Source: Oscillospiraceae bacterium
GTDB lineage: Bacteria > Bacillota > Clostridia > Oscillospirales > Ruminococcaceae
Direction of reading: 5' to 3'
DNA length: 64,000 bases
Assembly (NCBI GenBank): GCA_021199855.1
Contig: JAJQHD010000009.1
Location: 4,287-68,286 of the forward strand
In this document: positions 1-64,000 of the stretch, piece after piece
How the letters are laid out: each line of letters begins with the position of its first letter
Position numbering within the stretch: position 1 is the first letter of the stretch
Translations under genes and position numbers: made by a program
Notes under the pieces: generated by a model
Told to the model about the DNA's origin: nothing
Seen by the model: the letters and a program-made list of their open reading frames with translations, nothing else
Database searches by the model: none

Positions 1-353
1 GAGAAGTCTGCGCAGCTGCCGCAGAGGGCAACGAAAGAGCTCAGATTACACTTGATATCTTGACATATCAGATCAAGAAGTACATCGGCGGATATGCTGC
101 CGCTATGAATGGTCTCGACGCAGTTCTCTTTACCGGTGGTATCGGCGAGAACTCAAGCGAAGTAAGAGGCGCTGTCTGCAAGGACATGAGCTTCATGGGA
201 ATCGAGATTGACGAAGAGCTCAACAAGTCGACCAGAGGCAAGCTCATAAAGATTTCGACCGAGAACTCGAAGGTTGAGGTCTGGATAGTTCCCACCAACG
301 AGGAGCTCCTCATCGCCCGTGACACTCTTGCAGTAGTTGAGGCAAACAAGTAA
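1..353 (+). CDS. ackA: acetate kinase, C-terminal part (5' end lies outside the window)
   Basis: The frame is open from the window edge. ...NERAQITLDILTYQIKKYIGGYAAAMNGLDAVLFTGGIGENS...VWIVPTNEELLIARDT matches the conserved AckA C-terminus. TAA stop at 351-353. Confidence 0.9.
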   Translation, partial: EVCAAAAEGNERAQITLDILTYQIKKYIGGYAAAMNGLDAVLFTGGIGENSSEVRGAVCKDMSFMGIEIDEELNKSTRGKLIKISTENSKVEVWIVPTNEELLIARDTLAVVEANK

Positions 354-354
354 T

Positions 355-639
355 ATGATTTATGAGGGCTTTTTCGTCTGGTTGTACGTCTTATACCTGC
401 TTTTTATGAGCTTCGTCGTCTTCGTCATGTACGGCATCGACAAGCGTCGGGCAAAGAAGGGACAGTGGCGCATCAGCGAAAAGGCTCTTCTTACACTCGG
501 CTTTATCGGAGGAGCCGCCGGTGCATTGCTCGGTATGCATCTCTTCCGGCATAAGACGAGACACTGGTATTTCTGGGCAATCAATATTGCGGCACTATGC
601 CTGCATATTATATTGCTTCTCATGCTGTTTCTTTGGTAG
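355..639 (+). CDS. DUF1294-family small membrane protein
   Basis: YGIDKRRAKKGQWRISEKALLTLGFIGGAAGALLGMHLFRHKTRHWYFW is the typical DUF1294 core. I chose the ATG at 355 over the TTG at 337 used by the ORF track. Confidence 0.75.
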   Translation: MIYEGFFVWLYVLYLLFMSFVVFVMYGIDKRRAKKGQWRISEKALLTLGFIGGAAGALLGMHLFRHKTRHWYFWAINIAALCLHIILLLMLFLW

Positions 640-649
640 AGGCAGTTAA

Positions 650-706
650 GGCTCCCCTTACTAAGGGTGAGCGCAGAAGTTCGCAAGCGAACTTCGACTG
701 AGAGGT
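650..706 (+). repeat. hairpin repeat unit (family A, single unit, variant)
   Basis: GGCTCCCCTTACTAAGGGTGAGC, then the GAAGTTCGC-AA-GCGAACTTC palindrome, then GACTGAGAGGT. Same layout as the units at 14623, 21599 and 37404. Confidence 0.8.
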
Positions 707-725
707 TCACAAAGGGGATTTTATC

Positions 726-1466
726 ATGTCATCATACACTTTTAACGCAGAAAAGGCGGCGAACGCTTGCATCGAATGGATTCATGACTGGTTCGAGAAG
801 AACGGCAAGGACTGCAACGCAGTTCTCGGCATTTCCGGCGGAAAGGACAGCTCCGTCACTGCGGCGCTTCTCGTCAAGGCACTCGGAAAAGAGCGTGTTA
901 TCGGAGTGCTGATGCCGCAGGGCGAGCAGTTCGATATCGGTTATTCAAGAGAACTTTGCGAAATTTTGGGTATCAGGAGTATTCAAGTCAACATCGGCGA
1001 GACTGTCGAGGCTCTTAAAAAGTCTTTGGGCTTCGAGCCGTCGGTCACTACACTCACGAACATCCCGCCGAGAGTCCGCATGACGGTTCTTTACGCAATC
1101 GCTCAGTCGAACAACGGCAGAGTCGCCAACACCTGCAATCTTTCGGAGGACTGGGTCGGCTATGCGACGCTTTATGGCGACGGAGCAGGCGACTTCGGAC
1201 CGATTTCGAACTTCACCGTTCAGGAGGTCAAGGCAATCGGAAGATACCTGGGACTCCCTGAAAAGTTCGTCGAAAAGCCGCCGCTTGACGGTCTTTGCGG
1301 CAAGACGGACGAGGATAATCTCGGCTTCACCTACAAGGCTCTTGACGAATATATCCGGCAGGGTATCGAACCCGAGCCGGAGACAAAGGCGAAAATCGAC
1401 CGCCTCAACAGGCTCAATCAGTTCAAACTCAAGCGTTTCGACACGTTTTCCTACACAGAAGAATAA
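726..1466 (+). CDS. nadE: NH3-dependent NAD+ synthetase
   Basis: PP-loop motif GISGGKDSSV and a length of 246 aa. The conserved NadE body is present (RMTVLYAIAQ, YGDGAGDFGPI). Confidence 0.9.
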   Translation: MSSYTFNAEKAANACIEWIHDWFEKNGKDCNAVLGISGGKDSSVTAALLVKALGKERVIGVLMPQGEQFDIGYSRELCEILGIRSIQVNIGETVEALKKSLGFEPSVTTLTNIPPRVRMTVLYAIAQSNNGRVANTCNLSEDWVGYATLYGDGAGDFGPISNFTVQEVKAIGRYLGLPEKFVEKPPLDGLCGKTDEDNLGFTYKALDEYIRQGIEPEPETKAKIDRLNRLNQFKLKRFDTFSYTEE

Positions 1467-1473
1467 AAAAACA

Positions 1474-1502
1474 CCGGCAGAGAATCCACTCTGCCGGTTT
1501 TA
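1474..1502. terminator. bidirectional intrinsic terminator between convergent nadE and the ABC ATPase gene
   Basis: Perfect 9-bp stem CCGGCAGAG / CTCTGCCGG with loop AATCCA, preceded by an A-run and followed by a T-run. Confidence 0.8.
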
Positions 1503-1520
1503 TTATCGTTTATGCCGAAC

Positions 1521-2189
1521 TTAATCTATGACCTTTCCGTCCTCAATCTTGATAACCACGTCTGCCTTTGCCGCAATTTCCGGGTCGTGGGTGACCATGA
1601 TGAGGGTCTGTCCGAATTGCTGGGCGCAATCACGAAGAAGCTGAATTGTCGTCTCGCCGTTCTTCTTGTCAAGGTTTCCCGTCGGCTCGTCGGCGAAGAT
1701 GAGCTGAGGCTTCGCAAGGACGGAGCGAGCTATAGCAACTCTCTGCTGTTCGCCGCCCGAAAGCTCGGTCGGGTATTTCTTCAGCTTGTCGGCAATTCCC
1801 AGAAGCTCCGTCACGTTCTGCAAAAACTCCGGGTCGGGCTTCTTGTTGTCGAGCTTCATCGGCATACAGATGTTGTTGAGGACGGTGTACTCGTCCAAAA
1901 GATTGAACTGCTGGAAGACAAATCCCATGTGCCTTCTTCTGAACTCCGCCATTTTGGCATCCGGATAAGAGTATAAATCCTCATCTCCGAGGTAGATATT
2001 GCCGGAAGTTGGCTCGTCGAGACCGCCCAAAATATGTAGAAGCGTCGACTTTCCGGAGCCGCTTCGACCGATAATCGTGTAGAAAAGACCCTCCTCAAAC
2101 TCGGCGCTGACGCCGTTCAGAGCGTGGGTTTCTCCCGATTCCGCCTTGTAGGTCTTGTAGATGTCCTTTGCTCTTAATACTGTACTCAT
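1521..2189 (-). CDS. ABC transporter ATP-binding protein (MacB/LolD/FtsE-like)
   Basis: Walker A GRSGSGKST, signature LSGGEQQR, Walker B LIFADEPTGNLD and H-loop VTHD. Confidence 0.95.
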   Translation of the reverse strand: MSTVLRAKDIYKTYKAESGETHALNGVSAEFEEGLFYTIIGRSGSGKSTLLHILGGLDEPTSGNIYLGDEDLYSYPDAKMAEFRRRHMGFVFQQFNLLDEYTVLNNICMPMKLDNKKPDPEFLQNVTELLGIADKLKKYPTELSGGEQQRVAIARSVLAKPQLIFADEPTGNLDKKNGETTIQLLRDCAQQFGQTLIMVTHDPEIAAKADVVIKIEDGKVID

Positions 2190-2234
2190 ATCAATTACTC
2201 CTCTTTTCAGAGAACTTTTTAGTCCTCTTTCAAT

Positions 2235-2263
2235 ATAATACCATATATTTCTGCCGCTGTCAA
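2235..2263 (-). promoter_or_regulatory. putative sigma-A promoter dedicated to the ATPase gene
   Basis: On the minus strand, TTGACA (2263-2258), a 17-nt spacer, then TATTAT (2240-2235), in the 124-nt gap between permease A and the ATPase gene. Confidence 0.5.
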
Positions 2264-2313
2264 CAGTTTTTTACGAACTTTTAAGAATTTCGTTTTGCCG
2301 TTTTCCGGCATTT

Positions 2314-4701
2314 TTACTCATTCTGTAGCATGTCCATCAGCTTGTACTTATTCAGCCCAAGCTTCGAGACGTAGCAGACCACGAACACTATTACAAACAG
2401 TGCCAGCGAGATAAGAAGCATTGTCCATGCTTCTATGTGGAAGCTTGCAAGCTCCTGGAGCTGGCTCCTGAAAGCTGTTTCAATCTCGGCAAGGCTCAGT
2501 GCTGACTCGCTGTCTGTAACGATTTTTAAGATGAGATACCCGAAGTATATTGCCCATCCGGCAACACTCGCAATAGCTCCGCGGATGATAGAGGCTACAA
2601 GCAGTCTGGTGTTTCTCTGCTTGCGGGACATTCCGAGAGCCTGCAGGATGCCGTATTTCTTCTTTTCCCGCTCCGTTTCAAGTCTGATGGTACTCGCGAG
2701 AATCAGAAGCGTTATGAACATGATGCACCCGCCGCTCACCCAGAACATGATAAGGGTCTGGAGATATTCACGTGCTTTGGATGAGTTTTCGGCTCTGTTG
2801 TTCATTGTAATCATCAGGGAATTTGCGTTCATTATCTTTGTGACAGCTTTGTCGGTCGAGAGATATTCGGCATTCATGTCGGTGAAAACGAGAACAGTCG
2901 TGAATCCAGCCGTGTCTCCGGCTGTGTAGGACGTTCCCCACATTGTGCCCTCTGGAAGAGCATCCAGAACCTTCTGCACGAACGCTGTAGAGCAGACTAT
3001 GTCATAGGTTTCGGGATAAAGGCTGTAGTTATAGCCAAGCCCTGATGAGCGGTAGTAGTCGCTCACTCCGCCGACAGTGGTTGTGAATTCTGTTCCAGAA
3101 ATAGTCAAAGTGATTTCATCGCCTGCCGCTGGGACTACCGATTTCGAATCGGTTGTGACCTTCATAAGAATAATGCTATCGCCCGAGTTGAAGCTCTCAA
3201 GGTCGGTGCAGGTGAAGTCTATCATCCCTTTCCAGCTGTCGGCTGAATCGACGACATAGACTGAAACCTCCTGAGCTTCGACTGAATCAGTTGTAAGGGA
3301 AGCCGATTGCTCAGAAAATCCCCATACTCCCGAAACTCCCGGAACAGCGGCAAGCTCACTGATGACATCATCCCCAAGATGCTGACCGGAAAAACTCAGG
3401 GTGTTCATAGCATAGTAGGAATATGTGGTTGTGTAGTATGTATAGTCAAAATACGGATCGAGCGAAAAGATGGTCGTGAAGACAACTGCCGAGCAGAAGA
3501 CAACACACATCGCTATAATCAAGCCTTTCTGGAATCTGCGGGAGAACTTTTGTTTTCCAACCTGCATTTCCATCCTGCCGGTAAGCGGAGTTGCGATGGA
3601 AATCTGGAACATAATCATCTTGACTATAAGAGTTCCCAGAATCCAGAGGAGTAAGAACATACTAAGATTCTTCCACGGAATACTCACTATAATTGCAATA
3701 GAGCCGGAGAAGACGCTTACCCTCAGCAAAATCCAGATGCCGATTGCACCGACAACAATTCCCGCAAGGAGAGATGGGATGCAGAGTATCAGCGTTTCAA
3801 CGGTCACCAAAAGCCTTATCTGTCCCTTGGATGCTCCAAGGCTTCTGAGCCGTACTGTTCTTCTTATGTCCGACTGCATCTGGAGGATATAGACAACCAC
3901 AATCGCTAAGATCGCAACTGCAAAGATAAGCCAGATGTAAACAGAGTTGAATTCCGCCTCGCTGTGATCCTGATAGGCATAGGAATTGAGCTTGACCTGC
4001 TTTCTGCTTGAGGCTACGTTTGAAGCCCTCGATTCCGAAAGATATGTATTGACTTCATCCGAAACGGTGTCCTCCATGCCGCTGGTGACGGTGAAGAAGT
4101 AGGAGACACTCGGAGTGACACCGTCAAAAATAGCCTCTGCGTCCTCTTCAGTTATAATTGCGCTGTTCAGAGTGTCGGTATAGTCCCAGAGGGTGGTGTA
4201 GGTTGAAATTACACCGGTCAGGGTGAAATTATGATAGATTATTTTATCATCGGATATTGTTATCGGCAGGGTGATTGTCTCTCCGATGGTGTAATCATAG
4301 CCGAGCTTATTGAGCACAGCCACTTCGACAGCAATCTCTCCGCTGTTCTCGGGAAGAGTTCCTTCCTCCAGATGGATTCCCATTTCAACGAATGCATCAT
4401 CGACCGTTCCGATTCCCTTGCCATTTACGGTGCCATATGTGACACTCTCGCCAACCTCATCAGCCCATTCAGTCGATTCAAGATACTCCGCGTCTCCATC
4501 CTGACCATAAACAATAGAGCCGTACCATGAGCCATAGATCGAGAAGCGATACTCCCGATTGGTCATCGCAATGCTGTTGGTGTAGCTTAGTAGCATGACA
4601 GCAAACGCAAACGTCACCATGAGTACAAGCACTATGAGAAGATTCTTCTTCCGCTTCCTCCATAAGCCCTGCACTGAAAGCTCAAAGATTGTTTTCAGCA
4701 T
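2314..4701 (-). CDS. FtsX-family ABC permease, double-FtsX type (paralog A, 795 aa)
   Basis: N-terminal TM helix after a basic RKRKK patch, a large extracytoplasmic domain, two TM bundles each with an FtsX-type ...G..KGQIR.../...LQALGMSRKQR... loop. Homologous to the ORFs at 4708 and 8919-11507. Confidence 0.9.
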   Translation of the reverse strand: MLKTIFELSVQGLWRKRKKNLLIVLVLMVTFAFAVMLLSYTNSIAMTNREYRFSIYGSWYGSIVYGQDGDAEYLESTEWADEVGESVTYGTVNGKGIGTVDDAFVEMGIHLEEGTLPENSGEIAVEVAVLNKLGYDYTIGETITLPITISDDKIIYHNFTLTGVISTYTTLWDYTDTLNSAIITEEDAEAIFDGVTPSVSYFFTVTSGMEDTVSDEVNTYLSESRASNVASSRKQVKLNSYAYQDHSEAEFNSVYIWLIFAVAILAIVVVYILQMQSDIRRTVRLRSLGASKGQIRLLVTVETLILCIPSLLAGIVVGAIGIWILLRVSVFSGSIAIIVSIPWKNLSMFLLLWILGTLIVKMIMFQISIATPLTGRMEMQVGKQKFSRRFQKGLIIAMCVVFCSAVVFTTIFSLDPYFDYTYYTTTYSYYAMNTLSFSGQHLGDDVISELAAVPGVSGVWGFSEQSASLTTDSVEAQEVSVYVVDSADSWKGMIDFTCTDLESFNSGDSIILMKVTTDSKSVVPAAGDEITLTISGTEFTTTVGGVSDYYRSSGLGYNYSLYPETYDIVCSTAFVQKVLDALPEGTMWGTSYTAGDTAGFTTVLVFTDMNAEYLSTDKAVTKIMNANSLMITMNNRAENSSKAREYLQTLIMFWVSGGCIMFITLLILASTIRLETEREKKKYGILQALGMSRKQRNTRLLVASIIRGAIASVAGWAIYFGYLILKIVTDSESALSLAEIETAFRSQLQELASFHIEAWTMLLISLALFVIVFVVCYVSKLGLNKYKLMDMLQNE

Positions 4702-4707
4702 TTCAGA

Positions 4708-7326
4708 TCACCGATCCTCTCTCAGCATCTCCATAATAGAATACTTATTTATCCCCAGCTTCGACCCGAAGCAGATTGCGAACGTGATTATGAACGCAAT
4801 GGCAAGAATTCCAAGAAGAACCGGCGTAGTCAGTCCGTACCCTGCAAGCTTTGCAAACATCGTTCCAGGCACGCTTACGGCACTTTCTCCGGCAGTAATA
4901 GCCGAGATATTCATGAGCAAGTAGTATGCAAGGTAGCTCACCACCGCCGCCGAGATTGCAATAACGCTTCTGATGATTGCTCGCCGTGCAAGCTCAATAT
5001 TGCGTTGCCGCCTGGACATTCCGATTGCCTGAAGTATTCCGTATCGCTTCTTCTCGCTCTCGGTTTCAAGGCGAAGCGTACTTACAAGAATCAGGAGAAC
5101 TACAATCGCTATGCAGGCGCCGCTTATGATGATCATAATCAGCGACTGCTGGTAGACTTCGGCATTGGCATGGTTGACTTCAAGGAAATTGTAAAGCTGG
5201 CAGTATTCAAGATACTTTATCTCTTTGGCTCCCACATCGCGTGCATACACAATCTGATCCATGATACTGGACACTGCCGCATCGGAGGCAAGGTCGCCGG
5301 CATTCATAGTGGTAAAGAGAAACGCCTGGGTGTATCCAACCTCCTGCTGTCCTTTGAAGAAGCTCTCATCCTCAATATACCAGCGTGTGCCTTCGGGAAT
5401 CTGGTCGACGAGGTTCTGGAGAACGGGCAGTGAGCAGATTACATAATATGTATAGCCTTCAAGGCTGTATCTTCCGGCACGGTCATATTCGAGAACCGAA
5501 ACGAGGGTCTCGTCGCTTTCTACGACCTGAACTGCGCCGGCATTCACGTTAACGCTTACTAATCCATCGCTTTCGAGACTGCTTGACGTGAGAACAGGGC
5601 TGATACGATAAAAGGGACTGCTGGAATGATATTCCGTAATCTTTTCATAATCGATATAAATTGTCATATCTGAGCTTTCAGCTGGGGCATTTGTCTCACT
5701 CCTGCTGCCGGAGACAACCTGAACTATTACACTTTCGCCGCTTTCGTAAGCTTTCTGGTCGACACCGGTTGTGTCGGCAAATTTCTGAACGTCGTCCCAA
5801 TCCATTGTGATGACGACTGCCGAGCTTGTTGTATCGCTTTCATCAGTGCCTACAAGAGCATAGAATCTGTTCATGCCCACGAAGTCGGAGATACCGGGTG
5901 CAGACAAAAACTGGTCTTTATATTCGGATAAATCCGGTAGCTGAAAGGAACCGGCTAGGTTTGTCCCATTGTCCTTTTCGCATATGAAATACGACCAGCG
6001 TGAAGTCCAATAGTTGTATTCGCTCAAGGGCTCTCCGATATTTACTGTTGTGAAGATAACCGAAACACACAGAAGTGTCGCCATAAGCATTACGAGAACT
6101 CTGCGGAATCCGACAACAACCCGATTTTTGCTTCTCTGAATTCCCATTCTTCCCGTCAAAGGCGTTGCAAGTGCAACCTGGAAAGTAATCATGCGGACCA
6201 AAAGTATTCCCGCAATCCATAAAGCAAGTGCCATTCCCAGGTAATTCCACGGAATACTCACTATGATTTCAGTTGAGCCGGAATATACGTTTACAGCAAG
6301 CAAGGCTTTGATTCCCAGGAAGCCGAGAAGTATTCCGAACAAAACGGCAGGAATTGCAAGCATAAGCGTCTCAATCAGTATGAGAACCCGGAGCTGACCT
6401 TTGGAACCGCCGATACTTCTGAATCTGACAATTCGCCTGACTTCAACCTGCATCTGCAAAATATAAATCATGACAACCGCTAGAATTGTTATTGCAAGCA
6501 CCAGCCAGAGGTAGACAAGATTTGTCTGAGCCGCTTCCGTCTCCATACCGACAACCTGATTTATGGTAACTGTTCTTACTGTTAAGCCTTCACGGCTCTG
6601 ATAGAGGAATTTGTTGACTAAAGATTCAATATTACTGTCGGTTGAATTGACGGTGAAGAAATATGTTGTTTCCGCATTGGCGATTTCGCTTCCTGCAAGA
6701 CTTCCTTTAGCTTCTGCAAGAATATCCTCCATAGCCTCTTCGGAAATAATCGCATTGTTGAGCGTGCTGTCAACATCCCAGAGACGTGTATATTCATTTA
6801 TAACTCCTACTATTTTGAAGTCTCTTTCAACCATTGCAAAAATTCCGTATTCGTCGTAAAGCACAAATTGCAAGGTTATTTTTCCGCCGAGACCGCAGTT
6901 AAGCTCCTCAAGCGTTGCCGCCTCAATTGCGATTCCACTTGAAGATGTCGGCATTTTTCCACTTTCTAAAGTAATGCCCATGTCGGTAAGGGCATCGTTA
7001 ACGGTTCCGACTTCTACTGAACCCACTGGAGAATCGGAGACGGTTACGGAGGCAGTGCCATAATTGACGCTCACGCCGACCTCGTCAACCCAGTCTTCAC
7101 TTTCGAGATATTCAAGATCGCTGTCCACGCCGTCCATGATAGCACCATACCATGAGCCGTAAGTATCAAGCCTCAATTGAGTGTTAGTCTCGGCGATGCT
7201 GGTGGTGTAGCTTAAGAGTATTATTGCGAACGTGAACGATATCAGAAGTACAAGGAATATAAGAAGCGACTGCCGTTTTCTTCGCCTGATACCCTCAAAA
7301 GCAAGCCCCAAAAGTGTTTTGAACAT
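4708..7326 (-). CDS. FtsX-family ABC permease, double-FtsX type (paralog B, 872 aa)
   Basis: Same architecture as paralog A and very similar to paralog C. For example LRLETESEKKRYGILQAIGMSRRQRNIEL is shared almost exactly. Confidence 0.9.
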   Translation of the reverse strand: MFKTLLGLAFEGIRRRKRQSLLIFLVLLISFTFAIILLSYTTSIAETNTQLRLDTYGSWYGAIMDGVDSDLEYLESEDWVDEVGVSVNYGTASVTVSDSPVGSVEVGTVNDALTDMGITLESGKMPTSSSGIAIEAATLEELNCGLGGKITLQFVLYDEYGIFAMVERDFKIVGVINEYTRLWDVDSTLNNAIISEEAMEDILAEAKGSLAGSEIANAETTYFFTVNSTDSNIESLVNKFLYQSREGLTVRTVTINQVVGMETEAAQTNLVYLWLVLAITILAVVMIYILQMQVEVRRIVRFRSIGGSKGQLRVLILIETLMLAIPAVLFGILLGFLGIKALLAVNVYSGSTEIIVSIPWNYLGMALALWIAGILLVRMITFQVALATPLTGRMGIQRSKNRVVVGFRRVLVMLMATLLCVSVIFTTVNIGEPLSEYNYWTSRWSYFICEKDNGTNLAGSFQLPDLSEYKDQFLSAPGISDFVGMNRFYALVGTDESDTTSSAVVITMDWDDVQKFADTTGVDQKAYESGESVIVQVVSGSRSETNAPAESSDMTIYIDYEKITEYHSSSPFYRISPVLTSSSLESDGLVSVNVNAGAVQVVESDETLVSVLEYDRAGRYSLEGYTYYVICSLPVLQNLVDQIPEGTRWYIEDESFFKGQQEVGYTQAFLFTTMNAGDLASDAAVSSIMDQIVYARDVGAKEIKYLEYCQLYNFLEVNHANAEVYQQSLIMIIISGACIAIVVLLILVSTLRLETESEKKRYGILQAIGMSRRQRNIELARRAIIRSVIAISAAVVSYLAYYLLMNISAITAGESAVSVPGTMFAKLAGYGLTTPVLLGILAIAFIITFAICFGSKLGINKYSIMEMLREDR

Positions 7327-7484
7327 TTATATCGCCCCCTAAAGTAGTGGAAATAAATATTAATTACAACCGTTGCAAGTAATAAATGATTCTGCATCAT
7401 TAAATATATATATTCAGCCCCGCGACCCTTTCCGCTAATCTGTGCACCGATAGCGGGAAGTCTCGACAAATGGACTGTAAGCTC

Positions 7485-7513
7485 ATGGTATCAAAAATCA
7501 AAAACATTGTCAA
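7485..7513 (-). promoter_or_regulatory. putative promoter of the permease B/A operon
   Basis: On the minus strand, TTGACA (7513-7508), a 17-nt spacer, then TACCAT (7490-7485). It lies 7 nt from the tandem palindrome. Confidence 0.5.
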
Positions 7514-7520
7514 CGTCCGA

Positions 7521-7559
7521 ATTTGCATGACGTGCAAATGATTTGCATGACATGCAAAT
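7521..7559. promoter_or_regulatory. tandem 19-bp palindromes, candidate operator or activator box
   Basis: ATTTGCATGACGTGCAAAT (7521-7539) and ATTTGCATGACATGCAAAT (7541-7559). Each is an ATTTGCA-N5-TGCAAAT inverted repeat. They sit between two divergent -35 boxes. Confidence 0.6.
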
Positions 7560-7568
7560 TTTCAAATC

Positions 7569-7597
7569 TGGACAAGCCACTTTTGATGTGATACAAT
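7569..7597 (+). promoter_or_regulatory. putative promoter of the small peptide gene
   Basis: TGGACA (7569-7574), a 17-nt spacer, then TACAAT (7592-7597), with TG at 7588-7589 three nt upstream of the -10 hexamer (near-extended -10). Confidence 0.5.
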
Positions 7598-7646
7598 GTA
7601 ATGGTAGTCCTAAGGCTATAAATAAAATCTATGAGAGGTAATTATA

Positions 7647-7853
7647 ATGAAAACAATGCAAAAACTTATGGCAATTATTGCCACTTTAACAATGACAGTT
7701 TCAATGGCTACGGTTTGCACAGTTGCGACTGACTATGTGGTAGACGCGCCGGAAGCTGAAATTGAATATCTTTCGGAAGATGACAATAAAGAGCCAGACA
7801 GTAACATTAATTGCGATCAGCCAGTGGATGAAGGCGAAGATGGAGAACTGTGA
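7647..7853 (+). CDS. small secreted acidic peptide precursor (68 aa), candidate signalling pro-peptide
   Basis: GAGAGG RBS 7 nt upstream of the ATG. N-terminal signal-like MKTMQKLMAIIATLTMTVSMATVCTVA, then a very acidic tail (...DQPVDEGEDGEL). The 3' end overlaps the regulator gene by 37 nt. Confidence 0.55.
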   Translation: MKTMQKLMAIIATLTMTVSMATVCTVATDYVVDAPEAEIEYLSEDDNKEPDSNINCDQPVDEGEDGEL

Positions 7854-8761
7854 ATATAGTATGTATTCAATATGTCATTGATTCCGGCTTTTATTCCACC
7901 TAAGTTCCATGTTTTTGACGTATATAAGCCTGATAATTCATCAATAAGCCTTTTTGCCTCTTCTTTGTCTCCTAACATATCACGGCGGACAAGTGCCCAG
8001 ATGCAGTTGTACATACAACTCGGAATCATGCAGATATTGTCTGTGTATTCACAACAAAGCGTTCCTTCCTTTGCGACATCTATACACTCATCGTATCTTC
8101 CGACTTCTCCGAGACACTTTGAAAGATTATAACAGATGTGAACCAGCTTTTTTGAAGCGGTATATTTGTCGACTTTATTGTCTTCTACACTTTTTAGACG
8201 ATAGTAAATCGAAATTGCAATGTTATAATCTTCCGCAACAGCGTAGGAATTTGCAATGTATCTTAGTATAAGCGCTTCCACATCGGTCATGAGCGTTGGT
8301 AAATTGTCTACACTGTAACTTGGATTTGTCAAGCGCATAGCTTTTTCCATGTTGGTAAGCCTATCTTTGTTGGTGATAGTGCCATCTTCATAGGCGATCA
8401 TAGTGTCTACAGTGTCGTAACGCTGTTTATTTGCCGAGGTTAAGCCTTCATACTCGTTGCTGATACTTTCAAGTAATGCCAACGCCTGATCTCTTTTGCC
8501 GTGTACACACGCCTGGCTGGCTTGACGAATTACTTGCCTGATTGCTTCATCATGTTCGTCGATGGAAATGCTTAATACCTCCGTAGGTAGTCCGAGACGC
8601 TCGAAAAGATGGATGAGAGTGTCATCTTTAGTGTCAACAAGACCTCGCTCTATTCTTGAATATGTGGAGATGTCACAAATACCAATACAAACATCTGATT
8701 GTGATTTCTTCAAGCTCTTGAGTCGTTCTTTTATCAACTTTCCAATAGCTATTTTATCCAT
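7817..8761 (-). CDS. XRE-type HTH plus TPR-like repeat transcriptional regulator (RRNPP/PlcR/Rgg-like architecture)
   Basis: N-terminal HTH (IGKLIKERLKSLKKSQSDVCIGICDISTYSRIERG) followed by about 250 aa of helical repeats. Length is 314 aa and an AGGAGGG RBS is present. Confidence 0.85.
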   Translation of the reverse strand: MDKIAIGKLIKERLKSLKKSQSDVCIGICDISTYSRIERGLVDTKDDTLIHLFERLGLPTEVLSISIDEHDEAIRQVIRQASQACVHGKRDQALALLESISNEYEGLTSANKQRYDTVDTMIAYEDGTITNKDRLTNMEKAMRLTNPSYSVDNLPTLMTDVEALILRYIANSYAVAEDYNIAISIYYRLKSVEDNKVDKYTASKKLVHICYNLSKCLGEVGRYDECIDVAKEGTLCCEYTDNICMIPSCMYNCIWALVRRDMLGDKEEAKRLIDELSGLYTSKTWNLGGIKAGINDILNTYYIHSSPSSPSSTG

Positions 8762-8918
8762 GCTAACCCTCCTAAGCCAATCTGCTCAGGACACAATCGA
8801 CTAAAAGCGTGATTTTAGCATATCATATTTCACACATACTGTCAAGTTTAGAACTTTCCAATCGTGCAAGTTGAAAACTGCCATTTGCTCAGCATCGGGG
8901 GTTATTCAAGGGTGGGTA

Positions 8919-11507
8919 TCACCTGTCCTCTCTCAACATCTCCATTATCGTATACTTATTTATCCCCATCTTCGACCCGAAGCAGATTGCGAACGTGATG
9001 AGGAATACTCCTGCAAGAATCCCAAGAAGCACCGGCGTGGTCAATCCGTATCCTGCCAAAGTCGAGAACATAGTTCCTAAGACCGCAATCGGGCTTGAGC
9101 CTTCTGCAATAATCGGAATATTCATCACTAGATAATAGCATAGATAGCTCACCACTGCCGCCGAGATTGAAATGACGCTTCTTATAGCGGCTCTTCTGCC
9201 AAGCTCGATGTTGCGCTGTCTTCGGGACATACCTATTGCCTGCAGGATGCCGTATCTCCTCTTCTCACTCTCGGTTTCAAGCCGCAGAGTGCTCACGAGA
9301 ATCAGGAGAACCACAAGTGCAATGCACACACCGCTGACAACAATCATTATCAGCGATTGCTGGTAAACCTGCGCGTTGGCGTAATTGATTTCACGCTGGT
9401 TATAAAGCTGGAAATAGTTAGTACTGCCACCAATTGCATCTTTATAACAAAGCTGTTTCAAAATATTGGTCATCGCCACATCTGCTGAAAGGTCTCCTGC
9501 GTTCATGTCGGTGAAGACATAAGCCTCGATATAACCGACCTCCTGCTGTCCCATGAAGCCTCTGTAGTTATTGGTACACCATTTGATTCCTTCGGGAACC
9601 TAATTGACAAGGTTCTGAATGACTGAATTAGAGCAGATTACATAATACGCCATATTTTCGAGCCAGTTGTCTTCCGCAAGGTCGGTTTCAAGAACGGAAA
9701 CCAGAGTATCCTCTCTGTCGATAACCTGAATCGAATCAACATTAACAGTGACAGTAGCCATATCAAGGCTTAAGTATGTGTCAGGGTAAAGTTGCCTGAG
9801 CAGGCTGTCTTCGGTGTAATCGTATCCATAGGCGACGGAAAGCGTTATTTCCGATGAGTCGGTCGGATTATACCCTGAAGTGTTGGAGGATGAAACAATC
9901 TGAACTATTACGGTTTCCCCATTCTCGAAGGCTTCCCTGTCAACTCCTGTCGTGTCGGCGTATTTTTCAATATCCTCCCAATCCATAGCAACTGCCATGC
10001 CATACATTGTGATTACGCTATCATCTGAAGAGGATACAACGGCAGTGAAGCTGTTGAAGCCTATAAGGTCCGATACTCCCGGGACAGAAAGAAACATGTC
10101 TTCATAGTCGGATACATACGGCGTCTGATTGACAAGAAGCGTTTGGTTTTCGCATAAGTAATAAGACCAAAGGGAGGACCAGTAGTTGTATTCGCTTGCG
10201 GGTTCGGCGATGTTGACTGTGGTGAAGACCGCCGAGACGCACAAGAGCGTCGCCATAAGCATAATCAAGGCTCTTCTGAAGCCGCCGACAAGCTTTGCCT
10301 TGCTTCTCTGCATTCCCATTCTGCCAGTCAGGGGAGTTGCAAGTGCTACCTGGAAAGTAATCATCCTGACGGCTAAGATCCCGACAATCCACAAAGCAAG
10401 TGCTTCCATAAGAGAGCTCCACGGTACACTTACCGCAATATCGACCGAGCCGCTGTAGACGCTGAGACCCAGAACTATTCTGATTCCCAGCAGTCCAAGC
10501 AGTATTCCAAGTATTATTGCCGGAATTGCGAGCATAAGCGTTTCTATGAGGATGAGTAGTCTCAGCTGACCCTTGGAGCCGCCGATGCTTCTGAATCGAA
10601 CGATGCACTTTACTTCCACCTGCATCTGCAAGATGTAAATCATGACGACTGCTAAGATAGTTATCGCAAGAATAAGAGCAAGATAGACTATATTGGTCTG
10701 CGCCGCTTCGGTTTCCATTTCCGTGACGGGATTTATGCTGACCGTTCTGAATGAAGAGCCCTCACGAATGCTGTAGAGATACTTGTTCACGTTGCTCTCA
10801 ACACTGCTTTCCATGCCCGATTTTACGGTGAAGAAATAGGTAGTGTCGTGAGTATAATACATATTTTCGCCAATCTGAGACTCCGCCTCGGCTACTATCC
10901 CCGCCATTGCCTCTTCGGTTATGATTGCGGTGTTAAGCGTCGAGTCAACGCTCCAGAGACCGGTGTATTCGCTGATGGCACCGACAATCTTGAACGTCCT
11001 TTCAACAGTGACCGCTTCTTCCTGATACTGATCATAATAGAAGGCAAACTGCAGCGTGATTGTGCCGCCAATGTTATAGTTGATTTCAGAAAGGGTCGCC
11101 GATTCTATAGCTATCTCGTTGGTTGCATCAGGCATACTTCCACTTTCGAGATTTATTCCCATTTCGACGAGGTCTTCGTCAGCCGTACCTATTTCGAGCG
11201 AGCCTTGCGAAATCCCGCCGACAATTACAGAAGCCTTGCCATAGTTGATGCTTGTTCCGACATCGTCAACAAAATCTGCGTTTTCGAGATACTCAAGATC
11301 GCTGTCGACGCCATCGGTAATCACCCCATACCACGAGCCGTATGTATCAAGCCTCAGCAGTGAGTTGGTATCGGCAATACTTGAGGTGTAGCTCAGGAGA
11401 ATAATCGCAAAAGTGAACGATATGAGCAGGACGAAGAAGATAAGAAGCGATTGCCTGCGCCTGCGTTTTATGCCTTCAAAGGCAAGAGGAAATATAGTTT
11501 TCAGCAT
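8919..11507 (-). pseudogene. FtsX-family ABC permease paralog C, interrupted by one in-frame TAG
   Basis: ORFs 9600..11507 and 8919..9554 are in the same frame. ...IQNLVN-TAG-VPEGIKW...GQQEVGY aligns with paralog B ...LQNLVDQIPEGTRW...GQQEVGY, so TAG (9602-9600) replaces the Gln codon. Confidence 0.85.
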
Positions 11508-11629
11508 GTTGATGATTCTCCTTTTCCAGCAATCAATTAAAAGATAATCTCACTATACCATAATTTTTCCAATTTGTCAACCCTGTTTTGACAGAAATTT
11601 TCATTTTTCACGTTGAGTGGAACAGAAAA

Positions 11630-11655
11630 CAAAAAAGCCCGATTTTGCTCGGGCT
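11630..11655 (-). terminator. intrinsic terminator after the GH43 gene
   Basis: Stem AGCCCGA / TCGGGCT followed by a T-run on the minus strand. Confidence 0.7.
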
Positions 11656-11677
11656 TTTCATTCATGAATATCTTTTG

Positions 11678-13342
11678 TCAGTCATCAATGCTTGAAAAAA
11701 TGTGGTAGTAGTCGAAATCGGCATAGCCGCCGGAGCTTACGGTGGAATAGCAGTAGAGCGCCGTCCGGTAGCCGGTGAAGAGGTCAAGGCTGTAGGACAT
11801 GTTGAACGACTTTCCAATCTTAATCCACTCTTCGCCGTCCAGAGAGTAGTAGAATCTTGCCTGGTCTTCTGTTGTGATGGTGCCGTCCTCCCCGACAGTT
11901 GAGAAGCGATATTCGATTCTCAGGTAGACGGTGTCCTGTTCCAAAAGTGCTTCGCTGACGATTTCCTGTTCTTCAGTTCTGGTCTGGCGGGCGAAGTAGA
12001 CGTACTTGTTTCCGTCCTCGTCGACATATGTTCCGACAAGACCGGCATAGGTCTGAAAAGCGCAGATTCCGGCATAGTCGCCGGCGTTCAGCCCGGAAGT
12101 GTCAAGAAGAACCTCCGAGACGCAGGTCGGACCATAGGTGCGCTGGGTGAGGGTGTTTTTGGCGTGGAAGACGTCCGAAACGGTTTTCGCCGTGGTGATT
12201 CTCAGCCATCCGCTCCGCTCGGTCACGCTCCAGTTGGAATCGGGGTTGTGGTTAAACTGCCAGTAGACGGATAACTTGTCCTCGTCATAGTCGAACTCGT
12301 CGTCGGAGGTGACTGCCGACTCCTGGGTGCTCCATGAGTCGGAGTCGGACAGAACGGTTATCTCGCTGACTGCCTCTCCATCAGAGCCCATCATCGCCCA
12401 GCCGTCAACCCAGGTGACAGGCTGAAGAACCGGAACTCTTCCGACAGAGCCGTGGTCCTGGAACAAAAGCGCATACCAGTCGCCCTCAGGCGTCTCGACA
12501 ATTCCGCCCTGTGTGACACCTGAACCGCCATAATTCATCGAGTCACAGAGAACCATCTTGCCCTCGTATTCGCCAAGAAGCTCGTCACAGCGATAGCAAA
12601 GCTCGCATCTTGCCACTCCGTCAACTCCGGTGTTGTAGCTTATCATGAACAGGTAGTATGTTCCATCGATTTTGTAGAAGTGGGAGCCCTCCGCACCGTC
12701 CAAGCCGTCAACAATTCCACTGTTAAGGAGAATCTGGTCAACTCCGCCCTCCTTGACAGCCGAGCAGTCCTTTTCAAGCTCGATGATATAGACGTCTCCC
12801 GCACCGTAGATGATGTATGGCGTCCCGTCATCGTCAAAGAAGAGGGAAGCGTCATGGAAGACATGGTTAAATTCAACTCTCTCCCAATCGGGATTTTCGA
12901 TGTCCTCTGTCATGTAGATATAGGATTTGCCCTGGTCCCATGCGCAGAAGAGGACATAAAACATTTCGTTGTAGTACCTTATACTTGCCGCCCACGAGCC
13001 CTGAGCATAGGCGTTGCTTTCGCCGAAAAGCTCGGTTTCGGGGGTGTTTTCAAGGGTATCATATACATATCCTATCAGCTCCCAGTTGACAAGGTCGGTC
13101 GACTTCATAATCGGCACACCGGGAGTGAAGTACATAGTGGTGCTCACCATGTAGTAGGTGTCATCAACTCTGATTACATCCGGGTCGGGAACGTCCGCCC
13201 AGATAAGCGGGTTTGTAGCTGTGACGGAATTCTTTCCCGAAGTGTCCGAGATGGCTTCTTCCGCCGTTCCTTCACCGCAAGAGCACAGACAGCAAGCCAT
13301 CATAACAAAAGCGATGACAAAACACAGTATTCTTTTCTTCAT
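11678..13342 (-). CDS. glycoside hydrolase family 43 (beta-xylosidase/arabinofuranosidase-like) lipoprotein
   Basis: Lipoprotein signal MKKRILCFVIAFVMMACCLCSCG. GH43 N-terminal motif NPLIWADVPDPDVIRVDDTYYMVSTTM, plus a C-terminal lectin-like domain. Confidence 0.9.
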   Translation of the reverse strand: MKKRILCFVIAFVMMACCLCSCGEGTAEEAISDTSGKNSVTATNPLIWADVPDPDVIRVDDTYYMVSTTMYFTPGVPIMKSTDLVNWELIGYVYDTLENTPETELFGESNAYAQGSWAASIRYYNEMFYVLFCAWDQGKSYIYMTEDIENPDWERVEFNHVFHDASLFFDDDGTPYIIYGAGDVYIIELEKDCSAVKEGGVDQILLNSGIVDGLDGAEGSHFYKIDGTYYLFMISYNTGVDGVARCELCYRCDELLGEYEGKMVLCDSMNYGGSGVTQGGIVETPEGDWYALLFQDHGSVGRVPVLQPVTWVDGWAMMGSDGEAVSEITVLSDSDSWSTQESAVTSDDEFDYDEDKLSVYWQFNHNPDSNWSVTERSGWLRITTAKTVSDVFHAKNTLTQRTYGPTCVSEVLLDTSGLNAGDYAGICAFQTYAGLVGTYVDEDGNKYVYFARQTRTEEQEIVSEALLEQDTVYLRIEYRFSTVGEDGTITTEDQARFYYSLDGEEWIKIGKSFNMSYSLDLFTGYRTALYCYSTVSSGGYADFDYYHIFSSIDD

Positions 13343-13375
13343 AATAATGTTCCTTATATTCCAAGTTTGAGTTGC

Positions 13376-14572
13376 TTAGTCTTTCAGTGTAAGAAGGTCG
13401 GAGAAAAATCTGTTCATTTCCTCTTCGGTGTCGAAGACGGCGGTGTACATCTGGTTGGACATTGCGTCCGCCAGAGCGTCGGGAATTCTTCCCCACATAC
13501 GCATATTCGGACCGTACTTCGCCATGATGGCTTCGTGGTTCAGGTTGAACTCCATTCCGTCACGTCTGCCGCAGAAGGCGCAGAACTTGCGAACCTTGTA
13601 CGGGTCGGAAGAAGGCTTGTTGAAGGCAATCATATCCGCCCAGAGCTTGTAGACGTCCGTTTCATAGGCATAGTCGTACATATCAGGAGTGTAGCCGCCT
13701 GAAGGTCTCATATTTACCTCAAGACCCACGATGTCGCCCTTCTTGCCCAAGCCCTCTTGATCGGCGTTCAGAACGAAGTATTCGAGATGGATGAACCTTG
13801 CCTTGACACCAAAAGCCTTGACGGTGCGGTGCCCGATGTCGATAAGCTCGTCCGGGAGCTGGGGTACTATATAATAGATAGTGTTTCTTGCCTCGTTGAC
13901 TACGTCCATGAGAGAGTCGGGAGTGATATTGCCCGATTCAAAGATGGGCTCGCCGTCCTGGTCGATGATGGCGTCGTAGGTTCTGACATAGCCGTTGACA
14001 AACTCCTCCATGATGTAGACTTCGTCGTCCTTGTGCTCGAAGAAGAATTCGAGCTCCTCGTCATTGCTGAGCCGATATGTATGGCTCGCACCGACGCCGT
14101 TGTCCGGCTTGACGATAACGGGATAGCCGACAGTGTCGATGAACTCCCTTGCGTCGTCGATGGCGTCGATGACATGATACCTCGCCGTCGGGACACCTGC
14201 CTTCTTGTAGTACTCTTTCATCAGGGACTTGTACTTGACGTGGGAGATGTCGTCATCTTTGAAGCCGGAGGTGATGTTGAACTCGGTGCGAAGATGCGCA
14301 TTCCTTTCGAGCCAGTACTCGTTGTTAGACTCCAGCCAGTCAATCTTGCCGTACTTGTAGGTGAAGAAGGCAACCGCCTTGAACACTTCGTCGTAGTTTT
14401 CGAGAGTCGAGACCTTGTAGTACTCGTCGAGGCTGTCCCTTAGGTGCTGGTCGAGCTCCGCATAAGGGCAGTCGCCGATTCCCAGAACTCTCAGTCCATT
14501 GTTTTTAAGCTCCGCACAGAACTTCCAGTAGGTCACCGGGAAGTTTGGAGAAATAAAGATAAAGTTTTGCAT
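13376..14572 (-). CDS. ATP-grasp domain protein
   Basis: 398 aa with an ATP-grasp-like central fold (GYPVIVKPDNGVGASHTY...IMEEFV...HLEYF...GLEVNMRPSGG). The substrate is unknown. Confidence 0.75.
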   Translation of the reverse strand: MQNFIFISPNFPVTYWKFCAELKNNGLRVLGIGDCPYAELDQHLRDSLDEYYKVSTLENYDEVFKAVAFFTYKYGKIDWLESNNEYWLERNAHLRTEFNITSGFKDDDISHVKYKSLMKEYYKKAGVPTARYHVIDAIDDAREFIDTVGYPVIVKPDNGVGASHTYRLSNDEELEFFFEHKDDEVYIMEEFVNGYVRTYDAIIDQDGEPIFESGNITPDSLMDVVNEARNTIYYIVPQLPDELIDIGHRTVKAFGVKARFIHLEYFVLNADQEGLGKKGDIVGLEVNMRPSGGYTPDMYDYAYETDVYKLWADMIAFNKPSSDPYKVRKFCAFCGRRDGMEFNLNHEAIMAKYGPNMRMWGRIPDALADAMSNQMYTAVFDTEEEMNRFFSDLLTLKD

Positions 14573-14622
14573 TGCATGTCATATCCTTTCGATTCTATAA
14601 AAAGTAGTGATGGAACAGGTAT

Positions 14623-14671
14623 GGCTCCCCTTTATAAGGGGAGCTGTCAGCCGTAAGGCTGACTGAGAGGT
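14623..14671 (+). repeat. hairpin repeat unit (family A, single unit)
   Basis: GGCTCCCCTTTATAAGGGGAGC TGTCAGCCGTAAGGCTGAC TGAGAGGT. It fills the space between the esterase stop and the ATP-grasp gene. Confidence 0.85.
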
Positions 14672-14672
14672 T

Positions 14673-15419
14673 CTATAGTAACTGTGGCAGATATGTCTCC
14701 ACCATCTTATACCACCAACACCAGTCGTGGGCGACGTCGTAGCCCCAGTATTCGACTCTGCCGTTGATGCCCTTTCTTCTCATGACGTCATCGAGCCAGC
14801 GTGTACTCGCAAGAAGTGGCTCTTCCCATGCGCCTTGTCCTACTACAATCAGAATCTTGCGTTCATTGTACATCTGAATGTACGGATGGTCGACGGGCAT
14901 GTCCGAAAGATAGTTGACAGGGGAGTTGCGATAGAGAATGTCGTCCATATAGTCGCCGAAGAAGAGCTTTGAGTCATAAAGCCCCGAGATGGCGAAAACG
15001 GTGTCGAAGATGTCCGGTCGCCTGAAGAAGAGGTTTGCCGCATGCATAGCTCCCATCGAGCAACCGAAAGTCATAATCGGCTGGTCGAACCCGTTTTTCA
15101 AACCGCTGAGGTGCTTAACGGTCGGGACGAGCTCTTCAATCATATAGTTGTACCAGTGCTCGTGCCACTCGATTCTCCCTCGTGGGTCACCGTTAGCGGC
15201 ATAGGTCTCATTGTCGACGACATCGACCGAATAGACGGTGCACTGTCCCTCATCAATCCACTTCGCCCAGTAATCAATCATCCCGAAGTTCTCGAAGTCA
15301 AAGAACCGTCCACCCTGACAAGGAATAAATATGACCGGCTTCCCAGCGTGCCCATAAACCTTGAACTCCATGTCACGCTGTAGATAACTACTGTAATGCT
15401 TGTGATACTCTATATTCAT
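14673..15419 (-). CDS. esterase-family alpha/beta hydrolase (PF00756-like)
   Basis: Start moved to MNIEYHKHYS (ATG 15419), which overlaps the upstream stop as ATGA. Nucleophile motif GCSMGA. The ORF-track N-terminal extension overlaps the neighbouring gene. Confidence 0.8.
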   Translation of the reverse strand: MNIEYHKHYSSYLQRDMEFKVYGHAGKPVIFIPCQGGRFFDFENFGMIDYWAKWIDEGQCTVYSVDVVDNETYAANGDPRGRIEWHEHWYNYMIEELVPTVKHLSGLKNGFDQPIMTFGCSMGAMHAANLFFRRPDIFDTVFAISGLYDSKLFFGDYMDDILYRNSPVNYLSDMPVDHPYIQMYNERKILIVVGQGAWEEPLLASTRWLDDVMRRKGINGRVEYWGYDVAHDWCWWYKMVETYLPQLL

Positions 15420-16168
15420 AGTCCTAAACACTCCATAAAAATTGGTATCTGCTGTTCCCAGCTTGCTTCGCTGTGCGTCCCTCCGGGGACGATTCTGAAA
15501 GTAAGATTTACTCTTTTCGTCAGAAGCATATGCGAAACTGAAATAAGTGCTTCGGAAGAGGATGAGTGATTGAAAATCTCCTTGCTTCCGTAGTCCATGT
15601 AGATGCAGGTGTCGCCCTTGATTTTTGCGGTCGCAATCATCTCTAAAATCTTTCCCGGGTCTATCCATAAGCTCGGCGAAAGACACGCCGCACGCTGGAA
15701 GTACTTATTGTAGCACACCGCCGCATAGAGCGACATAAGTCCTCCCATCGACGAGCCACAGATGATGGTGTGCTCCCTGTCGGAAAGAGTCCGGTAATCC
15801 CTGTCAATCTGAGGCTTCAGAGTCCCCACGAGCCAGTCCATATAGATTTTGCCCTTGCCCTCGACACGCCCGAGAGTCGAATTTTCGAAGTCGAGAGGTG
15901 AGTACTCCGAAAGACGTGAATCTCCTTCGTGGTTGCACTCGACCGCTACTATTATAAGAGGAGTCTTAGTCCAGTTCATATAGCTGTTCATTCCCCACGA
16001 CTTGCCGTATGTAGCGTCGCTGTCGAAGAAGACGTTGTGCCCGTCAAACATGTACATGACCGGATATCTCCTGTCATCCTCGTCGTAATAATCTGGCAGA
16101 TAGAGATAAACCCGCCGGGTCTTGTCACCCGACAACTCAGGAATCGCAATGTCCCATACCTTAACCAT
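15416..16168 (-). CDS. esterase-family alpha/beta hydrolase (PF00756-like)
   Basis: YPVMYMFDGHNVF and GSSMGG motifs, 250 aa. Confidence 0.85.
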   Translation of the reverse strand: MVKVWDIAIPELSGDKTRRVYLYLPDYYDEDDRRYPVMYMFDGHNVFFDSDATYGKSWGMNSYMNWTKTPLIIVAVECNHEGDSRLSEYSPLDFENSTLGRVEGKGKIYMDWLVGTLKPQIDRDYRTLSDREHTIICGSSMGGLMSLYAAVCYNKYFQRAACLSPSLWIDPGKILEMIATAKIKGDTCIYMDYGSKEIFNHSSSSEALISVSHMLLTKRVNLTFRIVPGGTHSEASWEQQIPIFMECLGL

Positions 16169-16250
16169 ATCAAATTCCCCTTTGAAATTTTTGTTGCTTA
16201 TAATAGTATAGTTTTCTTCCGATGAAATGTCAAGAAGTTCGATAAAAAAA

Positions 16251-16397
16251 CGTCCCTGCGGGGCGCCCTCTCAGTCGCCTGACGGCGACAGCTCCCCCAA
16301 AGGGGGAGCCAAGTAGTGTTATCCACCGTCAATCTTGGCTCTCCCTCTGGGAGAGCTGTCAGCGAAGCTGACTGAGAGGGCGCGACCGTAGGGAACG
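16251..16397. repeat. composite hairpin repeat (family A, inverted double unit)
   Basis: Left half CCCTCTCAGTC...AGCTCCCCCAAAGGGGGAGCC, right half GGCTCTCCCTCTGGGAGAGCTGTCAGCGAAGCTGACTGAGAGGG. Outer arms CGTCCCTGCGGGGCG / CGCGACCGTAGGGAACG. Confidence 0.85.
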
Positions 16398-16404
16398 ATT
16401 TGCC

Positions 16405-18924
16405 TTAGTGTTCAATTCCCACAACCTTGTAGTCCTGTTCCTCAACAGCCTTCTTCAGAACGCTGTCCTCGACGGGAGCGCTGAGGGTTACGATTGCAGT
16501 GCCAGCAGTGTGGCTGACTTCGGCAGATGAAACGCCGGGGATTGTTTCAAGGGTCTTCTTGACTCTTGCCTCACAGTGTCCACACATCATGCCTTCGATT
16601 TTCATGGTAACTGTCATACTTTTCACCTTCTTTCTCTGAGCTTTTTTATGTCTTGATTTGTCGTGTTTGCTGGTTCTTATGTCGGCGAAATTGAGCCTCA
16701 GGGCGTTTGAGACGACGCAGAAGCTTGAAAGACTCATTGCGGCGGCGGCAAACATCGGGTTCAGCTCCCAGCCGAAGAGATTGATATAGACTCCCGCCGC
16801 AAGCGGAATTCCGATTGCGTTATAGAAGAACGCCCAGAAGAGGTTTTCGTGAATGTTTCGTAACGTAGACCGACTCAGCCTTATTGCCGCCGGAACGTCC
16901 ATAAGACTGCTCTTCATGAGTACGACGTCGGCGGCATCGACTGCAACGTCTGCACCTGCGCCGATTGCGATTCCGATGTCGGCACGCGTCAGAGCCGGGG
17001 CGTCGTTGATTCCGTCGCCGACCATGGCGACCTTGCCGGATTCTTTGAGCCTGCGGATGACGCTTTCTTTTCCGTCCGGGAGAACTCCCGCAATGACCTC
17101 GTCGACTCCTGCCTGGGAGCCTATGGCGTTCGCAGTCCGTTCATTGTCGCCGGTGAGCATTACAACCCGGATTCCCATGCCTTTTAGCTCCGAAATAGCT
17201 TCCGCACTGTCAGATTTTATAACGTCCGCCACGGCTATTATGCCAAAAAGCTTGCCGTTTTTCGAGAAGAACAGCGGTGTTTTGCCTTCGCCAGCCAGTC
17301 TGTTAAAAGTAGCTTCGGTGTCTTCGGGAAGATTTGCAACCGTTCCGATAAACGAGAAGCTTCCGCCATAGAGGACTTCTCCTCCGAGATTCGCCGTCAA
17401 CCCGTTTCCAGGAAGAGCCCGGAAGTCCGTAACATCAGAACCCGTGAGGCTGTTCTCCTCACCGTAAGTCATAATCGCCTTTGCAAGCGGGTGCTCACTG
17501 CCTTTTTCGAGGGAGAGTGTAAGCCGGATAAGCTCGCTTTCGGTTATGCCATCGCAGGGAATTATATCTGTGACAACCGGAGTGCCGGCGGTGATAGTTC
17601 CGGTTTTGTCAAGGACGACCGTCTCGGTCTTGCCGGTCTCTTCAAGAGATTCTGCCGTTTTAAACAGTATGCCATTCTTTGCACCGACCCCGTTTCCAAC
17701 CATGATTGCAACCGGCGTCGCAAGTCCCAAAGCGCAGGGGCAACTGATGACGAGAACCGAGATTCCTCTTGCCAGAGCATAGCTGAACTCCTGACCGACC
17801 AGGAGCCACACTATAATAGTGATGACTGCAATTGTGATGACCGTCGGGACGAAGATTCCCGACACTCTATCTGCTATTTTTGCTATAGGAGCCTTCGTTG
17901 CGGCGGCATCGCTCACCATCTTTATAATCTGCGAAAGGGTGGTGTCCTCACCGACTCTTGTCGCACGGCACTTTATGAAGCCGGACTGGTTGATGGTTGC
18001 GGTGGAAACTCCGTCGCCGGCTTCCTTGTCGACAGGAATACTCTCACCCGTCAGAGCCGATTCGTTCACGGCACTGGTTCCTTCGATGATGACCCCGTCC
18101 ACCGGGATACTCTCTCCGGGGCGGACAACGAAAATGTCACCGACATTGACTTTGGAGATTGCGACTTCAGTTTCAACGCCGTTTTTGAGAACAGTCGCCG
18201 TCTTCGGGGCGAGCTTCATAAGCCCTTTCAGGGCGTCGGTCGTCCTGCCTTTGGAGTGCGCTTCAAGCATCTTTCCAACGGTGATAAGTGTGAGAATCAT
18301 CGCCGCCGACTCAAAGTAGAACTCATCCATGTACATCATGACAGCTTCCATGTTGCCCTTGACCTGCGCATCTGTCATCATGAACAGTGCATAAGTCGAG
18401 TAGACGAACGCCGCCGAAGAGCCGAGTGCCACAAGTGTGTCCATATTCGGAGCCCGGTGGATGAGCCCTTTGAAGCCGCTTATGAAGAATTTCTGGTTTA
18501 TGACCATTATGGCAATTGTGAGAAGCATCTGCACAAGCCCCATTGCGACATGATTATCCGAGAAGAATCCCGGCAGCGGGAATCCGAACATCATGTGTCC
18601 CATCGAAAAGTACAAGAGCACCACTAAGAATCCGAGCGACGCAATCAGTCTTCGCTTCAATTTTGGCGTTTCGGTGTCCTTGAGAGAGTCGACATCGTCA
18701 GCACCTGACGAAGCCGCCTTTTCTGCGCCCTTGAGAGACGCGCCGTACCCGGCGTTCTCAACAGCCGAGATAATTGCAGATGGTGAAGCCGTTCCCTCAA
18801 CTCCCATCGAGTTTGTCAGCAGGCTCACCGAGCAGGAGGTGACACCCTCGACCTTGGAAACGGCTTTTTCCACCCGTGCACTGCAAGCCGCGCAACTCAT
18901 GCCGGTGACGTTGTATTGTTCCAT
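16405..18924 (-). CDS. copA: copper-translocating P1B-type ATPase with N-terminal and C-terminal HMA domains
   Basis: N-terminal [15 protein letters not shown] motif ([11 protein letters not shown]), DKTGT and [10 protein letters not shown]-terminal in-frame HMA domain carries [11 protein letters not shown]. Confidence 0.95.
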
Positions 18925-18934
18925 ATAAATCTCC

Positions 18935-19234
18935 TTATTTCATCAGTTTTTGCATCGTAACAACCAATTCCTCAATCGTCTCGTCGTCGCCGTTCCGGAT
19001 GTCTCGGGCGACGCAGTGGCGGATGTGACTTGACAACAGCTCACGATTGAAGGAGTTGATGGCGGACGATACCGCCGCAGACTGGGTCAGAATGTCCGGG
19101 CAGTAAGCCGACTCTTCGAGCATCCGCTTAAGCCCGCGAATCTGCCCTTCAATCCGGTTGAGCCTGTTCATAAGCTTCTTGTATTCCTCGTCTGACCGTT
19201 CGGTAGTCTTCCCACAACAACAATTCTTGCTCAT
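18935..19234 (-). CDS. csoR: CsoR-family copper-sensing repressor
   Basis: 99 aa with [26 protein letters not shown]...H..C, the DUF156/CsoR signature. It lies directly upstream of copA. Confidence 0.9.
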
Positions 19235-19255
19235 AATATCACCTCGTAGTATAAA

Positions 19256-19272
19256 ATACCCCCGGAGGGTAT
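19256..19272. promoter_or_regulatory. CsoR operator 1
   Basis: ATACCC-CCGGA-GGGTAT inverted repeat, matching the known GC-rich CsoR operator type (TACCC-N-GGGTA). It lies downstream of the predicted transcription start. Confidence 0.7.
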
Positions 19273-19284
19273 TGCTCTATATGT

Positions 19285-19313
19285 ATTATATACCCTACTG
19301 GGGTATTTGTCAA
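19285..19313 (-). promoter_or_regulatory. csoR-copA promoter with embedded CsoR operator 2
   Basis: On the minus strand, TTGACA (19313-19308), a 17-nt spacer, then TATAAT (19290-19285). The spacer holds ATACCC-TACTG-GGGTAT (19290-19306). Confidence 0.75.
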
Positions 19314-19339
19314 GAGCTTTCAGAAATTTTTTACGGGAC

Positions 19340-19368
19340 TTGACAAAGTCGTACCATGGTATTATAAT
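19340..19368 (+). promoter_or_regulatory. promoter of the DUF3990/HTH gene pair
   Basis: TTGACA (19340-19345), a 17-nt spacer, then TATAAT (19363-19368). Confidence 0.6.
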
Positions 19369-19412
19369 AAATATGTATGTAATACTTCAGTATGACTTAT
19401 GGAGGCGATGGC

Positions 19413-20114
19413 ATGTACAAAGACCTGAAAATCTATCATGGTTCACAGCAGATTGTGGAAATTCCCCGGTTCGGAGTTGGGAAGGAGTATAACGACTACG
19501 GGCAGGGCTTCTATTGCACCGAAAGCATTGAACTTGCCCGTGAATGGGCTTGCCCGATAAAAAACGACGGCTATCTGAATAAGTATGCCCTGCACCTTGA
19601 CGGATTAAACGTCATGCATCTGACACGTGGCGAGTTCAACATTCTGAATTGGCTTGCCATTCTTCTGACGCACAGAAAGTTTGATATCACGTCGGCAGTA
19701 GGCAGTAATGCAAGGGATTTCATAATCGACCGGTTCACGCCGGACACCGACGGTGTCGACATCATGATTGGCTACCGTGCGGATGATTCTTATTTCTCGT
19801 TCGCCGAGGACTTTGTCAACAACACTATTTCCCTTCGTGATTTGAACCTCGCCATGCAACTCGGGACTCTCGGCGAGCAGGTGGTCCTTCTCTCTGAAAA
19901 ATCTTTCGGGAGAATCGAATTTCTGGGCTATGAAACGGTCGATTATCGTGAATACTATATAAAAAGAACCCGTCGTGACCGGGATGCAAGAGAAGCGTAT
20001 GCGAGCCGAAAAAAGACTCTACAGCAACTGAAGGATGATATTTTCATTCTGGATATTATGAGGGAGGACATGAGACCCGATGACCCACGCTTACAGTCAG
20101 TTATATCTCGCTAA
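19413..20114 (+). CDS. DUF3990-family protein
   Basis: MYKDLKIYHGSQQ...NDYGQGFYCTESIELAREWA matches my memory of the DUF3990 N-terminal signature (YHGS ... G.GFY.T ... A..WA). GGAGG lies 7 nt upstream of the ATG at 19413. Confidence 0.7.
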   Translation: MYKDLKIYHGSQQIVEIPRFGVGKEYNDYGQGFYCTESIELAREWACPIKNDGYLNKYALHLDGLNVMHLTRGEFNILNWLAILLTHRKFDITSAVGSNARDFIIDRFTPDTDGVDIMIGYRADDSYFSFAEDFVNNTISLRDLNLAMQLGTLGEQVVLLSEKSFGRIEFLGYETVDYREYYIKRTRRDRDAREAYASRKKTLQQLKDDIFILDIMREDMRPDDPRLQSVISR

Positions 20115-20709
20115 AGCAGCTACGGCAGTCGGAAATATGCTTCACGATGCTGTTTATGAATTCGGCATCGACGGAGGAGACTTTCTCGGGCGCTTTATTC
20201 AGTCTGGCATTGCCCATGAGATTGAGTCGGGCAACCCGAAATATATTGCCGGAAAAAGCGGCTTGGAGCTTTGTCTTGAAGTTATCGAGAAGACTTCCGG
20301 AATGAGCCCGAAAGTCGGGCTGATTGAGAGTTACGACCGCAGTCCTGAGTACTGGGTCGGCTGGATGATTACGCATTATCAGTGGTATTCCGGGCGGAGC
20401 TTCCGCAGTATTCTGGACGCCATTTCATATAGTGAACTTCTGGGACTCTACCCGATCCTCCATGAAGCGGCGATTGAAAAGAGCTATGAAGTCCTCGACA
20501 TGAGTTTTAGAACAGAAGGAAGCAACCTTAAAACAATCCGCAAGCGTGCCGGGCTGACTCAAAAAGAGCTTTCCGAGGTATCGCAAGTTTCCATCAACAC
20601 CATCCGGGCGTATGAGCAGGGGAGCAAGGATATCTCAAAAGCGCAGTCGGATATAGTGACAAGGCTGGCTGGTGCCCTCGGGTGCGACGTCGAAGAGCTT
20701 GGCAATTAA
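20080..20709 (+). CDS. two-domain protein: uncharacterised N-terminal domain plus C-terminal XRE-type HTH
   Basis: C-terminal LKTIRKRAGLTQKELSEVSQVSINTIRAYEQG is a clear HTH_XRE. Overlaps the DUF3990 gene by 35 nt, and AGGGAGG lies upstream. Confidence 0.75.
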   Translation: MTHAYSQLYLAKAATAVGNMLHDAVYEFGIDGGDFLGRFIQSGIAHEIESGNPKYIAGKSGLELCLEVIEKTSGMSPKVGLIESYDRSPEYWVGWMITHYQWYSGRSFRSILDAISYSELLGLYPILHEAAIEKSYEVLDMSFRTEGSNLKTIRKRAGLTQKELSEVSQVSINTIRAYEQGSKDISKAQSDIVTRLAGALGCDVEELGN

Positions 20710-20743
20710 AACCCAGTTCAGATTTATTTTTTTCATAAGAAAA

Positions 20744-20765
20744 CCGCCCACACAGGGCGGCTTTT
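20744..20765. terminator. bidirectional terminator
   Basis: CCGCCC-ACACA-GGGCGG flanked by an A-run and a T-run, between convergent genes. Confidence 0.7.
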
Positions 20766-20772
20766 CATCCTA

Positions 20773-21564
20773 TCATTTCTGCTTCTTTTTGACCTTCTCC
20801 AGGATTTCCATCCGCTTCTCTTCCAGCTCCTCGACGTACTCCTTCAAGACCTCATTAAGCGGCTTGTCGGTGGCGAATGGGTGGACAAACTGGTAGCGGC
20901 GCTTGCGGGTCTGTTTGCCTTTGGCACGCGCGAGAATCTCCTCGTTGCGAGTCCTGATTTGCGCTTTGATGTTTTCGTACTTCAGGACGACTTCGTTCTC
21001 CTCTGCGAAGCGCTTGAGCTTGACTAAAAGCTGTGCCGAGTTCGCCATGTCCACGATGAACACGCCGAAGAACAGCCCGATGAAGAAGGAGAACGCCAGA
21101 TTCCGGCTGAGCCACGTCAGTGATTCCTTTATGTACGGGTGGATGAAGAAGCAGTAGACTCCTCCTAAGATAGCCCAGAAGAGTGAGAATTTCGGGCAGA
21201 TGATGCCCATGATGTTGCCCTTTTCCTCTGTGTAGTCCCAGAGCCGGACCTTGCTCACCTTCAGCGAGATGAATCCCGCAATGAACTCGATAACCGTCAT
21301 CATTACAGCCATCAGGACGAAAAGAATAATCTTGTTGACGACATCACTCTCGAACGGCAGGTAGTTCTCCAAAGACGCTAAGAGATAGAGCGCGCAGAGC
21401 CCTGTTCCATAAAGCGGCAGATATGGACCCGTGCAGAAGCCAGGGTTTATCCACTTGCGTTCGGGATTGGCTTTCGAGAAAAATCTTCTGAAGAATAGCT
21501 CCATAATCCAGCCTAAAATCGAGCCGATAAAGAACAGATACGCTAAAATCAATGGCAGATTCAT
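20773..21564 (-). CDS. polytopic membrane protein, PF06541-like (so-called putative ABC-transporter type IV) with a basic coiled C-terminal tail
   Basis: GSILGWIMELFFRRFF ... RLWDYT motifs. Start moved to MNLPLILAY (ATG 21564), with GGGAG 7 nt upstream. Confidence 0.7.
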   Translation of the reverse strand: MNLPLILAYLFFIGSILGWIMELFFRRFFSKANPERKWINPGFCTGPYLPLYGTGLCALYLLASLENYLPFESDVVNKIILFVLMAVMMTVIEFIAGFISLKVSKVRLWDYTEEKGNIMGIICPKFSLFWAILGGVYCFFIHPYIKESLTWLSRNLAFSFFIGLFFGVFIVDMANSAQLLVKLKRFAEENEVVLKYENIKAQIRTRNEEILARAKGKQTRKRRYQFVHPFATDKPLNEVLKEYVEELEEKRMEILEKVKKKQK

Positions 21565-21598
21565 ATTTAACTCCCAACTGTTGCAAAGACGCATTTAT

Positions 21599-21646
21599 GG
21601 CTCCCCTTACTAAGGGGAGCTGGCGCACGAAGTGCGACTGAGAGGT
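21599..21646 (+). repeat. hairpin repeat unit (family A, single unit)
   Basis: GGCTCCCCTTACTAAGGGGAGC TGGCGCACGAAGTGCGAC TGAGAGGT, between the nitroreductase stop and the next gene start. Confidence 0.85.
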
Positions 21647-21657
21647 TCTCCCTCAGT

Positions 21658-22182
21658 TCAGACTTTTATAATATAGTTCTCTTTCCTCTCCGCCGCTTCT
21701 CTTACTCCGCCTTCGTCGCCGTAGCCTAAGATTACGTTTCCGACACCGACATAGTCGCCTTCGATGCCCCATTTTTTAAGAAGAGCCTTGCCTTCATCCA
21801 TCTCAAAGACCTCACGAGCCCTGTAGATGTAGCAGGAATCGACTCCGACAGCATGTGCGGCGTTCAATAGATTTGCGATAACCATGTTTCCGTCGTCACG
21901 ACCAGTAGGGAAGCTTGCGGGAACTAAGACCACGACAACCGTCGGTGCGCCGTAGAACGGGTCGATGCCTTCTCTTCCCATAACCTTGGCGTTGAGGCGG
22001 GAGAGCTCATCACGGTCGGCTTTGTTCTGAATTGCGACGATTACCGGGCTCTGCTTGCCCATTCCGGTGGGCGCATAGGTGCCTGCTTCAAGGATTTCGT
22101 CGAGCTCGCAGTCCTTAATCTGCTCCTCGCGATACTTCCTGCAACTTCTTCTGGTTTTAAGGTCTTGCAATGTTTCTCTCAT
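21658..22182 (-). CDS. nitroreductase-family protein
   Basis: TRRSCRKYREEQI...ILEAGTYAPTGMGKQS is the typical nitroreductase N-terminus. 174 aa. Confidence 0.85.
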   Translation of the reverse strand: MRETLQDLKTRRSCRKYREEQIKDCELDEILEAGTYAPTGMGKQSPVIVAIQNKADRDELSRLNAKVMGREGIDPFYGAPTVVVVLVPASFPTGRDDGNMVIANLLNAAHAVGVDSCYIYRAREVFEMDEGKALLKKWGIEGDYVGVGNVILGYGDEGGVREAAERKENYIIKV

Positions 22183-22230
22183 GATTGTTTCCTCCGTTTG
22201 TATTAAAGTTATTTGTCTTATGCAATGGCA

Positions 22231-23952
22231 TCAGAACATTGAAATAAGTGCCGCACTGTTAATCATAAGAAGCTGGAAGAGAACTGCCGTCAGAATTGCG
22301 GCGATAAGGCGGTTGCCGGTGCGGTGCCGGACGAATGTGCCAATCGGGATGCAGAGGATGTACATAAGAAGTACGTTCACAATCTGCCCGATGAGCCCGG
22401 AGTAGCTCTTGATGATAAGGTAGAACCCGACGAACAGGAACAGCGGAATGTACTGAATCAGGCTATAGAGGAATCTCGTGCCTCTGCTTGCGCCCACATT
22501 TTCGAGCATGTCCTGCTCTGCTCCGGAGACATAGTAACCGACAGCCATCAGTGCGCCGTTGAATATCAGCCAGAAGAGTCTCCAGTTAAGCGGCATCAGC
22601 CGATACATCGAAGCTCTCAGAACGTACCATGCGAATATGCACAGAAGAGCAACGATTCCGAAGCAATATAGATTCTCTTTCCAGTCGGATTTTGTCTTGA
22701 AAGTCGGCTTTGGGAGCGAGCCTACGGTTCCCTTAAACGTGCCCTTACGATATGCAATCAGCATCACAAGACCATAGCCGGCGATGAAGCACATGTAGGG
22801 AATGTTCATAATCGGGCTTCCGAACGGCATCACGACGCAAATGCAACAGATGACGAACGCCATCAGAATTCCCGGAATCCACATGATGAGCTTTCTTGTG
22901 AGGAACGACTTTGAATTTTCGAGCACAGGCAGACTCTCGCCCTCGGTGGAGATTTTATTTCCCATATTGAGTCCGTAAAGAAGAGTGAAGACGCCTATCA
23001 AAGCACTGAACCAGCCGACATAAACGAGATGCATGAGTCCCGAATTGAAGCTCGATTCGGTGCCGGTGATGTCAGTAACCGCTTCGTTCACATAGTCAGC
23101 AAACTTGGCAGAGTACATCTGATAGGAGTGGAGAACGCCGGAAGTCACGCCGACAGTGATTTTGCTTCCGTAGCTGTTTAACTGAGTCGCCGACCAGGTT
23201 CCGCTTTCGGGGACACCGGTGCCGCCCAGGTGCTCATAAATCGCCAGAATATCTTTATCTGAGACTATATCGTCGGCTGTAGAACCGTAGATATAGACGT
23301 TGGTGCCGGCAATGAAGCTCTCGTTATAGTAGGACCACGGCTCCTCCTCGGCGTCAGTGGTTCCGGCGAATAGGCTCGCCTGAGCGTTCGCATAGTAGTT
23401 GACCTCGGGTGCAATCAGAATCACGTTCTCGATGTTGCGCTTGGTAACAGTCGTGACGGCGTCGGGGTTGTTATAGTCCTGAAGAAGCCGGAGTATTGAC
23501 CGTCCGCCCATAGAATGACCGACCAGGATTATGTGGTCGTAGTCGATGCCGGTTCTGTCGTGCAGAACTTCGATAGCATCGGCGATTTCGACGGCGATGT
23601 CGTCGGTCTTTGCATTGTCAAAGCCGATGGTGCCGTAGGAGCCGCCCTGACCTGAATAGTCGAAGCTCATGACCGTCATTCCGTTTGAAGTGAACAGGTT
23701 TGCAATCGGGCGCCACTTCTGTCTGTCGCAGGAGTAGCCGGGGCAGATGAGAACGGCGTACTCGGCGTCTTCATCCTCCCAGATGGTGGCTTTCAGGGTA
23801 ACTTCTTCCCCCTGATAGGTGGATTTGAAGGAAAATGCCTTTCCGCCGACCGTGCTTGAATTAAGAACCGCAAAGCTGATGATGCTTACTAAAATAGCCA
23901 CAATGCCTATGCCGATTAAAACTCTTTTGATTATTACCTGCTTGTCTGTCAT
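22231..23952 (-). CDS. membrane-anchored alpha/beta hydrolase fused to a C-terminal polytopic membrane domain
   Basis: N-terminal TM helix, a hydrolase core with GHSMGG, then about 250 aa with roughly 7-8 hydrophobic helices. Confidence 0.7.
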   Translation of the reverse strand: MTDKQVIIKRVLIGIGIVAILVSIISFAVLNSSTVGGKAFSFKSTYQGEEVTLKATIWEDEDAEYAVLICPGYSCDRQKWRPIANLFTSNGMTVMSFDYSGQGGSYGTIGFDNAKTDDIAVEIADAIEVLHDRTGIDYDHIILVGHSMGGRSILRLLQDYNNPDAVTTVTKRNIENVILIAPEVNYYANAQASLFAGTTDAEEEPWSYYNESFIAGTNVYIYGSTADDIVSDKDILAIYEHLGGTGVPESGTWSATQLNSYGSKITVGVTSGVLHSYQMYSAKFADYVNEAVTDITGTESSFNSGLMHLVYVGWFSALIGVFTLLYGLNMGNKISTEGESLPVLENSKSFLTRKLIMWIPGILMAFVICCICVVMPFGSPIMNIPYMCFIAGYGLVMLIAYRKGTFKGTVGSLPKPTFKTKSDWKENLYCFGIVALLCIFAWYVLRASMYRLMPLNWRLFWLIFNGALMAVGYYVSGAEQDMLENVGASRGTRFLYSLIQYIPLFLFVGFYLIIKSYSGLIGQIVNVLLMYILCIPIGTFVRHRTGNRLIAAILTAVLFQLLMINSAALISMF

Positions 23953-23961
23953 ATCTGTCCC

Positions 23962-24441
23962 TCAATCTGTCAATTTATTTTTTAAAGAGCGTTCCCATGC
24001 GAGTTCTATAACTCCGGCAGAGAGCATAAGCCCATTTAAATCTTCTTCCGAAAACCGCCTGACTGTCGGGCTGTCTATGTCCAGAACTCCGACAATTTTG
24101 CCGCCCACATGAAGTGGAATCACAATCTCGGAGTTTGAAGCCGAGTCGCAGGCAATGTGCCCCGGAAATTTATGCACATCAGGGACCAACTGTGCCTCAT
24201 CTTTCAGAACCGCCGTCCCGCAGACTCCTTTTCCGACCGGAATCCGGATGCAGGCAGGCTTCCCCTGAAACGGGTGCAATACCAAAGTATCGCCTTTAAG
24301 TGCATAGAACCCAGCCCAGTTTATGTCGTCTAAGCTTTGATATATCGCCGCACTGGCATTGGACAGGTTCGCAATCAGGTTTGTTTCGCCGCTCATAAGG
24401 GCTTCAAGCTCACGGGCGAGCATTTCATATTTTCCCATCAT
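23962..24441 (-). CDS. GAF-domain protein (free Met-R-sulfoxide reductase / YebR-like)
   Basis: LIANLSNASAAIYQSL..INWAGFY....LVLHPFQGKPACIRIPVGKGVCG matches the small stand-alone GAF family. Start is probably the ATG at 24441 or 24438. Confidence 0.8.
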   Translation of the reverse strand: MMGKYEMLARELEALMSGETNLIANLSNASAAIYQSLDDINWAGFYALKGDTLVLHPFQGKPACIRIPVGKGVCGTAVLKDEAQLVPDVHKFPGHIACDSASNSEIVIPLHVGGKIVGVLDIDSPTVRRFSEEDLNGLMLSAGVIELAWERSLKNKLTD

Positions 24442-24442
24442 A

Positions 24443-25051
24443 TCACCCCAGCATCGCAATAATCTCATCCGGCGTGACGGTGTAGCCGTCGATGGTCGTG
24501 ATAATTATGAAGCACATATAGTCGTCGATTCTTCTTACTAAGAATGCCTGAGTCATATCGTAGCCGCTTTCTTCGATCGAACCGACTGCTTTATAGTAGG
24601 TGTTGCCGCCTATTTCGACTGTGGTGATATCTCCGAAGGTATAGCCGGAAGCGGTGCACTGTTCGACGAGAGCTTCTGCATAATCCTCAGCTGAATAGCT
24701 CGTTCCGTCGGTCGAAAGAGTAAGGTTTTCAAATCCTATGATGATATTCGCGCCGACTTCGTCCATAGCCATAGTTGTGTAGAGTGTCTGAACCCGGGAG
24801 AGAATATTCTGCCGCTTTGATTCGGTGTCAACAGAATCCTCCGATACGTCCATCATCTCCAAAAGCTCCGAATCGCCATAAAAAGTCCAGTCTGAGCCAG
24901 GGGAGAAGGTCAGGTCAGCATACTCGTTAACGTAAACCCCGTCCGTAACCGAACCCATAACGGTATTCATGTCGAGCTCCTTGGATCCGCAACCAGTCAG
25001 CAGATTAAGAGCCATAGCAAGACAGATGACGACTGCAAAAAATCTCTTCAT
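24443..25051 (-). CDS. lipoprotein of unknown function
   Basis: Start moved to MKRFFAVVICLAMALNLLTGCGS (lipobox LTGC). The ORF-track 5' extension runs into the repeat element. Confidence 0.7.
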   Translation of the reverse strand: MKRFFAVVICLAMALNLLTGCGSKELDMNTVMGSVTDGVYVNEYADLTFSPGSDWTFYGDSELLEMMDVSEDSVDTESKRQNILSRVQTLYTTMAMDEVGANIIIGFENLTLSTDGTSYSAEDYAEALVEQCTASGYTFGDITTVEIGGNTYYKAVGSIEESGYDMTQAFLVRRIDDYMCFIIITTIDGYTVTPDEIIAMLG

Positions 25052-25142
25052 AATAGAAGTTCCTTTCAAAAAAGTGCTACTATAATAGTAGCAGAAATCG
25101 AAGGAAAAATCAAGATACAGAATGAGGGATAGTGGGGAATTT

Positions 25143-25397
25143 GTCGGCACTGCCGACGATGTCGCCGCCGAAGGCGACGACGCCGCTCCCTGCGGTCGCG
25201 GCACCTCTCAGTCGCCTTCGGCGCCAGCTCCCCTTAAAAAGGGGAGCCAGTAGTTTTCTTCCGAAAGCTTCTGCTATAGCGCAAAGTTATCCAGGGCGCA
25301 AAAAGGCTCCCCTTATCAAGGGGAGCTGGCAGCCCGCAGGGCTGACTGAGAGGTGTGCCGACCAACGGGAGGCACCGACTTGGCGCTAGCCAAGTCG
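25143..25397. repeat. composite hairpin repeat (family A, inverted double unit plus accessory hairpins)
   Basis: GTCGGCACTGCCGAC, GTCGCCGCCGAAGGCGAC, CACCTCTCAGTC..AGCTCCCCTTAAAAAGGGGAGCC, a 55-nt core, GGCTCCCCTTATCAAGGGGAGC..GCTGACTGAGAGGTG, GTGCCGACCAACGGGAGGCAC, GACTTGGCGCTAGCCAAGTC. Confidence 0.85.
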
Positions 25398-26405
25398 TTA
25401 TGGGATTTCAATAACTTCCTCCCCAACCCTAATTGCCACCACTTCATCCAAATCGATTGGCACTTCCCAGAAGCAATAGCAGTCGACAATGCCGGTGGAG
25501 CCGGAGCTGGATGTGGAGTTGACTTGCATCTCGGTTCCGTCTTCCATTACGGCGTAAATCTTCATGTGGTTGTAGCGGATGATTCTTGGGACATCGTCCG
25601 ATTCGCTGTCATAGGTGGCGACGATTCCGAACTCCGTGACGGTAAATTGGGTTACACCTGTCCACGGCAGGTTTTCCGTAATGTCGATTGTCTTCGTTTC
25701 GGTTCTTTCGAGTGTGAATTCAAAGCTCCATTCGCTGTTACCGGAGTACCAGATTGGAGAGCCGTCTTCGTTTGAATATATGAGAGCATTGAGATTTCCG
25801 AGATGGATGCTCACATCAAGCGGTTCATCGCTGTCAATGTTCGTGAGGTTGATTTTGTCGAGAAAGTACGCTTTCCCGTTTTCGTCAACGGCAATTCTGC
25901 CCATACCGCCGCCTTTGCGATTTGAGTTGACATAAACCTCCCAGATTCCGAACGAGCTTGTGCCGGTGGTTGTGAACTTGCCGCTGTCACATTCCGCAGT
26001 AATCATAACGTACGCAACATCGTCGCCGACCGTCGCCGAGTCTATACTCACGGTGACACCGTCCGAGGTTTCACTCAGCCCGATATACTGGCTCAGGCTT
26101 GCAATCGTTTCATAGTGCTCGTCGCTCATCTCTTCGCCGGTGACCTCTTCCCATCGGGTCTTGAACCAGCCGTCGATGCTGTCGCTGGCGGCGACGAAGC
26201 CTGCACCCATCAGCATGACTACCGCCACTACAGCCGCAAGTATAACCGGGTACTTTCTCAATCTCTTTTTGAAAACCGCATTTTCTCTCCCGAGCTTCGT
26301 ATTTGTGAGTGCACAGACCCGGTCGTCGCTCGATGTTGGAACATCTTTAAGCTTTATATTTTCGTCACTGTAGCAGTCGAAAACGTCTTTAAGATTCACA
26401 TTCAT
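25398..26405 (-). CDS. anti-sigma factor-like single-pass membrane protein (DUF4179-like)
   Basis: Start overlaps the sigma gene stop by 4 nt. Short cytoplasmic N-terminus, TM helix (YPVILAAVVAVVMLMGAGFVAA), beta-rich ectodomain. Paralog of 27152..28621. Confidence 0.7.
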   Translation of the reverse strand: MNVNLKDVFDCYSDENIKLKDVPTSSDDRVCALTNTKLGRENAVFKKRLRKYPVILAAVVAVVMLMGAGFVAASDSIDGWFKTRWEEVTGEEMSDEHYETIASLSQYIGLSETSDGVTVSIDSATVGDDVAYVMITAECDSGKFTTTGTSSFGIWEVYVNSNRKGGGMGRIAVDENGKAYFLDKINLTNIDSDEPLDVSIHLGNLNALIYSNEDGSPIWYSGNSEWSFEFTLERTETKTIDITENLPWTGVTQFTVTEFGIVATYDSESDDVPRIIRYNHMKIYAVMEDGTEMQVNSTSSSGSTGIVDCYCFWEVPIDLDEVVAIRVGEEVIEIP

Positions 26406-26962
26406 TTTGAAAACCCTTCGTTCATAAGAATTTCTTTGAGACTGTCCCGCCCACGTCGGAGCCTTGACTTGACCGTTTCAACATTCGTCCCGGTCTCCTC
26501 GGAGATTTTCGCCACCGTCTGGTTGTAGAAGTAGTACCTGACGACCGTCTCCCGTTCGTGCCTTTTGAGTCTCCCAAGTGCGAGCCGGAGCTCTTTTGCC
26601 TGTTCCTCTTTTTCAAGACTGAGAAATTGCTCCGGAATCACGACGAAGTCTTCCAAATCTTCTTCAATCTTATCGTCAAGACTTTCGGTCTGAAGCCTCT
26701 GAGCCCGTATGTAGTTTTTCGCCTTGTTGCGGGCAACGGTGCCGAGCCAGCCTTTCAGGTGAGAAGTGGTGAGCTTATCCCGGTTCCGCCAGAGTTCAAA
26801 GAACACATCCGATGCGAGCTCTTCAATCACTGCGGTATTACTGAAATCCCGAAGTTGATTCGCCACGACAGTGGAGACATATCGGTTGTACTTAAAAATA
26901 ATCTCGCTGAGAACATCCTCATCCCCCAGCCTCAGCCGCTTGACAAGCCTAGAATCGTCCAT
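26402..26962 (-). CDS. ECF-type sigma-70 family factor (pair 1)
   Basis: Region 2 (VSTVVANQLRDF...ASDVFFELWRN) and region 4 HTH (YYFYNQTVAKISEETGTNVETVKSRLRRGR). Confidence 0.9.
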   Translation of the reverse strand: MDDSRLVKRLRLGDEDVLSEIIFKYNRYVSTVVANQLRDFSNTAVIEELASDVFFELWRNRDKLTTSHLKGWLGTVARNKAKNYIRAQRLQTESLDDKIEEDLEDFVVIPEQFLSLEKEEQAKELRLALGRLKRHERETVVRYYFYNQTVAKISEETGTNVETVKSRLRRGRDSLKEILMNEGFSK

Positions 26963-27076
26963 CACTCACCCTCGCTTTCTTTTTAGGTTCATTATAATAG
27001 ACACGGGAATTTGCACTTTGGGTGCAAAAATCTGATTTTATTTTAGCAGATTTGAAGAGGGAAGTCCACAAAAAAA

Positions 27077-27104
27077 GTAGGGGCGGATATTATCCGCCCG
27101 CTAC
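27077..27104 (-). terminator. family B hairpin (GGGCGGATATTATCCGCCC) acting as terminator of the sigma/anti-sigma pair 2 operon
   Basis: GTAGGGGCGGATATTATCCGCCCGCTAC. On the minus strand the hairpin is followed by TTTTTTT. Confidence 0.7.
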
Positions 27105-27123
27105 CCAAAGTCGTCTGTTTTTT

Positions 27124-27147
27124 CGGGCGGATATTATCCGCCCCTAC
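27124..27147. repeat. family B hairpin copy
   Basis: CGGGCGGATATTATCCGCCCCTAC, 4 nt downstream of the anti-sigma 2 stop. Near-identical to 49081-49104. Confidence 0.8.
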
Positions 27148-27151
27148 ATGA

Positions 27152-28621
27152 TTAGCTGAAATCAATAACCGTCCCCTCAACCATCTCTCCGAGCACATTT
27201 ACAAAGTAGAAGTAATCCACCTGGTCGAGGTCAATGAGCACTGCCCATTGGCGGATATAGGTTTTGGTGCCATCGTCTGTCGGGGTAAGACCGTCTACGA
27301 TTCCAGTGTATTGCCAACCGCCGTCGGTGACGACTTCGCTTCCGTCCTTCATGACGGCGACTATGTTGAACATATGCTTTTCAGTGGCTACTGTGGCATC
27401 AATGGTGTAGTTCACGCCGAACTCAGAAACAGTGAATCCCGAAACTCCCTCAATGCCGGTGTCGATGCTGACGTATGTAGCATCTGCAACATCAACCGTG
27501 AAGTCAATGGTCCAGGGACCGCCGATAAAGACCTGGTTGCCGTCTTCGTCGTAATAGAAAATCTTACCCATTGTGAGCGAGCAAATCAGGGCATCGACAT
27601 CATCGCCAATGGTGCTGTAGTCGGCATCGAAGAGTCTGTAGTATGCGCCGTCCTCAACCCACTCCCAGTCATTCTTAGTTCCATAAGCCGCCATGTTTGC
27701 GTTATCGATGTCGAAGATAATGCTCTTGAAGTACCATTCCGCACCTGAATCCAGCATCTCCATAAAGCTCTCGCCTTCAACCTTGACGAGGAAGTACATA
27801 TCGTTCTTACTTGCCATAGCAGAATCTACAGTAACTGTGATGTCCGACTCAATAGTGCCGGAGGCGTCTATCTCCTGAGCGGAGTTGGTTGTCTGGCTAT
27901 CGGTGGTATCTTCACTCACATCAACCGTGAAGTCAAAGCTCCATGAGCCGTTGATGACCACGTCTTTATCTTCTTCGTCGTAGTTGGAATGAAGTGCACC
28001 CATGCTGAGAGAGCAGTTAAGCGTAGTGACGTCCTCGGGCAGGGTATCATAACTGCATTCCCAGAGCCAATAGTAAACGCCGTCCTCTTCGTAGTGCCAG
28101 TCAATATGGCTGGCGTAAGCGGCGACCTCGGCATTTTTTATGCCAAAGTAGAAATGCTCGAAGTACCAGTTTTCGCCCTCGACCAGCACATCCTGGAGGC
28201 AGTCGCCCTCCATTCTGAGGAGGAAGTACATTTCATTCTGGCTCGCCATTGCAGAGTCGATGGTGACGGTTATTTCGTTTGAAATCTGGCTTGCATCTAT
28301 CTCTTGACTGAATCCGTCGATAACCTCAAGCTGACCCTGAGACATTTCTTCACCGGTGAGCTCTTGCCATCTGCCCTGGAAGAAGCTTGTCAGGCTGTTG
28401 CTGGCAGCTGCAAACCCTGCCCCCATAAGAAGCACAGCCGCAATCACTACAGCAAGCACTACCGGTAATCTATTGTGTTTTTTCTCCATAATTACGTTTT
28501 CCTTTCCCGCCTTGGTGTTTGCCAAAGCATAAATTCTGTCACTGCTGACGGCGGGGGCTTTTTTGAGCCGGATTTTCTCCTCGCCGTAGCTGTCGAGAAG
28601 GTCGCTATAAAGTTGTTTCAC
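27152..28621 (-). CDS. anti-sigma factor-like membrane protein with an internally duplicated ectodomain
   Basis: Same N-terminus and TM helix as 25398..26405. Two homologous blocks of about 133 aa (EIDASQISNEITVTIDSAMASQNEMYF... and EIDASGTIESDITVTVDSAMASKNDMYF...). Confidence 0.7.
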   Translation of the reverse strand: MKQLYSDLLDSYGEEKIRLKKAPAVSSDRIYALANTKAGKENVIMEKKHNRLPVVLAVVIAAVLLMGAGFAAASNSLTSFFQGRWQELTGEEMSQGQLEVIDGFSQEIDASQISNEITVTIDSAMASQNEMYFLLRMEGDCLQDVLVEGENWYFEHFYFGIKNAEVAAYASHIDWHYEEDGVYYWLWECSYDTLPEDVTTLNCSLSMGALHSNYDEEDKDVVINGSWSFDFTVDVSEDTTDSQTTNSAQEIDASGTIESDITVTVDSAMASKNDMYFLVKVEGESFMEMLDSGAEWYFKSIIFDIDNANMAAYGTKNDWEWVEDGAYYRLFDADYSTIGDDVDALICSLTMGKIFYYDEDGNQVFIGGPWTIDFTVDVADATYVSIDTGIEGVSGFTVSEFGVNYTIDATVATEKHMFNIVAVMKDGSEVVTDGGWQYTGIVDGLTPTDDGTKTYIRQWAVLIDLDQVDYFYFVNVLGEMVEGTVIDFS

Positions 28622-29172
28622 TTTGAAAAGCCTCCCTTTTCTAAGATTTCTTTGAGTCTAACCCGTCCTCTTTGAAGCCTTGTCTTGACGGTGGCGACGT
28701 TCGTGCCGGTCTCTTCGGAAATAGTTGCAACCGGCTGGTTGTAATAGTAGTACCGAAGGAGCACCTCGCGCTCGGGCTTTTTGAGCTTATCAAGAGCCGA
28801 TTTGATTTCTCTAGTCTGCTCTTCTTTTTCAAGATTTGAAAAGTCGTCCGTCATGTCGATTGTGTTCTCGGCAATCGTCTCGTCAAGGCTCTCAAAGATG
28901 ATTTTCTGGGAGCGTATGTAGTTCTTCGCTTTGTTTCTCGCAACGGCTGAGAGCCAACCCCGAAGGTGCGGGGTGGTGAGCTGAGTCCGGTTCCGCCAGA
29001 GTTCAAAGAACACATCCGCCGAAAGCTCCTCGATGACGGTGACATTGTCGAAATCCCTAAGCTGGTTCGCAATAACGGTCGAGACATAGCGACCGTACCC
29101 GGAAACAATCTCCCGGAAAGCCTCCTCGTCGCCCGAAGCAAGCTTCCTAAGGAGCCGTCTTTCGTCAATCAT
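28618..29172 (-). CDS. ECF-type sigma-70 family factor (pair 2)
   Basis: Paralog of 26402..26962 with high identity. Start placed at the ATG at 29172, 7 nt after GGAGG. Confidence 0.9.
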   Translation of the reverse strand: MIDERRLLRKLASGDEEAFREIVSGYGRYVSTVIANQLRDFDNVTVIEELSADVFFELWRNRTQLTTPHLRGWLSAVARNKAKNYIRSQKIIFESLDETIAENTIDMTDDFSNLEKEEQTREIKSALDKLKKPEREVLLRYYYYNQPVATISEETGTNVATVKTRLQRGRVRLKEILEKGGFSK

Positions 29173-29254
29173 CACCATCACCTCCAATTAGAATTTGAAA
29201 ACGTTTTCATACTTATAGACACCGATTTTTGCGGGTGGGATTCAAAATTCCCAC

Positions 29255-29290
29255 AAAAACCAGCCCCAACTTCAAAGAGTCAGGGCTGGA
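29255..29290 (-). repeat. 36-bp direct repeat copy 1, a terminator hairpin after vapC
   Basis: AAAAACCAGCCCCAACTTCAAAGAGTCAGGGCTGGA is identical to 30021-30056. The minus strand reads CCAGCCC..GGGCTGG followed by TTTTT. Confidence 0.85.
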
Positions 29291-29296
29291 ATAAAA

Positions 29297-29728
29297 TTAA
29301 TCTTCAAAATCTTCTGCTTCAATAGTTTTGATAAACTCCGTCGGAGTGAGAACTCGGACTGATGAGCCCTTGAAATCCTTTATATTGCGTGTGATGATGC
29401 AATCAACTTTGCAACGTACTCCTGTTTCAATCATAATAGCATCTTCAAAGTCTGAAACATCGGAAGTCAGTGCATGAAATATATCTTCTGCTGTAGTATC
29501 AAGAAGTATAACAATCGAAAGTAGCTTGTTCAGATTCGCCCTGCTTTCCTCCTCACTGTGAGTGCATCGGCGAGTAAGATAGTGAATGTCAGCCGCTGAT
29601 TTTGCGGTTATATATCCATCGAACTCGCCAGTGATTGCCAAACGGAGAACGGTATAAGCGTCATCAAAAAACGGTTGGCGATTTTGGAGAAGGTCCATTA
29701 TGACGCAGGTATCAATCAAAGCAGTCAT
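29297..29728 (-). CDS. vapC: PIN-domain toxin (VapC-like)
   Basis: MTALIDTCVIMDLL... carries the PIN N-terminal acidic motif. 143 aa, overlapping the antitoxin stop by 4 nt. Confidence 0.8.
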   Translation of the reverse strand: MTALIDTCVIMDLLQNRQPFFDDAYTVLRLAITGEFDGYITAKSAADIHYLTRRCTHSEEESRANLNKLLSIVILLDTTAEDIFHALTSDVSDFEDAIMIETGVRCKVDCIITRNIKDFKGSSVRVLTPTEFIKTIEAEDFED

Positions 29729-29940
29729 ATCTTACTGAGCCTCTCTTCTCTTGCTTCTTCGAGCGTCATAGTAGCCGGAACACTTCCCGCCAATTCGTTA
29801 AGAATTTTTAGCTTGTCTTGATACGGAGATGTAAGCTTGGCAATAGTTTTACCATTACGGGTGATGTAGACATCCTCGGTTGCGGCTAAGACGAGATATT
29901 TACCGAGATTAGCTTTCAGCTCGGTTGCGGTGATAGACAT
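29725..29940 (-). CDS. Phd/YefM-type antitoxin
   Basis: MSITATELKANLGKYLVLAATEDVYITRNGKTIAKL is typical of Phd/YefM. AGGAGG lies 7 nt upstream of the ATG at 29940. Confidence 0.8.
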   Translation of the reverse strand: MSITATELKANLGKYLVLAATEDVYITRNGKTIAKLTSPYQDKLKILNELAGSVPATMTLEEAREERLSKI

Positions 29941-30020
29941 GGAAACGCCTCCTTTCAGGTTCTGATAATAGTATACCACAATCGGACGATTTCGTCAACA
30001 GTTTCGGACGATTTTTCAGT

Positions 30021-30056
30021 AAAAACCAGCCCCAACTTCAAAGAGTCAGGGCTGGA
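30021..30056 (-). repeat. 36-bp direct repeat copy 2, a terminator hairpin after the acidic protein gene
   Basis: Identical to 29255-29290. Confidence 0.85.
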
Positions 30057-30081
30057 TTTAGTGATATGCTATTTTTGGAAA

Positions 30082-30681
30082 TTAGCCTTCGGTGTGGGGC
30101 TCTTCATCGTTTACGTGGATTTCCTCGGTGACCTCTTCGGCGGCTTCCTGGATGTCCTCGGCAACTTCGGAGGCGGCTTTGAGGGTTTCGTCGACAGACT
30201 CGGGAACCTCGGGTTCGTCGTCTTCGTCCTCGTCATCCCATTCGATGGTGTACTCAGCTTCGTGGCGCTCTTCGAGTCTTTCGGCAACCTTGTCGGCGAT
30301 AATGGAAGCCCATTCGCTTGCCTTGTCGGCGGCAATGACAATTCCGCTCATGACGCCGTCGACGATACTGTTGACAGCCTCGGAAATATCCTGACCGTGA
30401 TCTTTGCATTCGTCGCACTCGCACTCGTCATCACATTCGCATTCGTCGTCACATTCGTCACACTCGTCGTCCTTTTCGCACGCATGATCGGCAGTGCACT
30501 CCTCGCCGTCCCAGGCTTCGCAGTCCTCGCACTCGCAATCGTCGGTGTCGTCAAGACCCTCGAAATCCTCAGTGTCGTCGATCTCCTCGTCCTCACGAAC
30601 CTTCTTTGCAAGAGCAAAGCCGAGAGCCGCGGCGGCTGCAGCCGCACCTATTCCAAAAGCTATTTTAAATGCATTACTCAT
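30082..30681 (-). CDS. membrane-anchored, extremely acidic Cys/Asp/Glu-rich protein
   Basis: GGAGA RBS. N-terminal anchor MSNAFKIAFGIGAAAAAAALGFALAKK, then DDCECEDCEAWDGEECTADHACEKDDECDECDDECECDDECECDECKDH. A terminator follows. The plus-strand ORF 30061..30732 is its shadow. Confidence 0.65.
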   Translation of the reverse strand: MSNAFKIAFGIGAAAAAAALGFALAKKVREDEEIDDTEDFEGLDDTDDCECEDCEAWDGEECTADHACEKDDECDECDDECECDDECECDECKDHGQDISEAVNSIVDGVMSGIVIAADKASEWASIIADKVAERLEERHEAEYTIEWDDEDEDDEPEVPESVDETLKAASEVAEDIQEAAEEVTEEIHVNDEEPHTEG

Positions 30682-30750
30682 CTGAAAACATCTCCTTCAG
30701 TTTTTCTTAAGTTTAATATAGCACACATTTGAGAAAAATGCAATACCCAT

Positions 30751-31470
30751 TTACATATTATCGGTCAAAAACATGATAATGGCGGTCGCCGCCAGAGGTG
30801 CAGTCTCGCACCGGAGGATTCTGTCCCCAAGCCAGGCTTTTTTAATGCCACTTTCTTCGAGAATCTCAATCTCCGAAGGCTCAAATCCGCCTTCAGAACC
30901 GATAAACAGCCCGATTTCCGACTTTTTCTGAATCCCGATATCTTTGAGACTGACTCCGCCCTTTTCGTAGCAGATGATGCCCAAATCCATTTGGGACATC
31001 TCTTTAACGCACTCATCAAAGCTCATTATGTCCGAAACCTCGGGGATAATTCCACGCCCCGACTGCTTCGCCGCTTCGAGGGCTATTTTCTGGAGTCTCT
31101 CCCGCTTCGACTTGAATCGTTCGTTATCGGGACGGGAGACACAGCGCTTCGTCAGCACCGAGCAAATTCTGACGACTCCCAGCTCGACCGATTTCTGAAC
31201 GATAAGTTCCAGCTTGTCGAGCTTCGGCATTGCCATGAACAGCGTCAAATCGATATTCGGTTCGCTTGACGGCGATTCACTTATCACTTTGAGCGAAACA
31301 TCCTCCCGGGTTATCCCGATAATCTCGCACCGATAATCCACTCCATCCCGGCAGACGGTGAGTTCATCCCCGACAGCCATCCGAAGCGACTTACCGATGT
31401 GCTGAGCATCCGCCCCATCGATAGTAATAATCCCGCCAGCAGGTGGTTCACTAACAAAAAACCTCGGCAT
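30751..31470 (-). CDS. rsmE: 16S rRNA (uracil1498-N3)-methyltransferase
   Basis: MPRFFV... N-terminus, PUA-like domain, and a C-terminal SPOUT knot (LFIGSEGGF...E...LG.RILR.ETA). Confidence 0.9.
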   Translation of the reverse strand: MPRFFVSEPPAGGIITIDGADAQHIGKSLRMAVGDELTVCRDGVDYRCEIIGITREDVSLKVISESPSSEPNIDLTLFMAMPKLDKLELIVQKSVELGVVRICSVLTKRCVSRPDNERFKSKRERLQKIALEAAKQSGRGIIPEVSDIMSFDECVKEMSQMDLGIICYEKGGVSLKDIGIQKKSEIGLFIGSEGGFEPSEIEILEESGIKKAWLGDRILRCETAPLAATAIIMFLTDNM

Positions 31471-31599
31471 CCTATTGCCCTTTCCGAAAAAATCTGCACT
31501 TAAATTATAATCTTATCGTCGCCAATTTTCAAGAGTAAATTTAAGATTTCGTGCTTATTTCATGTTGATTTCACAAACAGAGTTGCGCATTTCGGCAGC

Positions 31600-31818
31600 A
31601 TCGCGCTCGCCTTCGGCTCGCGCACCTCTCAGTCTGCCCTGCGGGCAGCCAGCTCCCCTTAAAAAGGGGAGCCAGAATTGTTCTCCCGAAAGCTTCTGCC
31701 AAAGCACAAGGCAGCATTTTGCGATTAAGGCTCCCCTGTCAAGGGGAGCTGTCACGCGAAGCGTGACTGAGAGGTTCGCCGACCAAAGGGAGGCGCGTCG
31801 CCGTAGGCGACTGAGGGG
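31600..31818. repeat. composite hairpin repeat (family A, inverted double unit)
   Basis: GCGCTCGCCTTCGGCTCGCGC, ACCTCTCAGTC..AGCTCCCCTTAAAAAGGGGAGCC, a core with CCGAAAGCTTCTGC, GGCTCCCCTGTCAAGGGGAGC TGTCACGCGAAGCGTGAC TGAGAGGT, and GTCGCCGTAGGCGAC. Confidence 0.85.
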
Positions 31819-31893
31819 TTTCTAAAACCTCTTGCATATCTCCCCGAAATGTGCTACACTATACCTGATAACTCAATCGAAGGGAGCGATACC

Positions 31894-32379
31894 ATGCGTA
31901 GAGACAAGATTAATTATTACCTCGACATCGCCGATGCAGTTTCCGAAAGAGGAACCTGCCTGAGGAGAAGATATGGTGCGGTAATCGTCAATAACGACCA
32001 GATTATATCGACCGGCTATGTCGGAGCACCCAGAGGAAGAAAGAACTGTTCAGATCTCGGCTACTGTGTCCGGACTCAACTCAATATCCCGAGAGGCGAG
32101 AGATATGAGCTCTGCCGTTCTGTCCATGCCGAAATGAATGCCATCATCAATGCACCGAGGGAAAGCATGATTGGCGCTTCGCTCTACCTTTGCGGACGGG
32201 AAGTCTCGACCGGCGAGTACATAAGAAATTCGTCATGTTGCTCGATGTGCAAGCGTGTTGTAATCAATGCCGGAATCGAACGGGTCTACATTCGTGATGA
32301 CGATGAAAACTACCGTGTAATCGATGTCTTCGACTGGATACTTAACGACGATTCTGTAGAAGGAAAGTTCGGCTATTGA
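31894..32379 (+). CDS. comEB: dCMP deaminase (ComEB-type)
   Basis: HAEMNAI zinc motif and CCSMCKRVV. AGGGAG RBS upstream of the ATG at 31894. Confidence 0.9.
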   Translation: MRRDKINYYLDIADAVSERGTCLRRRYGAVIVNNDQIISTGYVGAPRGRKNCSDLGYCVRTQLNIPRGERYELCRSVHAEMNAIINAPRESMIGASLYLCGREVSTGEYIRNSSCCSMCKRVVINAGIERVYIRDDDENYRVIDVFDWILNDDSVEGKFGY

Positions 32380-32828
32380 TGACTAGAATTTTTGAAACAC
32401 ATTCGTCTGATGAGACGATAGCTCTTGGAGAAGCTGTGGGGAAGCTCCTCCACGGCGGAGACGTAGTCGCTTTTCGGGGAGGACTCGGCGCCGGGAAAAC
32501 CACCTTTACTCATGGCTTGGCGGTTGGCTTGGGACTTCGTGACGACGTCAGCAGTCCGACGTTCGCGATAGTAAACGAGTATTCTGAGCCCCGGAAAACG
32601 CCGCTATATCACTTCGACATGTACAGGATTGCCGATTCGGATGAACTCGAATCCATCGGCTTTTACGACTATCTCGATTCGGACGCAGTTTTAGCAATAG
32701 AGTGGAGCGAAAATATCGAGCATGAGCTCCCGGACAGCACGATAATCATTTCGTTTGAAGTGACGGGGGAGAGCTCCCGGAAGATAACAATAATCGGAGA
32801 TGAGAGATTTGACAATATTGGGTATTGA
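32376..32828 (+). CDS. tsaE: tRNA t6A37 biosynthesis ATPase TsaE
   Basis: GGLGAGKTTFTHGLAVGLG P-loop and SPTFAIVNEY. 150 aa. Confidence 0.9.
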   Translation: MMTRIFETHSSDETIALGEAVGKLLHGGDVVAFRGGLGAGKTTFTHGLAVGLGLRDDVSSPTFAIVNEYSEPRKTPLYHFDMYRIADSDELESIGFYDYLDSDAVLAIEWSENIEHELPDSTIIISFEVTGESSRKITIIGDERFDNIGY

Positions 32829-33492
32829 TACCTCCGGAAAAACCGCCTCCTGCGCTGTTTATCGTGACGGAATCATCCTGGGACAGACCACGGTTTATAC
32901 AAAACTCACCCATTCGCAGGTGATTCTCCCGTTCATAGAGAAGCTTCTTTCGGACACGGAGCTCACCGTCGCAGATATGGATTTAATTGCCGTCTCGAAC
33001 GGTCCCGGCTCCTATACCGGTTTGAGAATAGGTGTTGCTCTTGTGAAAGGACTTTGCGCCACCGGTGGCAAGTGCGTCGGAATCTCGACGCTAGAAGCCC
33101 TTGCGGCGAACTCCGAAGCGGCGAAAGCCACCATCTTTTCGCTTCTGAAAGCCCGCCCGGAGGTTGTCTATTTTGGAGCATACGCCTCGGACGGCGAGAA
33201 GCTGACAATGGTTCAGTCCGACGAAGTGACCGGTTACGAAGCCGTGAAAGCACTTGCGGACAAGACCCCGGGCGACATAATCCTCACCGGCGACTGTGCC
33301 GAGGACGTTAAAGAGAAGATTTTTGCAGGTGATGAAAGAATCCGCCTTGCCCCTGTCCAGAACCGCCTTCAGCAAGCCACTGGCGTAATCTCCGCGGCAC
33401 TCGGGCATCTTGAAGAAGCAGGGAGTGCGGAGGATTTACGGGTCAGATATTTGCAGATAACCAAAGCAGAGAAAGATTTAAAAGAAAGGTGA
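32800..33492 (+). CDS. tsaB: tRNA t6A37 biosynthesis protein TsaB
   Basis: ILGIDTSGKTASCAVY ... GPGSYTGLRIG. 230 aa. Confidence 0.85.
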   Translation: MRDLTILGIDTSGKTASCAVYRDGIILGQTTVYTKLTHSQVILPFIEKLLSDTELTVADMDLIAVSNGPGSYTGLRIGVALVKGLCATGGKCVGISTLEALAANSEAAKATIFSLLKARPEVVYFGAYASDGEKLTMVQSDEVTGYEAVKALADKTPGDIILTGDCAEDVKEKIFAGDERIRLAPVQNRLQQATGVISAALGHLEEAGSAEDLRVRYLQITKAEKDLKER

Positions 33493-33497
33493 TTATC

Positions 33498-33941
33498 ATG
33501 AAAGTAGGAATTGGAAACGACCATGCAGGTGCGGAATTGAAGGTGGAGATTGTGAAGCACCTTGATGAAATTGGAGTCGACTATATCGATTATGGCGTCG
33601 CCGTCGGGGAGAAGATTGATTATCCCGATGCGGCGGAAATGGTCTGCAAGGAAGTCGTAAACGGCACCGTTGACAGAGCAATCCTCATTTGCGGCACCGG
33701 CATTGGCATCTCGATTGCGGCGAACAAGATTAACGGCATCCGTGCCTGTGCCTGCTCAGATGCCTTCTCGGCGAAGTACACCCGCCTCCATAACGACGCC
33801 AACGCCCTCTGCCTCGGCGGCAGGGTAGTAGGTGCAGGTCTCGCCAACGAGCTCGTCGACATCTTCCTCACCACTGACTTCGAAGGTGGACGGCATCAGA
33901 GAAGAGTGGATTTGATTACGAAGCTGGAAGAGAAGTATTGA
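33498..33941 (+). CDS. rpiB: ribose-5-phosphate isomerase B
   Basis: MKVGIGNDHAG...ILICGTGIGISIAANK...RLHNDANALCLGGRV is the RpiB/LacAB signature. Confidence 0.9.
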   Translation: MKVGIGNDHAGAELKVEIVKHLDEIGVDYIDYGVAVGEKIDYPDAAEMVCKEVVNGTVDRAILICGTGIGISIAANKINGIRACACSDAFSAKYTRLHNDANALCLGGRVVGAGLANELVDIFLTTDFEGGRHQRRVDLITKLEEKY

Positions 33942-33956
33942 GTTCTTATAAAAATC

Positions 33957-33981
33957 GCCTCCCCACAAATTGTGGAGAGGC
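33957..33981. terminator. bidirectional terminator between rpiB and the HEPN gene
   Basis: GCCTCCCCAC-AAATT-GTGGAGAGGC, flanked by an A-run and a T-run. Confidence 0.65.
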
Positions 33982-33987
33982 ATTTTA

Positions 33988-34335
33988 TTATTCATTTTCC
34001 AACTGCTTTTCGCAAAAATCCTTCAAAGTGGGAATATCATTGATAGCGGTTTCCCAGATGACGGCTCGGCTCATGCTTCCGTAATTGTGGGCGACCAGAT
34101 TACGCATACCTTTCATCGCAGACTATTGCATGAGGTCTGCTGTTTCACTTCTGAATTCGGGTGACAAGCCACCGTTGAGTTCTCCGATTTGGAGAATACA
34201 AAATGAGACAGAATGCTGATAGTCGGCATCTTCATTGAAAATCTCAAACGATTTTCCATATCGGTTTATCGTTTTTTCGATTTCGGCGCAGTAGTCAAGC
34301 ATGTGGCTCAGTCTTTGCCTGTCAAGCGACTGCAT
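33988..34335 (-). pseudogene. HEPN (DUF86) toxin gene interrupted by an in-frame TAG just upstream of the RX4H motif
   Basis: ORF 34123..34335 ends ...ADLMQ-TAG. The same frame continues SAMKGMRNLVAHNYGSMSRAVIWETAINDIPTLKDFCEKQLENE-TAA (to 33988) and contains the HEPN R-N-x-x-x-H motif. Confidence 0.8.
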
Positions 34336-34657
34336 ACAAGCTCACCTTCTCTTTCTCCACATTATCCCTGAACCCGATTTCGCTTGGCATTTGCGGCGTT
34401 TGGGTGAGGGATGACAGGGTTATCAGGTCGATTTCCTTGCCGAGTGCTTCCGAAAGCTCGGAATAGAGTGCTCCGAGGGCAAACAAGCTTGTGAGAGCTG
34501 TTCCGGTGGTGTCCACCACAAGGTCGATATCGCTATCTGCATCCGCCGTGCCACGGGCATAAGAACCATAGAGGTACACAGCACGAATCCCGTATTTCTC
34601 CGCAATCGGCTTGACAATCTCCGCAATTTCCTGCACGGTCAATATTTTATTGTGCAT
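34322..34657 (-). CDS. MNT-type nucleotidyltransferase antitoxin
   Basis: YLYGSYARGTADADSDIDLVVD is the minimal nucleotidyltransferase motif. Overlaps the HEPN gene start. Confidence 0.85.
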   Translation of the reverse strand: MHNKILTVQEIAEIVKPIAEKYGIRAVYLYGSYARGTADADSDIDLVVDTTGTALTSLFALGALYSELSEALGKEIDLITLSSLTQTPQMPSEIGFRDNVEKEKVSLYAVA

Positions 34658-34687
34658 GTAATCACCATCCTATCAAAAGCGGGTTTC

Positions 34688-34807
34688 CTATAGCAATTCT
34701 TCCAACTGCCCAATAAGCACCGGCAGTTCATCAAAGACCACATCAACGATGATATTCCAGTTGGTGCCGTCGTAGTCGTGAAGGAGGAGGTTATCCGAAT
34801 ACTTCAC
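34688..34807 (-). pseudogene. remnant of a second HEPN (DUF86) gene, C-terminal ~39 codons only
   Basis: Translation VKYSDNLLLHDYDGTNWNIIVDVVFDELPVLIGQLEELL resembles only the part of DUF86 from the catalytic His onward. No N-terminal half is present. Confidence 0.4.
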
Positions 34808-35103
34808 GCCACCTTCAACCTTTCTTTCATAACATTCTGGTAGAATTCGCTGTCTGCATTGACTTCGTGAATCTCGAAGACGTCGACGTCTTTGCCGAAG
34901 GCTTTGCGGAGGTCTTCTGCAAGGGAGAAGATTCGGGTCAGCTTGAAGAGGCTTCCTCCGAATACGAGAAAGTCGAGGTCGCTGTCCTGAGAGGCTTCTC
35001 CTCTGGCATAGGAACCAAAGAGATATATCTATTCAACGCCGTATTCTTCCGCAATCGGCTTGACAATCTCTGCGATTTCCTGCAAACTTAAAACTTTATC
35101 CAT
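34804..35103 (-). pseudogene. second MNT-type nucleotidyltransferase gene interrupted by an in-frame TAG
   Basis: GGAGGTG RBS and ATG at 35103. MDKVLSLQEIAEIVKPIAEEYGVE-TAG(35031-35029)-IYLFGSYARGEASQDSDLDFLV... stays in the same frame through to TGA at 34806-34804. Confidence 0.75.
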
Positions 35104-35176
35104 CGGAACACCTCCAAAATAGACAATCGGGGAGTTCGCCAACGGTGAACTTTTGTTACTTGCATTAGCAAGCTAC

Positions 35177-35938
35177 TTATTCATTCCAGTACCCATCCCT
35201 GATGAGTTTATCCCACACCGGCACGACAATCTTAACATTTCTCATGCCTTGCTTCGATTTCATCGGCTGGACAATCTGGCAGACGTAGCCGTCTTCCATG
35301 AGCTTCTGCAAAGCGTCTCTGATGTTTTCTTCGGGGACGCCGTTTTTTTGTGAAACTGCCGAAATGACGGTTCTGAATGTGGGGACGACATTCGGCTTGT
35401 TTGCAATGCGGGCAAAGTTCGAAATAATCATCATGCTGTAGCTCTTCTGGAGGACGTCCTCTGCGGGGAGAGTGACGACCTTTGTTGCCGCAAGCTGAAG
35501 CTGACGGGAGAATGAACCCTTGATACCGTATACGACCGCCGTCTTTTTAAGAGTCTGATTTATGTACTTCACAACCGACTGGAAATGTCCGTCACCGGTG
35601 AAAATAATGATTGCATCGACGTTTTTGCGGTGGTTTACCGTCTGGTAAATATAGTCGAGCATGATAAAATCGGTCATGTCCTTTTTGCGGTGGGAATCGG
35701 TGTTGCCGGTTTCAACTATTGTGTTGGTGACTGTGCGAAGCTTCGGAAGCTCTGCTCCGATTTTCGGCTCCGAAAAGTCTCCGAATATTATGACATCTTT
35801 AACATCATAGTCCTTTTCAAGCTCTTTCCGCCAGGCGAGCGGGTCTGTGTCAATACTGTAAAAATTCTGATAGGTGTAGTACCAGTATTCATAATCTACG
35901 AATGCTATTGCCGCTTTTCTTTTCTTAAAGATACTCAA
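35177..35938 (-). CDS. NYN/LabA-like (PIN-related) domain protein with a C-terminal helical, possibly winged-helix/OST-HTH-like, domain
   Basis: AIAFVDYEYW ... DAIIIFTGDGHFQSVV resembles the NYN acidic motifs. 253 aa. Confidence 0.65.
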   Translation of the reverse strand: MSIFKKRKAAIAFVDYEYWYYTYQNFYSIDTDPLAWRKELEKDYDVKDVIIFGDFSEPKIGAELPKLRTVTNTIVETGNTDSHRKKDMTDFIMLDYIYQTVNHRKNVDAIIIFTGDGHFQSVVKYINQTLKKTAVVYGIKGSFSRQLQLAATKVVTLPAEDVLQKSYSMMIISNFARIANKPNVVPTFRTVISAVSQKNGVPEENIRDALQKLMEDGYVCQIVQPMKSKQGMRNVKIVVPVWDKLIRDGYWNE

Positions 35939-35975
35939 AGTTTACCTCCTTTCAAATGAATTTTTTGCGGAGATT

Positions 35976-37379
35976 TTATTCTCCGCAAACGCGAAGTATT
36001 GCCAGAGCAAACATCTTTGCGTTGAGGACGAGCTGACTTAGCTTTATAGACTCGTTCGCCGAGTGCATGTGGTTGTCCTCACCCATAAATTCTGCTCCGA
36101 AGGCAACTCCGCCTTCTATATCATGGACATAGGTTCCGCCGCCGATTGCAATGCACTCGCCCTTTTCGCCGGTGACCTCCTCGTAAATGCCGAGAAGCGT
36201 CTTGACGAACGGACTGTCCGACGGGACATAGTGCGGCTCCATACCCATGCTATTGTGGGTCGAGAAGCCTTTGCTTTCGAGTGCGGGCTTATATACATCC
36301 AGAATATCTTTGACAGTGAAGCTTACGGGAAGTCTTATATCGTTGCATCCCTTCAGCTTGCCGTTTTCGTAATCGAGAACGCTCAAGAGGCAGGTGAGCT
36401 CGCCCGATTGCTCGTCGCTAAAGTCGATTCCGACGCTTGCGCCGTTGGTCTTGCCATAGGGGAAGAGTTCGCAGAGAGCTGAAATCTTCTCACCGATTTC
36501 GCCGCCTAAATTAAGCTTATTCAGAAGTTCAAGCAATGCAGTGACCGAGTTCTTGCCCATAGAGGGCATTGAAGCGTGAGCACTCACGCCGTGGGCTTCG
36601 ATAGTGATGCTGTCGCCGTTTTCGGAAAGTGCGAACCAGACCTCCGAGTGGAGCTCCTTGGCTGCCTTCGAGATTTCGTCAGCACTGACGCCCTTTACAA
36701 CCGCCGAAGCCAACTCCGGAACGGCGTTGATAATCTTTCCGCCGTGAAATTCCAGAAGAGTTCTGCCGTCTCCCACGGGAATCTCGCACTCAAAAGTGCC
36801 ACGAATCATGCCTTTTTCGATGTTGATGACGGGGTAGTTGCCGTCTGGCGTGAAGGAATACTTCGTCGGCTTCTCTTTGGAGAAATAATATCTCATGCAA
36901 CCGGAGCCGTTCTCCTCGTTGGTGCCTAAAATCAGGCGAACGCCCTTTCTTAGAGGAATATTCAGGTCTTTCAGCGCCTTCATCGCATAGATAACCGAAA
37001 CCGCCGGACCCTTGTCGTCAATAGCGCCTCTGCCATAGAGCTTGCCGTCCTTGATTCTCGCAGTATACGGGTCGGAAGTCCAGCCGGTTCCTTCGGGAAC
37101 GACGTCGAGATGTGCCAATATTCCGAGCTCGGGCTCGCCTTCAGTGAAAGTAATCGTCCCGGCATAGCCGTCAAAATTTTTGGTCTTCATCCCGAAGCTC
37201 TCGCATACGGCCAGAGCATGGTCGAGGCACTCCCTAACCGGTCTCCCGAACGGCGCACCCTCCTCAGCCTCCTGCTGATAACTCGGGAACGAAATCAGCT
37301 CCGACAAAGTCTCAATCATCTCGCCTTCAAGGGTGTCGATGTAGGCAAAAAGTTTTTCTTTAGTGTCAGTAATATCCAT
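35976..37379 (-). CDS. pepV: M20-family dipeptidase (PepV/Sapep-like)
   Basis: GILAHLDVVPEG, GRGAIDDKGP, GTNEE and a C-terminal GGGTY. 467 aa. Confidence 0.9.
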   Translation of the reverse strand: MDITDTKEKLFAYIDTLEGEMIETLSELISFPSYQQEAEEGAPFGRPVRECLDHALAVCESFGMKTKNFDGYAGTITFTEGEPELGILAHLDVVPEGTGWTSDPYTARIKDGKLYGRGAIDDKGPAVSVIYAMKALKDLNIPLRKGVRLILGTNEENGSGCMRYYFSKEKPTKYSFTPDGNYPVINIEKGMIRGTFECEIPVGDGRTLLEFHGGKIINAVPELASAVVKGVSADEISKAAKELHSEVWFALSENGDSITIEAHGVSAHASMPSMGKNSVTALLELLNKLNLGGEIGEKISALCELFPYGKTNGASVGIDFSDEQSGELTCLLSVLDYENGKLKGCNDIRLPVSFTVKDILDVYKPALESKGFSTHNSMGMEPHYVPSDSPFVKTLLGIYEEVTGEKGECIAIGGGTYVHDIEGGVAFGAEFMGEDNHMHSANESIKLSQLVLNAKMFALAILRVCGE

Positions 37380-37403
37380 TATAACCTATCCTTTCTTAAT
37401 TTT

Positions 37404-37474
37404 GGCTCCCCTTGATAAGGGGAGCTGTCAGCCGCAGGCTGACTGAGAGGTTCGCGAGCCCGAAGGGCGAGCGC
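37404..37474 (+). repeat. hairpin repeat unit (family A, single unit plus accessory hairpin)
   Basis: GGCTCCCCTTGATAAGGGGAGC TGTCAGCCGCAGGCTGAC TGAGAGGT, then GCGAGCCCGAAGGGCGAGC. Confidence 0.85.
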
Positions 37475-37476
37475 CT

Positions 37477-39360
37477 TTACTTCAGTTTCTTCAACACCAT
37501 CGCCGAAATCGGGGGCACGAAAACGCCTTCGCAATAGGTCGCCAGTGGCGTCAGTGACGCTTTTATATCCGTGATGTGCAGTTGCCACTCGCCTTCAGGC
37601 AAGCCTATCATCTTGGCTCTCGGAATTGGGTTCACGAGAATAAGCAGTTCTTCGTTTTCATCGAAGAGATGAACCATTATGGTGCCGTCGGGGGAGGGAA
37701 GAGTCTTACTGTGCGAGAGAACCTCTGTCCGAAGACTCAGTCTCAGAAGATGGTGAGCCTTTCTGAATGCTATGAGACCCTTGTAGTAGTCGACCGTCAG
37801 CTTGTTTTCGGCGATAGACCACCATTTGAGAGAGTTTACGCTGTCCGGCGAACGGTAGCTGTTTCTGTCATAGTTGCCGTTTCCAAGCGGCTTTGAACGA
37901 AGAAACTCCTGCCCAGCCTGAATAAACGGAATTCCCTGTGCCAGGAAGACAAGAGCCGCCGCAAGTCTTGCCATCTTTCTGCGATCTCTCTCGTGGGCAC
38001 TGCTCGACAGGGTGAGCTTGTCCCAGAGGGTGAGGTTGTCGTGCGCTTCGACATAGTTCACAATCTGGCAGGGATTGCAGTTCCAGTCCTGCTTGCCGAG
38101 GATACCGTCCGCAACCGACTGTTTTAAGTGGAAGTTGCCGCTTATGTAGCCGGTCGCCTTGTCGACGAAGGTTCCGCCCTTGATAGCATCGCGGTAGTTG
38201 TCGTTGAAGTATGCGGCGTAGGGAGTCATATAGGAATTATATTTGTTTGCCGACTTCTCGCCCGGGAGTGCCGAATCTCCGCCTGTCCAGCCTTCGCCGT
38301 AGAGAATCACGTTCGGATTAATTTCGGTCAGACGCTTTGAAATCTCGTTTACCGTGTCGATGTCGAGGCAAGCCATCAGGTCGAACCGGAAACCGTCGAC
38401 CTTATATTCCGTCGCCCAGTATATAACTGAATCGACGATGTATTTTCTGACCATCGCACGCTCTGACGCAATCTCGTTTCCGCATCCGGAACCGTTCGAG
38501 AGCTTTGAGTCACGGTATCTGTAGTAATATCCGGGATAGGAGTTGCTGAGATACGACCCAATCGACTTGAATGTGTGGTTATAGACGACGTCCATTACAA
38601 CGCCGATTCCGTTTTTGTGAAGAGCCATCACGAGCTCTTTGTATTCCTTGATTCTCACCGACGGGTCGAACGGGTTTGACGAATAAGAGCCCTCCGGAAT
38701 GTTGTAGTTTTCCGGGTCATAGCCCCAGTTGTAGGAGCTTTCAGGATGGGCTTCGTCGAGACGGTCGAAGTCGAACACCGGCATGAGCTGAACGTGGGTG
38801 ACGCCCAAATCCTTTATGTGGCTTAAACATGTGGGCTCGCCATCATGAGTCTTGCTGTCTTCAATCGTGAATGCCGGGAACTTGCCTCTTAGCTCCGGCT
38901 CAATTCCGCTTGATTCGTCGACCGAAAAGTCTCTCACGCTGACTTCATAGATGATGGCGTCGGTGTCCGCTTTGAGAGTGACGTAGCCATAGTCGTCCCA
39001 GCCATCCGGATTCAGGGCTGACGGGTCGATGATACAGCCTCTGTCGCCGTTGACGCCTGCGGCTCTTGCATAAGGGTCGACGCCCTCGGTGATTTTGCCA
39101 TCATAGGTGTATTTATATGTGTAGAAAATGCCGTATAGCGATTCCGGATGAGTGTATCTCCAGACGCCCAGGTCTGATTTTGTCATTGCAACGGTGAGAT
39201 AAGGATGCTCATCTTCGCTGTGTTTGTAAAGACAGACTGCAACCGCTTCAGCTTCAGGAGCCCAGACCGAAAACTCAGTTTCCAGCTCCATAACATTAGC
39301 GCCCAGCACCCCGTCGTATCTGTAGTTTGAATCAATATATTCTGCCTTTTTGGAATCCAT
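37477..39360 (-). CDS. pulA: type I pullulanase (GH13)
   Basis: YNWGYDPENYNIPEGSYSS signature, GFRFDLM, YGEGW and YVEAHDN. Start moved to the ATG at 39360 (GGAGGAAAGT RBS). The ORF-track extension covers a repeat. Confidence 0.9.
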   Translation of the reverse strand: MDSKKAEYIDSNYRYDGVLGANVMELETEFSVWAPEAEAVAVCLYKHSEDEHPYLTVAMTKSDLGVWRYTHPESLYGIFYTYKYTYDGKITEGVDPYARAAGVNGDRGCIIDPSALNPDGWDDYGYVTLKADTDAIIYEVSVRDFSVDESSGIEPELRGKFPAFTIEDSKTHDGEPTCLSHIKDLGVTHVQLMPVFDFDRLDEAHPESSYNWGYDPENYNIPEGSYSSNPFDPSVRIKEYKELVMALHKNGIGVVMDVVYNHTFKSIGSYLSNSYPGYYYRYRDSKLSNGSGCGNEIASERAMVRKYIVDSVIYWATEYKVDGFRFDLMACLDIDTVNEISKRLTEINPNVILYGEGWTGGDSALPGEKSANKYNSYMTPYAAYFNDNYRDAIKGGTFVDKATGYISGNFHLKQSVADGILGKQDWNCNPCQIVNYVEAHDNLTLWDKLTLSSSAHERDRRKMARLAAALVFLAQGIPFIQAGQEFLRSKPLGNGNYDRNSYRSPDSVNSLKWWSIAENKLTVDYYKGLIAFRKAHHLLRLSLRTEVLSHSKTLPSPDGTIMVHLFDENEELLILVNPIPRAKMIGLPEGEWQLHITDIKASLTPLATYCEGVFVPPISAMVLKKLK

Positions 39361-39384
39361 ACTTTCCTCCGAGTCATCGTGATT

Positions 39385-39429
39385 GAAGTTCGGCGAAGCC
39401 GAACTTGCTGACTTGGCGCTAGCCAAGTC
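39385..39429. repeat. accessory hairpins of repeat family A
   Basis: GAAGTTCGGC-GAA-GCCGAACTT and GACTTGGCGCTAGCCAAGTC. The latter is identical to 25377-25396. Confidence 0.7.
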
Positions 39430-39538
39430 ATGTTTACAGTCACTATGTATTATAACTCATTCCGCAACATTTTTCAAGCCCATTGTGACAGTAAGCTGAA
39501 AAACATGCCGGGATAAATGAAAAATATTGTAAATGGGG

Positions 39539-39567
39539 TTGACTTTTCGACACTAACATTGTAAAAT
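39539..39567 (+). promoter_or_regulatory. rnpB promoter
   Basis: TTGACT (39539-39544), a 17-nt spacer, then TAAAAT (39562-39567). Confidence 0.65.
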
Positions 39568-39575
39568 ATATCCGT

Positions 39576-39940
39576 CTGCGAGTAAGCTATACGGCAGCGG
39601 ACACGTTCGTTTGCTATCGCAAGCGAGGTGGATGAGGAAAGTCCGAGCATCACAGAGCAAAACAGCTGATAACGTCAGCCGAGGGCGACCTTAGGGAAAG
39701 TGCAACAGAAATAAACCGCCGATTTTATATCGGTAAGGATGGAAAGGCGAGGCAAGAGCTCACCGGAACGTGGGAGACCACGTTGCCATGTAAACCCTGT
39801 TTGATGCAACACCGTTTGGAACGGAATACCAACGTCTGCTCGGCGGGTATTCTGTAATAGGTGGCTTGAACTCTTCGGCGACGAAGAGTCTAGATAGATT
39901 GCCGTACACGACAGAACTCGGCTTACAGGCTTAGTCGCAG
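39576..39940 (+). ncRNA. rnpB: RNase P RNA
   Basis: Conserved P4 strands GAGGAAAGTCCG (about 39634) and ACAGAACTCGGCTTACAG (about 39911). P1 pairing is CTGCGAGTAAGC / GCTTAGTCGCAG. ORF 39675..39992 is spurious. Confidence 0.85.
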
Positions 39941-40015
39941 AGATTGAATAATAACCCTTGGAAAAAGGAAAAATAAAAATATTATCCTGCATTCCTGCAG
40001 GAAACGGAGGCTTTT

Positions 40016-40699
40016 ATGCGGAAAAACAAGATTTTGAGAATTTTTCTCTGTCTGTTGACAGCTATTATGGTTCTCTTCGCATTTTCGGGTTGCGGAGATA
40101 CCACTGCTGATGAGGAAGAAGAGGAAACATCGGTGGTTGCCGGAACAAAATCCGGTTCGAGCGAGATGTCTTTGGGTCTGGGAGACGGCGACACCTATGT
40201 CTCAAGGGAGGATTACACTCTTCTCGGCGACTACTACTACCTTGAATCCTACAGAGTTGAGACCGAGGACGGCGTTATGACTGAACTCGGACTCGACATG
40301 TATCTCACATATGATGAAGAGAACGGCTACTCGGATGGCGACGGAGTTCTGGCTATATACTATGACGAGGACGGGAACATCACCAGCTATGAAGCCTATG
40401 TCGGCACCAATCCCATCCGCGCAACGGTAACCTACAGAACGGGAGCCGATTCCTCCTACTACACCTGCACCTGCTGGAGTGAGGACAGCATAAGAACCGA
40501 ACTCATCTGGGAGAACTATGTAACAGATTCCGAAACCGGCACCGTCACCTACTACACCGGCTCCCAGACCTACTATTCAACTGGTGCTACAGAGAGCGTT
40601 CACGAGGAGCAGTACACAGTTTCCAGCGACGGAACTCTGACTCTTACTCAGACAATTGATGAAGAGTATGACGAGGAAGGAAACGCAATCACCGATTAG
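40016..40699 (+). CDS. lipoprotein of unknown function
   Basis: MRKNKILRIFLCLLTAIMVLFAFSGCGD lipobox, with GGAGG upstream. Confidence 0.7.
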   Translation: MRKNKILRIFLCLLTAIMVLFAFSGCGDTTADEEEEETSVVAGTKSGSSEMSLGLGDGDTYVSREDYTLLGDYYYLESYRVETEDGVMTELGLDMYLTYDEENGYSDGDGVLAIYYDEDGNITSYEAYVGTNPIRATVTYRTGADSSYYTCTCWSEDSIRTELIWENYVTDSETGTVTYYTGSQTYYSTGATESVHEEQYTVSSDGTLTLTQTIDEEYDEEGNAITD

Positions 40700-40766
40700 G
40701 CGGTTGAGAACTGATTACGGCAAATTCAGGACTTATTAAGTTCGATTTTCTTGGGCAAAATGCCTC

Positions 40767-40850
40767 TTGACAGTTTACGTGGAAAATGTTAAAATAAAAT
40801 CACAGTGAGTTGCAAACGGCGTAAATCCGGCTGTTTGCAGCTCTTTTTTG
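40767..40850 (+). promoter_or_regulatory. promoter plus short leader with a terminator-like hairpin upstream of the MATE gene
   Basis: TTGACA (40767-40772), a 17-nt spacer, then TAAAAT (40790-40795). After that, TGCAAAC..GTTTGCA hairpin followed by CTCTTTTTT (40811-40850). Confidence 0.45.
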
Positions 40851-40883
40851 TTTGTAAAGATTTATTTTTATATGGAGGATTCT

Positions 40884-42299
40884 ATGGAACAAAAGTCAAA
40901 TTCGTTTCTGGAAACGGAAAAGATCGGCACGCTTATGCGGAAATACAGCGTTCCCTGTATAATTTCGCTTCTTGTAGCCGCTCTTTACAACATCGTCGAC
41001 CAGATATTCATCGCAAACAGCTACCTTGGTTCAAACGGCAACTCGGCAAATACGGTTGTATATCCGCTTACAATAGTAGCTCTCGCACTTGCTGTCCTCA
41101 TCGGTGACGGCTGCTGTGCGTTCATTTCAATCAGCCTGGGAGCGGGCAAGGATGAAGATGCCCACAAGAGTGTCGGAAACGCAGTCGTTCTCTGCGTTAT
41201 AGTCAGCCTTGTTCTCATGGCTTGCTATCTCATCTTCGCCGACCCGATTCTTACAGCTTTCGGCGGAAGAGTAAACGACGAGACATTTGCCAATGCAAAG
41301 GAATACTTCTTCTATATCTCTCTTGGCGTTCCGTTCTACATGTTCGGTCAGGCGATGAACCCGATTATCCGTTCGGATGGAAGCCCGAAATTTGCAATGG
41401 CTTCGACCGTTTCGGGAGCAGTCGTCAACATCATCTTAGACCCGATTTTCATCTATGTATGCAAGTGGGGAATGATGGGTGCGGCAATCGCAACAGTTGC
41501 CGGTCAGATTCTGACAGCCGGACTTTCAATCTGGTACCTCTGCCACATGAAGGCTCTGAAGCTTCACAAAGAGAGCTTTGGTCTCTTCCCAAGACTTATG
41601 AAGAAGTTTTTGCCGCTCGGAATCACCAGTCTTCTTTCGCAGATTTCCATCGTCGTGACAATGCTTGTCTATAATAACGTCTGCATAAAGTACGGCGCAA
41701 TGGATGAGATTTTTGGATTAGCGGAATACTCTCAGATTCCTATGGCAGTACTCGGAATAGTCATGAAGTTCTATCAGATTGTAATTTCAATCGCAATCGG
41801 GCTCGCCGCCGGCATTATTCCTGTTGTCGGTTACAATGTCGGAGCAGGCAGGGGAGACAGAGCGAAGAAGCTTCTTACCTATCTCATAGCCGCAGAGGCT
41901 ATTGTCGGAGCCGTCGGACTCTTTATCGTAGAGGTCTTCCCGAAACAACTCATCGGAATTTTCGGTGCGGCAAACGAGAGTGTCTACTACACCGAATTTG
42001 CAGTCAAGAGCTTCAGAACTTATCTCTGTATGCTGATTCCTTCGCTCATCAACAAGGGCACGTTTATCTATCTGCAGGCACTCGGCAAGGCGGGAATATC
42101 CTCGGCAATCTCTCTTATTCGTGAGATAGTTCTGGGTGCAGGACTTGCACTTCTGCTCCCCGTATTCTTCGGGCTCGACGGGCTTCTCTGGTCCTTCCCG
42201 ATTGCTGACCTCGTGACGCTCATCGTTGCGGTGGTTGTTCTTGTAAGAGTTTATAAACAGCTCAGTCAACCGGACTTCAACAAGGCGCATATAAGCTGA
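40884..42299 (+). CDS. MATE-family efflux transporter
   Basis: LMRKYSVPCIISLLVAALYNIVDQIFI is the typical MATE N-terminus. 12 predicted TM helices. GGAGGA RBS before the ATG at 40884. Confidence 0.9.
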   Translation: MEQKSNSFLETEKIGTLMRKYSVPCIISLLVAALYNIVDQIFIANSYLGSNGNSANTVVYPLTIVALALAVLIGDGCCAFISISLGAGKDEDAHKSVGNAVVLCVIVSLVLMACYLIFADPILTAFGGRVNDETFANAKEYFFYISLGVPFYMFGQAMNPIIRSDGSPKFAMASTVSGAVVNIILDPIFIYVCKWGMMGAAIATVAGQILTAGLSIWYLCHMKALKLHKESFGLFPRLMKKFLPLGITSLLSQISIVVTMLVYNNVCIKYGAMDEIFGLAEYSQIPMAVLGIVMKFYQIVISIAIGLAAGIIPVVGYNVGAGRGDRAKKLLTYLIAAEAIVGAVGLFIVEVFPKQLIGIFGAANESVYYTEFAVKSFRTYLCMLIPSLINKGTFIYLQALGKAGISSAISLIREIVLGAGLALLLPVFFGLDGLLWSFPIADLVTLIVAVVVLVRVYKQLSQPDFNKAHIS

Positions 42300-42461
42300 T
42301 TCAATCGCTTCCCGATAAATTATTTTGTCCGAATCCCGTGTGAGTTTAATCGCACGGGATTTCACTTTATTGTCGCTTAACATAAAATAAATCGGGAATT
42401 TATAAAAAATTACTTGCAACATGTGAAGATTTCTGGTATGCTATAAAGTGGTGATATAAAA

Positions 42462-43312
42462 ATGCCTTCTACTTATGCGCACTATGTACTCGGCAGAGAT
42501 TTGCTCCGCCGGTATTCTCCTGAGGTAAAAGATGTCCTCAGGAATAATCTTAAAATCTATCAGATAGGGCTTCACGGTCCGGATATCCTGTTTTACTATA
42601 AGCCTCTTGCAAAGAACCCGATAAGGCAACTAGGGTCGGATGTTCACGAAAGACCGGCAACCGAATTCTTTACAAATGCTAAAGAAATTGCAAATTCGGC
42701 TGAGTCCGAGGATGAAAGAAACCGAAGACTCTCGTATGCACTCGGGTTTGTCGGGCACTTTGCTTTAGATAGCATGTGCCACGGCTATGAGAGGTAAGCG
42801 GTGTTTCACATTTGGAAATCGAAGTGGAGTTTGACAGGTGCTTAATGATTAAAGACGGTCTGAATCCCGTCACGCATCATCTCACGGGGCACATCCATCC
42901 GACGGATGAGAACGCCCGGATAATGTCTTTGTTCTATGACACTGTTTCCGAGAAGGAAGCAAAAACAGCGATTCGTTCGTTTGTTACGTACAATGGTTTA
43001 CTGGTCGCGCCGAATGACATGAAGCGACTTCTGATATATTCCGTTCTTGCGGCGTCCGGTAATTATAAGGGTATGCACGGAATGGTTGTCAACAAAAAGC
43101 CCAATCCAAAGTGTGAGGACAGTAATATGCGGCTTGAAAAGCTTATGGCAAAAGCCGAAGAGCTGTGCCTTAAACTCAGCAACAACTTCCTGAACTATGC
43201 CGACGGCAGGGAAGACCTGCTCCCGTGGTTTGGGAAGACCTTTGAAAAGGGCGATGACTGGCAATCAATTCCGATACTGACCGCTATGGAGGAAAGACAT
43301 TATGAAATTTAA
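42462..43312 (+). pseudogene. zinc-dependent phospholipase C-like (PF00882-like) gene with a frameshift near 42790
   Basis: ORF 42462..42797 (...HFALDSMCHGYER-stop) and ORF 42812..43312 are in different frames. The second frame is already open from 42791 (EVSGVSHLEIEVEFDR), so a 1-nt indel joins them. Confidence 0.65.
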
Positions 43313-44558
43313 AATGACACTGCAGGAGAAAAAGTGGGTGCTCTATGACGTCGGAAACTCGGCGTTCACGATGCTTGTGGCAACGCTATTGCCAATCTAC
43401 TTCCACGTTCTTGCGGCAAATGAAGGCATTTCGGAGACCGACTATCTCGCATACTGGGGCTACACCACGTCTATTGCCACAATCATTGTTGCAATTTTGG
43501 GACCGACCCTTGGCACTGCGTCAGACATCAAGGGCGTCAAGAAGATAATCTTCATGGCGTCGCTGTTCATCGGTGCTATCGGATGCATAGCACTCGGGTT
43601 CATCCAGTCGTGGCTCTGGTTTCTTATCTTATTCGCAATCGCGAAGATAGCCTATCAGCTCAGCCTTGTCGTCTATGATTCGATGCTGACGGATGTCACT
43701 TCAGACGAGCGTATGGACGAAATTTCCGCCCAGGGTTATGCCTGGGGCTACATAGGAAGCTGTGCGCCGTTCATCATCTGCATCGCAATCTATGCTCTTC
43801 AGACTATGGGAATCCTGCCGATAAGTCTTGGAGTTGCGATGGCAATCGACTTTGTAATCACCGCCGTCTGGTGGGTTGCAATGGCAATTCCTCTTGTCAG
43901 AAGCTACAAGCAGGTTCACTATGTCGAGAAGACCGACAAGCCGGTTGCATCGAGTTTAAAACGTCTCGGCGGCGTCTTCAAGGAGCTCGGACATAACCGC
44001 AAGGCTCTCTTCTTCCTCATCGCATTCTTCTTCTATATCGACGGCGTCTACACCATCATCGATATGGCTACAACATATGGTGAATCTCTGGGACTTGACA
44101 GTATCGGCTTGGTGCTGGCGCTTCTTGTCACTCAGTTCGTAGCGTTCCCTGCGGCGCTCTTCTTCGGCAGACTCTCAAGAAAGGTCGAAGCAGGCAAACT
44201 TCTCATGGTTTGCATAGTCGCATACTTCTTCATCGTCGTTTATGCGATATTCCTCAGACAGCTCTATCAGTTCTGGATTCTTGCCGTTGCAGTAGGACTC
44301 TTCCAGGGCGCAATCCAGTCGCTTTCACGTTCCTATTTCGCAAAGATTATCCCTCCCGAGAAGTCGGGCGAGTACTTCGGAATCTATGATATCTGCGGCA
44401 AGGGCGCTTCCTTCATCGGAACAACTCTCGTCGCCGTCATCACTCAGATCACCGACAATTCGAGTATAGGTGTCGGAGGGCTTGCCGTCATGTTCGTAAT
44501 CGGAGGAATCTTCTTCGTTATCACCGACAGGACTCCCACAACCGAGCAAAAACAGTAA
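43302..44558 (+). CDS. MFS transporter (UMF1/Atg22-like)
   Basis: KKWVLYDVGNSAFTMLVATLLPIYF is the UMF1-type N-terminus. 12 TM helices. Confidence 0.8.
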   Translation: MKFKMTLQEKKWVLYDVGNSAFTMLVATLLPIYFHVLAANEGISETDYLAYWGYTTSIATIIVAILGPTLGTASDIKGVKKIIFMASLFIGAIGCIALGFIQSWLWFLILFAIAKIAYQLSLVVYDSMLTDVTSDERMDEISAQGYAWGYIGSCAPFIICIAIYALQTMGILPISLGVAMAIDFVITAVWWVAMAIPLVRSYKQVHYVEKTDKPVASSLKRLGGVFKELGHNRKALFFLIAFFFYIDGVYTIIDMATTYGESLGLDSIGLVLALLVTQFVAFPAALFFGRLSRKVEAGKLLMVCIVAYFFIVVYAIFLRQLYQFWILAVAVGLFQGAIQSLSRSYFAKIIPPEKSGEYFGIYDICGKGASFIGTTLVAVITQITDNSSIGVGGLAVMFVIGGIFFVITDRTPTTEQKQ

Positions 44559-44564
44559 TCCGCT

Positions 44565-44918
44565 ATGGGCTTGAAAACCGATCTGCAAACCTTAAAAACC
44601 TTTTCCGACAACCCCTATGACGCAAAATACCGCCCGAAAAAGGAAATGATAAAGCTCTATATCCGGCTTCAGGTGTGGCTTGTCCTGCTCCTGGGGTTCT
44701 CCGCCCAGATTTATATAATCGTCACAGGACCGCTGTCCATCTATTGGATAGTAATGTACTGGCGTTCCCGTGAGTACTGGAAGGACCTCGGCTGGAAGAT
44801 GAGATATTACTACCTTCCCACCATCCCGGTGTTTATATTCGGAATGTTCCTCTGCATCCAGCAGTACTTCATCACAGGGATAGAGTGGTTTGTGAACAAG
44901 TTTATGTTCTATATATAG
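44565..44918 (+). CDS. hypothetical small membrane protein
   Basis: 117-aa ORF with 3 hydrophobic helices, starting 7 nt after the MFS stop. No recognisable motif. Confidence 0.45.
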   Translation: MGLKTDLQTLKTFSDNPYDAKYRPKKEMIKLYIRLQVWLVLLLGFSAQIYIIVTGPLSIYWIVMYWRSREYWKDLGWKMRYYYLPTIPVFIFGMFLCIQQYFITGIEWFVNKFMFYI

Positions 44919-44978
44919 CATATAAATATGCAAAAAATTCCTCTTGACAAAGAGGAAAAGATGGCATATAATAATGAC

Positions 44979-45081
44979 ATGAGGAGACGAAACTGTTGCA
45001 GCAGTTTGGGGTTCAACCTCTAAAATTCAAGAACTTGAAGATTGACCGCCAACCGCTAGACTATGTTGCGGTTATTTCTTT
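44979..45081 (+). ncRNA. predicted antisense sRNA (type I antitoxin candidate 1)
   Basis: TTGACA (44944-44949), a 17-nt spacer, then TATAAT (44967-44972). Terminator AACCGC-N11-GCGGTT followed by ATTTCTTT (45051-45081). Antisense to the toxin 3' UTR and its last codons. Confidence 0.55.
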
Positions 45082-45158
45082 GCCTGGAAAACTCCGATGA
45101 CTCCGAAGATAACAACGGCGAGCAGATTAAGGAGTCCGAGAACTTCTAAAACTGACAC
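45072..45158 (-). CDS. 28-aa hydrophobic peptide (type I toxin candidate 1)
   Basis: GGAGGTG lies 5 nt before GTG 45158. Peptide MSVLEVLGLLNLLAVVIFGVIGVFQAKK, TAA at 45074-45072. Its own TTGACA-17-TATAAT promoter is at 45243-45215 on the minus strand. Confidence 0.55.
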   Translation of the reverse strand: MSVLEVLGLLNLLAVVIFGVIGVFQAKK

Positions 45159-45289
45159 GTTATCACCTCCTTCTAAAAAAGAAGAGGTTTACCATCACTC
45201 CTCATGTCATAAGCATTATATCACGACCAAAACATCTTGTCAATAAAAACCGGCAGAGCTTTCTCCGCCGGTTTTCTCGTTGGCATATT

Positions 45290-47293
45290 TTAGTTTGCAC
45301 TCACAATCCCATAATACGCCTCCGACGTAATCTTATACACGACAGTATACACCACGACCACAACCGCAAGGCACGCTGCAGTTACTCCCAGGAACAGCCA
45401 GGTATTCATGAAGCCGCACATCTTGAGCATTTGAATCATAATCGGCGAGGCGAAGGCGATATGCACCGCCGCCATCACGACCGGCAGGAGGAAGACCGAA
45501 AGCATCTGCGAATTGATGCTCTTTTTTATCTCCGCCCTGGTCATCCCGACCTTCTGCATTATCTCGAACCGTGAGACGTCCTCATAGCCCTCCGAAATCT
45601 GCTTGTAGTAGATGATGAGCACCGCCGAGAGGACGAACATCAGGCTCAGGAATATCCCGAGGAACAGGAGCCCACCGAACAGACCGTAGTAGTCGGAGCG
45701 GTTCGCGGCAAGACTGTCGCAGCTTATATAATAATTTATGCCTGTGTTATAAAGGGCAAACACTTCTTTTTCGAGTTCTACACCATGTCTGCCGAAATAT
45801 GATCTCTGTTCTGATTCGCTGAGATTAGTAACGTCAAAACCGTACCACCACATCCTGTAGATATAAATCTCGTTTCCCCTGTCGCCGAGCATCTCAAAAA
45901 TCGGGTTGAATACGTCCAGATTGTCGACGACGATAATGAGCATTCCGTAAATGGTGCGCTGAAGCGGGCAAAAAGTCGGATATTCTATCTCAGATTTGAC
46001 GGCGAAGGTGCCAAGCTTGTCGATATAAATTTCGGACATATTTCCGCTTTCAGAGTAGAGTAGAACCTCGCCGCTTCCGAGAGTTTCGCTCGAACCATTC
46101 AGCCGGTTATAGGTGTCTATATCGAAGACGCAGACCTCGACGTAGTCGTCATCCGTATAGAGATAATCGAGTGCAAGGTTACCATCGGTAAAAATACCGT
46201 TCGTCATGATGTATTCATATTCGAGCTCGTTTTCAATTTCAAGGTCGTCGTCTATCGCAAGGTTCTTGACAACCTCCTTCTGTTCATCGGTGACTTCTTT
46301 GTGAGTTCCAAATTGGACGATTAAATCTCTCGGATAGAAATCTTCGAGGATGTCCTCAATTCCCATCATAATGCTTGAAGTAGACGAGAGCATAACGAGA
46401 ACAGCGGTCAAAAGAATACAGATTGAGGCGAGACCTGCGCCGTTGCGTTTCATGCGGTAGGTCATCGACGAGACGGAGACAAAGTGATTCGGCTTGTAAT
46501 AGTAGCGCTTCGACTTCTGCATGATTTTGCACATCAGGACGCTTCCCGACATGAACAGCATATACGTCCCGACCATGACGAGAACGGCGGCTAAGAGAAA
46601 TCCCATCATCATCGCCATCGGGTTTTCAAGCGTCAGGGCGAGATAGTAGCTGAAGCCTAAGATGACAGCTCCGAGAAGACCGAAGAACCAGTTTGCCTTC
46701 GGCGGCTTTTCGCCCATATTCTCGCTCTTGAGAAGCTCAATCGGGTTCGTCAGACGCACTTTAAGCAGTGAGAAAACAAACAGGAGTAGAAATATTATCG
46801 CAAATAAGAGTGCCGTTTCGGGGATAGCCTGCCAGGCAAGCTCTATCGTGAATGTCACGTCTCCCGAAATGAGATGAACGAGCACCAGCTCCGCAAGCTT
46901 GTAGAGGATGATTCCGAGAACGATTCCGCCGACAATCGCAGTTCCGGCGGTGAAAACGTGTTCCCAGATGAGAATACGGGCGATGTTGTGCTTGCTCATT
47001 CCCAATACATTGTAAAGACCAAATTCTTTCTGCCTGCGTTTCATGAGAAATGAGTTCGTGTAGAAAAGAAATATCGCCGCAAAGAGGGCTATGACGCCTT
47101 TTCCGAGTTCGAGGAGCGACTGCGCCGCATCTCCGCCGGACATCAGTCTTATCACATCCGATTCCGAAAGGGAAGTGATTATAAAATAGAGCATCACCAT
47201 GCCGATGCAGGCTAAAATGTGTGGGATATAGAGCTGTCGGTTGCCCTTGATGCCGTTCATTGCAAGGCGACGGTACAGACCACGCTTTTTCAT
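45290..47293 (-). CDS. BceB-type ABC permease (10 TM helices, large extracellular domain)
   Basis: 667 aa with FtsX domains at both ends and a domain of about 200 aa between TM7 and TM8. Overlaps the ATPase gene stop. Confidence 0.85.
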   Translation of the reverse strand: MKKRGLYRRLAMNGIKGNRQLYIPHILACIGMVMLYFIITSLSESDVIRLMSGGDAAQSLLELGKGVIALFAAIFLFYTNSFLMKRRQKEFGLYNVLGMSKHNIARILIWEHVFTAGTAIVGGIVLGIILYKLAELVLVHLISGDVTFTIELAWQAIPETALLFAIIFLLLFVFSLLKVRLTNPIELLKSENMGEKPPKANWFFGLLGAVILGFSYYLALTLENPMAMMMGFLLAAVLVMVGTYMLFMSGSVLMCKIMQKSKRYYYKPNHFVSVSSMTYRMKRNGAGLASICILLTAVLVMLSSTSSIMMGIEDILEDFYPRDLIVQFGTHKEVTDEQKEVVKNLAIDDDLEIENELEYEYIMTNGIFTDGNLALDYLYTDDDYVEVCVFDIDTYNRLNGSSETLGSGEVLLYSESGNMSEIYIDKLGTFAVKSEIEYPTFCPLQRTIYGMLIIVVDNLDVFNPIFEMLGDRGNEIYIYRMWWYGFDVTNLSESEQRSYFGRHGVELEKEVFALYNTGINYYISCDSLAANRSDYYGLFGGLLFLGIFLSLMFVLSAVLIIYYKQISEGYEDVSRFEIMQKVGMTRAEIKKSINSQMLSVFLLPVVMAAVHIAFASPIMIQMLKMCGFMNTWLFLGVTAACLAVVVVVYTVVYKITSEAYYGIVSAN

Positions 47294-48054
47294 TCTCCGG
47301 CACCTCCCTTACTCAGCATGGTGAGGGTGTCGGAAATCTTCTGATAAAGCTGTTCGTCACTCTGTCCGCCGCGGTAGACCTGATGGAAAACGACGCCGTC
47401 CTTGATGAATAAGACCCTGTTCGCATGGCACGCCGCCTTGACCGAATGGGTGACCATAAGAATCGTCTGCCCACAGGAATTTACTTTCGAGAAGAGGTTT
47501 AAAAGCTCGTCGGTGGCACGGCTGTCGAGCGCACCCGTCGGCTCGTCCGCTAAAATAATTCTCGGTTCTGTCACGAGTGCCCTTGCAACCGCCGCCCTCT
47601 GCTTCTGACCGCCGGAGACTTCGTAGGGGTATTTCTTTAAAATGTCCGAAATCCCCAGTAGCTCCGCAATCGGTTCGAGCCGCTTGAACATCTCCTTATA
47701 GGACATTCCTGAAAGAACCAATGGCAAGTAGATATTGTCTTCAAGAGTGAAAGTGTCCAGCAGATTGAATTCCTGAAAGACGAAGCCCAAGTTATCCCGA
47801 CGGAAGGTCGCCATGTCCTGCTCGTGGACTTTAGAAATATCTTTTGCATCTAAGATTACCTGCCCGCCGGTTGGCTTGTCAAGGGCGGCAAGGATATTGA
47901 GAAGTGTCGTCTTTCCCGAGCCGCTTTCGCCCATGATGGCGACATATTCGCCCTGCTCAACCGAGAAATTGACGTTTTTGAGCGCCTCGACGCTAGCCCC
48001 TCCCATGCGGGAAGTATAGACTTTCTGCAAATTTTTAACTTGTAGTAGTGGCAT
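47290..48054 (-). CDS. BceA-type ABC ATP-binding protein
   Basis: GESGSGKTTLLN, VSGGQKQR and ILADEPTGALD. Confidence 0.95.
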   Translation of the reverse strand: MPLLQVKNLQKVYTSRMGGASVEALKNVNFSVEQGEYVAIMGESGSGKTTLLNILAALDKPTGGQVILDAKDISKVHEQDMATFRRDNLGFVFQEFNLLDTFTLEDNIYLPLVLSGMSYKEMFKRLEPIAELLGISDILKKYPYEVSGGQKQRAAVARALVTEPRIILADEPTGALDSRATDELLNLFSKVNSCGQTILMVTHSVKAACHANRVLFIKDGVVFHQVYRGGQSDEQLYQKISDTLTMLSKGGAGE

Positions 48055-48152
48055 AAGATTTCTCCTTTACTTTTGTTACCTCGATTATAGCAAAAGAAGA
48101 ACCCATGAATCCATCGATTTCCCTTACAGTTTTCTTACATTTTTGTAAGATT

Positions 48153-49061
48153 TCAATTTGCTTGGACGTGTTTTTTGGAGAGATTCAGCCGTATAGTCGT
48201 GCCCTTGCCGAGCTGAGATTCCGCCGAAATCTCATAACCCAAATCGTCGCAGATTCTCTTGCAGAGATAAAGTCCGATTCCGCTCGCCTTCTTGTCCGTC
48301 CTGCCGTTATAGCCGGTGAAGCCCTGGTCGAAAATACGGGGCAAATCGTCCCCGGCAATCCCGATTCCGGTGTCCTTTATTGCGAGAACCTGCCCGGGTT
48401 CCATGAAGATTGAAATGCTCCCAGACGGCGTGTATTTCAAGGCGTTTGATAGCACTTGTTCGATGACAAACGAGAGCCATTTTTCATCTGTAAGAACCGC
48501 CTCCCGCACCGGCTTGTAGATAAGTTGAATTTTGCGGGCAATAAATTCTCCCGAAAACTTCCTAACGCAGGACCTTATGATGCTATCTAAGTCGCACTCG
48601 GCAAAAACATAGTCGGTGCTCTCTGAGTCGAGCCGAAGATAGGTCATGACCATGTCGGCGTAGCTTTCGATTCGGTTGAGGTCTGCACCAAGCTTTCTGC
48701 TTAAAGCGCTGTCCTCGCCCTGCAAACTAAGACGCATACTGGCGATCGGCGTCTTAATCTGGTGCGCCCAGACACTGTAATAGTCCATTCTCTGCCGGGA
48801 TTTCGCCTTTTCCGAAGAAATCATCTCCGTCAGTCTCGAAATCTTATTTTCGAGTTCTGAAATCTTCTCACACTGCTTCTTATACTTTCTGTAATCGAGC
48901 GCAAGATAAGCAATTACCAACAGTAATCCCAGCCCTATTGGGTAAGCCACCGCCGCAATCGGAAGCCCATAAAGTGCAAAGCTCACACAGAGCATTGCAA
49001 AAATCAGGACGTAGAGTGCAAGAAATGTGATTTTTGATTTTATGTAATTCCAGAATTTCAT
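48153..49061 (-). CDS. intramembrane-sensing histidine kinase (BceS-like)
   Basis: Two N-terminal TM helices with almost no extracellular loop. H-box VWAHQIKTPI, plus N and G boxes (NALKYT, DTGIGI, GIGLYL). Confidence 0.9.
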   Translation of the reverse strand: MKFWNYIKSKITFLALYVLIFAMLCVSFALYGLPIAAVAYPIGLGLLLVIAYLALDYRKYKKQCEKISELENKISRLTEMISSEKAKSRQRMDYYSVWAHQIKTPIASMRLSLQGEDSALSRKLGADLNRIESYADMVMTYLRLDSESTDYVFAECDLDSIIRSCVRKFSGEFIARKIQLIYKPVREAVLTDEKWLSFVIEQVLSNALKYTPSGSISIFMEPGQVLAIKDTGIGIAGDDLPRIFDQGFTGYNGRTDKKASGIGLYLCKRICDDLGYEISAESQLGKGTTIRLNLSKKHVQAN

Positions 49062-49062
49062 G

Positions 49063-49767
49063 TCAGTCTCCCAGAGGTTGCGGGCGGATAATATCCGCCC
49101 CTACAGAATATCCGACGCCGTGCTTCGTAGTGATGAAATCTTCAAGTCCCAGAGCGTCCAGCTTGCGGCGAAGCCGATTGATATTGACGGTCAGGGTGTT
49201 GTCGTCGACGAAGCTGTCCGTTTCCCAGAGTCTCTGCATCAGCCTCTCCCGGGAAACGGTTTTGCCCTTGCTTTCAAGAAGCGTGAAGAGAATCCGGTAT
49301 TCGTTTTTGGTGAGGTCAATCTTTTGCCCGCCGAAAACTGCGCTCGAATCCTCAGTCCTGAGACTCAACCCACGGTGTGAGAGAACCGGGCTTTCGGTGT
49401 AGTTGTAGCTCCGGCGGAGAAGTGCCTGCACTTTCGCCGTCAGCACGCTCATGTCGAACGGCTTTGCGATGAAGTCGTCGGCACCCATGTTGACAGCCAT
49501 GACGATGTTTAAGTTGTCCGACGCCGACGAGATGAAGATAATCGGCACGTTTGAAATCTTGCGAATCTCCTCGCACCAGTGGTAGCCGTTGTAAAAGGGA
49601 AGCATTATGTCGAGAAGCACGAGCTGGGGCTGTACTTCTGCAAATTCTCCGACAATATCAGAGAACTTCGTCGCCACCCGGCACTCGAAGCCCCATTTTG
49701 TCAGCTCCGCCGCCACGCCCTCCGCAATGCTTCTGTCGTCCTCGGCTATATAGATTTTGTAAGTCAA
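49063..49767 (-). CDS. OmpR-family response regulator (BceR-like) with a repeat-encoded C-terminal tail
   Basis: Receiver domain (YIAEDD...LLDIMLP) plus winged helix (...TKHGVGYSV). The last ~12 codons (GADIIRPQPLGD) are encoded by the family B hairpin. Confidence 0.9.
   Translation of the reverse strand: MTYKIYIAEDDRSIAEGVAAELTKWGFECRVATKFSDIVGEFAEVQPQLVLLDIMLPFYNGYHWCEEIRKISNVPIIFISSASDNLNIVMAVNMGADDFIAKPFDMSVLTAKVQALLRRSYNYTESPVLSHRGLSLRTEDSSAVFGGQKIDLTKNEYRILFTLLESKGKTVSRERLMQRLWETDSFVDDNTLTVNINRLRRKLDALGLEDFITTKHGVGYSVGADIIRPQPLGD
49081..49104. repeat. family B hairpin copy inside the response-regulator 3' end
   Basis: CGGGCGGATAATATCCGCCCCTAC. Compare with 27124-27147 and 27077-27104. 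Confidence 0.8.
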
Positions 49768-50657
49768 ACTCTCACCCCCATAATTTTGTCAAAATACTCA
49801 AGAATCTCTTTCAGCTCCTGACAGTCCTCCGACTCCTTCACCTTTTCCTCATCCTTATAGTAAACAAACATCGAGTACTGGCAGAAGGCGGAGATGGTGA
49901 TGTCTTGCTGGAATTTCTGCCTGTCGACCGTGAACAGCGGATTTTTGCTCATTTCTTCGTAGTAGGTTCTGAGAAACGCCTTCGCAGATTCCGGGGAGAT
50001 GTAGCGCTTGCCATCCCCATAGCCGACGAATGAAAACCGCCCTAAATCCAAGAAATAGGGGAGAATGTCGGCATATGTCCAGTCGATGAGCCAGGCGGTC
50101 TTGCCGTCCAGGAGTGCGTTTATCGGCAGAAAATCGTCGTGGACAAGAGTCCGTGGTGCCGAAAAGAACCGGGCTTCGATTTTCTCAAAAATGCCGTCAC
50201 AGCCGGGAAAATAGTTTCGGGACTTCTCCCAGAACCGAAGGACTTTTCTTTCAAAATAGCTCCTGCAACCGTCCGGGTTGGTGCCGGTTCCGAGATAATA
50301 GCTCTGAATTTTTGCAAGCTCCCTGCCGACAAGCCCCGCTTCCTCGGGAGAACAGTCTCTCGAGTCCGACCCATCAATATACGGCATAGTCACCCAGCAG
50401 TCGTCACCGTTCTGAAAGCTGGAGAGAATCTCCGGCACCGAAAAGCTGTGTCCGGCAAAGTATTTCCCGAACTTTTCATTGTCCCGGTCGGATTTTTTGA
50501 GCACGAAGTTGTCATCAAGCAGAAACACATCATAAATCTTATTCAGCCGGCTGTCGACAAATCTCCGGACAGAATCCTCCCCGGAAACCCCGGCTTTCTC
50601 AAATACCGGCGCAAATTCAGCCCATTCTTCGGCAGTCAGCCTGCGGTTTTCGTTCAT
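49764..50657 (-). CDS. APH/choline-kinase-family phosphotransferase
   Basis: LVHDDFLPINALLD (HxDxxxxN catalytic loop) and LIDWTYAD. Its stop overlaps the response-regulator start. Confidence 0.8.
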   Translation of the reverse strand: MNENRRLTAEEWAEFAPVFEKAGVSGEDSVRRFVDSRLNKIYDVFLLDDNFVLKKSDRDNEKFGKYFAGHSFSVPEILSSFQNGDDCWVTMPYIDGSDSRDCSPEEAGLVGRELAKIQSYYLGTGTNPDGCRSYFERKVLRFWEKSRNYFPGCDGIFEKIEARFFSAPRTLVHDDFLPINALLDGKTAWLIDWTYADILPYFLDLGRFSFVGYGDGKRYISPESAKAFLRTYYEEMSKNPLFTVDRQKFQQDITISAFCQYSMFVYYKDEEKVKESEDCQELKEILEYFDKIMGVRV

Positions 50658-50733
50658 AGCGTGATTCTCCTATAGCTTTTGGAAGTCAAAATTTCCTCTT
50701 GACAAAGAGGAGAAAGTGTCATATAATAAAAGT

Positions 50734-50847
50734 AGCGAGAGGGTTGCCTGAACCGGTAATTCAGACAACAAGGTCACTCTCCGAACAATAATGTTATGAG
50801 AAAGTGGAGCTGTTTTTGACCGTCAGGTCAAGGACAGCTATTTCTTT
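50734..50847 (+). ncRNA. predicted antisense sRNA (type I antitoxin candidate 2)
   Basis: TTGACA (50699-50704), a 17-nt spacer, then TATAAT (50722-50727). Terminator AGCTGT..TGACC-GTCA-GGTCA..ACAGCT followed by ATTTCTTT (50808-50847). Confidence 0.55.
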
Positions 50848-50927
50848 GAGCTATTGCCGATGGTAATGCCCAAATTGATAGCCGAAATCAGCAAACCCAG
50901 TAGTAGAATCACTGTTGAAACGTCCAT
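50838..50927 (-). CDS. 29-aa hydrophobic peptide (type I toxin candidate 2)
   Basis: AAAGGAG RBS and ATG at 50927. Peptide MDVSTVILLLGLLISAINLGITIGNSSKK, TAG at 50840-50838. Its own TTGACA-17-TATAAT promoter is at 51007-50979 on the minus strand. Confidence 0.55.
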   Translation of the reverse strand: MDVSTVILLLGLLISAINLGITIGNSSKK

Positions 50928-51067
50928 GAGCATCACTCCTTTCCGTTCGGAAAAGGGTGACCGCCTCTCGCTATGCGTATTATATCATATCTCAAAAACC
51001 ATGTCAATAAAAATCGCACCATGCCATTTGGTGCGGTTTTTCATATTTTCTCTTGCATTTCCCCTGA

Positions 51068-52249
<1,182 letters not shown>

Positions 52250-52254
52250 GGGGA

Positions 52255-52409
52255 AACCTCTCAGTCGCCTTCGGAAGTTCGCTTGCGAACTTCAACGCTC
52301 ACCCTTAAAAGGGGAGCCAGTAGTGCTAGTCACAAAAAGGCTCCCCTAATTTAGGGGAGCTGGCAGCCACGAAGTGGCTGACTGAGAGGTGCGTCCCCAT
52401 AGGGGACGC
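52255..52409. repeat. composite hairpin repeat (family A, inverted double unit)
   Basis: ACCTCTCAGTC, GAAGTTCGCTTGCGAACTTC, CTCACCCTTAAAAGGGGAGCC, spacer, GGCTCCCCTAATTTAGGGGAGC TGGCAGCCACGAAGTGGCTGAC TGAGAGGT, GCGTCCCCATAGGGGACGC. Confidence 0.85.
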
Positions 52410-52448
52410 GTCGCCGCCAGCCGACAACATTACAAAGGATGGTGAACC

Positions 52449-53117
52449 ATGAAATCCATAATTTTTGACCTCGACGGCACCCTTGTCGACACTGCTGAAG
52501 ATTTGGGAGACAGCGTCAGTGCGGCTCTCACTGAGCTTGGGCTTCCCATACATACTACTGAGGAGTACATCTCATATGTCGGCAACGGCACTTTGATGCT
52601 GGTGAAGCGCTCTCTGCCGGAAAATCTCCGGGAGGATGAAGAACTACTTAACAAAGCCCACGAGCTATTCTGCGATTACTATGCCAATCACTATCTCGAT
52701 AAATCCCGGGTTTATGATGGTATTCCCGAAGTAGTGAAGACTTTGAAAGATTCGGGACTCAAGCTCTACGTCCTGACGAACAAGCCCTATCAGTTCGCAA
52801 GCAAGATAATTGAGGAGTGCTTTCCGACCGGCATTTTTGAGCTAGTCGCCGGAAGCGGACAGGGCTTCCCGCGTAAGCCCGACCCGAGCTATGAGAACCA
52901 TCTGATTGAGCTTTCGGGCTCGGACAAGTCGGAAGTCATCCACATCGGCGACTCCGGCACCGACATCGAAACCGCCCACAACGCCGGAATAAAGTGCATC
53001 GCCTGCACCTGGGGCTTCCGAAGCCGCCAGTCGCTTGTTGAGGCGGGAGCGGAGTTTATAGTGGATGAACCGGGAGAGATTTTGAGAATTTTAGGGCGGC
53101 TTAATTCGGGATTATGA
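52449..53117 (+). CDS. HAD-superfamily phosphatase (phosphoglycolate phosphatase-like)
   Basis: IIFDLDGTLVDT motif I, LTNK motif II and GDSGTDIETA motif III. Confidence 0.85.
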   Translation: MKSIIFDLDGTLVDTAEDLGDSVSAALTELGLPIHTTEEYISYVGNGTLMLVKRSLPENLREDEELLNKAHELFCDYYANHYLDKSRVYDGIPEVVKTLKDSGLKLYVLTNKPYQFASKIIEECFPTGIFELVAGSGQGFPRKPDPSYENHLIELSGSDKSEVIHIGDSGTDIETAHNAGIKCIACTWGFRSRQSLVEAGAEFIVDEPGEILRILGRLNSGL

Positions 53118-53257
53118 ATTCGGAATGCGGAATTCGCTCCCTGCGGTCGGCGAAGCCGACAACTGTCAACAAATCACAAATTCCCTCTTGATTTCGTTCA
53201 AAAAATGTGTTATAATTGCCATTACAACGAAATTATCTTGTATAGGAGGATAAATTT

Positions 53258-53887
53258 ATGGAAGGCAGAGCAAAAACCATTGAATCGAGAAAGAATCGTA
53301 AGATTAAAATCAGCGTAATTCCCGGGCATTTTGCCACGAATCACTCGCATATCAACAACTACATCGACATGACGAAGATTAAGACCAGCCACATGATGGC
53401 TAAGGATGCCGCCACTCAGATTGCGGCTACCTATTCGTCCACCCCGATTCACACCATCATATGCATGGAGGGAACCGAAATGCTCGGTGCGTTCCTGGCG
53501 GAAAGCCTGGCTTCCGGCGGAATCAACCAGGGCGAGGACGTTGCTGTCATCACTCCTGAGCTCAACTCCACCGGTCAGCTCATTTTCAGAGACAACACCC
53601 AGAGCATGATTTGGGGCAAGAAGGTTCTTCTTCTCATTTCGTCTGTTTCGACCGGCAAGACCATCAACCGTGCTCTTGAATGTCTCAATTACTATTCCGG
53701 CGAACTGGTTGCAATTGCTTCCATCTTCTCCGCAATCTCCGAGTCGAACGGAATCGCTGTCCACAGCGTCTTCACTCCTGATGACATCCCGGGTTATCAG
53801 ACATTCATCCAGCGTGAGTGCCCTATGTGTCAGGCAGGGCAGAAGGTCGACGCCATTGTCAACAGCTTCGGCTATTCAAAAATCTGA
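53258..53887 (+). CDS. phosphoribosyltransferase-like protein (divergent PRPP loop)
   Basis: KKVLLLISSVSTGKT resembles a degenerate type I PRT PRPP-binding loop. A C-terminal CPMC pair is present. Function is uncertain. Confidence 0.5.
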   Translation: MEGRAKTIESRKNRKIKISVIPGHFATNHSHINNYIDMTKIKTSHMMAKDAATQIAATYSSTPIHTIICMEGTEMLGAFLAESLASGGINQGEDVAVITPELNSTGQLIFRDNTQSMIWGKKVLLLISSVSTGKTINRALECLNYYSGELVAIASIFSAISESNGIAVHSVFTPDDIPGYQTFIQRECPMCQAGQKVDAIVNSFGYSKI

Positions 53888-53981
53888 TTTTTCCATAAAG
53901 AGGGCGGAAACGTCCTCTTTTTTCTGAAATTTTTGTGAAAAAACTGTTGCAATCGGCTTTAAGGCGTGATATAATAACCAT

Positions 53982-54228
53982 GTATTTGAAACGCTGTGAC
54001 GAAGAGAGTAGAGGGCAGGGTGCTTTAAAGAGAGTCCCGCACGGTCTAGAGCCGTTGCTGAGAGCGGGGTAATCCATCTTCCATCGAAGTTCACTTCCGA
54101 GCGGTTTTGCTGAAGCTTAAGATAGTTGTAGGCGAAAACGGTTACGCCACGTTAAGGCGTTAAGGAGTGTCGGCTCCCGAAAATGGGTGGTTGCAGGCTA
54201 GGCTTATCCCGTTTGGGATGAGCTATTT
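53982..54228 (+). promoter_or_regulatory. T-box leader (Phe specifier) controlling pheST
   Basis: Promoter TTGCAA-17-TATAAT (53947-53975). AGAGA/AGTA stem I motifs. Specifier candidate GAAG-TTC-A (TTC 54090-54092). T-box core AATGGGTGGTTGC (54182-54194). Terminator GCTTATCCC-GTTT-GGGATGAGC followed by a T-run (54201-54228). Confidence 0.8.
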
Positions 54229-54270
54229 TTATTGCTACCGCTATATCCTCGACAGAAAGGAAATGAAATC

Positions 54271-55293
54271 ATGATTAATCAAGACCTTCAGGACATTGAA
54301 AGACGGGCAAAAGAGGAGCTCGAAAAAGACCAGAGCGCCGCTGAGCTTGAAAATCTTCGTGTCAGATTTTTAGGAAAGAAGGGCGAGCTCACCGCAATTT
54401 TAAAGCAGATGTCGACTCTTCCTCCGGAGGAAAGACCGGTTGTCGGTCAGCTTGCCAACAGAATCAGAGCTAACATCGAGCAGGCTATCTCCACTAGAGG
54501 CGCAGAAATTCTCGCTATCTCTGCTGCAAAGAAGCTTAATGACGAAAAGCTCGACGTAACTCTTCCCGGACATCATCACGACATCGGAAATCTCCACCCT
54601 ATCAACTCAGTTTTGCATGAAGTTGAGGAGATATTCTTAGGTATGGGATTCAGTATTGCCGAAGGTCCCGAGGTCGAGTATGACTACTATAACTTTGAGG
54701 CTCTTAACCTTCCGCCAGATCATCCCGCAAGAGATACTCAGGACACATTCTATATTTCCGATAAGGTGCTTCTCAGAACCCAGACTTCCGCAATCCAGAT
54801 TCGTGTCATGGAAAAGCAGAAGCCGCCAATCAGAGTTATCGCTTCGGGAAGAGTTTATCGCTCCGACGCTGTCGACGCCACTCACTCTCCGATATTCAAT
54901 CAGGTCGAGGCACTTGTAGTCGACAAGGGAATTACGATGGGAGATTTAATCGGAACATTACAGCTTCTCATGAAGAGACTTTATGGCGAGGACGCAAAGA
55001 TAAGACTCAGACCGCACCACTTCCCGTTCACCGAGCCTTCTGCCGAAGTAGATATCCAGTGCTTCAACTGCGGCGGCAAGGGCTGTAGCATGTGCAAGGG
55101 CGAGGGCTATGTCGAGCTTCTGGGCGCCGGAATGGTTCACCCGAAGGTTCTTGAAACCTGCGGAATCGACTCCACCGTTTACTCCGGCTTCGCTTTCGGC
55201 TTGGGACTTGAAAGAATCGCAATGCGTAAATACGGAATCAACGACATGAGGCTTCTCTATGAGAACGACCTGAGATTCCTTGAACAGTTCTGA
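54271..55293 (+). CDS. pheS: phenylalanine--tRNA ligase alpha subunit
   Basis: HPARD, FRVYR-type motif (GRVYRSD) and class II motifs 2 and 3 (GFAFGLGLERIAM). Start set at the ATG at 54271, downstream of the T-box terminator. Confidence 0.95.
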   Translation: MINQDLQDIERRAKEELEKDQSAAELENLRVRFLGKKGELTAILKQMSTLPPEERPVVGQLANRIRANIEQAISTRGAEILAISAAKKLNDEKLDVTLPGHHHDIGNLHPINSVLHEVEEIFLGMGFSIAEGPEVEYDYYNFEALNLPPDHPARDTQDTFYISDKVLLRTQTSAIQIRVMEKQKPPIRVIASGRVYRSDAVDATHSPIFNQVEALVVDKGITMGDLIGTLQLLMKRLYGEDAKIRLRPHHFPFTEPSAEVDIQCFNCGGKGCSMCKGEGYVELLGAGMVHPKVLETCGIDSTVYSGFAFGLGLERIAMRKYGINDMRLLYENDLRFLEQF

Positions 55294-55308
55294 GGGAGGG
55301 TGAAATAG

Positions 55309-57699
55309 ATGGATTTATCAATGAAATGGCTCCACGATTATGTGGACGTAGATGAGCCTATAAAGAATTTCTGCTATGACATGACAATGACCGGTTCAAA
55401 GGTCGAGGGATATGAAGAAGAGGGCTCAAAGATAACAAACACCGTTGTCGGCAAGATTCTTTCAAAAGGCAAGCACGAAAATGCCGATGCGCTCTTCGTC
55501 TGCTCGGTTGATATCGGTAAGGACGAGCCGGTGCAGATTGTCACCAATGCAAAGAATGTAAAAGAAGGGGATTTAGTCCCCGTTGCGCTTGACGGCGCAA
55601 GCCTTCCCGAGGGCAAGATAAAGAAGGGCAAGATAAGAGGAGTAGAGAGCTACGGCATGTTCTGCGGACTTGATACTCTGGGACTCACCACTCACGACTT
55701 CCCCTATGCCGACCCAGAGGGCGTGTTCGTTCTTGAAGAGGACTGCAAGCCGGGCGACGACATCCACACAGCTATCGGTCTTGACGACACAACTGTTGAA
55801 TTTGAAATCACTTCAAACCGTGCAGATTGCCTGTCCGTCTTAGGTCTTGCAAGAGAAGCGGCGGCTACCTTCAACAAGCCCTTTAACTATAAGTACCCCG
55901 AGTACAAGGGTGTTGAGGACGACATCAACAAGTATCTCGATGTTAAAGTAGAGAACCAAGACCTCTGCCACCGTTATATCGGCGGCGTTGTAAAGAATAT
56001 AAGAATTGCTCCTTCTCCGAGATGGCTTCGTGAGAGACTTCGTGCGAGTGGCGTTCGCCCAATCAACAATCTTGTCGACATCACGAACTATGTCATGCTC
56101 GAATACGGTCAGCCGATGCACGCTTTCGACATAAAGTATCTTGAAGGCGGCAAAATCAGAGTCAGAAACGCTGTTTCCGGCGAGAGCATCACAACCCTTG
56201 ACGGAGTTGTCCGTGAACTTTCTCCTGAAATGCTCGTAATCGCCGATGAGAAGAAGCCGGTTGCCGTTGCCGGAGTTATGGGCGGCGAGTACAGCGGAAT
56301 CATGGACGATACCGAAACGGTCGTCTTCGAGTCTGCCTGCTTCGACGGCGCTTCCGTCAGAAGAACCGCAAAGAAATTAGGCATGAGAACCGAATCATCC
56401 GCCAGATTTGAAAAGGGTCTTGACGCTCACGGCTGTATGCCGGCAATTCTCAGGGCTTTTGAACTCTGCGAGCTCCTTGACTGCGGCGATCCGATAAGAG
56501 GTCTCATCGACTGCGACTATAACACCAAGCCACAGTCGACGGTGCCGTTTGATCCCGATTGGACAAACAAGTTCTTAGGCACCAATATCCCCGCCGAGGA
56601 CATGATAAAGTATCTTGAAAAGCTCGAATTTGAAGTCAAGGACGGCATCATCTATACTCCTTCCTTCAGAATCGACATAGAGTCAAAGGCGGATATCGCC
56701 GAGGAAATCGCAAGATTCTATGGCTACAACAACATTGAGGGCACAATTCTCACCGGCGTTGCCGACGCCCAGAGAACCCCGAAGCAGAAGCTTGTTATAA
56801 ACGTCGAGGATGCCTGCACAGCTCTCGGCTTCAATCAGATTAACACATTCGCCTTCATCTCCCCAAAGTACTACGATAAAATCCAGCTTCCGGCTGATTC
56901 AAAGCTTCGCAATTGCGTCGTAATCACCAATCCTTTGGGCGAGGACACCTCCGTCATGAGAACCACAATCATGCCGTCGATGTGCGAGACTCTTGCCCGC
57001 AACTATAACTACCGCAACCCGAAAGCCAAGCTCTTTGAGGTTGGAAACGAATACATCCCGACCGGCAATATTGACGAGCTCCCGAGTGAGCCGCTTCGAC
57101 TTGCTCTCGGAATGTACGGCGACAACTGCGACTTCTACGACATCAAGGGCGCGGTTGAAGATCTCATGTCGAGCCTCGGCTATGACAACTGCGAATATGC
57201 GGCTCCTGACAGTGACTGCATCTTCGACGAAGTTACAGCCTTCCATCCCGGACGTGTAGCAGTTATGACCTATGAGGGCAAGCAGCTTGCAATCCTGGGC
57301 GAGCTCCACCCGGCAGTTCTTCAGAATTACGGAATCGACACGAGGGCTTATTTCGCAAAAGTCAACATCACTGAGCTCCTTGAGACAGTAGCTCCCGAGA
57401 AAACCTATAAGCCGCTTCCGAAGTACCCGGCAATTTCAAGAGACATAGCGTTAGTCTGCGACGACGAAATCCCGGTTGCTACTCTTGAAAAGATGATATC
57501 AGAGGCTGTCGGCTCGAACTTAGAAAAGATTACCCTCTTCGATGTTTACAAGGGCAAGCAGATTCTTTCCGGCAAGAAGTCGGTTGCGTTCTCGATTGTC
57601 ATGCGTTCGCACGACGGAACACTTACAGACGAGCAGGCTGACGCCGCACTCAAGCGTGTCAGAAAGGCTCTTGCAACAATCGGTGCAGAAATCAGATAA
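55309..57699 (+). CDS. pheT: phenylalanine--tRNA ligase beta subunit
   Basis: MKWLHDYV N-terminus, with tRNA-binding, B3/4, B5 and FDX-ACB domains. 796 aa. Confidence 0.95.
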   Translation: MDLSMKWLHDYVDVDEPIKNFCYDMTMTGSKVEGYEEEGSKITNTVVGKILSKGKHENADALFVCSVDIGKDEPVQIVTNAKNVKEGDLVPVALDGASLPEGKIKKGKIRGVESYGMFCGLDTLGLTTHDFPYADPEGVFVLEEDCKPGDDIHTAIGLDDTTVEFEITSNRADCLSVLGLAREAAATFNKPFNYKYPEYKGVEDDINKYLDVKVENQDLCHRYIGGVVKNIRIAPSPRWLRERLRASGVRPINNLVDITNYVMLEYGQPMHAFDIKYLEGGKIRVRNAVSGESITTLDGVVRELSPEMLVIADEKKPVAVAGVMGGEYSGIMDDTETVVFESACFDGASVRRTAKKLGMRTESSARFEKGLDAHGCMPAILRAFELCELLDCGDPIRGLIDCDYNTKPQSTVPFDPDWTNKFLGTNIPAEDMIKYLEKLEFEVKDGIIYTPSFRIDIESKADIAEEIARFYGYNNIEGTILTGVADAQRTPKQKLVINVEDACTALGFNQINTFAFISPKYYDKIQLPADSKLRNCVVITNPLGEDTSVMRTTIMPSMCETLARNYNYRNPKAKLFEVGNEYIPTGNIDELPSEPLRLALGMYGDNCDFYDIKGAVEDLMSSLGYDNCEYAAPDSDCIFDEVTAFHPGRVAVMTYEGKQLAILGELHPAVLQNYGIDTRAYFAKVNITELLETVAPEKTYKPLPKYPAISRDIALVCDDEIPVATLEKMISEAVGSNLEKITLFDVYKGKQILSGKKSVAFSIVMRSHDGTLTDEQADAALKRVRKALATIGAEIR

Positions 57700-57710
57700 T
57701 AATTATCGAG

Positions 57711-57745
57711 TCTTCGGGAGGGAAAATCCTCCCGGAGGCTTTTTA
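57711..57745 (+). terminator. pheST terminator
   Basis: Stem CTTCGGGAGG / CCTCCCGGAGG with loop GAAAAT, followed by TTTTT. Confidence 0.75.
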
Positions 57746-57894
57746 TATCCCACAAACCCGCATGGGACGTGGATTTTTCAAGAAAAAATCATAAAATAAT
57801 CGGCTAAAGCTCTTGCTATTTTACTCGCAAAGGGTTATAATAGGTGTATCGTTTAGTGGAGAACGAGGTAATCTTTAAAAAGGAGCTGACCCAC

Positions 57895-58140
57895 ATGCAT
57901 GACCAGACAATGACATTTTCTGTGAAACAGGATCGTAAAGACGAGATTAAGAATACTCTCAACATCGTGTATGAGGCACTTCTTGAAAAAGGCTACAATC
58001 CCGTCAACCAGATTGTCGGTTACATTCTTTCGGAAGACCCAACCTATATAACCACCTACAACAACGCAAGAAGCCTCATCCGTCACATCGACCGTGACGA
58101 GCTTTTGCAGGAAATGGTTAAGAGCTATCTCAATTCGTGA
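57895..58140 (+). CDS. ireB: IreB-family regulatory phosphoprotein (UPF0297)
   Basis: TMTFSV...[55 protein letters not shown] is the highly conserved UPF0297 core. AAAGGAG RBS. Confidence 0.9.
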
Positions 58141-58353
58141 GATTTAAAATTTGCAGGTTCGTTGTTCATATTTTTCCTATGTGCAAGAAGAGCTGTACCA
58201 ATTGGTGCGGCTCTTTTTGTAATCATTCTGTAGTTGTATTTTTATGTCGGATTTTGTAAAATAGTAATAGAAGAAACTGCCGATTATATTTCGGCTGACG
58301 TGTGAGATATTATTTACGCGAGAAATTCGCAATTTTATAAGGAGGGAACGATA

Positions 58354-59349
58354 TTGAGAAAAGCAAAATTAGTTGCACTCTTGACAGTCTGTGCACTTTT
58401 ATCTGGACTTCTAGCCGGTTGTGCCGAAATATCCGATGGCTACTACAGCGACGGCACCCAGGCGACGACTTCTGAGACCACTACAGCTCCGGAAGTAACC
58501 ACTTCTGAAGCCACAACCACCGAAGTCACTACAACCGAAGCAGTAACCACAACAGAAGAAATCACCACAGTTCCCGAAGAGACCGAGCCGGAGGAGTCCT
58601 CCATCAGTGATATTGAAGAACTGGTTGAGCCGATTTCGACCGAGTCTGAGTGGGATTACTCCACACTCTCGACTGAAGGAAGCGGCTACGGGCAGGGAGT
58701 CAGGTTTGACGACCTCAACCGCCCGAAGGGAGCCCTCAACTTCAACGAGGCATACGGGGAGTACAACGCCGGGGCGATTCAGGAGACCGAAGAGAAGACC
58801 ATCATGCTTACTTTTGATGAGGGCTACGAGAACGGCTACACCGCCGCAATTCTTGACACCCTTGCCGAAAAGGGCGTGAAAGCCATCTTCTTTGTCACCT
58901 ATGACTATGTTTCGAGAAACCCGGAGCTGGTGCAAAGGATGATTGACGAAGGACACACCGTCGGTAGCCATTCCTGGCACCACTACTCGATGCCGGAGCT
59001 GACGGTGGAGGAGATGATGGAAGAAATCATGTATCTTCACGACTACATGATTGAGAACTTCGGTCTTGAGATGACTCTCTTCCGCCCACCGAAGGGCGAA
59101 TACTCAGAACTCAGCCTTGCCGTGACAGCGGATTTGGGCTACAAAACGGTCCTCTGGAGCTTCGCCTACGCCGACTGGGACACCGACGACCAGCCCGACC
59201 CGGAGGAATCGCTCCAGAAGCTCATCGACCGAGCCCACCCCGGCGCCATCTATCTTCTCCACGCCGTATCCGAGACCAATACGGAGATATTGGGGGAGTT
59301 TATAGATGAGGTGATATTTGAGGGATATACTTTCGTATCTGGGAATTAG
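58354..59349 (+). CDS. polysaccharide deacetylase (CE4, PdaA-like) lipoprotein with a Thr/Glu-rich linker
   Basis: TTG start after AAGGAGGG. Lipobox LLAGC. NodB motifs TFDEGY and HSWHH. The linker is TTSETTTAPEVTTSEATTTEVTTTEAVTTTEE. Confidence 0.85.
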   Translation: MRKAKLVALLTVCALLSGLLAGCAEISDGYYSDGTQATTSETTTAPEVTTSEATTTEVTTTEAVTTTEEITTVPEETEPEESSISDIEELVEPISTESEWDYSTLSTEGSGYGQGVRFDDLNRPKGALNFNEAYGEYNAGAIQETEEKTIMLTFDEGYENGYTAAILDTLAEKGVKAIFFVTYDYVSRNPELVQRMIDEGHTVGSHSWHHYSMPELTVEEMMEEIMYLHDYMIENFGLEMTLFRPPKGEYSELSLAVTADLGYKTVLWSFAYADWDTDDQPDPEESLQKLIDRAHPGAIYLLHAVSETNTEILGEFIDEVIFEGYTFVSGN

Positions 59350-59530
59350 CAGTTCGCCTTCGGCGAACTGCGCGCCTCCCTTCGGTCGGCGCACCTCTCA
59401 GTCTCGCCTGCGGCGAGCCAGCTCCCCTTGATAAGGGGAGCCTTTTTTGGGGAGCACCGCTGGCTCCCCTTTTTAAGGGGAGCTGTCAGCGAAGCTGACT
59501 GAGAGGTGTGCGAGCCCGTAGGGCGAGCAC
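59350..59530. repeat. composite hairpin repeat (family A, inverted double unit)
   Basis: GCAGTTCGCCTTCGGCGAACTGC, CACCTCTCAGTC..AGCTCCCCTTGATAAGGGGAGCC, spacer, GGCTCCCCTTTTTAAGGGGAGC TGTCAGCGAAGCTGAC TGAGAGGTG, GCGAGCCCGTAGGGCGAGC. Confidence 0.85.
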
Positions 59531-59559
59531 AAAAAGCCCCACCATGCAGTGGGGCTTTT
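59531..59559. terminator. bidirectional terminator
   Basis: AAAAA-GCCCCAC-CATGCA-GTGGGGC-TTTT, between convergent genes. Confidence 0.75.
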
Positions 59560-59571
59560 CCTATGCCAGAA

Positions 59572-62500
59572 TTATCTTCTCTTGTTCGCAACCGCACCCG
59601 CCATTGCCAGTGCCATTGGCAGGAGTGCCAGAGCGATTCCGGTTGTCGGGTTGGTATCGGGTTCTGTTTCTGTGTTGTCGCCGACGTTTACGTCGTCCGG
59701 CTCGGTATCGGTGTCAGTGCCTTCGATCGGCTCGTCAATCTCGACGGTTTCCTCAACGAGGACGGTTTCAATAGCTTCAAGATTATCAATAGCCGTGTTG
59801 ATTGCCTCCGCATAGGCGTTGACTGTCGCCTGATTCAGGACGTTCATGCCCCACTGAACTGCATTTATTGCCGTTGTGACATCTGCAAAGTTCGTGTAAC
59901 TGCTTGAATCCAGTCCGTTAGCCCGTGCAATAGCCAGGTTGACGGAGGTGTAATCCGCAGGAATCACCAGCAGGCTTACTCCGGTCGTTACTGAATCGGT
60001 GTAGGTGACGCCATTGAACTCAGCGGTAGCTGTTCTTGTGACGAGTCCCAGATTGTTGACTGCCTTTATCGTGACATCCGAGCTGTCGATGGTTACTGTA
60101 TGGTCGCAATCGGAGCATGTAAGAGTAACCGTCGCAGACTTGAGGTCATCAGCCCAGCTGAAGGTAGCCACATAGTTATGAGCAGAAGCCGTGAATGTCG
60201 CTTTGTAGGTGGTGTTCCCGGAAACTGTTTCTATATCCTTATCCCATCCGGCGAAGGTGTATGAATAGGTGTTATCCGAAGCCTTTGTCGGGGTTGAGCC
60301 GGAGTAGGAGACAGTTGCGCCTTCGAGAAGTCTCGAATCAACCTGAATCTCATTTCCGTCGCCGTCTATCCAGGTAACTGTGTAGGTTTGTACGGATGTA
60401 GAGTAAGTCATTCCATCGTGAATGAGTGTAACGGTGAACAAGCCGTCAACCTCGGTGATAGTCACTTCGTCGTCTGTGGCGCTGACGTACTCAACCACCT
60501 CGTCGCAGTTTTTGCAGGTAAGTGTCACCGTGCAAGAAGTGAAGTCGTCATCCCAGAGATACGATTCAGTGTAGCTGTGCCCGGTAGCTTCAGTCTCGTC
60601 AGCAATGTAGCTGTCGCCGCACACAGAGCAAGTATAGGTTGTATATCCTTTCTCGGTGCAGGTCGGGGCAGTTACGACTGCTTCGTAGCTGTGCCCGGTA
60701 GCCGGAATTTCCTCTGTATAAGTTTCTCCACAGACCTCACAAGTGTAGGTTATCGAGCCAGGTGTGTCACAAGTAGCGTTTATGTTGACCGTGCCTTCGT
60801 CCCAGGTGTGCCCGGTAGCCGAGCCTGCGTCTGTTATCACGAAAGTGTTGTAGTATGTCTGGTCGCTGATGTCATTGTAGTAAGTCGCTGTATAGGTGGT
60901 GAAACCATTTGTGGTGCAAGTTGGGTTGGAGTATTCGCTTTTGACTTCGTCGGCGTCTCCGGAATAAAGTACCGTGCCACAATCACGACTACATAAGACC
61001 GTTACGGTTACATCTCCATAATCCCAATTGAAGGAGATACGGTCTCCCTCAACATGGTGCCCGAGAGCCGGAGTCTCATCAGCAATGTAGCTGTCGCCGC
61101 ACACAGAGCAAGTATAGGTTGTATATCCTTGCTCAGTGCAGGTCGGGGCAGTTACGACTGCTTCGTAGTTGTGCCCGGTTGCCGGGATAGTGACTTCCTG
61201 CGTGTCGGTGTATTCTATGCCGTTGAATGTAACTTTTGCCGTGTAGACTGTCTTGCCATCTTCAGTGCACTTAGCCGCAGTGGTCACGGATTCGACTGTG
61301 GCAGTTTCTGTCTCTACATGAGAGCTATCATTTTCGCAGGTGAATATCGCCGTGCAGGTGCTGTAGTCCTCAGCCCAGTCGAAAGTGGGACTATCCCAGC
61401 TATGCCCGGTAGCCGGAAGGGTGACAGTATAGTCATCGAGACAAGCTTCACATACGTAGTGTTCATAACCGCTTGCTGTACATGTCGCATCCTCATTTTC
61501 ATATAGCTTGTAGCTGTGCCCGGTAGCCTGAATTTCCTCTGTATAGGTTTCTCCACAGACCGTGCAGGTATAAGTTTTCACGCCATTTTCAGTGCAGGTG
61601 GCGGCAGTGGTGACTTCGGAGGTGTAGGTGTGGGTGTGGGAGGTGCCGCCGGAGGCATCAGCTTGGGCTATCTTGATGTAGCTGTAGTTCAACCAGGTCT
61701 CTCCGGATAGTGTCGTTGCTGAAGAATAAGACGTCGGGGTTCCGCTCGTGCCGAGTGTGACATCAAGAGTCTTGTCTGTGTCGGGGGTGAGGGTGATGGC
61801 GCCGTAGACAGTTATCTGTTTTTCAAAGTCGAAGTAGCTAACTGAGATACCGCCATCGGCGGTGACGTCGCTTGCGGTTATAGAGAGGTTTTCTGCACTG
61901 ATTGCACCGTCAGTTGAGGTGGTTGTAATTGCTACCATGCTGTTTTCGATAGTTATATCACCCGTAGCGCTCAATGTGCAGTCAGCTTCAAGGACGGCTT
62001 CGTTTTTGATAGTTATGCTACTGCTCATAGAGCAAATAGAATGATCGTTTGCGGAGACGGTCAGCGATACTCCGTCAATAGTCACAGCGCCTACGCAGTA
62101 GATTCCTCTGGAGTATGAACCGGTTGTAGATGGCTGGAGTGCCAGGCTGCCTGGAACTGTAGTATCTGTAAGTACAATATTTACGACTCCGTTTCTGTTG
62201 CGGATTCCATAGTTCTCTCCGCCGATTGTATTGTCGCCGTAAAGGCTTATCGTCAGTTCGCTCGATGTAGTGGAAATAGTAGCGTCATCGGTAGCGCTGG
62301 TGTTTGAAGTGGTGTAGGTGAAACTGTTGAGATACAGCACACCGTTATTAAAGTAAGCATACCCACTTCCGGTAGGAGTTCCGGCAGTCTTGGTAGAGCC
62401 GTCGGTGGTGTATTCGCCGTCAGACAGTTCGATGTTTCCGACCCAGACGGTGCCGTAGTCAACCGTCGGTTCGTCTGCTTCTACTGTGAGCACCATTATC

Positions 62501-64000
62501 GGGGAAAGACCGGTCAGGGTGCCGGTGATGGTGAGGGTGCCGTTGTTTGTGACGGTGGAGCTATCGAGTCTCTCCCAGCCGGAGGTGCCGTTGTGGAGGA
62601 GGACGACGCTGTCGGGGTCGACGGTGCCGTTGACGGTAAGGCTTAAAGTGATGGTAGCACCGCTGACGTTGAGACTTGAATAGGACAGGTCGCCATAGAA
62701 GAGAACCGTTCCACTCAGGCTCGTCTCATCGCCGGAAGTAGTAGTCTCCTTGCCGGTGAGGGTTTCACCGATGGTGATGTTCGCCGAGGTCTCAGGACTC
62801 AGGGTGATGGAACTGCCGGTAGTCGAGCCGTCAAAGGTGAGACTGCTCACGGTGCTGGCAACCGACGAAAGGGTAAGGGTGCCGGTGGAGCCAGCCGCGG
62901 CAGAGCCGGTGGTGTCTATAGAAATAGTAGCACTCCCGACGGTGTTCGTGTCGATGACCTGGGACAGGATTTCAGAGTTTTCCGAGTCGGAAACAGTAAC
63001 GGAGGTCGAGCCTTCGTCTTCCGACGGCTCAGCTTCGCCGCAGTTGACGCAGACGCCGCCAGCGTAGTTGTGACCCTTTGCAGAAAGAGTCATTCCACAG
63101 ACTGAGCAGATGGCGTCCTCTTCGCAGGTAGCAGACGTCGTGCTGGTGGTATGGTCGCAGTCGTCATAGTGAGCGTAGAGAATAGTGTCCTCGTAGAACT
63201 CATGATCTTCGTAAATCTGGTAGCCCAGCTCGGTGTAGTAGCCGTTGATAACTTCTCCATACATGAAGACATTGTCGAACGGGAATGCTTCAACCTTACA
63301 GGTATTTCTGTCGACCTTCAGGGTTATCTGTTTCTTAGTCTCGTCGCCGTCGAAATATCCGGCGCAGGCGTCGAAGGTAACCTTAACGGTGGCACTGAAG
63401 CCGTAGGTGCTGTCTGAAGGACAGTAGTACCAGTAGTTGGTATCGCCTACGTTGTTGCCGCTTGCGTCGACAATTCTTACCTTGTAGTAATAGTTTCCGG
63501 TGTCCTGGAAGGCTTCGTCACCGGAGATATAGTTGTTGGTTGTGTAAAGCGTGCGAACGAGCGTATTGTCGTCAGCTGAGTAGACTTCAACCTTGAACTG
63601 AGCAATGGTGCCGGAACTGTTCCAAGTCAATTTGTCGTTGTAGTAGTCATACGTCGCACCGGCAACGATGACTTCGACCGTTTCAAGACTCGAATCATAA
63701 GTAAATTCGGCGGATTGCGCCGGAGTAGTCGAGCCGGAAGCAGTGACGGTGTAGTAGTAGGTAGTGCCGGAAACAAGACCTATCATTCAATTGTAGCTTG
63801 TAGTTCCGCTCCACGCAACTGCGCCTGTGCTGGCGTTATACACAGTTACTGAGTAATCCATAGCTTCAGCATCCGACCACGAAAGCATACATACGCCCGC
63901 AGTGGTGGAATAGTTCGCCATTTTTACGTCAGCCGCAAAGGCTGTCGGCACTGTCATGCTGAACAGCATGGCAATCGCCAGGATGATGGATAAAAGACGT
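59572..64000 (-). CDS. giant cell-surface protein (over 1470 aa, 5' end outside the window) with an in-frame TGA at 63789-63787
   Basis: Signal peptide ...RLLSIILAIAMLFSMTVPTAFA-ADV at the window edge. FN3-like, List-Bact-repeat-like and beta-helix-like regions, plus about 8-10 Cys-triad modules. C-terminal NPTTG, a hydrophobic stretch, then KRR. ORFs 63787..63969 and 59572..63786 are in one frame. Confidence 0.8.

Follow-up and report, generated by a model that had tools for sequence, protein, structure and literature searches.

The window, a 64-kb stretch of DNA from an uncultured Oscillospiraceae genus, carries a real and abundant family of small hairpin-forming DNA repeats between its genes, here called family A. 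A covariance model trained on 41 units and run with filters off detected 12 full units (55-66 bits), two variants and one partial unit at nine intergenic sites (Table 1), a density of about one unit per 4.6 kb. The coordinates listed in the sequence-only reading all hold, as do its accessory hairpins at 25377/39410 and 676/52274, its gene context (by Pfam) and the shared + orientation of the four single units (n = 4). It had counted at least ten intergenic sites; however, core units occupy nine, and 39386-39429 and 53130-53160 hold accessory hairpins only. Among the three ORFs it had attributed to the repeats, 25132-25389 and 59346-59597 are present, whereas 31555-31755 contains stop codons on the + strand.

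Table 1. Family A units and related hairpin bricks in the window (scores from the covariance model).
Feature	Position	Strand	Score (bits)	Context
Divergent single unit	648-707	+	21.3	Between DUF1294 and nadE (Pfam); sense relative to flanking genes
Single unit	14621-14672	+	66.4	Esterase 2/ATP-grasp gene, antisense to both; tail ends 1 nt from esterase stop codon
Head-to-head doublet	16245-16400; arms 16265-16312, 16335-16381	-, +	55.2, 56.4	copA/esterase 1; copA stop codon, then hairpin 3 and T-run
Single unit with short inverted tail copy	21597-21657 (unit 21597-21647)	+	62.1	Between nitroreductase and CmpB-like genes, antisense to both
Head-to-head doublet	25143-25397; arms 25202-25250, 25303-25355	-, +	63.7, 60.6	55-nt spacer; 2-3 accessory hairpins on each outer side
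Head-to-head doublet	31596-31820; arms 31623-31675, 31727-31776	-, +	60.5, 65.7	Divergent intergenic region, rsmE/deaminase
Partial unit, extra hairpin 2 and tail module of 31596-31820	31790-31820	+	19.3	
Single unit with hairpin 3 (tandem G.A internal loop)	37402-37475 (unit 37402-37452)	+	65.7	Between pulA and pepV, antisense to both; abuts pulA stop codon
Two stand-alone accessory hairpins, AAGTTCGGCGAAGCCGAACTT and GACTTGGCGCTAGCCAAGTC	39386-39429	+		Upstream of pulA
Inserted block, 199 nt, with doublet (covariance model)	52250-52448; arms 52255-52320 (divergent), 52337-52391	-, +		Exactly between tgt stop codon and HAD start codon; right-hand tract brings a new Shine-Dalgarno sequence
Fragmentary bricks, inverted hairpin-3-like piece and GTCGGCGAAGCCGAC	53130-53160	+		After HAD gene
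Head-to-head doublet	59350-59532; arms 59392-59444, 59460-59508	-, +	58.0, 65.1	Between convergent genes, with accessory hairpins; left-arm hairpin 1 followed by TTTTTT

A scan of metagenomes for close relatives yielded nothing nearer than relatives whose proteins are about 55-64% identical and which lack units; their contigs (847 kb) served as a negative control. The same model gave one match in these contigs versus 14 units in the window. TGAGAGGT occurs 14 times in the window versus 2.2 expected; 12 of these occurrences lie within units and the other two (7632, 42788) are ordinary ribosome-binding sites. Every occurrence of the 8-10-mers of the core falls inside a unit.

The core, 45-50 nt long, consists of two hairpins and a tail in the layout GGCTCCCC(TT)-loop-(AA)GGGGAGC, then TG, a variable hairpin 2, then GACTGAGAGGT. 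Hairpin 1, with a GC-rich stem of 9-10 bp, and the single-stranded tail of 11 nt are conserved in sequence, both being invariant. Hairpin 2 keeps its base (G-K-C...G-A-C), its pairing and a C(GNA)G triloop, while the rest of its sequence is free and came in 98 distinct versions. Its variable pairs are Watson-Crick in 91% of cases versus 41% when shuffled, and the covariation score over 150 units is 0.406 versus 0.164 in shuffles, none of 500 reaching as high. These values bear out the proposed constraint on structure through compensatory changes, which are real in hairpin 2; however, the loops, taken before to vary, are not free. C(GNA)G was found in 133 of 182 hairpin 2 loops (73%) and C(TNC)G in none of the 182. 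The mismatches are almost all G.A; A.C and C.A are rare, C.T and T.C are absent, and G.T pairs account for 1-3%. The C(GNA)G loop is the motif of very stable DNA mini-hairpins: for the GCGNAGC type, stability is extraordinary as DNA and far lower as RNA (PMC13037366). Nearest-neighbour folding cannot distinguish the two strands.

The cores stand singly or as head-to-head doublets and are decorated by further small hairpins, and the hairpin bricks recur alone and in varied combinations, in agreement with the modular build first proposed. Rather than a perfect palindrome, hairpin 3 (as in GCGAGCCCGAAGGGCGAGC) forms a stem interrupted by a tandem G.A internal loop, and 37402-37475 folds as DNA into three hairpins (z = -4.85). 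In the divergent unit at 648-707, hairpin 1 reads GGCTCCCC..GGGTGAGC and GAAGTTCGCAAGCGAACTTC stands in place of hairpin 2. The spacer of the 31596-31820 doublet is homologous to that of the 25143 doublet, and the spacer of the tgt doublet was found again in another locus (L018), which marks the doublets as recurrent composites.

We considered whether the units are cis-acting RNA elements under selection, that is, 3' UTR hairpins for termination, exonuclease block or processing, with their spread as a by-product. All copies are intergenic, mostly immediately next to a stop codon, and in the window units abut stop codons at all nine sites. Co-oriented genome sites hold 52 units antisense versus 30 sense to transcription, and in phage contigs 110 versus 25 run against transcription by GC skew. 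This orientation bias means that selection may also act on RNA, and the preserved pairing of hairpin 2 would fit such a role. Some copies resemble intrinsic terminators, in that the GC-rich hairpin 1 is followed on the reverse strand by a T-run (59441-59448 and 25295-25304, for example), and L201 and L203 have a plain hairpin-1-like terminator where L202 has the hairpin 1 of a unit. However, an A/T-run beside hairpin 1 occurs in only about 10-20% of units (at least five A in the 7 nt before hairpin 1 in 16 of 167), and family A copies, unlike intrinsic terminators, mostly lack the T-run and also lie between divergent genes and inside operon junctions. Further against an RNA element, divergent genes flank 24 of the 134 sites that could be classified, the orientation is the other one at 30 of 82 co-oriented sites, close relatives lack the unit at the same junction, the asymmetry of loops and mismatches tracks the unit and not the mRNA strand, and there are hardly any G.U pairs. 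Nor does any Rfam family match: in the whole window, RNase P alone reaches the gathering threshold, and for 25100-25420 an E-value scan gave as best hits chance matches to miRNA models, far below threshold. We thus regard an RNA element as an unlikely explanation. A hammerhead-like reading of CTGAGAG was rejected by eye, since it does not fit CUGANGA.

Comparison of orthologous gene junctions in eight genomes of the same genus revealed clean gain and loss of units, and the insertion polymorphism that the sequence-only reading had proposed to look for among relatives was indeed seen. Species of one genus differ by gains, losses and replacements of copies, and syntenic 22-kb stretches contain 0 to 6 units each. 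L199 has the unit at 14621, which L202, L203 and L205 lack, and the esterase 1/esterase 2 junction is filled in L202 only. The nitroreductase/CmpB junction is filled in three genomes, empty in L200 and L203, occupied by an opposite-orientation unit in L204 and by a different repeat in L201. At the copA/esterase 1 junction, L200 and L202 have a plain terminator hairpin and L199 a B/A doublet. The 25143-25397 doublet is 94% identical to its orthologous copy in L090/L199 and absent from L202 and L203; conversely, L090/L199 and L206 carry doublets at places empty in the window. The tgt/HAD junction of L206 and L208 is empty and reads GGAGGACTGAcaATG with a 2-nt spacer, where the window has the 199-nt doublet. 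In L208, a B-type unit occupies the 53130-53160 site, and in L206 the left arm of the 59350-59532 doublet is conserved, while a B-type unit takes the place of the right arm. Within one genome, copies are 80-94% identical and thus fairly diverged, so that most of them are old. A recurrent Shine-Dalgarno brick at the downstream end, suggested by three insertions, was rejected, with 3 matches near units versus 26 elsewhere.

The same core was found in many Oscillospirales genomes, in more than 117 genome stretches from Oscillospiraceae, Ruminococcaceae and Faecalibacterium, and in at least 120 IMG/VR phage contig stretches, beside capsid and terminase genes; a plasmid collection yielded no credible match. 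Homologues of the spurious ORF, sought as a proxy for spread, were absent from the protein collection, and this ORF had no Pfam match. Literature searches with the sequence strings and for Oscillospiraceae MITEs and Faecalibacterium repeats found no description of family A, the only match mentioning Faecalibacterium being a bulk MITE catalogue (PMC11602168). Together with the Rfam result, this agrees with the earlier failure to assign a named family.

The doublets might be ordinary MITEs derived from an insertion sequence with a DDE transposase, with terminal inverted repeats, cut-and-paste or copy-and-paste movement and a target-site duplication, the singles being decayed halves. Like bacterial MITEs (Correia/NEMIS, RUP, and the cMITEs/vMITEs of PMC11602168), family A is small, non-coding, intergenic and insertion-polymorphic, has inverted arms in its doublets and is common to hosts and their viruses; the A/B doublets end AAACCCCTC...GAGGGGTTT. 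In addition, TATAGAA (7 bp) lies on both flanks of the 14621 insert and ACTAT (5 bp) on both flanks of the L202 insert. However, these direct repeats at two single insertions differ in length, and no target duplication was found at the three doublet insertions (tgt/HAD, L090 and pheS-leader), so that a fixed target-site duplication was rejected. Neither a full-length parent element or parent insertion sequence nor a transposase was seen in about 3 Mb of loci. Moreover, single arms insert on their own and have no terminal inverted repeats, the hairpin 2 sequences differ between the two arms of a doublet, and conservation of the core extends over an order, while 97% of the MITE clusters in the catalogue are confined to a single genus (PMC11602168). 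An origin as ordinary MITEs is therefore considered distinctly improbable.

The closest known systems are the REP/BIME/REPIN elements of E. coli and Pseudomonas (PMC2817692, PMC5581495), which are short GC-rich extragenic palindromes. Family A likewise consists of short imperfect palindromes outside genes in many copies (14 units at nine intergenic sites in 64 kb), which by extrapolation would amount to hundreds per genome. It shares with them the frequent inverted pairs with a short spacer (five of the nine sites are doublets, with spacers of 20-55 nt), the mosaic of several hairpin types, the position after stop codons, the lack of a fixed target duplication, and the coexistence of sister types (here A, B and B''; in REP, Y and Z). 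Unlike REP, family A has no GTAG next to the palindrome: the core starts GGCTCCCC, the flanking positions are not conserved, and GTAG appears only in some doublet spacers. REP has one palindrome, whereas family A has two different hairpins and an invariant unpaired tail, its hairpin 2 is free in sequence, and its doublet arms are not copies of each other. Its host is a Gram-positive anaerobe, phages carry copies, and no RAYT has so far been found in the window and fetched loci. The window also contains a separate repeat family (GTAGGGGCGGATAWTATCCGCCC) that comes far closer to the REP definition than family A does.

The BOX elements of Streptococcus pneumoniae (PMC3049150) similarly combine few kinds of bricks in variable number in a Gram-positive host, with predicted stable stem-loops in intergenic regions. 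However, they share no sequence similarity with family A, and their modules, blocks of 45-59 nt, follow the fixed order A-B(n)-C, whereas those of family A are 15-25 nt hairpins around a fixed core. PATEs derived from IS200/IS605 resemble family A in having hairpins that differ between strands, singles without terminal inverted repeats and no fixed target duplication. Unlike PATEs, family A has no conserved tetranucleotide beside its ends, no TnpA or TnpB gene near its units, and no GC-skew strand bias in genomes (67 versus 80 by local GC skew); a bias relative to the replication origin, raised by the sequence-only reading, was thus not borne out, and the common + orientation of the four single units does not extend to such a bias.

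The units could also be host-beneficial DNA signals: binding or loading sites employed when DNA is single-stranded or supercoiled, such as sites for priming or for gyrase or nucleoid proteins (as proposed for BIMEs), or uptake sequences. In favour of this, mini-hairpins with a C(GNA)G loop act as marks of single-strand priming sites and of N4 promoters and are poorly bound by SSB (PMC13037366), and hairpin 1 and the tail are conserved in sequence across an order. However, the copy number varies from 0 to 6 between the syntenic stretches of one genus, strand bias relative to GC skew is lacking in genomes, and the family is essentially missing from the 847 kb of relatives. The uptake-sequence version was rejected, since the core 8-10-mers are all inside units and, unlike uptake sequences, never inside genes. 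A host-beneficial DNA signal thus seems highly improbable.

Taken together, we consider that family A is, with a probability of roughly 60%, a non-autonomous, insertion-polymorphic, modular hairpin repeat, REP/BIME/REPIN-like with an architecture of its own, which supports the earlier view of a REP/BIME- or MITE-like, modular and structure-constrained element. On this best reading, units survive only next to stop codons, and we infer that they are mobilised as folded single-stranded DNA. A trans-acting host or phage enzyme would recognise the folded top strand from the sequence of hairpin 1 and the tail and from the shape of hairpin 2, and would copy or move the element in single-stranded form with no fixed target duplication, by a route such as HUH/Y1 enzymes use for REPs and IS200/IS605. 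Selection would then keep only the insertions that leave both neighbouring genes intact. Some copies, those in which a T-run follows hairpin 1, have probably been recruited as terminators. Counting against this repeat reading, no cognate enzyme was found in the window (Pfam) and fetched loci: no transposase or RAYT is present there, and no recurrent transposase-like family emerged among the clustered ORFs of 117 genome loci or the ORFs within 1.5 kb of units in 120 viral loci. Also, the genomes show no replication-strand bias, which an IS200/IS605-type mechanism would predict, and the junctions are untidy; the age of most copies, the orientation bias against transcription and the failure of nearest-neighbour folding to separate the strands likewise weigh against it.

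More tentatively, the 45-nt core may be the recognition module of a conserved partner in Oscillospirales or their phages, putatively a domesticated single-strand DNA transposase or other nucleic-acid enzyme; if so, which we think possible rather than probable, it would form a second, REP/RAYT-analogous but independent system in dominant Gram-positive anaerobes of the gut. The order-wide conserved core, the freely covarying hairpin and the DNA mini-hairpin loops offer a concrete system for studying REP-like recognition and movement outside Proteobacteria.

The Oscillospirales, to which Faecalibacterium belongs, rank among the most abundant bacteria of the human gut, and a repeat every 4-5 kb or so would shape their genomes. 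The repeats are inserted into operon junctions, yield spurious ORFs in annotation and connect phages to their hosts, and their variation between closely related species could make them useful as strain markers. In assemblies, contigs end at the repeats, as Logan contig L118 does.

We searched the window for copies of the modular intergenic hairpin repeat, family A, with a covariance model built from 41 units and run with the filters off. As a result, 12 full units scoring 55-66 bits (E <= 1e-12) and two divergent ones were detected, against only one weak match to the same model in 847 kb of contigs of less closely related bacteria, bearing out the sequence-only reading that the family is real and abundant. 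The string TGAGAGGT occurs 14 times in the window (2.2 expected), and 12 of these copies fit one pattern, GGCTCCCC(TT)-loop-(AA)GGGGAGC-TG-[hairpin]-GAC; those at 7632 and 42788 were rejected as family A copies, being ordinary ribosome-binding sites. Nine intergenic sites are occupied, rather than the ten or more first proposed: five hold head-to-head doublets and four hold single units, each on the + strand. Two further sites carry accessory hairpins only. Core 8-10-mers were not found outside the units anywhere in the window. The accessory hairpins and the neighbouring genes were as first described, except that hairpin 3, whose stem contains an internal loop of tandem G.A, is not a perfect palindrome. 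Two of three open reading frames regarded as spurious were confirmed as such, while the third (31555-31755), read on the + strand, has stop codons. Two stand-alone accessory hairpins are located 150 nt away from a class A bacterial RNase P RNA (39579-39941, + strand; Rfam, 258 bits).

Divergent units, an extra module, accessory-only sites and other repeats in the window and in loci of relatives (L numbers)
Feature	Position	Strand	Remark
Divergent family A unit	648-707	+	covariance model
Divergent family A unit	52255-52320	-	covariance model
Extra hairpin 2 and tail module	31790-31820		covariance model
Accessory hairpins only, without core unit	39386-39429 and 53130-53160		
Second repeat family GTAGGGGCGGATAWTATCCGCCC, inverted doublet	27077-27147		hairpin, GTAG at 5' foot
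Second repeat family GTAGGGGCGGATAWTATCCGCCC, single copy	49076-49104		inside 3' end of ORF 49063-49767
Second repeat family GTAGGGGCGGATAWTATCCGCCC, relatives	L201 3142-3200 and 8666-8735; L203 2883-2901		
Tandem heptamers	window 53117-53140; L201 ~13515-13560; L204 ~670-720; L207 5265-5300		

Within the unit, hairpin 1, the TG linker, the tail GACTGAGAGGT and the base of hairpin 2 (G-K-C...G-A-C) are conserved in sequence, whereas the remainder of hairpin 2, present in 98 distinct versions among 185 units, is kept in structure and not in sequence. Its variable nested pairs are 91% Watson-Crick, against 41% (maximum 49%) with shuffled partners. This independent count agrees with the covariation test on a model-based alignment of 150 units, which leans to structure because it was fitted to the model: 94.9% of cells pair versus 81% in shuffled controls, 211 cells show both-sided changes versus 57.6 expected, and the covariation score is 0.406 versus 0.164, with none of 500 shuffles as high and slid controls at or below 0.093. 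The proposal that compensatory changes keep the structure under constraint was thus confirmed.

The hairpin 2 loops, by contrast with the initial view that loops vary, are constrained, since 133 of 182 are C(GNA)G triloops (GAA 70, GCA 26, GTA 25, GGA 12), and no C(TNC)G loop occurs among the 182. The mismatches in this hairpin are nearly all G.A, with occasional A.C and C.A but no C.T or T.C, and G.T pairs amount to just 1-3%. Loop type and mismatch type are two strand-dependent features of hairpin 2. DNA mini-hairpins of the GCGNAGC type are extraordinarily stable, their RNA counterparts far less so, and they occur at single-strand priming sites and in phage N4 promoters (PMC13037366). Each unit was predicted to fold into three hairpins (z -4.8 to -7.6), and the energy model did not distinguish the two strands of the unit folds.

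To follow mobility, ten syntenic loci from eight genomes, all of the host genus, were compared. At tgt/HAD, where both genes would allow an insertion at just three points, the relatives L206 and L208 read GGAGGACTGAcaATG, and the window carries 199 nt directly 3' of the TGA, which include a doublet and supply HAD with a new Shine-Dalgarno sequence. The genes esterase 1 and esterase 2 overlap (ATGA) in five genomes; in L202 they are separated by an insert of ~95 nt with ACTAT on its flanks, which restores a stop codon (TAG) at one end and the start codon at the other. The paralogue most similar to this insert (95% identical) sits at another position of the same MAG. At nitroreductase/CmpB, a unit is present in the window, L199 and L202, and in the opposite orientation in L204, with no insert in L200 and L203 and a different repeat in L201. 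The copA/esterase junction holds doublets of differing unit types, A'/A in the window and L201, A/A in L205 and B/A in L199; L203 has one B unit there, and L200 and L202 have a plain terminator instead. At esterase 2/ATP-grasp, the unit of the window and L199 has TATAGAA on both sides; L202, L203 and L205 are empty, and L200 and L201 carry other hairpins. Finally, A/B doublets lacking flanking duplications occupy two sites in L090/L199 and L206 where the window is empty. These junctions, together with the 0 to 6 units per syntenic 22-kb stretch, demonstrated gain, loss and replacement within the genus. Since copies within one genome are 80-94% alike and orthologous copies across genomes of the genus ~94% alike, most copies are old and turnover is moderate.

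Two gene boundaries deserve separate mention. At the 3' end of esterase 2 in L200 and L201 (L200 ~14108-14160), an accessory hairpin, CTACTTGGC-TAA-GCCAAGTAG, holds the esterase stop codon in its loop, and thus the inserted hairpin rewrote the esterase C-terminus. The pheS leader (53900-54232), with a GGGTGGT motif followed by a terminator hairpin and T-run, looks like a T-box riboswitch from its sequence, and the Rfam gathering scan was silent there; L206 carries an inserted A/B doublet between the leader terminator and the pheS start.

We also investigated how far family A has spread. Relatives of the window CopA (90-95% identical) occur in MAGs labelled Oscillospiraceae bacterium, and the host therefore represents an uncultured genus of Oscillospiraceae, in whose close relatives A/B doublets are frequent. 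Scanning one genome per species for the exact pattern gave at least 117 stretches. Among the matches listed, nearly all belong to MAGs of Oscillospiraceae, Ruminococcaceae or 'Clostridiales' from the gut of humans, rabbits and chickens or from the rumen, and both Faecalibacterium prausnitzii UT1 and Lawsonibacter are represented; a small number of Bacteroides, Collinsella and Megasphaera bins most likely reflect binning errors. The same pattern occurs in at least 120 stretches of IMG/VR viral contigs. Among the matches listed there (L209-L328), 154 units in 1.0 Mb are single without exception, number 1-4 per contig, and adjoin capsid, tail-chaperone and terminase genes. In GenBank phages, five unannotated faecal contigs carry the pattern, and plasmids gave no credible match. 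The composites around the core differ between lineages. Many phage contigs share a conserved extension of ~100 nt upstream of the core, ending in TGCCAAG at the border with GGCTCCCC, and in a Faecalibacterium composite, a B''-type unit is linked via CTTGGCA-N21-TGCCAAG to an A unit.

In kind, family A belongs to the already known interspersed extragenic hairpin repeats. It matches no Rfam family, and its core strings are absent from open-access papers and preprints, in line with the first impression that no named family fits; the one related publication, a bulk catalogue of MITEs from prokaryotes and viruses, mentions Faecalibacterium a single time (PMC11602168). By analogy, it appears to work most like REP/BIME/REPIN elements, being extragenic and palindromic, with inverted pairs, mosaics and no target duplication, although it lacks their defining GTAG. 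It differs from MITEs in having no fixed target duplication, and from IS200/IS605-derived elements in failing the flank and strand tests. The REP/BIME- or MITE-like reading is supported overall. While 97% of the catalogued MITE clusters are genus-specific (PMC11602168), the 45-nt core of family A is conserved order-wide. Also unusual are the freely covarying hairpin capped with a DNA mini-hairpin loop, the bricks found alone, the phage copies, and the insertions tolerated in tight operon junctions. The GTAGGGGCGGATAWTATCCGCCC family, which varies among species of the genus, fits the classical REP/REPIN definition much better than family A does, and hints at a RAYT in the host genome. RAYT group 1 is present in Clostridia, and ties to REPs are limited to groups 2 and 3 (PMC5581495).

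The data establish family A as an interspersed, structured, strand-asymmetric repeat, gained and lost at gene junctions and also carried by phages. As to how it moves, we infer that a trans-acting enzyme would read the folded top strand, recognizing the sequence of hairpin 1 and of the tail but the shape of hairpin 2, and would mobilise the element without a fixed target duplication, as HUH/Y1 enzymes do. Such a single-strand enzyme is favoured because the loops are DNA-typical, the mismatches G.A-only and G.T pairs near absent, and because both transcript orientations occur, some sites lie between divergent genes and the junctions are untidy. Against it counts the check for replication-strand bias suggested by the sequence-only reading, since GC skew revealed none in the genomes (67:80), and a search of the window and the unit-bearing loci found no partner enzyme. 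In the genomes, 30 units are sense and 52 antisense to transcription (63% antisense), with 24 sites between divergent genes, and in the phage contigs the top strand is the C-rich strand by GC skew for 110 of 135 units (110:25), i.e. mostly antisense to phage genes. This bias suggested that selection on RNA may act too, one possibility being selection against a Shine-Dalgarno-like GAGAGGU in mRNA, and another selection for hairpin 1 with a U-run as a terminator. Selection is the best explanation for the placement of units next to stop codons. CTGA, similar to the start of the tail, forms the end of the target in three insertions, but TGA doubles as the stop codon, so the similarity is no more than a lead.

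Other repeats and features were observed nearby. A cassette of ~770 nt (29250-30060), missing in the close relative L090, encodes a PIN-domain toxin (29297-29728, - strand) together with a small ORF upstream, and lies between two identical 36-nt copies of a terminator hairpin in direct orientation (29255-29290 and 30021-30056). A 42-nt repeat pair, 88% identical (44933-44974 and 50688-50729), belongs to neither family A nor the family termed C. On the - strand, a 1404-residue ORF (59572-63786) without a Pfam match contains internal repeats ~92% identical in DNA (60577-60708 and 61057-61188). Short tandem heptamers (GAATTCG, GAATGCG or ATTACGC) lie in intergenic regions beside hairpin repeats in several genomes of the genus.

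Follow-up and report, generated by a model that had tools for sequence, protein, structure and literature searches.

The two 19-bp palindromic boxes that lie between a pair of divergent promoters in this DNA are probably the operator of the adjacent PlcR-like quorum-sensing activator, which would drive both promoters from them. The window, by which we mean the whole 64,000-nucleotide stretch that was analysed, carries box 1, ATTTGCATGACGTGCAAAT (ATTTGCAT-GAC-GTGCAAAT), at 7521-7539, proximal to the minus-strand promoter P(-), and box 2, ATTTGCATGACATGCAAAT (ATTTGCAT-GAC-ATGCAAAT), at 7541-7559, proximal to the plus-strand promoter P(+). A single G separates the boxes, and their centres are 20 bp apart. 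Box 2 is a perfect 9-1-9 palindrome, box 1 read as 8-3-8 has a single arm mismatch (the G at 7532), and the best reading of the unit is the 19-bp 8-3-8 form, ATTTGCAT-N3-ATGCAAAT. P(-), at 7485-7513 on the minus strand, consists of TTGACA (7513-7508), a 17-nt spacer and TG-n-TACCAT (7493-7485), the corresponding plus-strand letters being TGTCAA at 7508-7513 and ATGGTA at 7485-7490. P(+), at 7569-7597 on the plus strand, consists of TGGACA (7569-7574), again 17 nt, and TG-n-TACAAT (7589-7597), with the propeptide gene downstream. Box 1 stands 7 nt from the -35 hexamer of P(-) and box 2 stands 9 nt from that of P(+). An earlier note on this DNA had described the tandem palindromes with these gaps and with 17 nt in both spacers; its coordinates are right to the base, the distances agree with the sequence, and the promoters it named (TTGACA-17-TACCAT on the minus strand, TGGACA-17-TACAAT on the plus strand) were found independently by a promoter consensus scan, in which each scores 10/12 with a TG extended -10. 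Transcription is predicted to start near 7478 from P(-) and at 7603-7604 from P(+), which would place the centre of box 1 at about -52 from the P(-) start and about -74 from the P(+) start, and the centre of box 2 at about -54 from the P(+) start.

Two copies of such a motif 20 bp apart cannot be a product of chance. When up to two mismatches were allowed, ATTTGCA-N5-TGCAAAT occurred in the window only at boxes 1 and 2, with 0.30 occurrences expected from shuffled sequence. The whole 2.31-Mb genome holds three exact copies, while arithmetic from its G+C content of 47% gives an expectation of about 0.01. Judging by the 20 related cassettes described below, the box pair appears to be functional and not accidental.

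The neighbouring gene (7817-8761, minus strand) encodes a 314-aa PlcR-like regulator of the RRNPP type, with an XRE-type HTH and TPR-like repeats. Its Pfam matches are RNPP_C (E 2.7e-4), HTH_3 over residues 10-62 (E 0.0023) and TPR_2, all of them below the curated cut-offs. A profile of nine family members aligns to residues 1-289 of PlcR, i.e. its full length, with an E value of 2e-6, and it matches PrgX, Rgg2 and ComR in their HTH regions as well. The AlphaFold2 model of the regulator (pLDDT 88, pTM 0.85) has N-terminal helices at residues 3-17, 21-25, 31-38 and 46-55, the recognition helix in the model being residues 31-38 (ISTYSRIE). In Foldseek searches the top PDB matches of the model were 3U3W (PlcR-PapR7-DNA) and 2QFC (PlcR-PapR), followed by ComR and Rgg2, and the structures 4YV6, 6W1A and 5JUB of the Rgg/ComR group appear in the profile and fold matches. 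The regulator is accordingly modelled with a PlcR-like fold. The traits of RRNPP systems are present, namely an N-terminal XRE-type HTH, a C-terminal TPR-like domain and a neighbouring gene for a secreted propeptide. The latter, at 7647-7853 on the plus strand, encodes 68 aa with a signal-peptide-like N-terminus behind the RBS GAGAGG, and is convergent with the regulator gene, which it overlaps by 37 bp; in relatives a homologous gene of 68-79 aa occupies the same convergent place. Terminator-like hairpins were seen at 7668-7684 (minus strand) and 8409-8426 (plus strand). Each lies within the coding sequence of the other convergent gene, so that the propeptide and regulator transcripts would overlap in antisense for hundreds of bases; the hairpin at 7668-7684 is not conserved in the orthologs.

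On the other side of the boxes, P(-) is followed by a leader of about 150 nt and then by the putative target operon (1521-7326, minus strand), which comprises the double-FtsX permeases B (4708-7326) and A (2314-4701) and an ABC ATPase (1521-2189), all on the minus strand. Orthologous operons stand behind the same boxes in relatives. The first part of the transcript contains a conserved 5' leader of about 70 nt (7411-7480, minus strand; TTACAG...CGAGACTT...GGGTCG...CTGAATA), starting where transcription of the target operon is predicted to begin. It folds as a nested hairpin in RNAalifold, with compensatory changes at 6 of 20 pairs and a weak covariation term, and is kept between cassettes whose regulators share just 40-50% identity. 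The same leader is found at G000:C1 ~715-802 and G000:C39 ~200-278, as well as in L020, L024, L030, L031, L040-L042, L044 and L045; in the window's own genome it is confined to the three cassettes. A comparison of positions 7200-7900 with Rfam returned noise-level matches alone, and the leader has no Rfam family.

Conservation in close relatives indicates which parts of the boxes matter. Regulators that are 61-69% identical to that of the window are encoded in seven other assemblies (G003, G013, G021, U.10_1, L029, L030 and L031), the relatives being MAGs labelled Ruminococcus sp. or Oscillospiraceae bacterium. All seven have a tandem pair of boxes at the corresponding position, in the order TGTCAA, 7 nt, box, 1 nt (2 nt in L029), box, 9 nt, TGGACA, 17 nt, TGnTAnnnT. 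Because four tandem cassettes are near-identical, the set amounts to about five independent lineages. Across these five lineages 24 of the 32 arm positions are invariant, as against 6 of 22 in the central triplets and spacer (Fisher p = 8e-4), and the TTGCA core is invariant in 28/28 half-sites of the tandem clade. The flanks of the boxes drift like the central triplet, and conserved arms around a free centre give the boxes the look of a dimeric HTH site. A third, single box, AATTGCACGCCATGCAAAT, lies inside the operon of G003, G013 and G021, 7 nt upstream of TTGACA-17-TACTAT; a second permease gene follows it, as does a cysteine-rich peptide gene in the case of G013 and G021. Since this lone box stands beside one -35 hexamer, one box together with one -35 would be a working unit. 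In the regulator tree the seven tandem cassettes that were included form one clade (support 100/99), so that one duplication explains the box pair, and the tandem arrangement thus appears to be a derived duplication within a single clade that includes the window.

The same plan extends to a wider family. Twenty cassettes, with regulators 34-100% identical, all fit one bidirectional template, in which a -10 element is followed by 17 nt, TGTCAA, a gap, one to three boxes of 19 bp, 9 nt, a TGGACA-like hexamer, 17 nt and TGnTAnnnT, with the propeptide gene convergent with the regulator. Both promoter spacers measure 17 nt in 20/20 cassettes, and the gap between the box and the propeptide -35 is 9 nt in 19/20, the exception being L020 with 8 nt. 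On the side of the other -35, 16 cassettes have a gap of 7 nt, two (the C1/L024 clade) a gap of 3 nt and two (L007 and L008) a gap of 9 nt. Throughout the 20 cassettes the box is a 19-bp 8-3-8 palindrome, and in none of them does a box overlap a -35 or a -10 element. The commonest state is a single box between two -35 hexamers that are 31-37 bp apart. The earlier proposal of a site that abuts the -35 boxes of the divergent promoters and is shared by both is therefore supported by comparative evidence, whereas its wording of one dimer site per promoter suits the window's pair and does not hold as a general rule, because most relatives have a single box.

The sequence of the box differs between cassettes. 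In the window's genome there are two paralogous cassettes, C39 (47% regulator identity) and C1 (41%). C39 and L040 have CGTTGCGT-GGG-ACGCAACG, with close variants in L041 and L045, and C1 has three boxes of the form ACTTTCAC-GAA-CTGCAAAA with a 19-bp period. The boxes elsewhere are TTGTGAGT-AAT-ACTCACAA in L020, ACTTTCCG-ATC-GTGCAAGT in L042 and L044, ATTTTCAC-GAA-CTGAAAAT in L024, ATTTTCAA-AAT-GTGAAAAT in L043, TGGAAAAT-TTA-ATTTTCCA in L007 and GGGAAAAT-TTA-ATTTTCCC in L008.

In the mechanism that we propose, the regulator would be made from its own promoter, and the 68-aa propeptide would be exported, processed and re-imported, the genome having three OppA-type (PF00496) genes that are candidates for the last step. 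The peptide-bound dimer would bind each ATTTGCAT-N3-ATGCAAAT box through its XRE-type HTH and, given the 20-bp distance between the centres, two dimers would be expected on the same face of the DNA. The bound protein would aid RNA polymerase at both promoters, acting from 9 nt upstream of the -35 at the propeptide gene and from 7 nt upstream at the ABC/FtsX operon. In this way the signal would reinforce its own production, and the transporter operon would be expressed in a density-dependent manner. That the regulator physically binds the boxes, that it depends on the peptide and that it activates are elements that we infer from sequence.

The closest known counterpart is the PlcR/PapR system of the Bacillus cereus group, which likewise combines an HTH and TPR-like regulator, an adjoining Sec-type propeptide gene and a palindromic operator upstream of the -35. 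PlcR is an activator that binds upstream of the -35 of sigma-A-type promoters, and one of its boxes can serve divergent genes; the box is a 16-bp 6-4-6 sequence (TATGnAnnnnTnCATA / ATGhAwwwwTdCAT), with 28 active boxes in a dispersed regulon and a variable distance to the -35 (PMC2464732). The half-site cores are alike (TATGCA in PlcR, TTTGCA here). However, the boxes described here are 19 bp long (8-3-8), have one more bp between their TGCA cores and are set at a fixed distance from the -35, in a local regulon and in one to three tandem copies. The propeptide gene is convergent and overlapping here, whereas in the PlcR system it is downstream and co-directional, and the identity between the regulator and PlcR is about 19%. 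The box thus appears to work like a PlcR box but not to be one. RstA of Clostridioides difficile is another clostridial RRNPP regulator that acts on inverted repeats, but there the protein is a repressor, the imperfect repeats overlap the -35 and -10 elements and no consensus box could be defined (PMC6414698), as opposed to the sharply defined box upstream of the -35 in our cassettes.

These comparisons bear on the sign of regulation, and we infer activation rather than repression from the geometry only. The boxes are clear of the -35 and -10 elements and at a fixed distance from the -35; as PlcR activates from upstream and the RstA repeats overlap the promoter, activation is favored. The predicted box centres near -52 and -54, which depend on predicted starts, are not classical class I or class II activator positions. 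The most serious alternative, although we consider it unlikely, is that the same regulator uses the same boxes with the opposite sign, so that binding in the peptide-free state represses both promoters and imported peptide releases them. Both promoters are near consensus with an extended -10, look self-sufficient and might fire without an activator, which leaves room for a repressor. TprA/PhrA, PrgX and Rgg3 are described as peptide-relieved repressors. Both signs are found within the RRNPP family (PMC6414698), and two or three adjacent dimers could build a larger repressing complex or block contacts of the alpha-CTD. On the other hand, the core elements are left free in all 20 cassettes, and in most of them the only box has its centre 16-18 bp away from each -35, where it is badly placed for a steric block. 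Moreover, the RRNPP repressor sites that have been documented extend over the core promoter, and PlcR, the nearest structural relative of the regulator, is an activator.

Other well-studied systems share parts of the arrangement. TprA/PhrA of Streptococcus pneumoniae is a PlcR-like system that controls a lantibiotic cluster, with TprA described as a repressor that is relieved by peptide. The likeness is that a PlcR-like regulator and a secreted peptide control an adjacent antimicrobial-peptide/ABC locus as well as the peptide gene; gene order and operator layout differ. The streptococcal Rgg2/Rgg3-SHP and ComR-ComS systems have RRNPP receptors on an inverted repeat immediately upstream of the pheromone promoter and of neighbouring target promoters, with positive feedback. 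Their pheromones, however, are short and leave the cell without a Sec signal, those of the Rgg/SHP type being leaderless and hydrophobic and about 20-35 aa long, in contrast to the 68-aa propeptide with its signal-peptide-like N-terminus. The ComR box replaces the -35, which is kept in our cassettes, and the fold matches to Rgg2 and ComR are weaker than those to PlcR. Finally, in the lambdoid phages OR1-OR3 are adjacent palindromic sites for HTH dimers between the back-to-back promoters PR and PRM. The window resembles them in that adjoining palindromes lie between divergent promoters at a spacing that would allow dimer-dimer contact, but the lambda operators overlap their promoters and mainly repress, and the proteins are unrelated beyond the HTH.

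Regardless of sign, the neighbouring regulator is well supported by sequence comparison as the binding partner of the boxes, which are very probably docking sites of this PlcR-like, presumably peptide-sensing protein. When regulator residues 29-35 (helix 31-38 plus N-cap) were compared with the half-site, at least five helix/box classes emerged across the paralogs, in which the box sequence follows the recognition helix: CD[IV]S[ST][YF]S goes with ATTTGCAT, CTASTLS or CTPSTLS with ACTTGCAY, CNKSTLM with CGTTGCRT, CS[IA][ST][ST][LM]S with ATTTTCAC and CAPATMS with GGGAAAAT. Two box forecasts were drawn from the helix sequence alone and then compared with cassettes P0009 and P0011. The former (CNKSTLM) has the box CGTTGCATGACGTGCAACG and agreed with the forecast in full, while in the latter (CTASTLS), with the box ACTTTCCGATCGTGCAAGT, one half-site, ACTTGCAC, was as forecast. 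Together with the fixed box position in 20 cassettes and the conserved arms, this co-variation supports the suggestion of the earlier note that the adjacent HTH-TPR regulator is the ligand.

The regulator's own promoter (8817-8871, minus strand; TTGACA at 8845-8840, 17 nt, TATGCT) carries a different 19-bp box, ACTTGCAC-GAT-TGGAAAGT, at 8871-8853 on the minus strand, 7 nt upstream of the -35. This box recurs in the same position before the regulator gene in at least nine cassettes, irrespective of the target box that each of them has. Its sequence is that of the L042/L044 target boxes, and its nearest relatives in the window's genome are the three boxes of the C1 cassette. The presence of a foreign box at this promoter hints at cross-wiring between paralogous systems; G021 seems to be without a regulator cognate to it.

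Such cross-wiring is a point in favor of a second alternative, namely that the target boxes are bound by a non-local factor, e.g. a global regulator, and that the neighbouring regulator acts elsewhere: a box common to cassettes of differing specificity suggests that regulators may act across systems. We regard this as very unlikely. The target box changes cassette by cassette with the local helix, and the presence of three cassettes with three different boxes in one genome speaks against a common global factor. In addition, a global factor would have a dispersed regulon, whereas the whole-genome motif search that the earlier note had proposed for defining a regulon, carried out in four genomes, found the ATTTGCAT motif with promoter geometry at this locus alone. 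CodY-like and Rex-like global factors were considered as ligands and rejected; their motifs resemble some paralog boxes but differ from these in half-site spacing. Least probable is that the palindromes have no protein ligand and are remnants of a duplicated repeat or RNA hairpins such as a read-through terminator, for although each box can fold as an 8-bp hairpin and the regulator transcript could in principle read through into them, no T-run follows the boxes on either strand, the terminator scan made no call, there is no Rfam match, and the arms are kept as sequence and not just as pairing, with the exact 7- and 9-nt distances preserved across 34-100% identity as in a DNA site.

With the motif promoter-associated only here, the regulon of the neighbouring regulator would be local, comprising the ABC/FtsX operon and, in relatives, cysteine-rich secreted peptides. 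Two further copies of the motif were considered as regulon members and rejected. The exact copy ATTTGCATGATATGCAAAT at G000:C6:662-680 is part of the coding sequence of a gerAB-like gene, with a gerAC-like gene about 105 bp further on, and has no promoter geometry; it is identical to box 2 of the relatives, and the orthologs of its host gene in G003, G010 and G013 do not have it. This copy is improbable by chance and has no evident function. The other, at C17:245797, has one mismatch and lies within the coding sequence of an ABC transporter.

The relatives also shed light on what the boxes may control. In these genomes the box-controlled operon has, beside the FtsX permeases, genes for cysteine-rich secreted peptides, of 63 aa in G003 and G021 and about 107 aa in G013 and G021, with others in L031, L041 and L045. 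They are the first genes behind boxes at L013 10450-10641, L014 2848-3039 and ~5930-6250, L015 ~8534-8850 and L031 ~5250-5560; examples are ...CENCGEG...CDYCGHDWYA and ...CPLCGN...CGCGCNG...CGCCE. Because the relatives' operon encodes such peptides, the target operon is probably a bacteriocin-like production or immunity locus. Cysteine-rich peptide genes are absent from the window's genome, where they were lost or never present. Box 1 of the window with its flank (TGTCAACGTCCGA followed by ATTTGCATGACGTGCAAAT) and the internal box of the relatives together with its own flank (TGTCAACGTCCGG followed by ATTTGCATGGCGTGCAATT) are near-identical, and P(-) with box 1 matches the internal promoter of the relatives, not their first. 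Given this likeness of the flanks, it looks as though copies of the box had rearranged with each other to give the layout in the window.

Switches in which an RRNPP operator stands upstream of the promoters for pheromone and targets are well known as a kind. What is new is this particular operator, its rigid bidirectional 7-19-9 template, the series of one to three copies and the helix/box classes, and by sequence the family appears to be an undescribed subfamily with an unusually rigid layout. Our literature searches found no description of this regulator/operator family. A scan of JGI metagenomes with the regulator alignment yielded no relatives, and annotated plasmid and phage records yielded distant relatives alone (about 23-29% identical), namely HTH proteins of Bacillus plasmids and faecal phage contigs that carry no annotation. 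PlcR/Rgg-type peptide quorum sensing has been studied well in bacilli and streptococci but hardly at all in gut Oscillospiraceae. The sequence here is enough to recognize the operator with its two promoters, the genes of signal and receptor, and the target operon, and the locus points to density-controlled bacteriocin-like loci in uncultured gut relatives of Ruminococcus. The natural series of helix/box specificities and box copy numbers makes the family a compact system for the evolution of HTH specificity and operator multiplicity. As a more speculative and, taken as a whole, rather doubtful extension, the family could consist of modular peptide switches that are insulated from one another (three cassettes in this genome), in which the number of boxes (1-3, with a 19-21-bp period) would tune sharpness or strength, the foreign box at 8853-8871 would wire a hierarchy and the structured leader of about 70 nt would add control at the RNA level.

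Some further observations concern the surroundings of the cassettes. The propeptide gene of C39 (G000:C39 ~440-640) is broken after four codons (ATGAAAAAGCATTAA), and one additional A in the A-run restores a frame of 68 aa; a frameshift, phase variation and an error of assembly are possible reasons for the break. In the window, the amber-split permease C gene (8919-11507) has its own near-consensus promoter at 11540-11600 on the minus strand (TTGACA, 17 nt, TGGTATAGT); this promoter carries no box, and the gene is outside the box-controlled unit. Several relatives have primase/D5-like and XRE genes directly beside the cassette (L014 1-1162, L015 13353-13787, L040 1-1617 and L045 1-1206). A module of about 170 bp upstream of the regulator, comprising the hairpin GCCAAAAGGGGGTAGCCCTTTTGG, the box and the promoter, is near-identical between cassettes whose regulators are about 50% identical, which, together with the primase/D5 neighbours, suggests the border of a mobile element or an exchange of modules.

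What the first reader, a model, noticed from the sequence alone, without database searches (positions are those of the whole stretch)
44932..51041. The BceRS-AB / APH-like cluster is bracketed by the two homologous type I TA-like modules in direct orientation
Module 1 ends 15 nt from the bceB-like stop (45290). Module 2 begins 30 nt from the APH-like start (50657). The 5.4-kb five-gene resistance-type cluster lies exactly between two direct repeats of about 340 bp with the same organisation. These flanking modules could stabilise the segment by post-segregational killing. They could also allow its deletion or amplification by homologous recombination, or they could mark the borders of an acquired island. 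No integrase or transposase is present.
Basis: inference. Interest (0 to 1): 0.6.

Follow-up and report, generated by a model that had tools for sequence, protein, structure and literature searches.

The report
Toxin-antitoxin pair brackets variable resistance islet
Two small toxin/antisense-RNA gene pairs do sit at both ends of a peptide-resistance gene cluster, but they are divergent relatives at the edges of a long-standing variable spot in the chromosome, not the matching ends of a recently acquired or excisable island.

Summary
Module 1 (44932-45275) and module 2 (50687-51041) have the same architecture and the same orientation, and they lie 15 nt and 30 nt from the five-gene Bce-type/APH cluster.

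They are not near-identical repeats. They belong to two subtypes, A and B, of a type I toxin-antitoxin-like family found in 11 of the 41 sampled species of an uncultured Oscillospiraceae genus. BLAST detects only two shared blocks (42 nt at 88% and 38 nt at 76%), and the longest identical run is 19 nt.

Comparison with ten congeners shows that the orf117-tgt interval is a hypervariable accessory and defence hotspot.
- Three species have one type A module there and nothing else.
- One species has one type B module there.
- Four species have bce plus APH at the site: three with one module, one with none.
- In three species the bce block lies at other loci without modules.

The bce tree follows the flank trees, and GC and GC3 match the flanks. 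The cluster is therefore old cargo of this site, not a foreign island.

The genome's junctions look like short-homology or illegitimate joins, and the module type has been swapped at the toxin promoter. I infer that the pair stabilises the interval as two addiction modules that probably cannot neutralise each other. Recombination between them now is unlikely.

The scan had already noted this module family on other DNA (e1-3988729, e1-4104306).

The parts
44565..44918 (+). orf117, a conserved 117-aa membrane protein. It forms the left fixed border of the variable interval.
   Evidence: ORF. No Pfam or NCBIfam hit. Orthologous at 81-94% in all ten congeners compared.
44932..45252 (.). Module 1, a type A type I TA-like module.
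   Evidence: It is homologous to the single module of the empty-site species up to 45252.
44944..44972 (+). Antitoxin-RNA promoter of module 1, a 12/12 consensus match. Its -35 lies in the loop of the palindrome 44938-44957, which on the minus strand is the toxin-mRNA terminator.
44978..45083 (+). Predicted antitoxin RNA of module 1, about 105 nt. It ends at hairpin 45051-45074 followed by a T-rich tail. It is antisense to the 3' end of the toxin ORF and to the 3' UTR.
   Evidence: The ends are inferred from the promoter and terminator, not mapped.
45072..45158 (-). Toxin ORF of module 1, MSVLEVLGLLNLLAVVIFGVIGVFQAKK, with SD GGAGGTGAT.
   Evidence: The ORF is conserved in 13 type A copies, and variation is highest at third codon positions.
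45215..45243 (-). Toxin promoter of module 1, a 12/12 match with an extended TG.
45253..45299 (.). Joint between module 1 and the bce block. It holds a terminator hairpin (within 45250-45275) and the last three bceB codons. It has no counterpart in the empty-site modules. It shares a short microhomology (AACCG/ACCGGCA) with the sequence downstream of bceB in G043 and G044.
45290..47293 (-). BceB-type permease, 667 aa, with two FtsX domains.
47290..48054 (-). BceA-type ABC ATPase.
48153..49061 (-). Short BceS-like histidine kinase. The best NCBIfam match is SapS, below the curated cut-off.
49063..49767 (-). OmpR-type response regulator. Its start overlaps the APH stop by 4 nt.
49780..49786 (.). 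Breakpoint between the bce homology block (45300-49780) and the APH homology block (49786-50657). The last five APH codons are encoded by the response-regulator leader.
   Evidence: G043 has the same tight junction.
49764..50657 (-). APH-family (PF01636) kinase-like gene. It lies directly downstream of the module 2 toxin terminator, and no recognisable promoter was found between them.
50687..50990 (.). Module 2 body, a type B type I TA-like module.
   Evidence: It is 84-90% identical to type B copies in G021, G010, G003, G045 and G046.
50699..50727 (+). Antitoxin-RNA promoter of module 2, a 12/12 match.
50733..50848 (+). Predicted antitoxin RNA of module 2, about 115 nt, with a 14-bp terminator at 50808-50839.
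   Evidence: Fold z-score -4.4.
50838..50927 (-). Toxin ORF of module 2, MDVSTVILLLGLLISAINLGITIGNSSKK. Its SD AAGGAG lies inside a hairpin.
   Evidence: Variable sites by codon position are 6/5/17.
50979..51007 (-). Toxin promoter of module 2. The type B body meets the locus-specific -35, terminator and tgt flank within its spacer, at about 50985-50995.
51009..51041 (.). Terminator on the tgt side. It is orthologous in all species that have a module next to tgt. In G044 a 14.5-kb serine-recombinase element is inserted in its loop.
51113..52249 (+). tgt (queuine tRNA-ribosyltransferase). It forms the right fixed border of the variable interval.

Best explanation
**What the two modules are.** They are divergent paralogues, type A (module 1) and type B (module 2), of a type I toxin-antitoxin-like family found in 11 of the 41 sampled species of this genus.

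**How each module is built.**
- A strong promoter on the minus strand makes a toxin mRNA of about 280 nt.
- The 5' end of that mRNA pairs with its own 3' UTR.
- Its Shine-Dalgarno sequence is paired in the predicted fold, in a local hairpin in module 2.
- It encodes a 28-29-aa transmembrane peptide with a Lys-Lys tail.
- A convergent, equally strong promoter on the plus strand makes an RNA of about 105-115 nt. This RNA is antisense to the last roughly 100 nt of the toxin mRNA, including the 3' partner of the closing helix.

**Where they sit.** The modules occupy the two edges of the orf117-tgt interval. In this clade that interval is a long-lived hotspot for accessory and defence genes. The Bce-type operon and the APH-like gene are old, vertically inherited cargo of the site. 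A module next to tgt is the usual resident of the site.

**What is special here.** This genome carries a second module on the orf117 side. The arrangement is a mosaic made by local rearrangements. These include a short-homology join at 45253, a tight response-regulator/APH junction at 49780-49786, and a type A to type B body swap inside the toxin promoter.

**Inferred function.** Each module makes loss of its own DNA costly. The stable toxin mRNA would outlast the antisense RNA. The two antisense RNAs differ in sequence and should not neutralise each other's toxin. Any deletion that removes either end of the interval would then be selected against, including a crossover between the two modules.

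**Shown versus inferred.** The anatomy, the conservation, the comparative layout and the breakpoints are shown. Expression, toxicity, stabilisation and the order of events are inferred.
For: **Architecture.**
- The toxin-mRNA folds have a 5'-3' closing helix in both the minimum-free-energy and centroid structures, with z-scores of -3.9 and -6.8.
- A motif of at least 9 nt is shared at the 5' ends of both RNAs in 24 of the 28 modules that have both promoters. It is specific to each type: A GACATGAGGAG, B AGCGAGAGG, C AGCAAGAGGG.

**Coding.** The ORF is conserved in all complete copies. Variable sites at codon positions 1, 2 and 3 number 15, 9 and 36.

**Family and distribution.**
- This genome has five copies.
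- Module sequences were found in only 11 of 41 species of the genus.
- The exact palindrome pattern found only uncultured-genome records, nine titled Oscillospiraceae or Ruminococcus.

**Hotspot.** In congeners the interval holds AAA_14/DUF4143 ATPase, PDDEXK_2, Fic, YhcG, ParE/RelB, N6-methylase and BsaWI/Dcm genes, plus a serine-recombinase mobilisable element.

**Old cargo.** The bce block is at this site in five species, its tree is congruent with the flank trees, and composition is the same as the flanks.

**Breakpoints.**

**Type swapping and mosaicism.**
- Type swaps occur at the same locus in different species: tgt locus, A against B in G045 and this genome; C41-like locus, A2 against B.
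- Type A copies show mosaic patterns.

**Literature.** Type I TA systems stabilise prophages and other mobile regions in Clostridioides difficile and Bacillus subtilis (PMC7699646, PMC6563280). A 5'-3' long-distance interaction locks the AapA1 toxin mRNA (PMC5416894).
Against: - No transcript, toxicity or stability data exist for any member of the family.
- Rfam, Pfam and NCBIfam give no hit, so the type I TA assignment rests on architecture alone.
- In the module 1 antitoxin region the predicted RNA fold is not better than shuffles (z = -1.5).
- The history is unresolved. The sister species G044 has an ATPase gene where module 1 sits, yet the orf117/module 1 junction is shared with the more distant empty-site clade. 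At least one lateral or ectopic exchange must therefore be assumed.
- Trees are midpoint-rooted and use only locus-linked genes.
- A deletion confined to the genes between the modules would not be penalised by flanking addiction modules.
Confidence: 0.6

Rival explanations
1. This is a module-bounded cassette. The conserved promoter blocks of the modules act as portable homology. A circle carrying module, bce and APH excised and re-entered by a Campbell-type crossover with a resident module. The segment can still be deleted, amplified or moved between the few module loci of the chromosome.
For: - The empty site in G010, G021 and G046 is exactly a hybrid of the module 1 left part and the module 2 right flank.
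- The APH/antitoxin-promoter junction is shared by this genome and G013 and, with a more diverged spacer, by G044, although the module bodies differ.
- The order module A-bce-APH in this genome is a circular permutation of bce-APH-module A in the sister species G044.
- APH relocated to a second locus in the G010/G021/G045/G046 clade, and there it lies beside a module in G021, G045 and G046.
- Module pairs 3-7 kb apart recur: C47 in this genome, G043 and G046.
Against: - The longest identical run between module 1 and module 2 is 19 nt. From general knowledge, this is below the usual minimum for RecA-dependent exchange.
- The left joint at 45253 is a microhomology join, not a module-module crossover.
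- The bce block at other loci has no modules nearby.
- No species has the unit at a second site.
- Four species keep bce and APH at this site with one module or none.
- There are no target-site duplications and no recombinase.
Confidence: 0.15
2. The link is regulatory rather than stabilising. Module 2 supplies transcription. Read-through from its consensus toxin promoter, past a weak terminator, drives APH, the response regulator and the kinase. Module 1 and its terminator insulate the 3' end of the operon. The bracket is therefore a transcription unit boundary.
For: - No promoter-like site lies between the module 2 terminator (7-bp stem, AAUUUUGA tail) and the APH start.
- The response-regulator start overlaps the APH stop.
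- A TTGAAC-17-TATAAT promoter upstream of the regulator is visible in G021 and G013 but absent here.
- The same toxin-terminator/APH junction is conserved in G013 and, more loosely, in G044.
Against: - The consensus scan can miss promoters.
- G043 has the same regulator/APH junction but no module.
- This reading does not explain the toxin ORF under purifying selection.
- It does not explain modules at loci without co-oriented downstream genes, such as C41.
Confidence: 0.15
3. The juxtaposition is coincidence. The modules are selfish intergenic elements that settle at a few permissive sites, and they have no functional or historical relation to the cluster between them.
For: - A second pair in this genome brackets core genes (ylxM, ffh, rimM, trmD).
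- The modules occupy a handful of conserved intergenic loci whatever the neighbouring genes.
Against: - Two pairs within 7 kb among five copies in 2.3 Mb is unlikely by chance (about 5e-4).
- Modules and module fragments lie at several rearrangement breakpoints.
- In eight of eleven species the APH-like gene has a module within about 0.1 kb, at either of two loci.
Confidence: 0.1

Closest known systems
bsrG/SR4, txpA/RatA, bsrE/SR5 and yonT/SR6 type I TA systems of Bacillus subtilis
   Same: - Toxin and antisense genes are convergent and overlap at their 3' ends.
- The toxins are 28-60 aa with one transmembrane helix and a charged (Lys) C-terminus.
- They lie in dispensable chromosomal regions, where stabilisation is proposed (PMC6563280).
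   Different: - Pfam and NCBIfam detect no similarity.
- The modules here are not in prophages.
- Here the antisense 5' end repeats the toxin-mRNA 5' end, which implies a closing 5'-3' helix. I do not recall that feature for the Bacillus systems (own knowledge).
Clostridioides difficile type I TA systems (CD0977.1-RCd11, CD2517.1-RCd8 and others)
   Same: - They occur in Clostridia and are convergent overlapping pairs.
- The toxin has a hydrophobic N-terminus and a Lys-rich C-terminus.
- They are multi-copy families located in prophages and next to CRISPR arrays.
- Maintenance of mobile elements has been shown experimentally (PMC7699646, PMC5961336, PMC6563280).
   Different: - The C. difficile toxins are 34-59 aa and were not compared with these peptides directly.
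- No case is described of two heterotypic modules flanking a resistance operon.
- The present family is found in only part of an uncultured Oscillospiraceae genus.
hok/Sok of plasmid R1 and aapA1/IsoA1 of Helicobacter pylori
   Same: The full-length toxin mRNA is closed by a long-distance pairing between its 5' and 3' ends, and this hides the ribosome-binding region (PMC5416894). The same kind of helix is predicted here.
   Different: In those systems the antisense RNA targets the 5' region, and activation needs 3' trimming. Here the antisense RNA covers the 3' end, including the 3' strand of the closing helix.
LDR (ldr/rdl) and QUAD (ibs/sib) repeats of Escherichia coli
   Same: These type I TA loci were first seen as dispersed or tandem direct repeats of a few hundred bp in intergenic regions, with several diverged copies per genome (PMC2887945; own knowledge).
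   Different: They are a proteobacterial family with a different arrangement. They are not reported as brackets of an accessory gene cluster.
TA-stabilised chromosomal islands (mosAT in SXT, TA cassettes in the Vibrio superintegron)
   Same: Addiction modules inside variable DNA prevent large deletions (cited in PMC6563280).
   Different: Those are protein (type II) systems on elements with an integrase. Here the modules are RNA-regulated, sit at the borders, and no recombinase is present.

Membership tests
Type I toxin-antitoxin system (generic) | Small hydrophobic membrane peptide ORF with its own promoter and ribosome-binding site | tested here: met
   ORFs of 28-32 aa with a GGAGG-type SD sit behind 12/12 promoters. 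They are conserved in about 28 copies, with an excess of third-position variation.
Type I toxin-antitoxin system (generic) | Cis-encoded antisense RNA gene overlapping the toxin mRNA | tested here: inconclusive
   A convergent consensus promoter plus an intrinsic terminator define an antisense unit of 105-115 nt.
Type I toxin-antitoxin system (generic) | Peptide toxic when expressed, and neutralised by the RNA | not testable with these tools
   This needs inducible expression in a laboratory host.
TxpA/BsrG-type toxins and other curated type I toxin families | Sequence membership in a curated toxin family, or the RNA in Rfam | tested here: not met
   No Pfam or NCBIfam family was found at E <= 10 except chance-level hits. 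No Rfam match was found at E <= 1.
Genomic island or composite element bounded by direct repeats | Near-identical flanking repeats able to recombine | tested here: not met
   Identity is about 50-68% depending on the alignment. BLAST detects only blocks of 42 and 38 nt. The longest exact run is 19 nt.
Genomic island or composite element bounded by direct repeats | Integrase or transposase, or a tRNA or other attachment site with a target duplication | tested here: not met
   None was found in the window segment. In G044 a serine-recombinase element does use the adjacent terminator loop, but it is unrelated to the cluster.
Genomic island or composite element bounded by direct repeats | Foreign composition, or a phylogeny incongruent with the core | tested here: not met
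   GC is 0.495 against 0.488 and 0.504. GC3 is 0.59-0.69 against 0.61-0.68. The bce tree is broadly congruent with the flank trees.
Genomic island or composite element bounded by direct repeats | Presence or absence of the whole unit at an otherwise conserved site | tested here: inconclusive
   A single-module empty site exists in three species (four counting the type B copy in G045). Intermediate states exist as well (bce+APH with one module or none; APH alone). The unit is never found elsewhere.
Bce-type antimicrobial-peptide sensing and detoxification module | BceB-like permease with two FtsX domains, ABC ATPase, short kinase without a recognised sensor domain, and OmpR-type regulator in one cluster | tested here: met
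   Pfam finds FtsX twice in a 667-aa protein, plus ABC_tran, HisKA/HATPase_c in a 302-aa kinase, and Response_reg/Trans_reg_C. The best NCBIfam hit for the kinase is SapS, 9e-59, below its cut-off. The substrate is untested.

The most novel reading that the evidence does not exclude
The modules form a recombinase-free cassette system. Their near-invariant consensus-promoter ends serve as docking homology. Accessory genes (APH, bce, defence genes) and the toxin/antisense bodies themselves would then be shuffled among a handful of fixed chromosomal module loci. Heterotypic toxin pairs would enforce retention of whatever lies between them.
Probability: 0.1. Interest if true: 0.75.

Novelty: new member of a known kind. 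Interest (0 to 1): 0.4.

Why it matters
The work shows how a plausible "island bounded by repeats" reading changes once relatives are compared. The resistance operon is old cargo of a chromosomal hotspot. The bracketing elements are members of an undescribed type I TA-like family of uncultured Oscillospiraceae.

If the heterotypic-pair idea holds, it gives a simple and testable rule. Two addiction modules that cannot neutralise each other, placed at the edges of an unstable interval, would protect it against deletions from either side and against crossover between them.

The family also offers type-specific covariation between the two promoter-proximal ends. That makes a hok/AapA-like mRNA lock testable in Firmicutes.

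Tried and rejected
- **Rfam scan of 44-52 kb:** nothing found.
- **Pfam and NCBIfam on five toxin peptides:** nothing meaningful.
- **The look-up of sequencing runs:** Coverage, split-read and circle tests, and RNA evidence, could not be obtained.
- **Same-species strain comparison by exact-protein look-up of orf117, tgt and APH:** only one other sample (SRR15221303) was found. It has the same arrangement, so there is no within-species polymorphism data.
- **Recent horizontal acquisition:** rejected on composition and tree congruence.
- **Misassembly across repeats:** rejected. The modules are too divergent to confuse an assembler, and independent contigs agree.
- **The shared 9-13-nt motif at both module ends as transposon-like terminal inverted repeats:** rejected as the main reading. 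The motif changes with module type on both sides together, which fits RNA pairing better than a common transposase site.
- **The 41-aa C41-type ORF as a simple pseudogene:** left open. The variant frame is conserved in six species.
- **Two paper-reading runs:** failed on term syntax and were repeated.

Full report
**1. Observation**

- On the minus strand lie a 667-aa permease with two FtsX domains (45290-47293), an ABC ATPase (47290-48054), a 302-aa histidine kinase (48153-49061), an OmpR-type regulator (49063-49767) and a PF01636 APH-family gene (49764-50657).
- The kinase's best NCBIfam match is the Bce-like SapS, below its cut-off.
- The cluster is flanked by orf117 (44565-44918) on the left and tgt (51113-52249) on the right.

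Module 1 (44932-45275) and module 2 (50687-51041) share one architecture in the same orientation.
- A plus-strand TTGACA-17-TATAAT promoter has its -35 in the loop of the palindrome TCCTCTTGACAAAGAGGA.
- A convergent minus-strand TTGACA-17-TATAAT promoter is preceded by a terminator hairpin.
- Between the promoters, on the minus strand, a strong SD is followed by a 28- or 29-aa hydrophobic ORF ending in KK.
- These four promoters are the only 12/12 matches in 6.8 kb.

The homology is real but weak.
- The global alignment score is 57.5, against -7.9 +/- 6.7 for shuffles.
- BLAST finds only a 42-nt block at 88% and a 38-nt block at 76%.
- The longest shared exact word is 19 nt.

Logan contigs from SRR15221303 reproduce orf117-module 1-bceB and regulator-APH-module 2-tgt at 100% identity. 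The layout is therefore not an assembly artefact.

**2. What the modules are**

The genome (2.31 Mb, 58 contigs) has five copies.
- Two lie in the window (C28).
- One lies on C41 (type A2).
- Two lie on C47 (type C, 86% identical to each other).

Across ten congeners I collected about 29 copies. They fall into three types, each with a conserved peptide.
- Type A: MS[VI]LEV[LI][GA]LLNL[LI]AVV[IV]FGVI[GA][VI]FQ, followed by (A/T)KK or NNNKK(K/N).
- Type B: MD[VI][SE]T[VMI]I[LQ]LLGLLISA[IV][NE]LGI[TK]IG[NSQ][SN]SKK.
- Type C: MTVSEVFELLQLLAV[VM]IFGILGLG[HR]S[ED]SGKKK.

Variable sites at codon positions 1, 2 and 3 number 15, 9 and 36 over the four groups. This indicates a translated ORF under purifying selection.

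The toxin-strand RNAs fold well below shuffles, with z-scores of -3.9 and -6.8. In both the minimum-free-energy and centroid structures, a helix closes the 5' end onto the 3' UTR. In module 2 the SD lies in a local hairpin.

That helix corresponds to a DNA feature. The first transcribed 9-13 nt after both promoters of a module are the same sequence.
- Twenty-four of the 28 modules with both promoters share a run of at least 9 nt.
- The sequence is specific to each type: A GACATGAGGAG, B AGCGAGAGG, C AGCAAGAGGG.
- The two sites lie about 230 nt apart, so the match is not a by-product of the overlap. It means the antisense RNA covers exactly the 3' strand of the closing helix.

No Rfam, Pfam or NCBIfam family matches.

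Module sequences were found in only 11 of 41 species of the genus. The exact palindrome pattern found only records of uncultured genomes, nine of ten titled Oscillospiraceae or Ruminococcus sp..

By architecture this is a type I TA-like family. It is closest in layout to the 3'-overlapping Bacillus systems, and it has a hok/AapA1-like mRNA lock (PMC6563280, PMC5416894). Expression and toxicity are untested. The scan had already noted the family on other DNA (e1-3988729, e1-4104306).

**3. Comparative layout of the orf117-tgt interval**

| Species | Content between orf117 and tgt |
|---|---|
| G010, G021, G046 | Type A module only |
| G045 | Truncated orf117, then type B module only |
| G044 (sister species, 87-94% identical) | AAA_14/DUF4143 ATPase, bceBASR, PDDEXK_2 gene, APH, type A module, then a 14.5-kb element |
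| G043 | ATPase, bceBASR, APH (same tight regulator/APH junction as here), N6-methylase and specificity genes; no module |
| G048 | ParE/RelB, bce, Fic, APH, type A module |
| G047 | 69 bp, bce, YhcG nuclease, APH, type A module |
| G013 | Fic, APH, type A module; bce is elsewhere |
| G003 | YhcG, APH, BsaWI-type endonuclease plus C5 methylase; no module |

The 14.5-kb element in G044 carries a large serine recombinase, a Mob_Pre relaxase, a primase and an FtsX/ABC transporter. It is inserted in the loop of the tgt-side terminator.

In G021, G013 and G045 the bce block lies at other loci, with no module within 3-4 kb.

The interval is therefore a hotspot for addiction, defence and resistance genes. 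A module next to tgt is its commonest resident (9 of 11 species). This genome is the only one of the eleven with modules at both ends.

**4. Is the cluster an acquired island?**

The evidence says no.
- Trees of the left flank, the right flank, the bce block and APH agree on (this genome, G044) and on (G010, G046, G021, G045).
- The bce tree is broadly congruent with the flank trees.
- The species that carry bce at this site span the tree. By parsimony, bce at this site is ancestral and the empty site is a derived loss or relocation.
- GC is 0.495, against 0.488 and 0.504 for the flanks. GC3 is 0.59-0.69, against 0.61-0.68.

**5. Breakpoints in this genome**

- **Left junction.** The orf117/module 1 junction is the same as in the empty-site species.
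- **End of module 1 homology.** Module 1 is collinear with their single module up to 45252 (…TTGTCAATAAAAACC).
- **Unique joint.** Positions 45253-45299 hold a terminator and the last three bceB codons, and the empty-site modules have no counterpart. The join shares only AACCG/ACCGGCA with the sequence downstream of bceB in G043 and G044.
- **bce block.** bce homology runs 45300-49780.
- **APH block.** APH homology starts at 49786, so the last five APH codons are read from the regulator leader.
- **Missing promoter.** A TTGAAC-17-TATAAT promoter upstream of the regulator, seen in G021 and G013, is absent here.
- **APH/module junction.** The junction between APH and the antitoxin promoter is shared with G013 and, with a more diverged spacer, with G044, although their module body is type A.
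- **Right junction.** The type B body gives way, within the toxin-promoter spacer at about 50985-50995, to the -35, terminator and tgt flank. These are orthologous to the same parts in the single-module species. G045 shows the same type B/locus-flank join.

Mosaicism among copies is clear. The antitoxin region of module 1 is identical to that of the G044 tgt-locus module, while its toxin tail (AKK) matches copies at other loci.

The type at a given locus differs between species. At the C41-like locus it is A2 in six species and B in three. Exchange among copies has therefore happened, and the conserved promoter blocks are the likely crossover points. The order of events cannot be fixed. The sister species has an ATPase gene where module 1 sits, yet the left junction is shared with the more distant empty-site clade.

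**6. Controls on bracketing**

On C47 the two type C modules lie in direct orientation 6.7 kb apart. They enclose ylxM, ffh, rimM, trmD and other housekeeping genes. Similar pairs occur in G043 and G046. A pair of modules in direct orientation is therefore not a signature of an island.

Pairing itself is not random. For five copies in 2.3 Mb, two disjoint pairs within 7 kb have a chance probability of about 5e-4.

**7. Mechanism, most likely reading** (confidence 0.6)

Each module is a self-contained addiction unit. This genome has a heterotypic pair at the edges of an unstable interval.

The antisense RNAs of types A and B differ throughout the overlap. Losing either module should therefore leave its toxin mRNA unopposed. 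This penalises deletions entering from either side, and also a crossover between the two modules. A homotypic pair would not have that last property. This step is inference.

A second consequence is possible. The scan found no promoter between the weak module 2 terminator (7-bp stem, AAUUUUGA tail) and APH. Read-through from the consensus toxin promoter may feed APH and the two-component genes. This is also inference.

A historical Campbell-type or duplication route through the modules remains possible (confidence 0.15).

**8. Limits**

- Only one other sample of this species was found.
- Trees are midpoint-rooted and come from locus-linked genes.

**9. Verdict**

The interval is variable, and single-module empty sites exist. 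It is not an acquired or excisable island bounded by recombining repeats.
- Novelty: a new member of a known kind, namely a type I TA-like family at a chromosomal hotspot.
- Interest: 0.4.

Noticed in passing
G000 contig C47: 4789-5068 and 11740-12062 (part in L003): Two type C modules, 86% identical and in direct orientation, lie 6.7 kb apart. They bracket the core ylxM-ffh-rimM-trmD region plus an XRE regulator and a histidine phosphatase. Similar type C pairs 3-3.6 kb apart occur in G043:C15 and G046:C1.
   Followed up: partly
G000 contig C41: 150414-150727 (L002): This type A2 copy has an insert of about 22 nt in the toxin ORF. The result is a 41-aa frame (MSVLEVLGLLNLLASGQWNIELCYHSE...) that is conserved in six species. 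The copy is flanked by a duplicated hairpin of about 25 nt (GACCAATCCATCTCGGGGCGGTT) and sits next to an AAA_14/DUF4143 ATPase gene. It could be an inactivated toxin or a new peptide.
   Followed up: partly
L032:13324 to L033:8862 (G044): A 14.5-kb integrative mobilisable element is inserted exactly in the loop of the tgt-side terminator, directly after the type A module. It carries a large serine recombinase, a Mob_Pre relaxase, a D5/CHC2 primase, an RNPP-type regulator and two FtsX permeases with an ABC ATPase.
   Followed up: partly
window 49764-50657 and loci L024, L025, L032, L035, L036, L038, L041: In eight of eleven species the APH-family gene has a module within about 0.1 kb. This holds whether it sits at the orf117-tgt locus or at a second locus that is empty in this genome (contig C2, about 27729-27781). 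Its orientation relative to the module varies.
   Followed up: partly
window 49063-49104: The response regulator is 8 aa longer than its orthologues, which end ...GYMVG or ...GYMVE in G044, G047 and G048. A 25-nt stretch here (about 49081-49105) matches repeat copies in locus L030 (G003:C14) at 96-100%.
   Followed up: partly
window 52297-52392: A hairpin-rich repeat of about 95 nt downstream of tgt is multi-copy in this genome (C43 twice, C49, C17, C25) and is present in congeners.
   Followed up: no
G000 contig ends (C47:12077-12131, C28:68487-68541, C39, C29, C26, C22 and others): The same sequence of about 55 nt ends at least 13 contigs. It is probably the terminus of a multi-copy insertion sequence that breaks the assembly. 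One copy abuts the C47 module.
   Followed up: no
window 49767-49800 compared with L023:8200-8290 and L026:9280-9350: Orthologous bce blocks at other loci have a TTGAAC-17-TATAAT promoter upstream of the regulator. In this genome, and in G043, the regulator follows APH directly, with no such promoter.
   Followed up: partly

Follow-up and report, generated by a model that had tools for sequence, protein, structure and literature searches.

[quoted passage not shown] The bsrG/SR4 and txpA/RatA pairs overlap at their 3' ends, undergo RNase III-assisted decay and have a Shine-Dalgarno (SD) sequence that is partly buried in structure (PMC3834814; PMC6562991). We analyzed a 64-kb window (the whole stretch of Oscillospiraceae DNA under study, 64,000 nucleotides), in which an intergenic gap of ~350 bases holds a locus termed module 2 (50687-51041), where a 29-residue ORF faces a predicted antisense RNA gene. 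We read module 2 as a chromosomal type I TA-like locus with 3'-overlapping geometry, at a probability of about 0.68.

In geometry and size, the 3'-overlapping systems of B. subtilis are the closest counterparts of module 2. As in bsrH/as-bsrH and bsrE/SR5, the predicted product is small (29 aa), the predicted mRNA is ~286 nt, and the antisense RNA would cover the stop codon and 3' UTR. Module 2 differs from the bsrE and bsrH systems in its shorter antisense RNA (~115 nt versus 163-200 nt), in an antisense promoter nested in the toxin terminator, and in its location outside prophage-like elements in a host that belongs to the Oscillospiraceae and not to the Bacilli. Sequence comparison with BsrE and BsrH was at the level of Pfam and NCBIfam family models, none of which was matched. 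With TxpA and BsrG the module shares a hydrophobic helix followed by a tail of the ...SSQKKK type. Copies resembling module 2 are referred to here as type 2, and those resembling its sister in the window, module 1, as type 1. In Pfam and NCBIfam searches type 2 has no toxin sequence similarity to TxpA or BsrG, and BLASTP against BsrG returned no alignment for the type-2 peptide. The type-1 peptide gave a 17-residue C-terminal match only (pairwise E=0.013). The BsrG sequence used was verified at 100% identity on SPbeta. Module 2 also departs from bsrG/SR4 in that SR4 binding raises SD sequestration, whereas the module-2 model predicts no change.

Within the class Clostridia, the only experimentally studied type I TA modules are those of Clostridioides difficile, including CD2517.1-RCd8 and CD0956.2-RCd10 (PMC6563280). 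These consist of convergent overlapping genes; their toxins, previously unannotated, combine a hydrophobic N-terminus with a tail rich in Lys (PMC6563280). The C. difficile toxins are 34-59 aa in length, are located in prophages or beside CRISPR arrays, and have Sigma-B promoters (PMC6563280). Compared by description, module 2 has a 29-aa product, consensus sigma-A promoters, and a chromosomal position beside tgt. A full-text literature search linking type I TA to Oscillospiraceae returned nothing relevant.

Other designs are also known. In hok/sok of plasmid R1 and aapA1/IsoA1 of Helicobacter pylori, a long-distance 5'-3' interaction and SD sequestration jointly lock the full-length toxin mRNA, as predicted for module 2. 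Activation of those mRNAs comes by trimming at the 3' end, and the antitoxin's binding site is the 5' leader. Unlike in these systems, the module-2 antisense RNA would target the 3' strand of the lock. The par locus (Fst/RNA II) of Enterococcus faecalis pAD1 resembles the layout predicted for module 2 in its convergent transcripts, a one-helix toxin of ~30 aa and a translation-blocking 5' structure; both of its RNAs end at a single bidirectional terminator, and 5' direct repeats mediate their pairing. In module 2, unlike par, the RNAs each have their own predicted terminator, their complementarity is continuous, and there is no Fst match.

Type I TA loci are nearly invisible to homology searches. 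For the module peptides, no Pfam family was found at E<=10, including HOK_GEF and Fst. The only NCBIfam model returned was YnaM/YnfT (E=0.38; 11 bits against a cut-off of 35), and the Fst/Ldr, Hok/Gef, TisB and Hol-Tox profiles were unmatched. Rfam gave no gathering-score match across the window, and both module regions produced only noise (E>=0.09). There is thus no likeness to known toxin or antitoxin families among those searched, which we count against the TA reading.

Layout of module 2 and its predicted RNAs

Every element that the original prediction had placed in module 2 was found at its position. The features are listed below by coordinates and strand; identifiers beginning with L denote homologous loci.

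50979..51007, minus: toxin promoter, TTGACA-17-TATAAT with a TG extended -10; 12/12 consensus match, kept in homologues
50687..50972, minus: predicted toxin mRNA, ~286 nt, start placed 7 nt past the -10; homologous in L087, L020, L123 and L124
50964..50972, minus: closing helix, 5' strand, AGCGAGAGG; paired in the MFE fold and alignment consensus, with the same sequence as the antisense RNA's initial bases
50932..50961, minus: leader hairpin pairing the SD; 12 pairs in two segments, -14.2 kcal/mol, z=-3.1
50838..50927, minus: putative toxin ORF of 29 codons, MDVSTVILLLGLLISAINLGITIGNSSKK plus TAG stop; ATG at 50927, stop at 50840-50838
50734..50742, minus: closing helix, 3' strand, CCUCUCGCU; complement of the antisense RNA 5' end
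50694..50711, minus: toxin terminator hairpin, UCCUCUUUGUCAAGAGGA; 7 bp, -8.2 kcal/mol, 4 U only, weak
50699..50727, plus: antisense (antitoxin) promoter, TTGACA-17-TATAAT; 12/12 match, perfect also in L123 and L124
50734..50848, plus: predicted antisense RNA, ~115 nt; MFE -40.4 kcal/mol, z=-4.1, unit kept in type-2 loci
50808..50848, plus: antisense terminator, 14-bp hairpin plus AUUUCUUUG; hairpin 50808-50839 at -22.5 kcal/mol, z=-5.1, strong
51009..51041, both strands: hairpin flanked by an A-run and a T-run just upstream of the toxin promoter, from the terminator scan; -12.9 kcal/mol

The minus-strand promoter and the plus-strand promoter that had been placed in the terminator loop are both present, and each matches the consensus at 12 of 12 positions. 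These two perfect promoters are convergent and of the sigma-70 type, with terminators on both strands, and the -35 of the antisense promoter is inside the loop of the toxin terminator hairpin. Perfect TTGACA-17-TATAAT promoters occur six times in the window versus none in 100 shuffles, and modules 1 and 2 account for 4/6. Loci L123 and L124, which have the same perfect antisense promoter, came from a protein search and are therefore independent of the promoter motif. By consensus the toxin promoter is as strong as the antisense promoter and has the extended -10 in addition, which counts against the TA reading. The A-run/T-run hairpins proposed to lie outside the toxin promoters of the two modules (51009-51041 and ~45250-45271) both fold. 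The former is kept beside tgt in L076, L087, L108 and L115, regardless of module type, and resembles a terminator acting in both directions, or an insulator, that separates module 2 from the tgt promoter. Another perfect-promoter pair in the window (19285-19368) was considered as a third module and rejected, as it is the divergent csoR/copA control region.

The predicted start codon, ATG at 50927, is preceded 8 nt upstream by an SD, GGAG, at 50939-50936. The encoded peptide has a hydrophobic core (residues 6-23) followed by a ...SSKK tail, and the best 17-residue Kyte-Doolittle window is 2.0-2.9 across family members and >2.0 in the module-2 homologues. Module 2 thus has the features by which type I toxins are recognized: fewer than ~60 aa, hydrophobic, a single transmembrane segment, and a charged C-terminus. 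The length of 29 aa is unchanged in L087, L020 and L123, and the SD, start codon and ORF length are conserved across loci. Variable columns at codon positions one, two and three number 4/2/12 in type 1 (8 ORFs) and 4/4/14 in type 2 (3 ORFs). When both ORF types are pooled, position three takes 26/40 variable columns (binomial p=4e-5). This constraint points to the 29-codon ORF being a real, selected coding sequence.

The predicted toxin mRNA folds with an MFE of -101.3 kcal/mol (z=-6.6 versus shuffles). The SD-occluding leader hairpin of the original prediction is real and pairs the GGAG, although it had been described as too small, since it comprises 12 pairs in two segments. Both the MFE and ensemble models keep the SD paired, whether the mRNA is free, blocked by the antisense RNA, or nascent (fragments of 60-140 nt). 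The SD hairpin is therefore predicted to persist with or without the antisense RNA, which we also count against the TA reading.

A second structural element, which the original prediction did not contain, is an identical block of 9-13 nt that opens both predicted RNAs, toxin mRNA and antisense alike. It follows that the toxin mRNA carries, in its 3' UTR, the complement of its own 5' end. The block reads (U)AGCGAGAGG in type 2 (9-10 nt) and (U)GACAUGAGGAG in type 1 (7-13 nt; also given as GACATGAGGAG). It is present in 12 of 13 copies, and its sequence differs between types. Within a module, the two promoters share neither their spacers nor the bases that separate the -10 from this block. The resulting 5'-3' closing helix appears in the consensus folds of both types, and in L123, a type-2 copy, most of it is gone through a hairpin insertion. 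Covariation across the genomic copies, proposed earlier as a check on the stems, is thin within each type because the sequences are close, with double changes at 1/72 predicted pairs in type 1 and 4/93 in type 2. We count this and the helix loss in L123 against the TA reading. Support for the closing helix consequently comes mainly from the change of both strands between types. Together, the SD hairpin and the closing helix are predicted to bar premature translation of the putative toxin.

The toxin terminator (50694-50711) is there as proposed, with the antisense -35 in its loop, though it is weak, and the toxin transcript may therefore read through into APH, a further point against the TA reading. 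A leader or attenuator for APH was rejected as a general explanation, as other copies are without a downstream co-directional gene.

On the plus strand, an RNA of ~115 nt had been proposed to end at 50808-50847 over the last toxin codons. We found a perfect promoter and a strong terminator bounding a conserved unit of ~115 nt, which we take as a predicted antisense RNA gene. This unit is the full complement of nt 125-239 of the toxin mRNA, a stretch that takes in the three final sense codons with their stop and the greater part of the 3' UTR. Its terminator overlaps the last toxin codons, AAG AAA TAG, and the terminator stem is retained in L087 and L124 despite base changes. The antisense U-tract is AAG-AAA-TAG/TAA read on the opposite strand, which would place the Lys-Lys-stop sequence under double constraint.

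Related modules and their genomic sites

Module 1 has the same order of promoter, ORF and terminator as module 2, in agreement with the shared architecture originally reported. Its features are as follows.

44938..45271, minus: module 1, layout as in module 2; nine homologues among the matches listed
45243-45215, minus: toxin promoter
45158 (GTG) to 45072, minus: ORF, MSVLEVLGLLNLLAVVIFGVIGVFQAKK
44957-44938, minus: toxin terminator
44944-44972, plus: antisense promoter
~44979-45082, plus: predicted antisense RNA

The 18-nt palindrome of module 2 that combines the terminator and the -35 has an exact copy at 44939-44956 in module 1. BLASTP of the two window peptides against each other found no similarity, and the transcribed cores of the two modules align marginally above shuffles (z=2.2). 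We accordingly treat module 2 as a putative, not an established, diverged paralog of module 1.

One genome per species was scanned with the pattern CTCTTGACAAAGAG-N12-TATAAT, yielding at least 119 loci; the genome of the window is not among the matches listed. Most matches are ordinary strong promoters before tRNA, rRNA and protein genes in many phyla. Since the motif is found upstream of so many unrelated genes, the promoter-in-palindrome is not specific to the modules, which we count against the TA reading. For at least 11 loci from the scan, blastn alignment along the entire module identifies true homologues, and the protein search contributed two more. All derive from related MAGs, classed as Oscillospiraceae or "Ruminococcus sp.", each of which carries 2-3 copies. 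Among the matches listed, type 1 is represented by L009, L063, L070, L076, L077, L102, L104, L108 and L115, and type 2 by L087 (85% identity over 378 nt) and L020 (88% over 296 nt). Intact homologues of both modules keep the ORF length, SD, two promoters and two terminators. Every intact family copy has a small hydrophobic ORF that is convergent and preceded by an SD, versus 0/111 of the non-family promoter matches listed. The concern that the shared parts are a generic promoter/terminator cassette is accordingly borne out for the motif, present in at least 119 places, but is answered by the convergent ORF, which among the matches listed is confined to family copies. The homologues, the codon-position bias and the kept elements support the original proposal of an evolving family of type I TA-like modules.

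Protein databases hold little of this family. A phmmer search with the window peptide against 1.84 billion representative proteins returned two clusters only, neither of them named: the first (L123) is a mis-started call of 49 aa, and the second (L124) is a stop-loss variant of 47 aa. Both lie inside complete type-2 modules. Ten peptide sequences, namely the correctly bounded peptides plus two versions of the window ORF extended to earlier starts, were absent from a collection of 15 billion proteins, and in an identical Logan contig no small gene was called. Under their correct boundaries, the peptides are recorded by no gene caller or database searched.

Several copies are decayed. In the type-1 loci L063 and L070 the same hairpin insertion of 25-26 nt frameshifts the ORF, L063 additionally carries a truncated type-2 relic, and the ORF of L124 has lost its stop codon. 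These copies fit a putative toxin gene that is dispensable or deleterious.

The tgt gene is 96-99% identical in six loci, and exactly one module adjoins each tgt. The occupant is type 1 in L076, L115, L009, L108 and L077, and type 2 in L087 and the window. Between the window and the type-1 loci, the flanks and promoters share 73-97% identity, whereas similarity falls to background between the two predicted transcription starts. The alignments indicate that at the tgt slot the transcribed core is swapped, with conserved ends bearing the promoters on either side. Each type is found again next to thrB and an MmeI-family gene, where the orientation is opposite (L102 and L104 for type 1, L123 and L020 for type 2), and next to a surface-protein gene (L070 and L124). 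Some module sites border resistance or restriction islets. In the window, the modules bracket a 5.4-kb block comprising an FtsX permease, ABC ATPase, histidine kinase, response regulator and APH, which is missing from L076 and L115.

Mobile elements gave no matches. Neither tblastn of both peptides against phages nor blastn of the module against plasmids and phages found any copy. In the phage search BsrG was recovered at 100% identity as a control, showing that the method detects such peptides. The pattern TGATAYAAT-N255-285-CTCTTTGTCAAGAG had two matches only in metagenomes, both marine and due to chance, and neither it nor two type-specific patterns matched viral contigs. There is no plasmid or phage link in the searched collections, and we count this against the TA reading.

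Proposed mechanism and alternative readings

On the basis of its sequence features, we class the module family as new in sequence but known in kind, belonging with the type I TA systems that overlap at their 3' ends. What the data show are the sequence elements and their conservation, the coding constraint on the ORF and the structure predictions; from these we infer the transcription, toxicity, RNases involved and biological role of module 2. In the proposed mechanism, the minus-strand sigma-A promoter would produce an mRNA of ~286 nt for a 29-residue, single-helix membrane peptide. This mRNA would be translationally silent, with its SD held in the 12-bp hairpin and its first 9 nt paired with a 3'-UTR segment, closing the molecule. 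The opposing promoter would produce the ~115-nt antisense RNA, whose perfect complementarity to the 3' UTR extends over the closing helix's 3' strand. Binding would form a long duplex open to RNase III cleavage, and would evict the 5' end of the mRNA from the closing helix, leaving it open to 5'-dependent RNases. By duplex cleavage and 5'-end exposure, the toxin mRNA would be destroyed before activation. Were the antisense RNA lost, the stable folded mRNA would persist and eventually be translated into a membrane-damaging peptide.

In the ensemble model of the window's type-2 module, blocking the antisense target raised the unpaired probability of the first 10 nt of the mRNA from 0.10 to 0.42. 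An SR4-like mechanism, in which the antisense RNA tightens SD sequestration via an SD-mimic in the 3' UTR, left SD pairing unchanged in the same kind of model; it was therefore dropped, and duplex-triggered decay with opening of the lock is proposed. Modelled duplexes had energies of -200 to -228 kcal/mol for cognate pairs (module 2, -228) versus -50 to -61 kcal/mol for non-cognate pairs. Cross-reactivity of the two antisense RNAs, raised with the original prediction, is hence little expected between modules 1 and 2.

Two further readings are tentative, and we consider them rather improbable: that the antisense RNA competes for the 3' strand of the lock, and that the cores are exchangeable cassettes bounded by inverted consensus promoters. 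Competition may arise because the antisense RNA shares its first 9-13 nt with the toxin mRNA. If true, strand displacement would couple duplex formation to 5'-end exposure. We know of no description of a strand-displacement mode for 3'-overlapping Gram-positive systems. Identical 5' ends and promoter-bounded core exchange suggest how such loci may be regulated and how they may spread. The modules add a sequence-novel, multi-copy family with predicted RNA partners in uncultured gut Oscillospiraceae, and compact toxin/antisense pairs of this kind serve as counter-selection or RNA-device parts.

The peptide could instead be benign, for example a modulator of a membrane protein, with the module a small membrane-protein gene under cis-antisense control in which the antisense RNA tunes its level. 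Coding constraint and antisense layout alone do not show toxicity, and the modules are without a mobile-element link in the searched collections. BsrE-like peptides, moreover, are toxic only when overexpressed (PMC6562991). A benign role sits poorly with the several copies per genome, whose types are interchangeable at the same sites, and with the several loci in which the ORF is inactivated while the antisense promoter is intact. The two modelled translation blocks, the SD hairpin and the closed ends, likewise count against it, and a hydrophobic helix with a Lys-Lys tail is a type I toxin signature (PMC6563280). We regard a benign peptide as unlikely, and favor the TA-like reading.

The position of the modules in the window raises the idea of a secreted leaderless bacteriocin or PSM-like peptide, for which the adjacent FtsX/ABC and two-component genes would provide export, immunity and sensing. 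Module 1 directly follows the FtsX-permease/ABC-ATPase/kinase/regulator block, and module 2 is at the other end of that block. In L076 and L115, however, the neighbours of module 1 are tgt and a 117-aa gene, and neither a transporter nor a two-component system is close by; other copies adjoin thrB/MmeI or a surface-protein gene. The peptides are also nearly uncharged outside the Lys-Lys tail. To our knowledge, bacteriocin operons are characterized by neither a convergent antisense RNA nor a sequestered SD, and we count this against secretion. Such a role for the peptides is very improbable.

We also find scant room for the proposal that the interval holds no gene, only promoters, terminators and insulators serving APH and tgt, with the 29-codon ORF arising by chance. 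The promoter-in-hairpin motif is indeed common in unrelated promoters, and transcription from the minus-strand promoter would pass the weak toxin terminator and so drive APH. Against chance stand the third-position bias in both ORF types (p=4e-5) and the SD, start codon and ORF length conserved among loci. Several loci are without a co-directional gene after the module, and tgt has its own promoter-like site and is sealed from the plus-strand RNA by two terminators. A gene-free interval is highly unlikely.

Finally, the annotated plus-strand ORF 50854..51099 begins at a TTG and stays open for 81 codons, but it is almost certainly not the true gene of the interval, since it crosses the toxin promoter and upstream terminator in antisense and the homologous frames carry in-frame stops in L087 and L020. 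This agrees with its earlier description as a shadow of module 2, and the spurious 81-aa ORF should be removed from the annotation.

The interval between the two modules

The interval from module 1 to module 2, the two type I toxin-antitoxin-like loci of the window, is filled exactly by a 5.4-kb block:

45290-50657: FtsX permease, ABC ATPase, histidine kinase, response regulator and APH-family phosphotransferase

Two loci from the genome scan with the promoter motif (L076 and L115) lack this block, and in both of them tgt (the gene adjoining module 2), one module, a 117-aa gene and an MFS gene are contiguous. The block looks like an islet with modules 1 and 2 as its borders. No promoter belonging to the APH gene itself was seen at 50657-50711, and the toxin terminator upstream of the gene, in the same segment, is weak; read-through from the toxin promoter may therefore supply part of APH transcription.

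Shared site and altered copies

Module-1-like (type-1) and module-2-like (type-2) homologues occupy the same intergenic site, with a gene for a homoserine-kinase-like GHMP kinase on one side and a restriction-modification gene of the MmeI family on the other. The type-1 modules at this site (L102 and L104) lie in the opposite orientation to the type-2 modules (L123 and L020). Several copies elsewhere and at this site are decayed or altered:

L063 2185-2525: type-1 copy with insertion TCAAGTCAATGGCACAGTGACTTGT
L070 910-1242: type-1 copy with insertion TCAAGTCAATGGCACAGTGACTTGT
L063 3613-3762: truncated type-2 relic, directly after the APH gene
L124 170-313: type-2 copy with a changed stop codon
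L123 2205-2245: 26-nt hairpin insertion GAAGTTACAAATGAAGTTTGTAACTTC within the toxin 3' UTR

The ORFs of the two type-1 copies, which come from different MAGs, are frameshifted by the same hairpin-forming insertion of 25-26 nt, and the antisense promoter is still perfect in both. The L063 relic has lost its promoter, its SD and its start codon, together with the greater part of the 3' UTR; it retains the 3' half of the ORF and an antisense-promoter-like site. In L124, the TAG stop has become TGG, lengthening the peptide to 47 aa, and the antisense terminator stem is preserved despite base changes that include a U-A to G-U double change. In the 5'-3' closing helix, the predicted pairing of the toxin mRNA 5' end with its own 3' UTR, the L123 insertion takes the place of the 3' strand.

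Promoters within hairpins and other features

Among the matches listed in the genome scan, 111 unrelated promoters of the form CTCTTGACAAAGAG-N12-TATAAT were taken. The -35 palindrome was longer by at least four further base pairs in eight of these, with ~0.4 expected (examples among the generic promoter matches are L031, L032, L035, L043, L060 and L110), and most of the eight carry A-run and T-run flanks. Promoters placed inside terminator-like hairpins may be a recurring design in Clostridia.

Two further features lie in the window:

19285-19368: a back-to-back pair of promoters, both perfect TTGACA-17-TATAAT
39579-39941: bacterial class A RNase P RNA (Rfam, 258 bits)

The minus-strand promoter of the pair is upstream of two genes, one csoR-like (99 aa) and one for a P-type ATPase of the copA type. 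The palindrome ATACCCTACTGGGGTAT in the spacer of this promoter is probably an operator of the csoR-like repressor. The RNase P RNA is the sole Rfam match in the window at gathering score.
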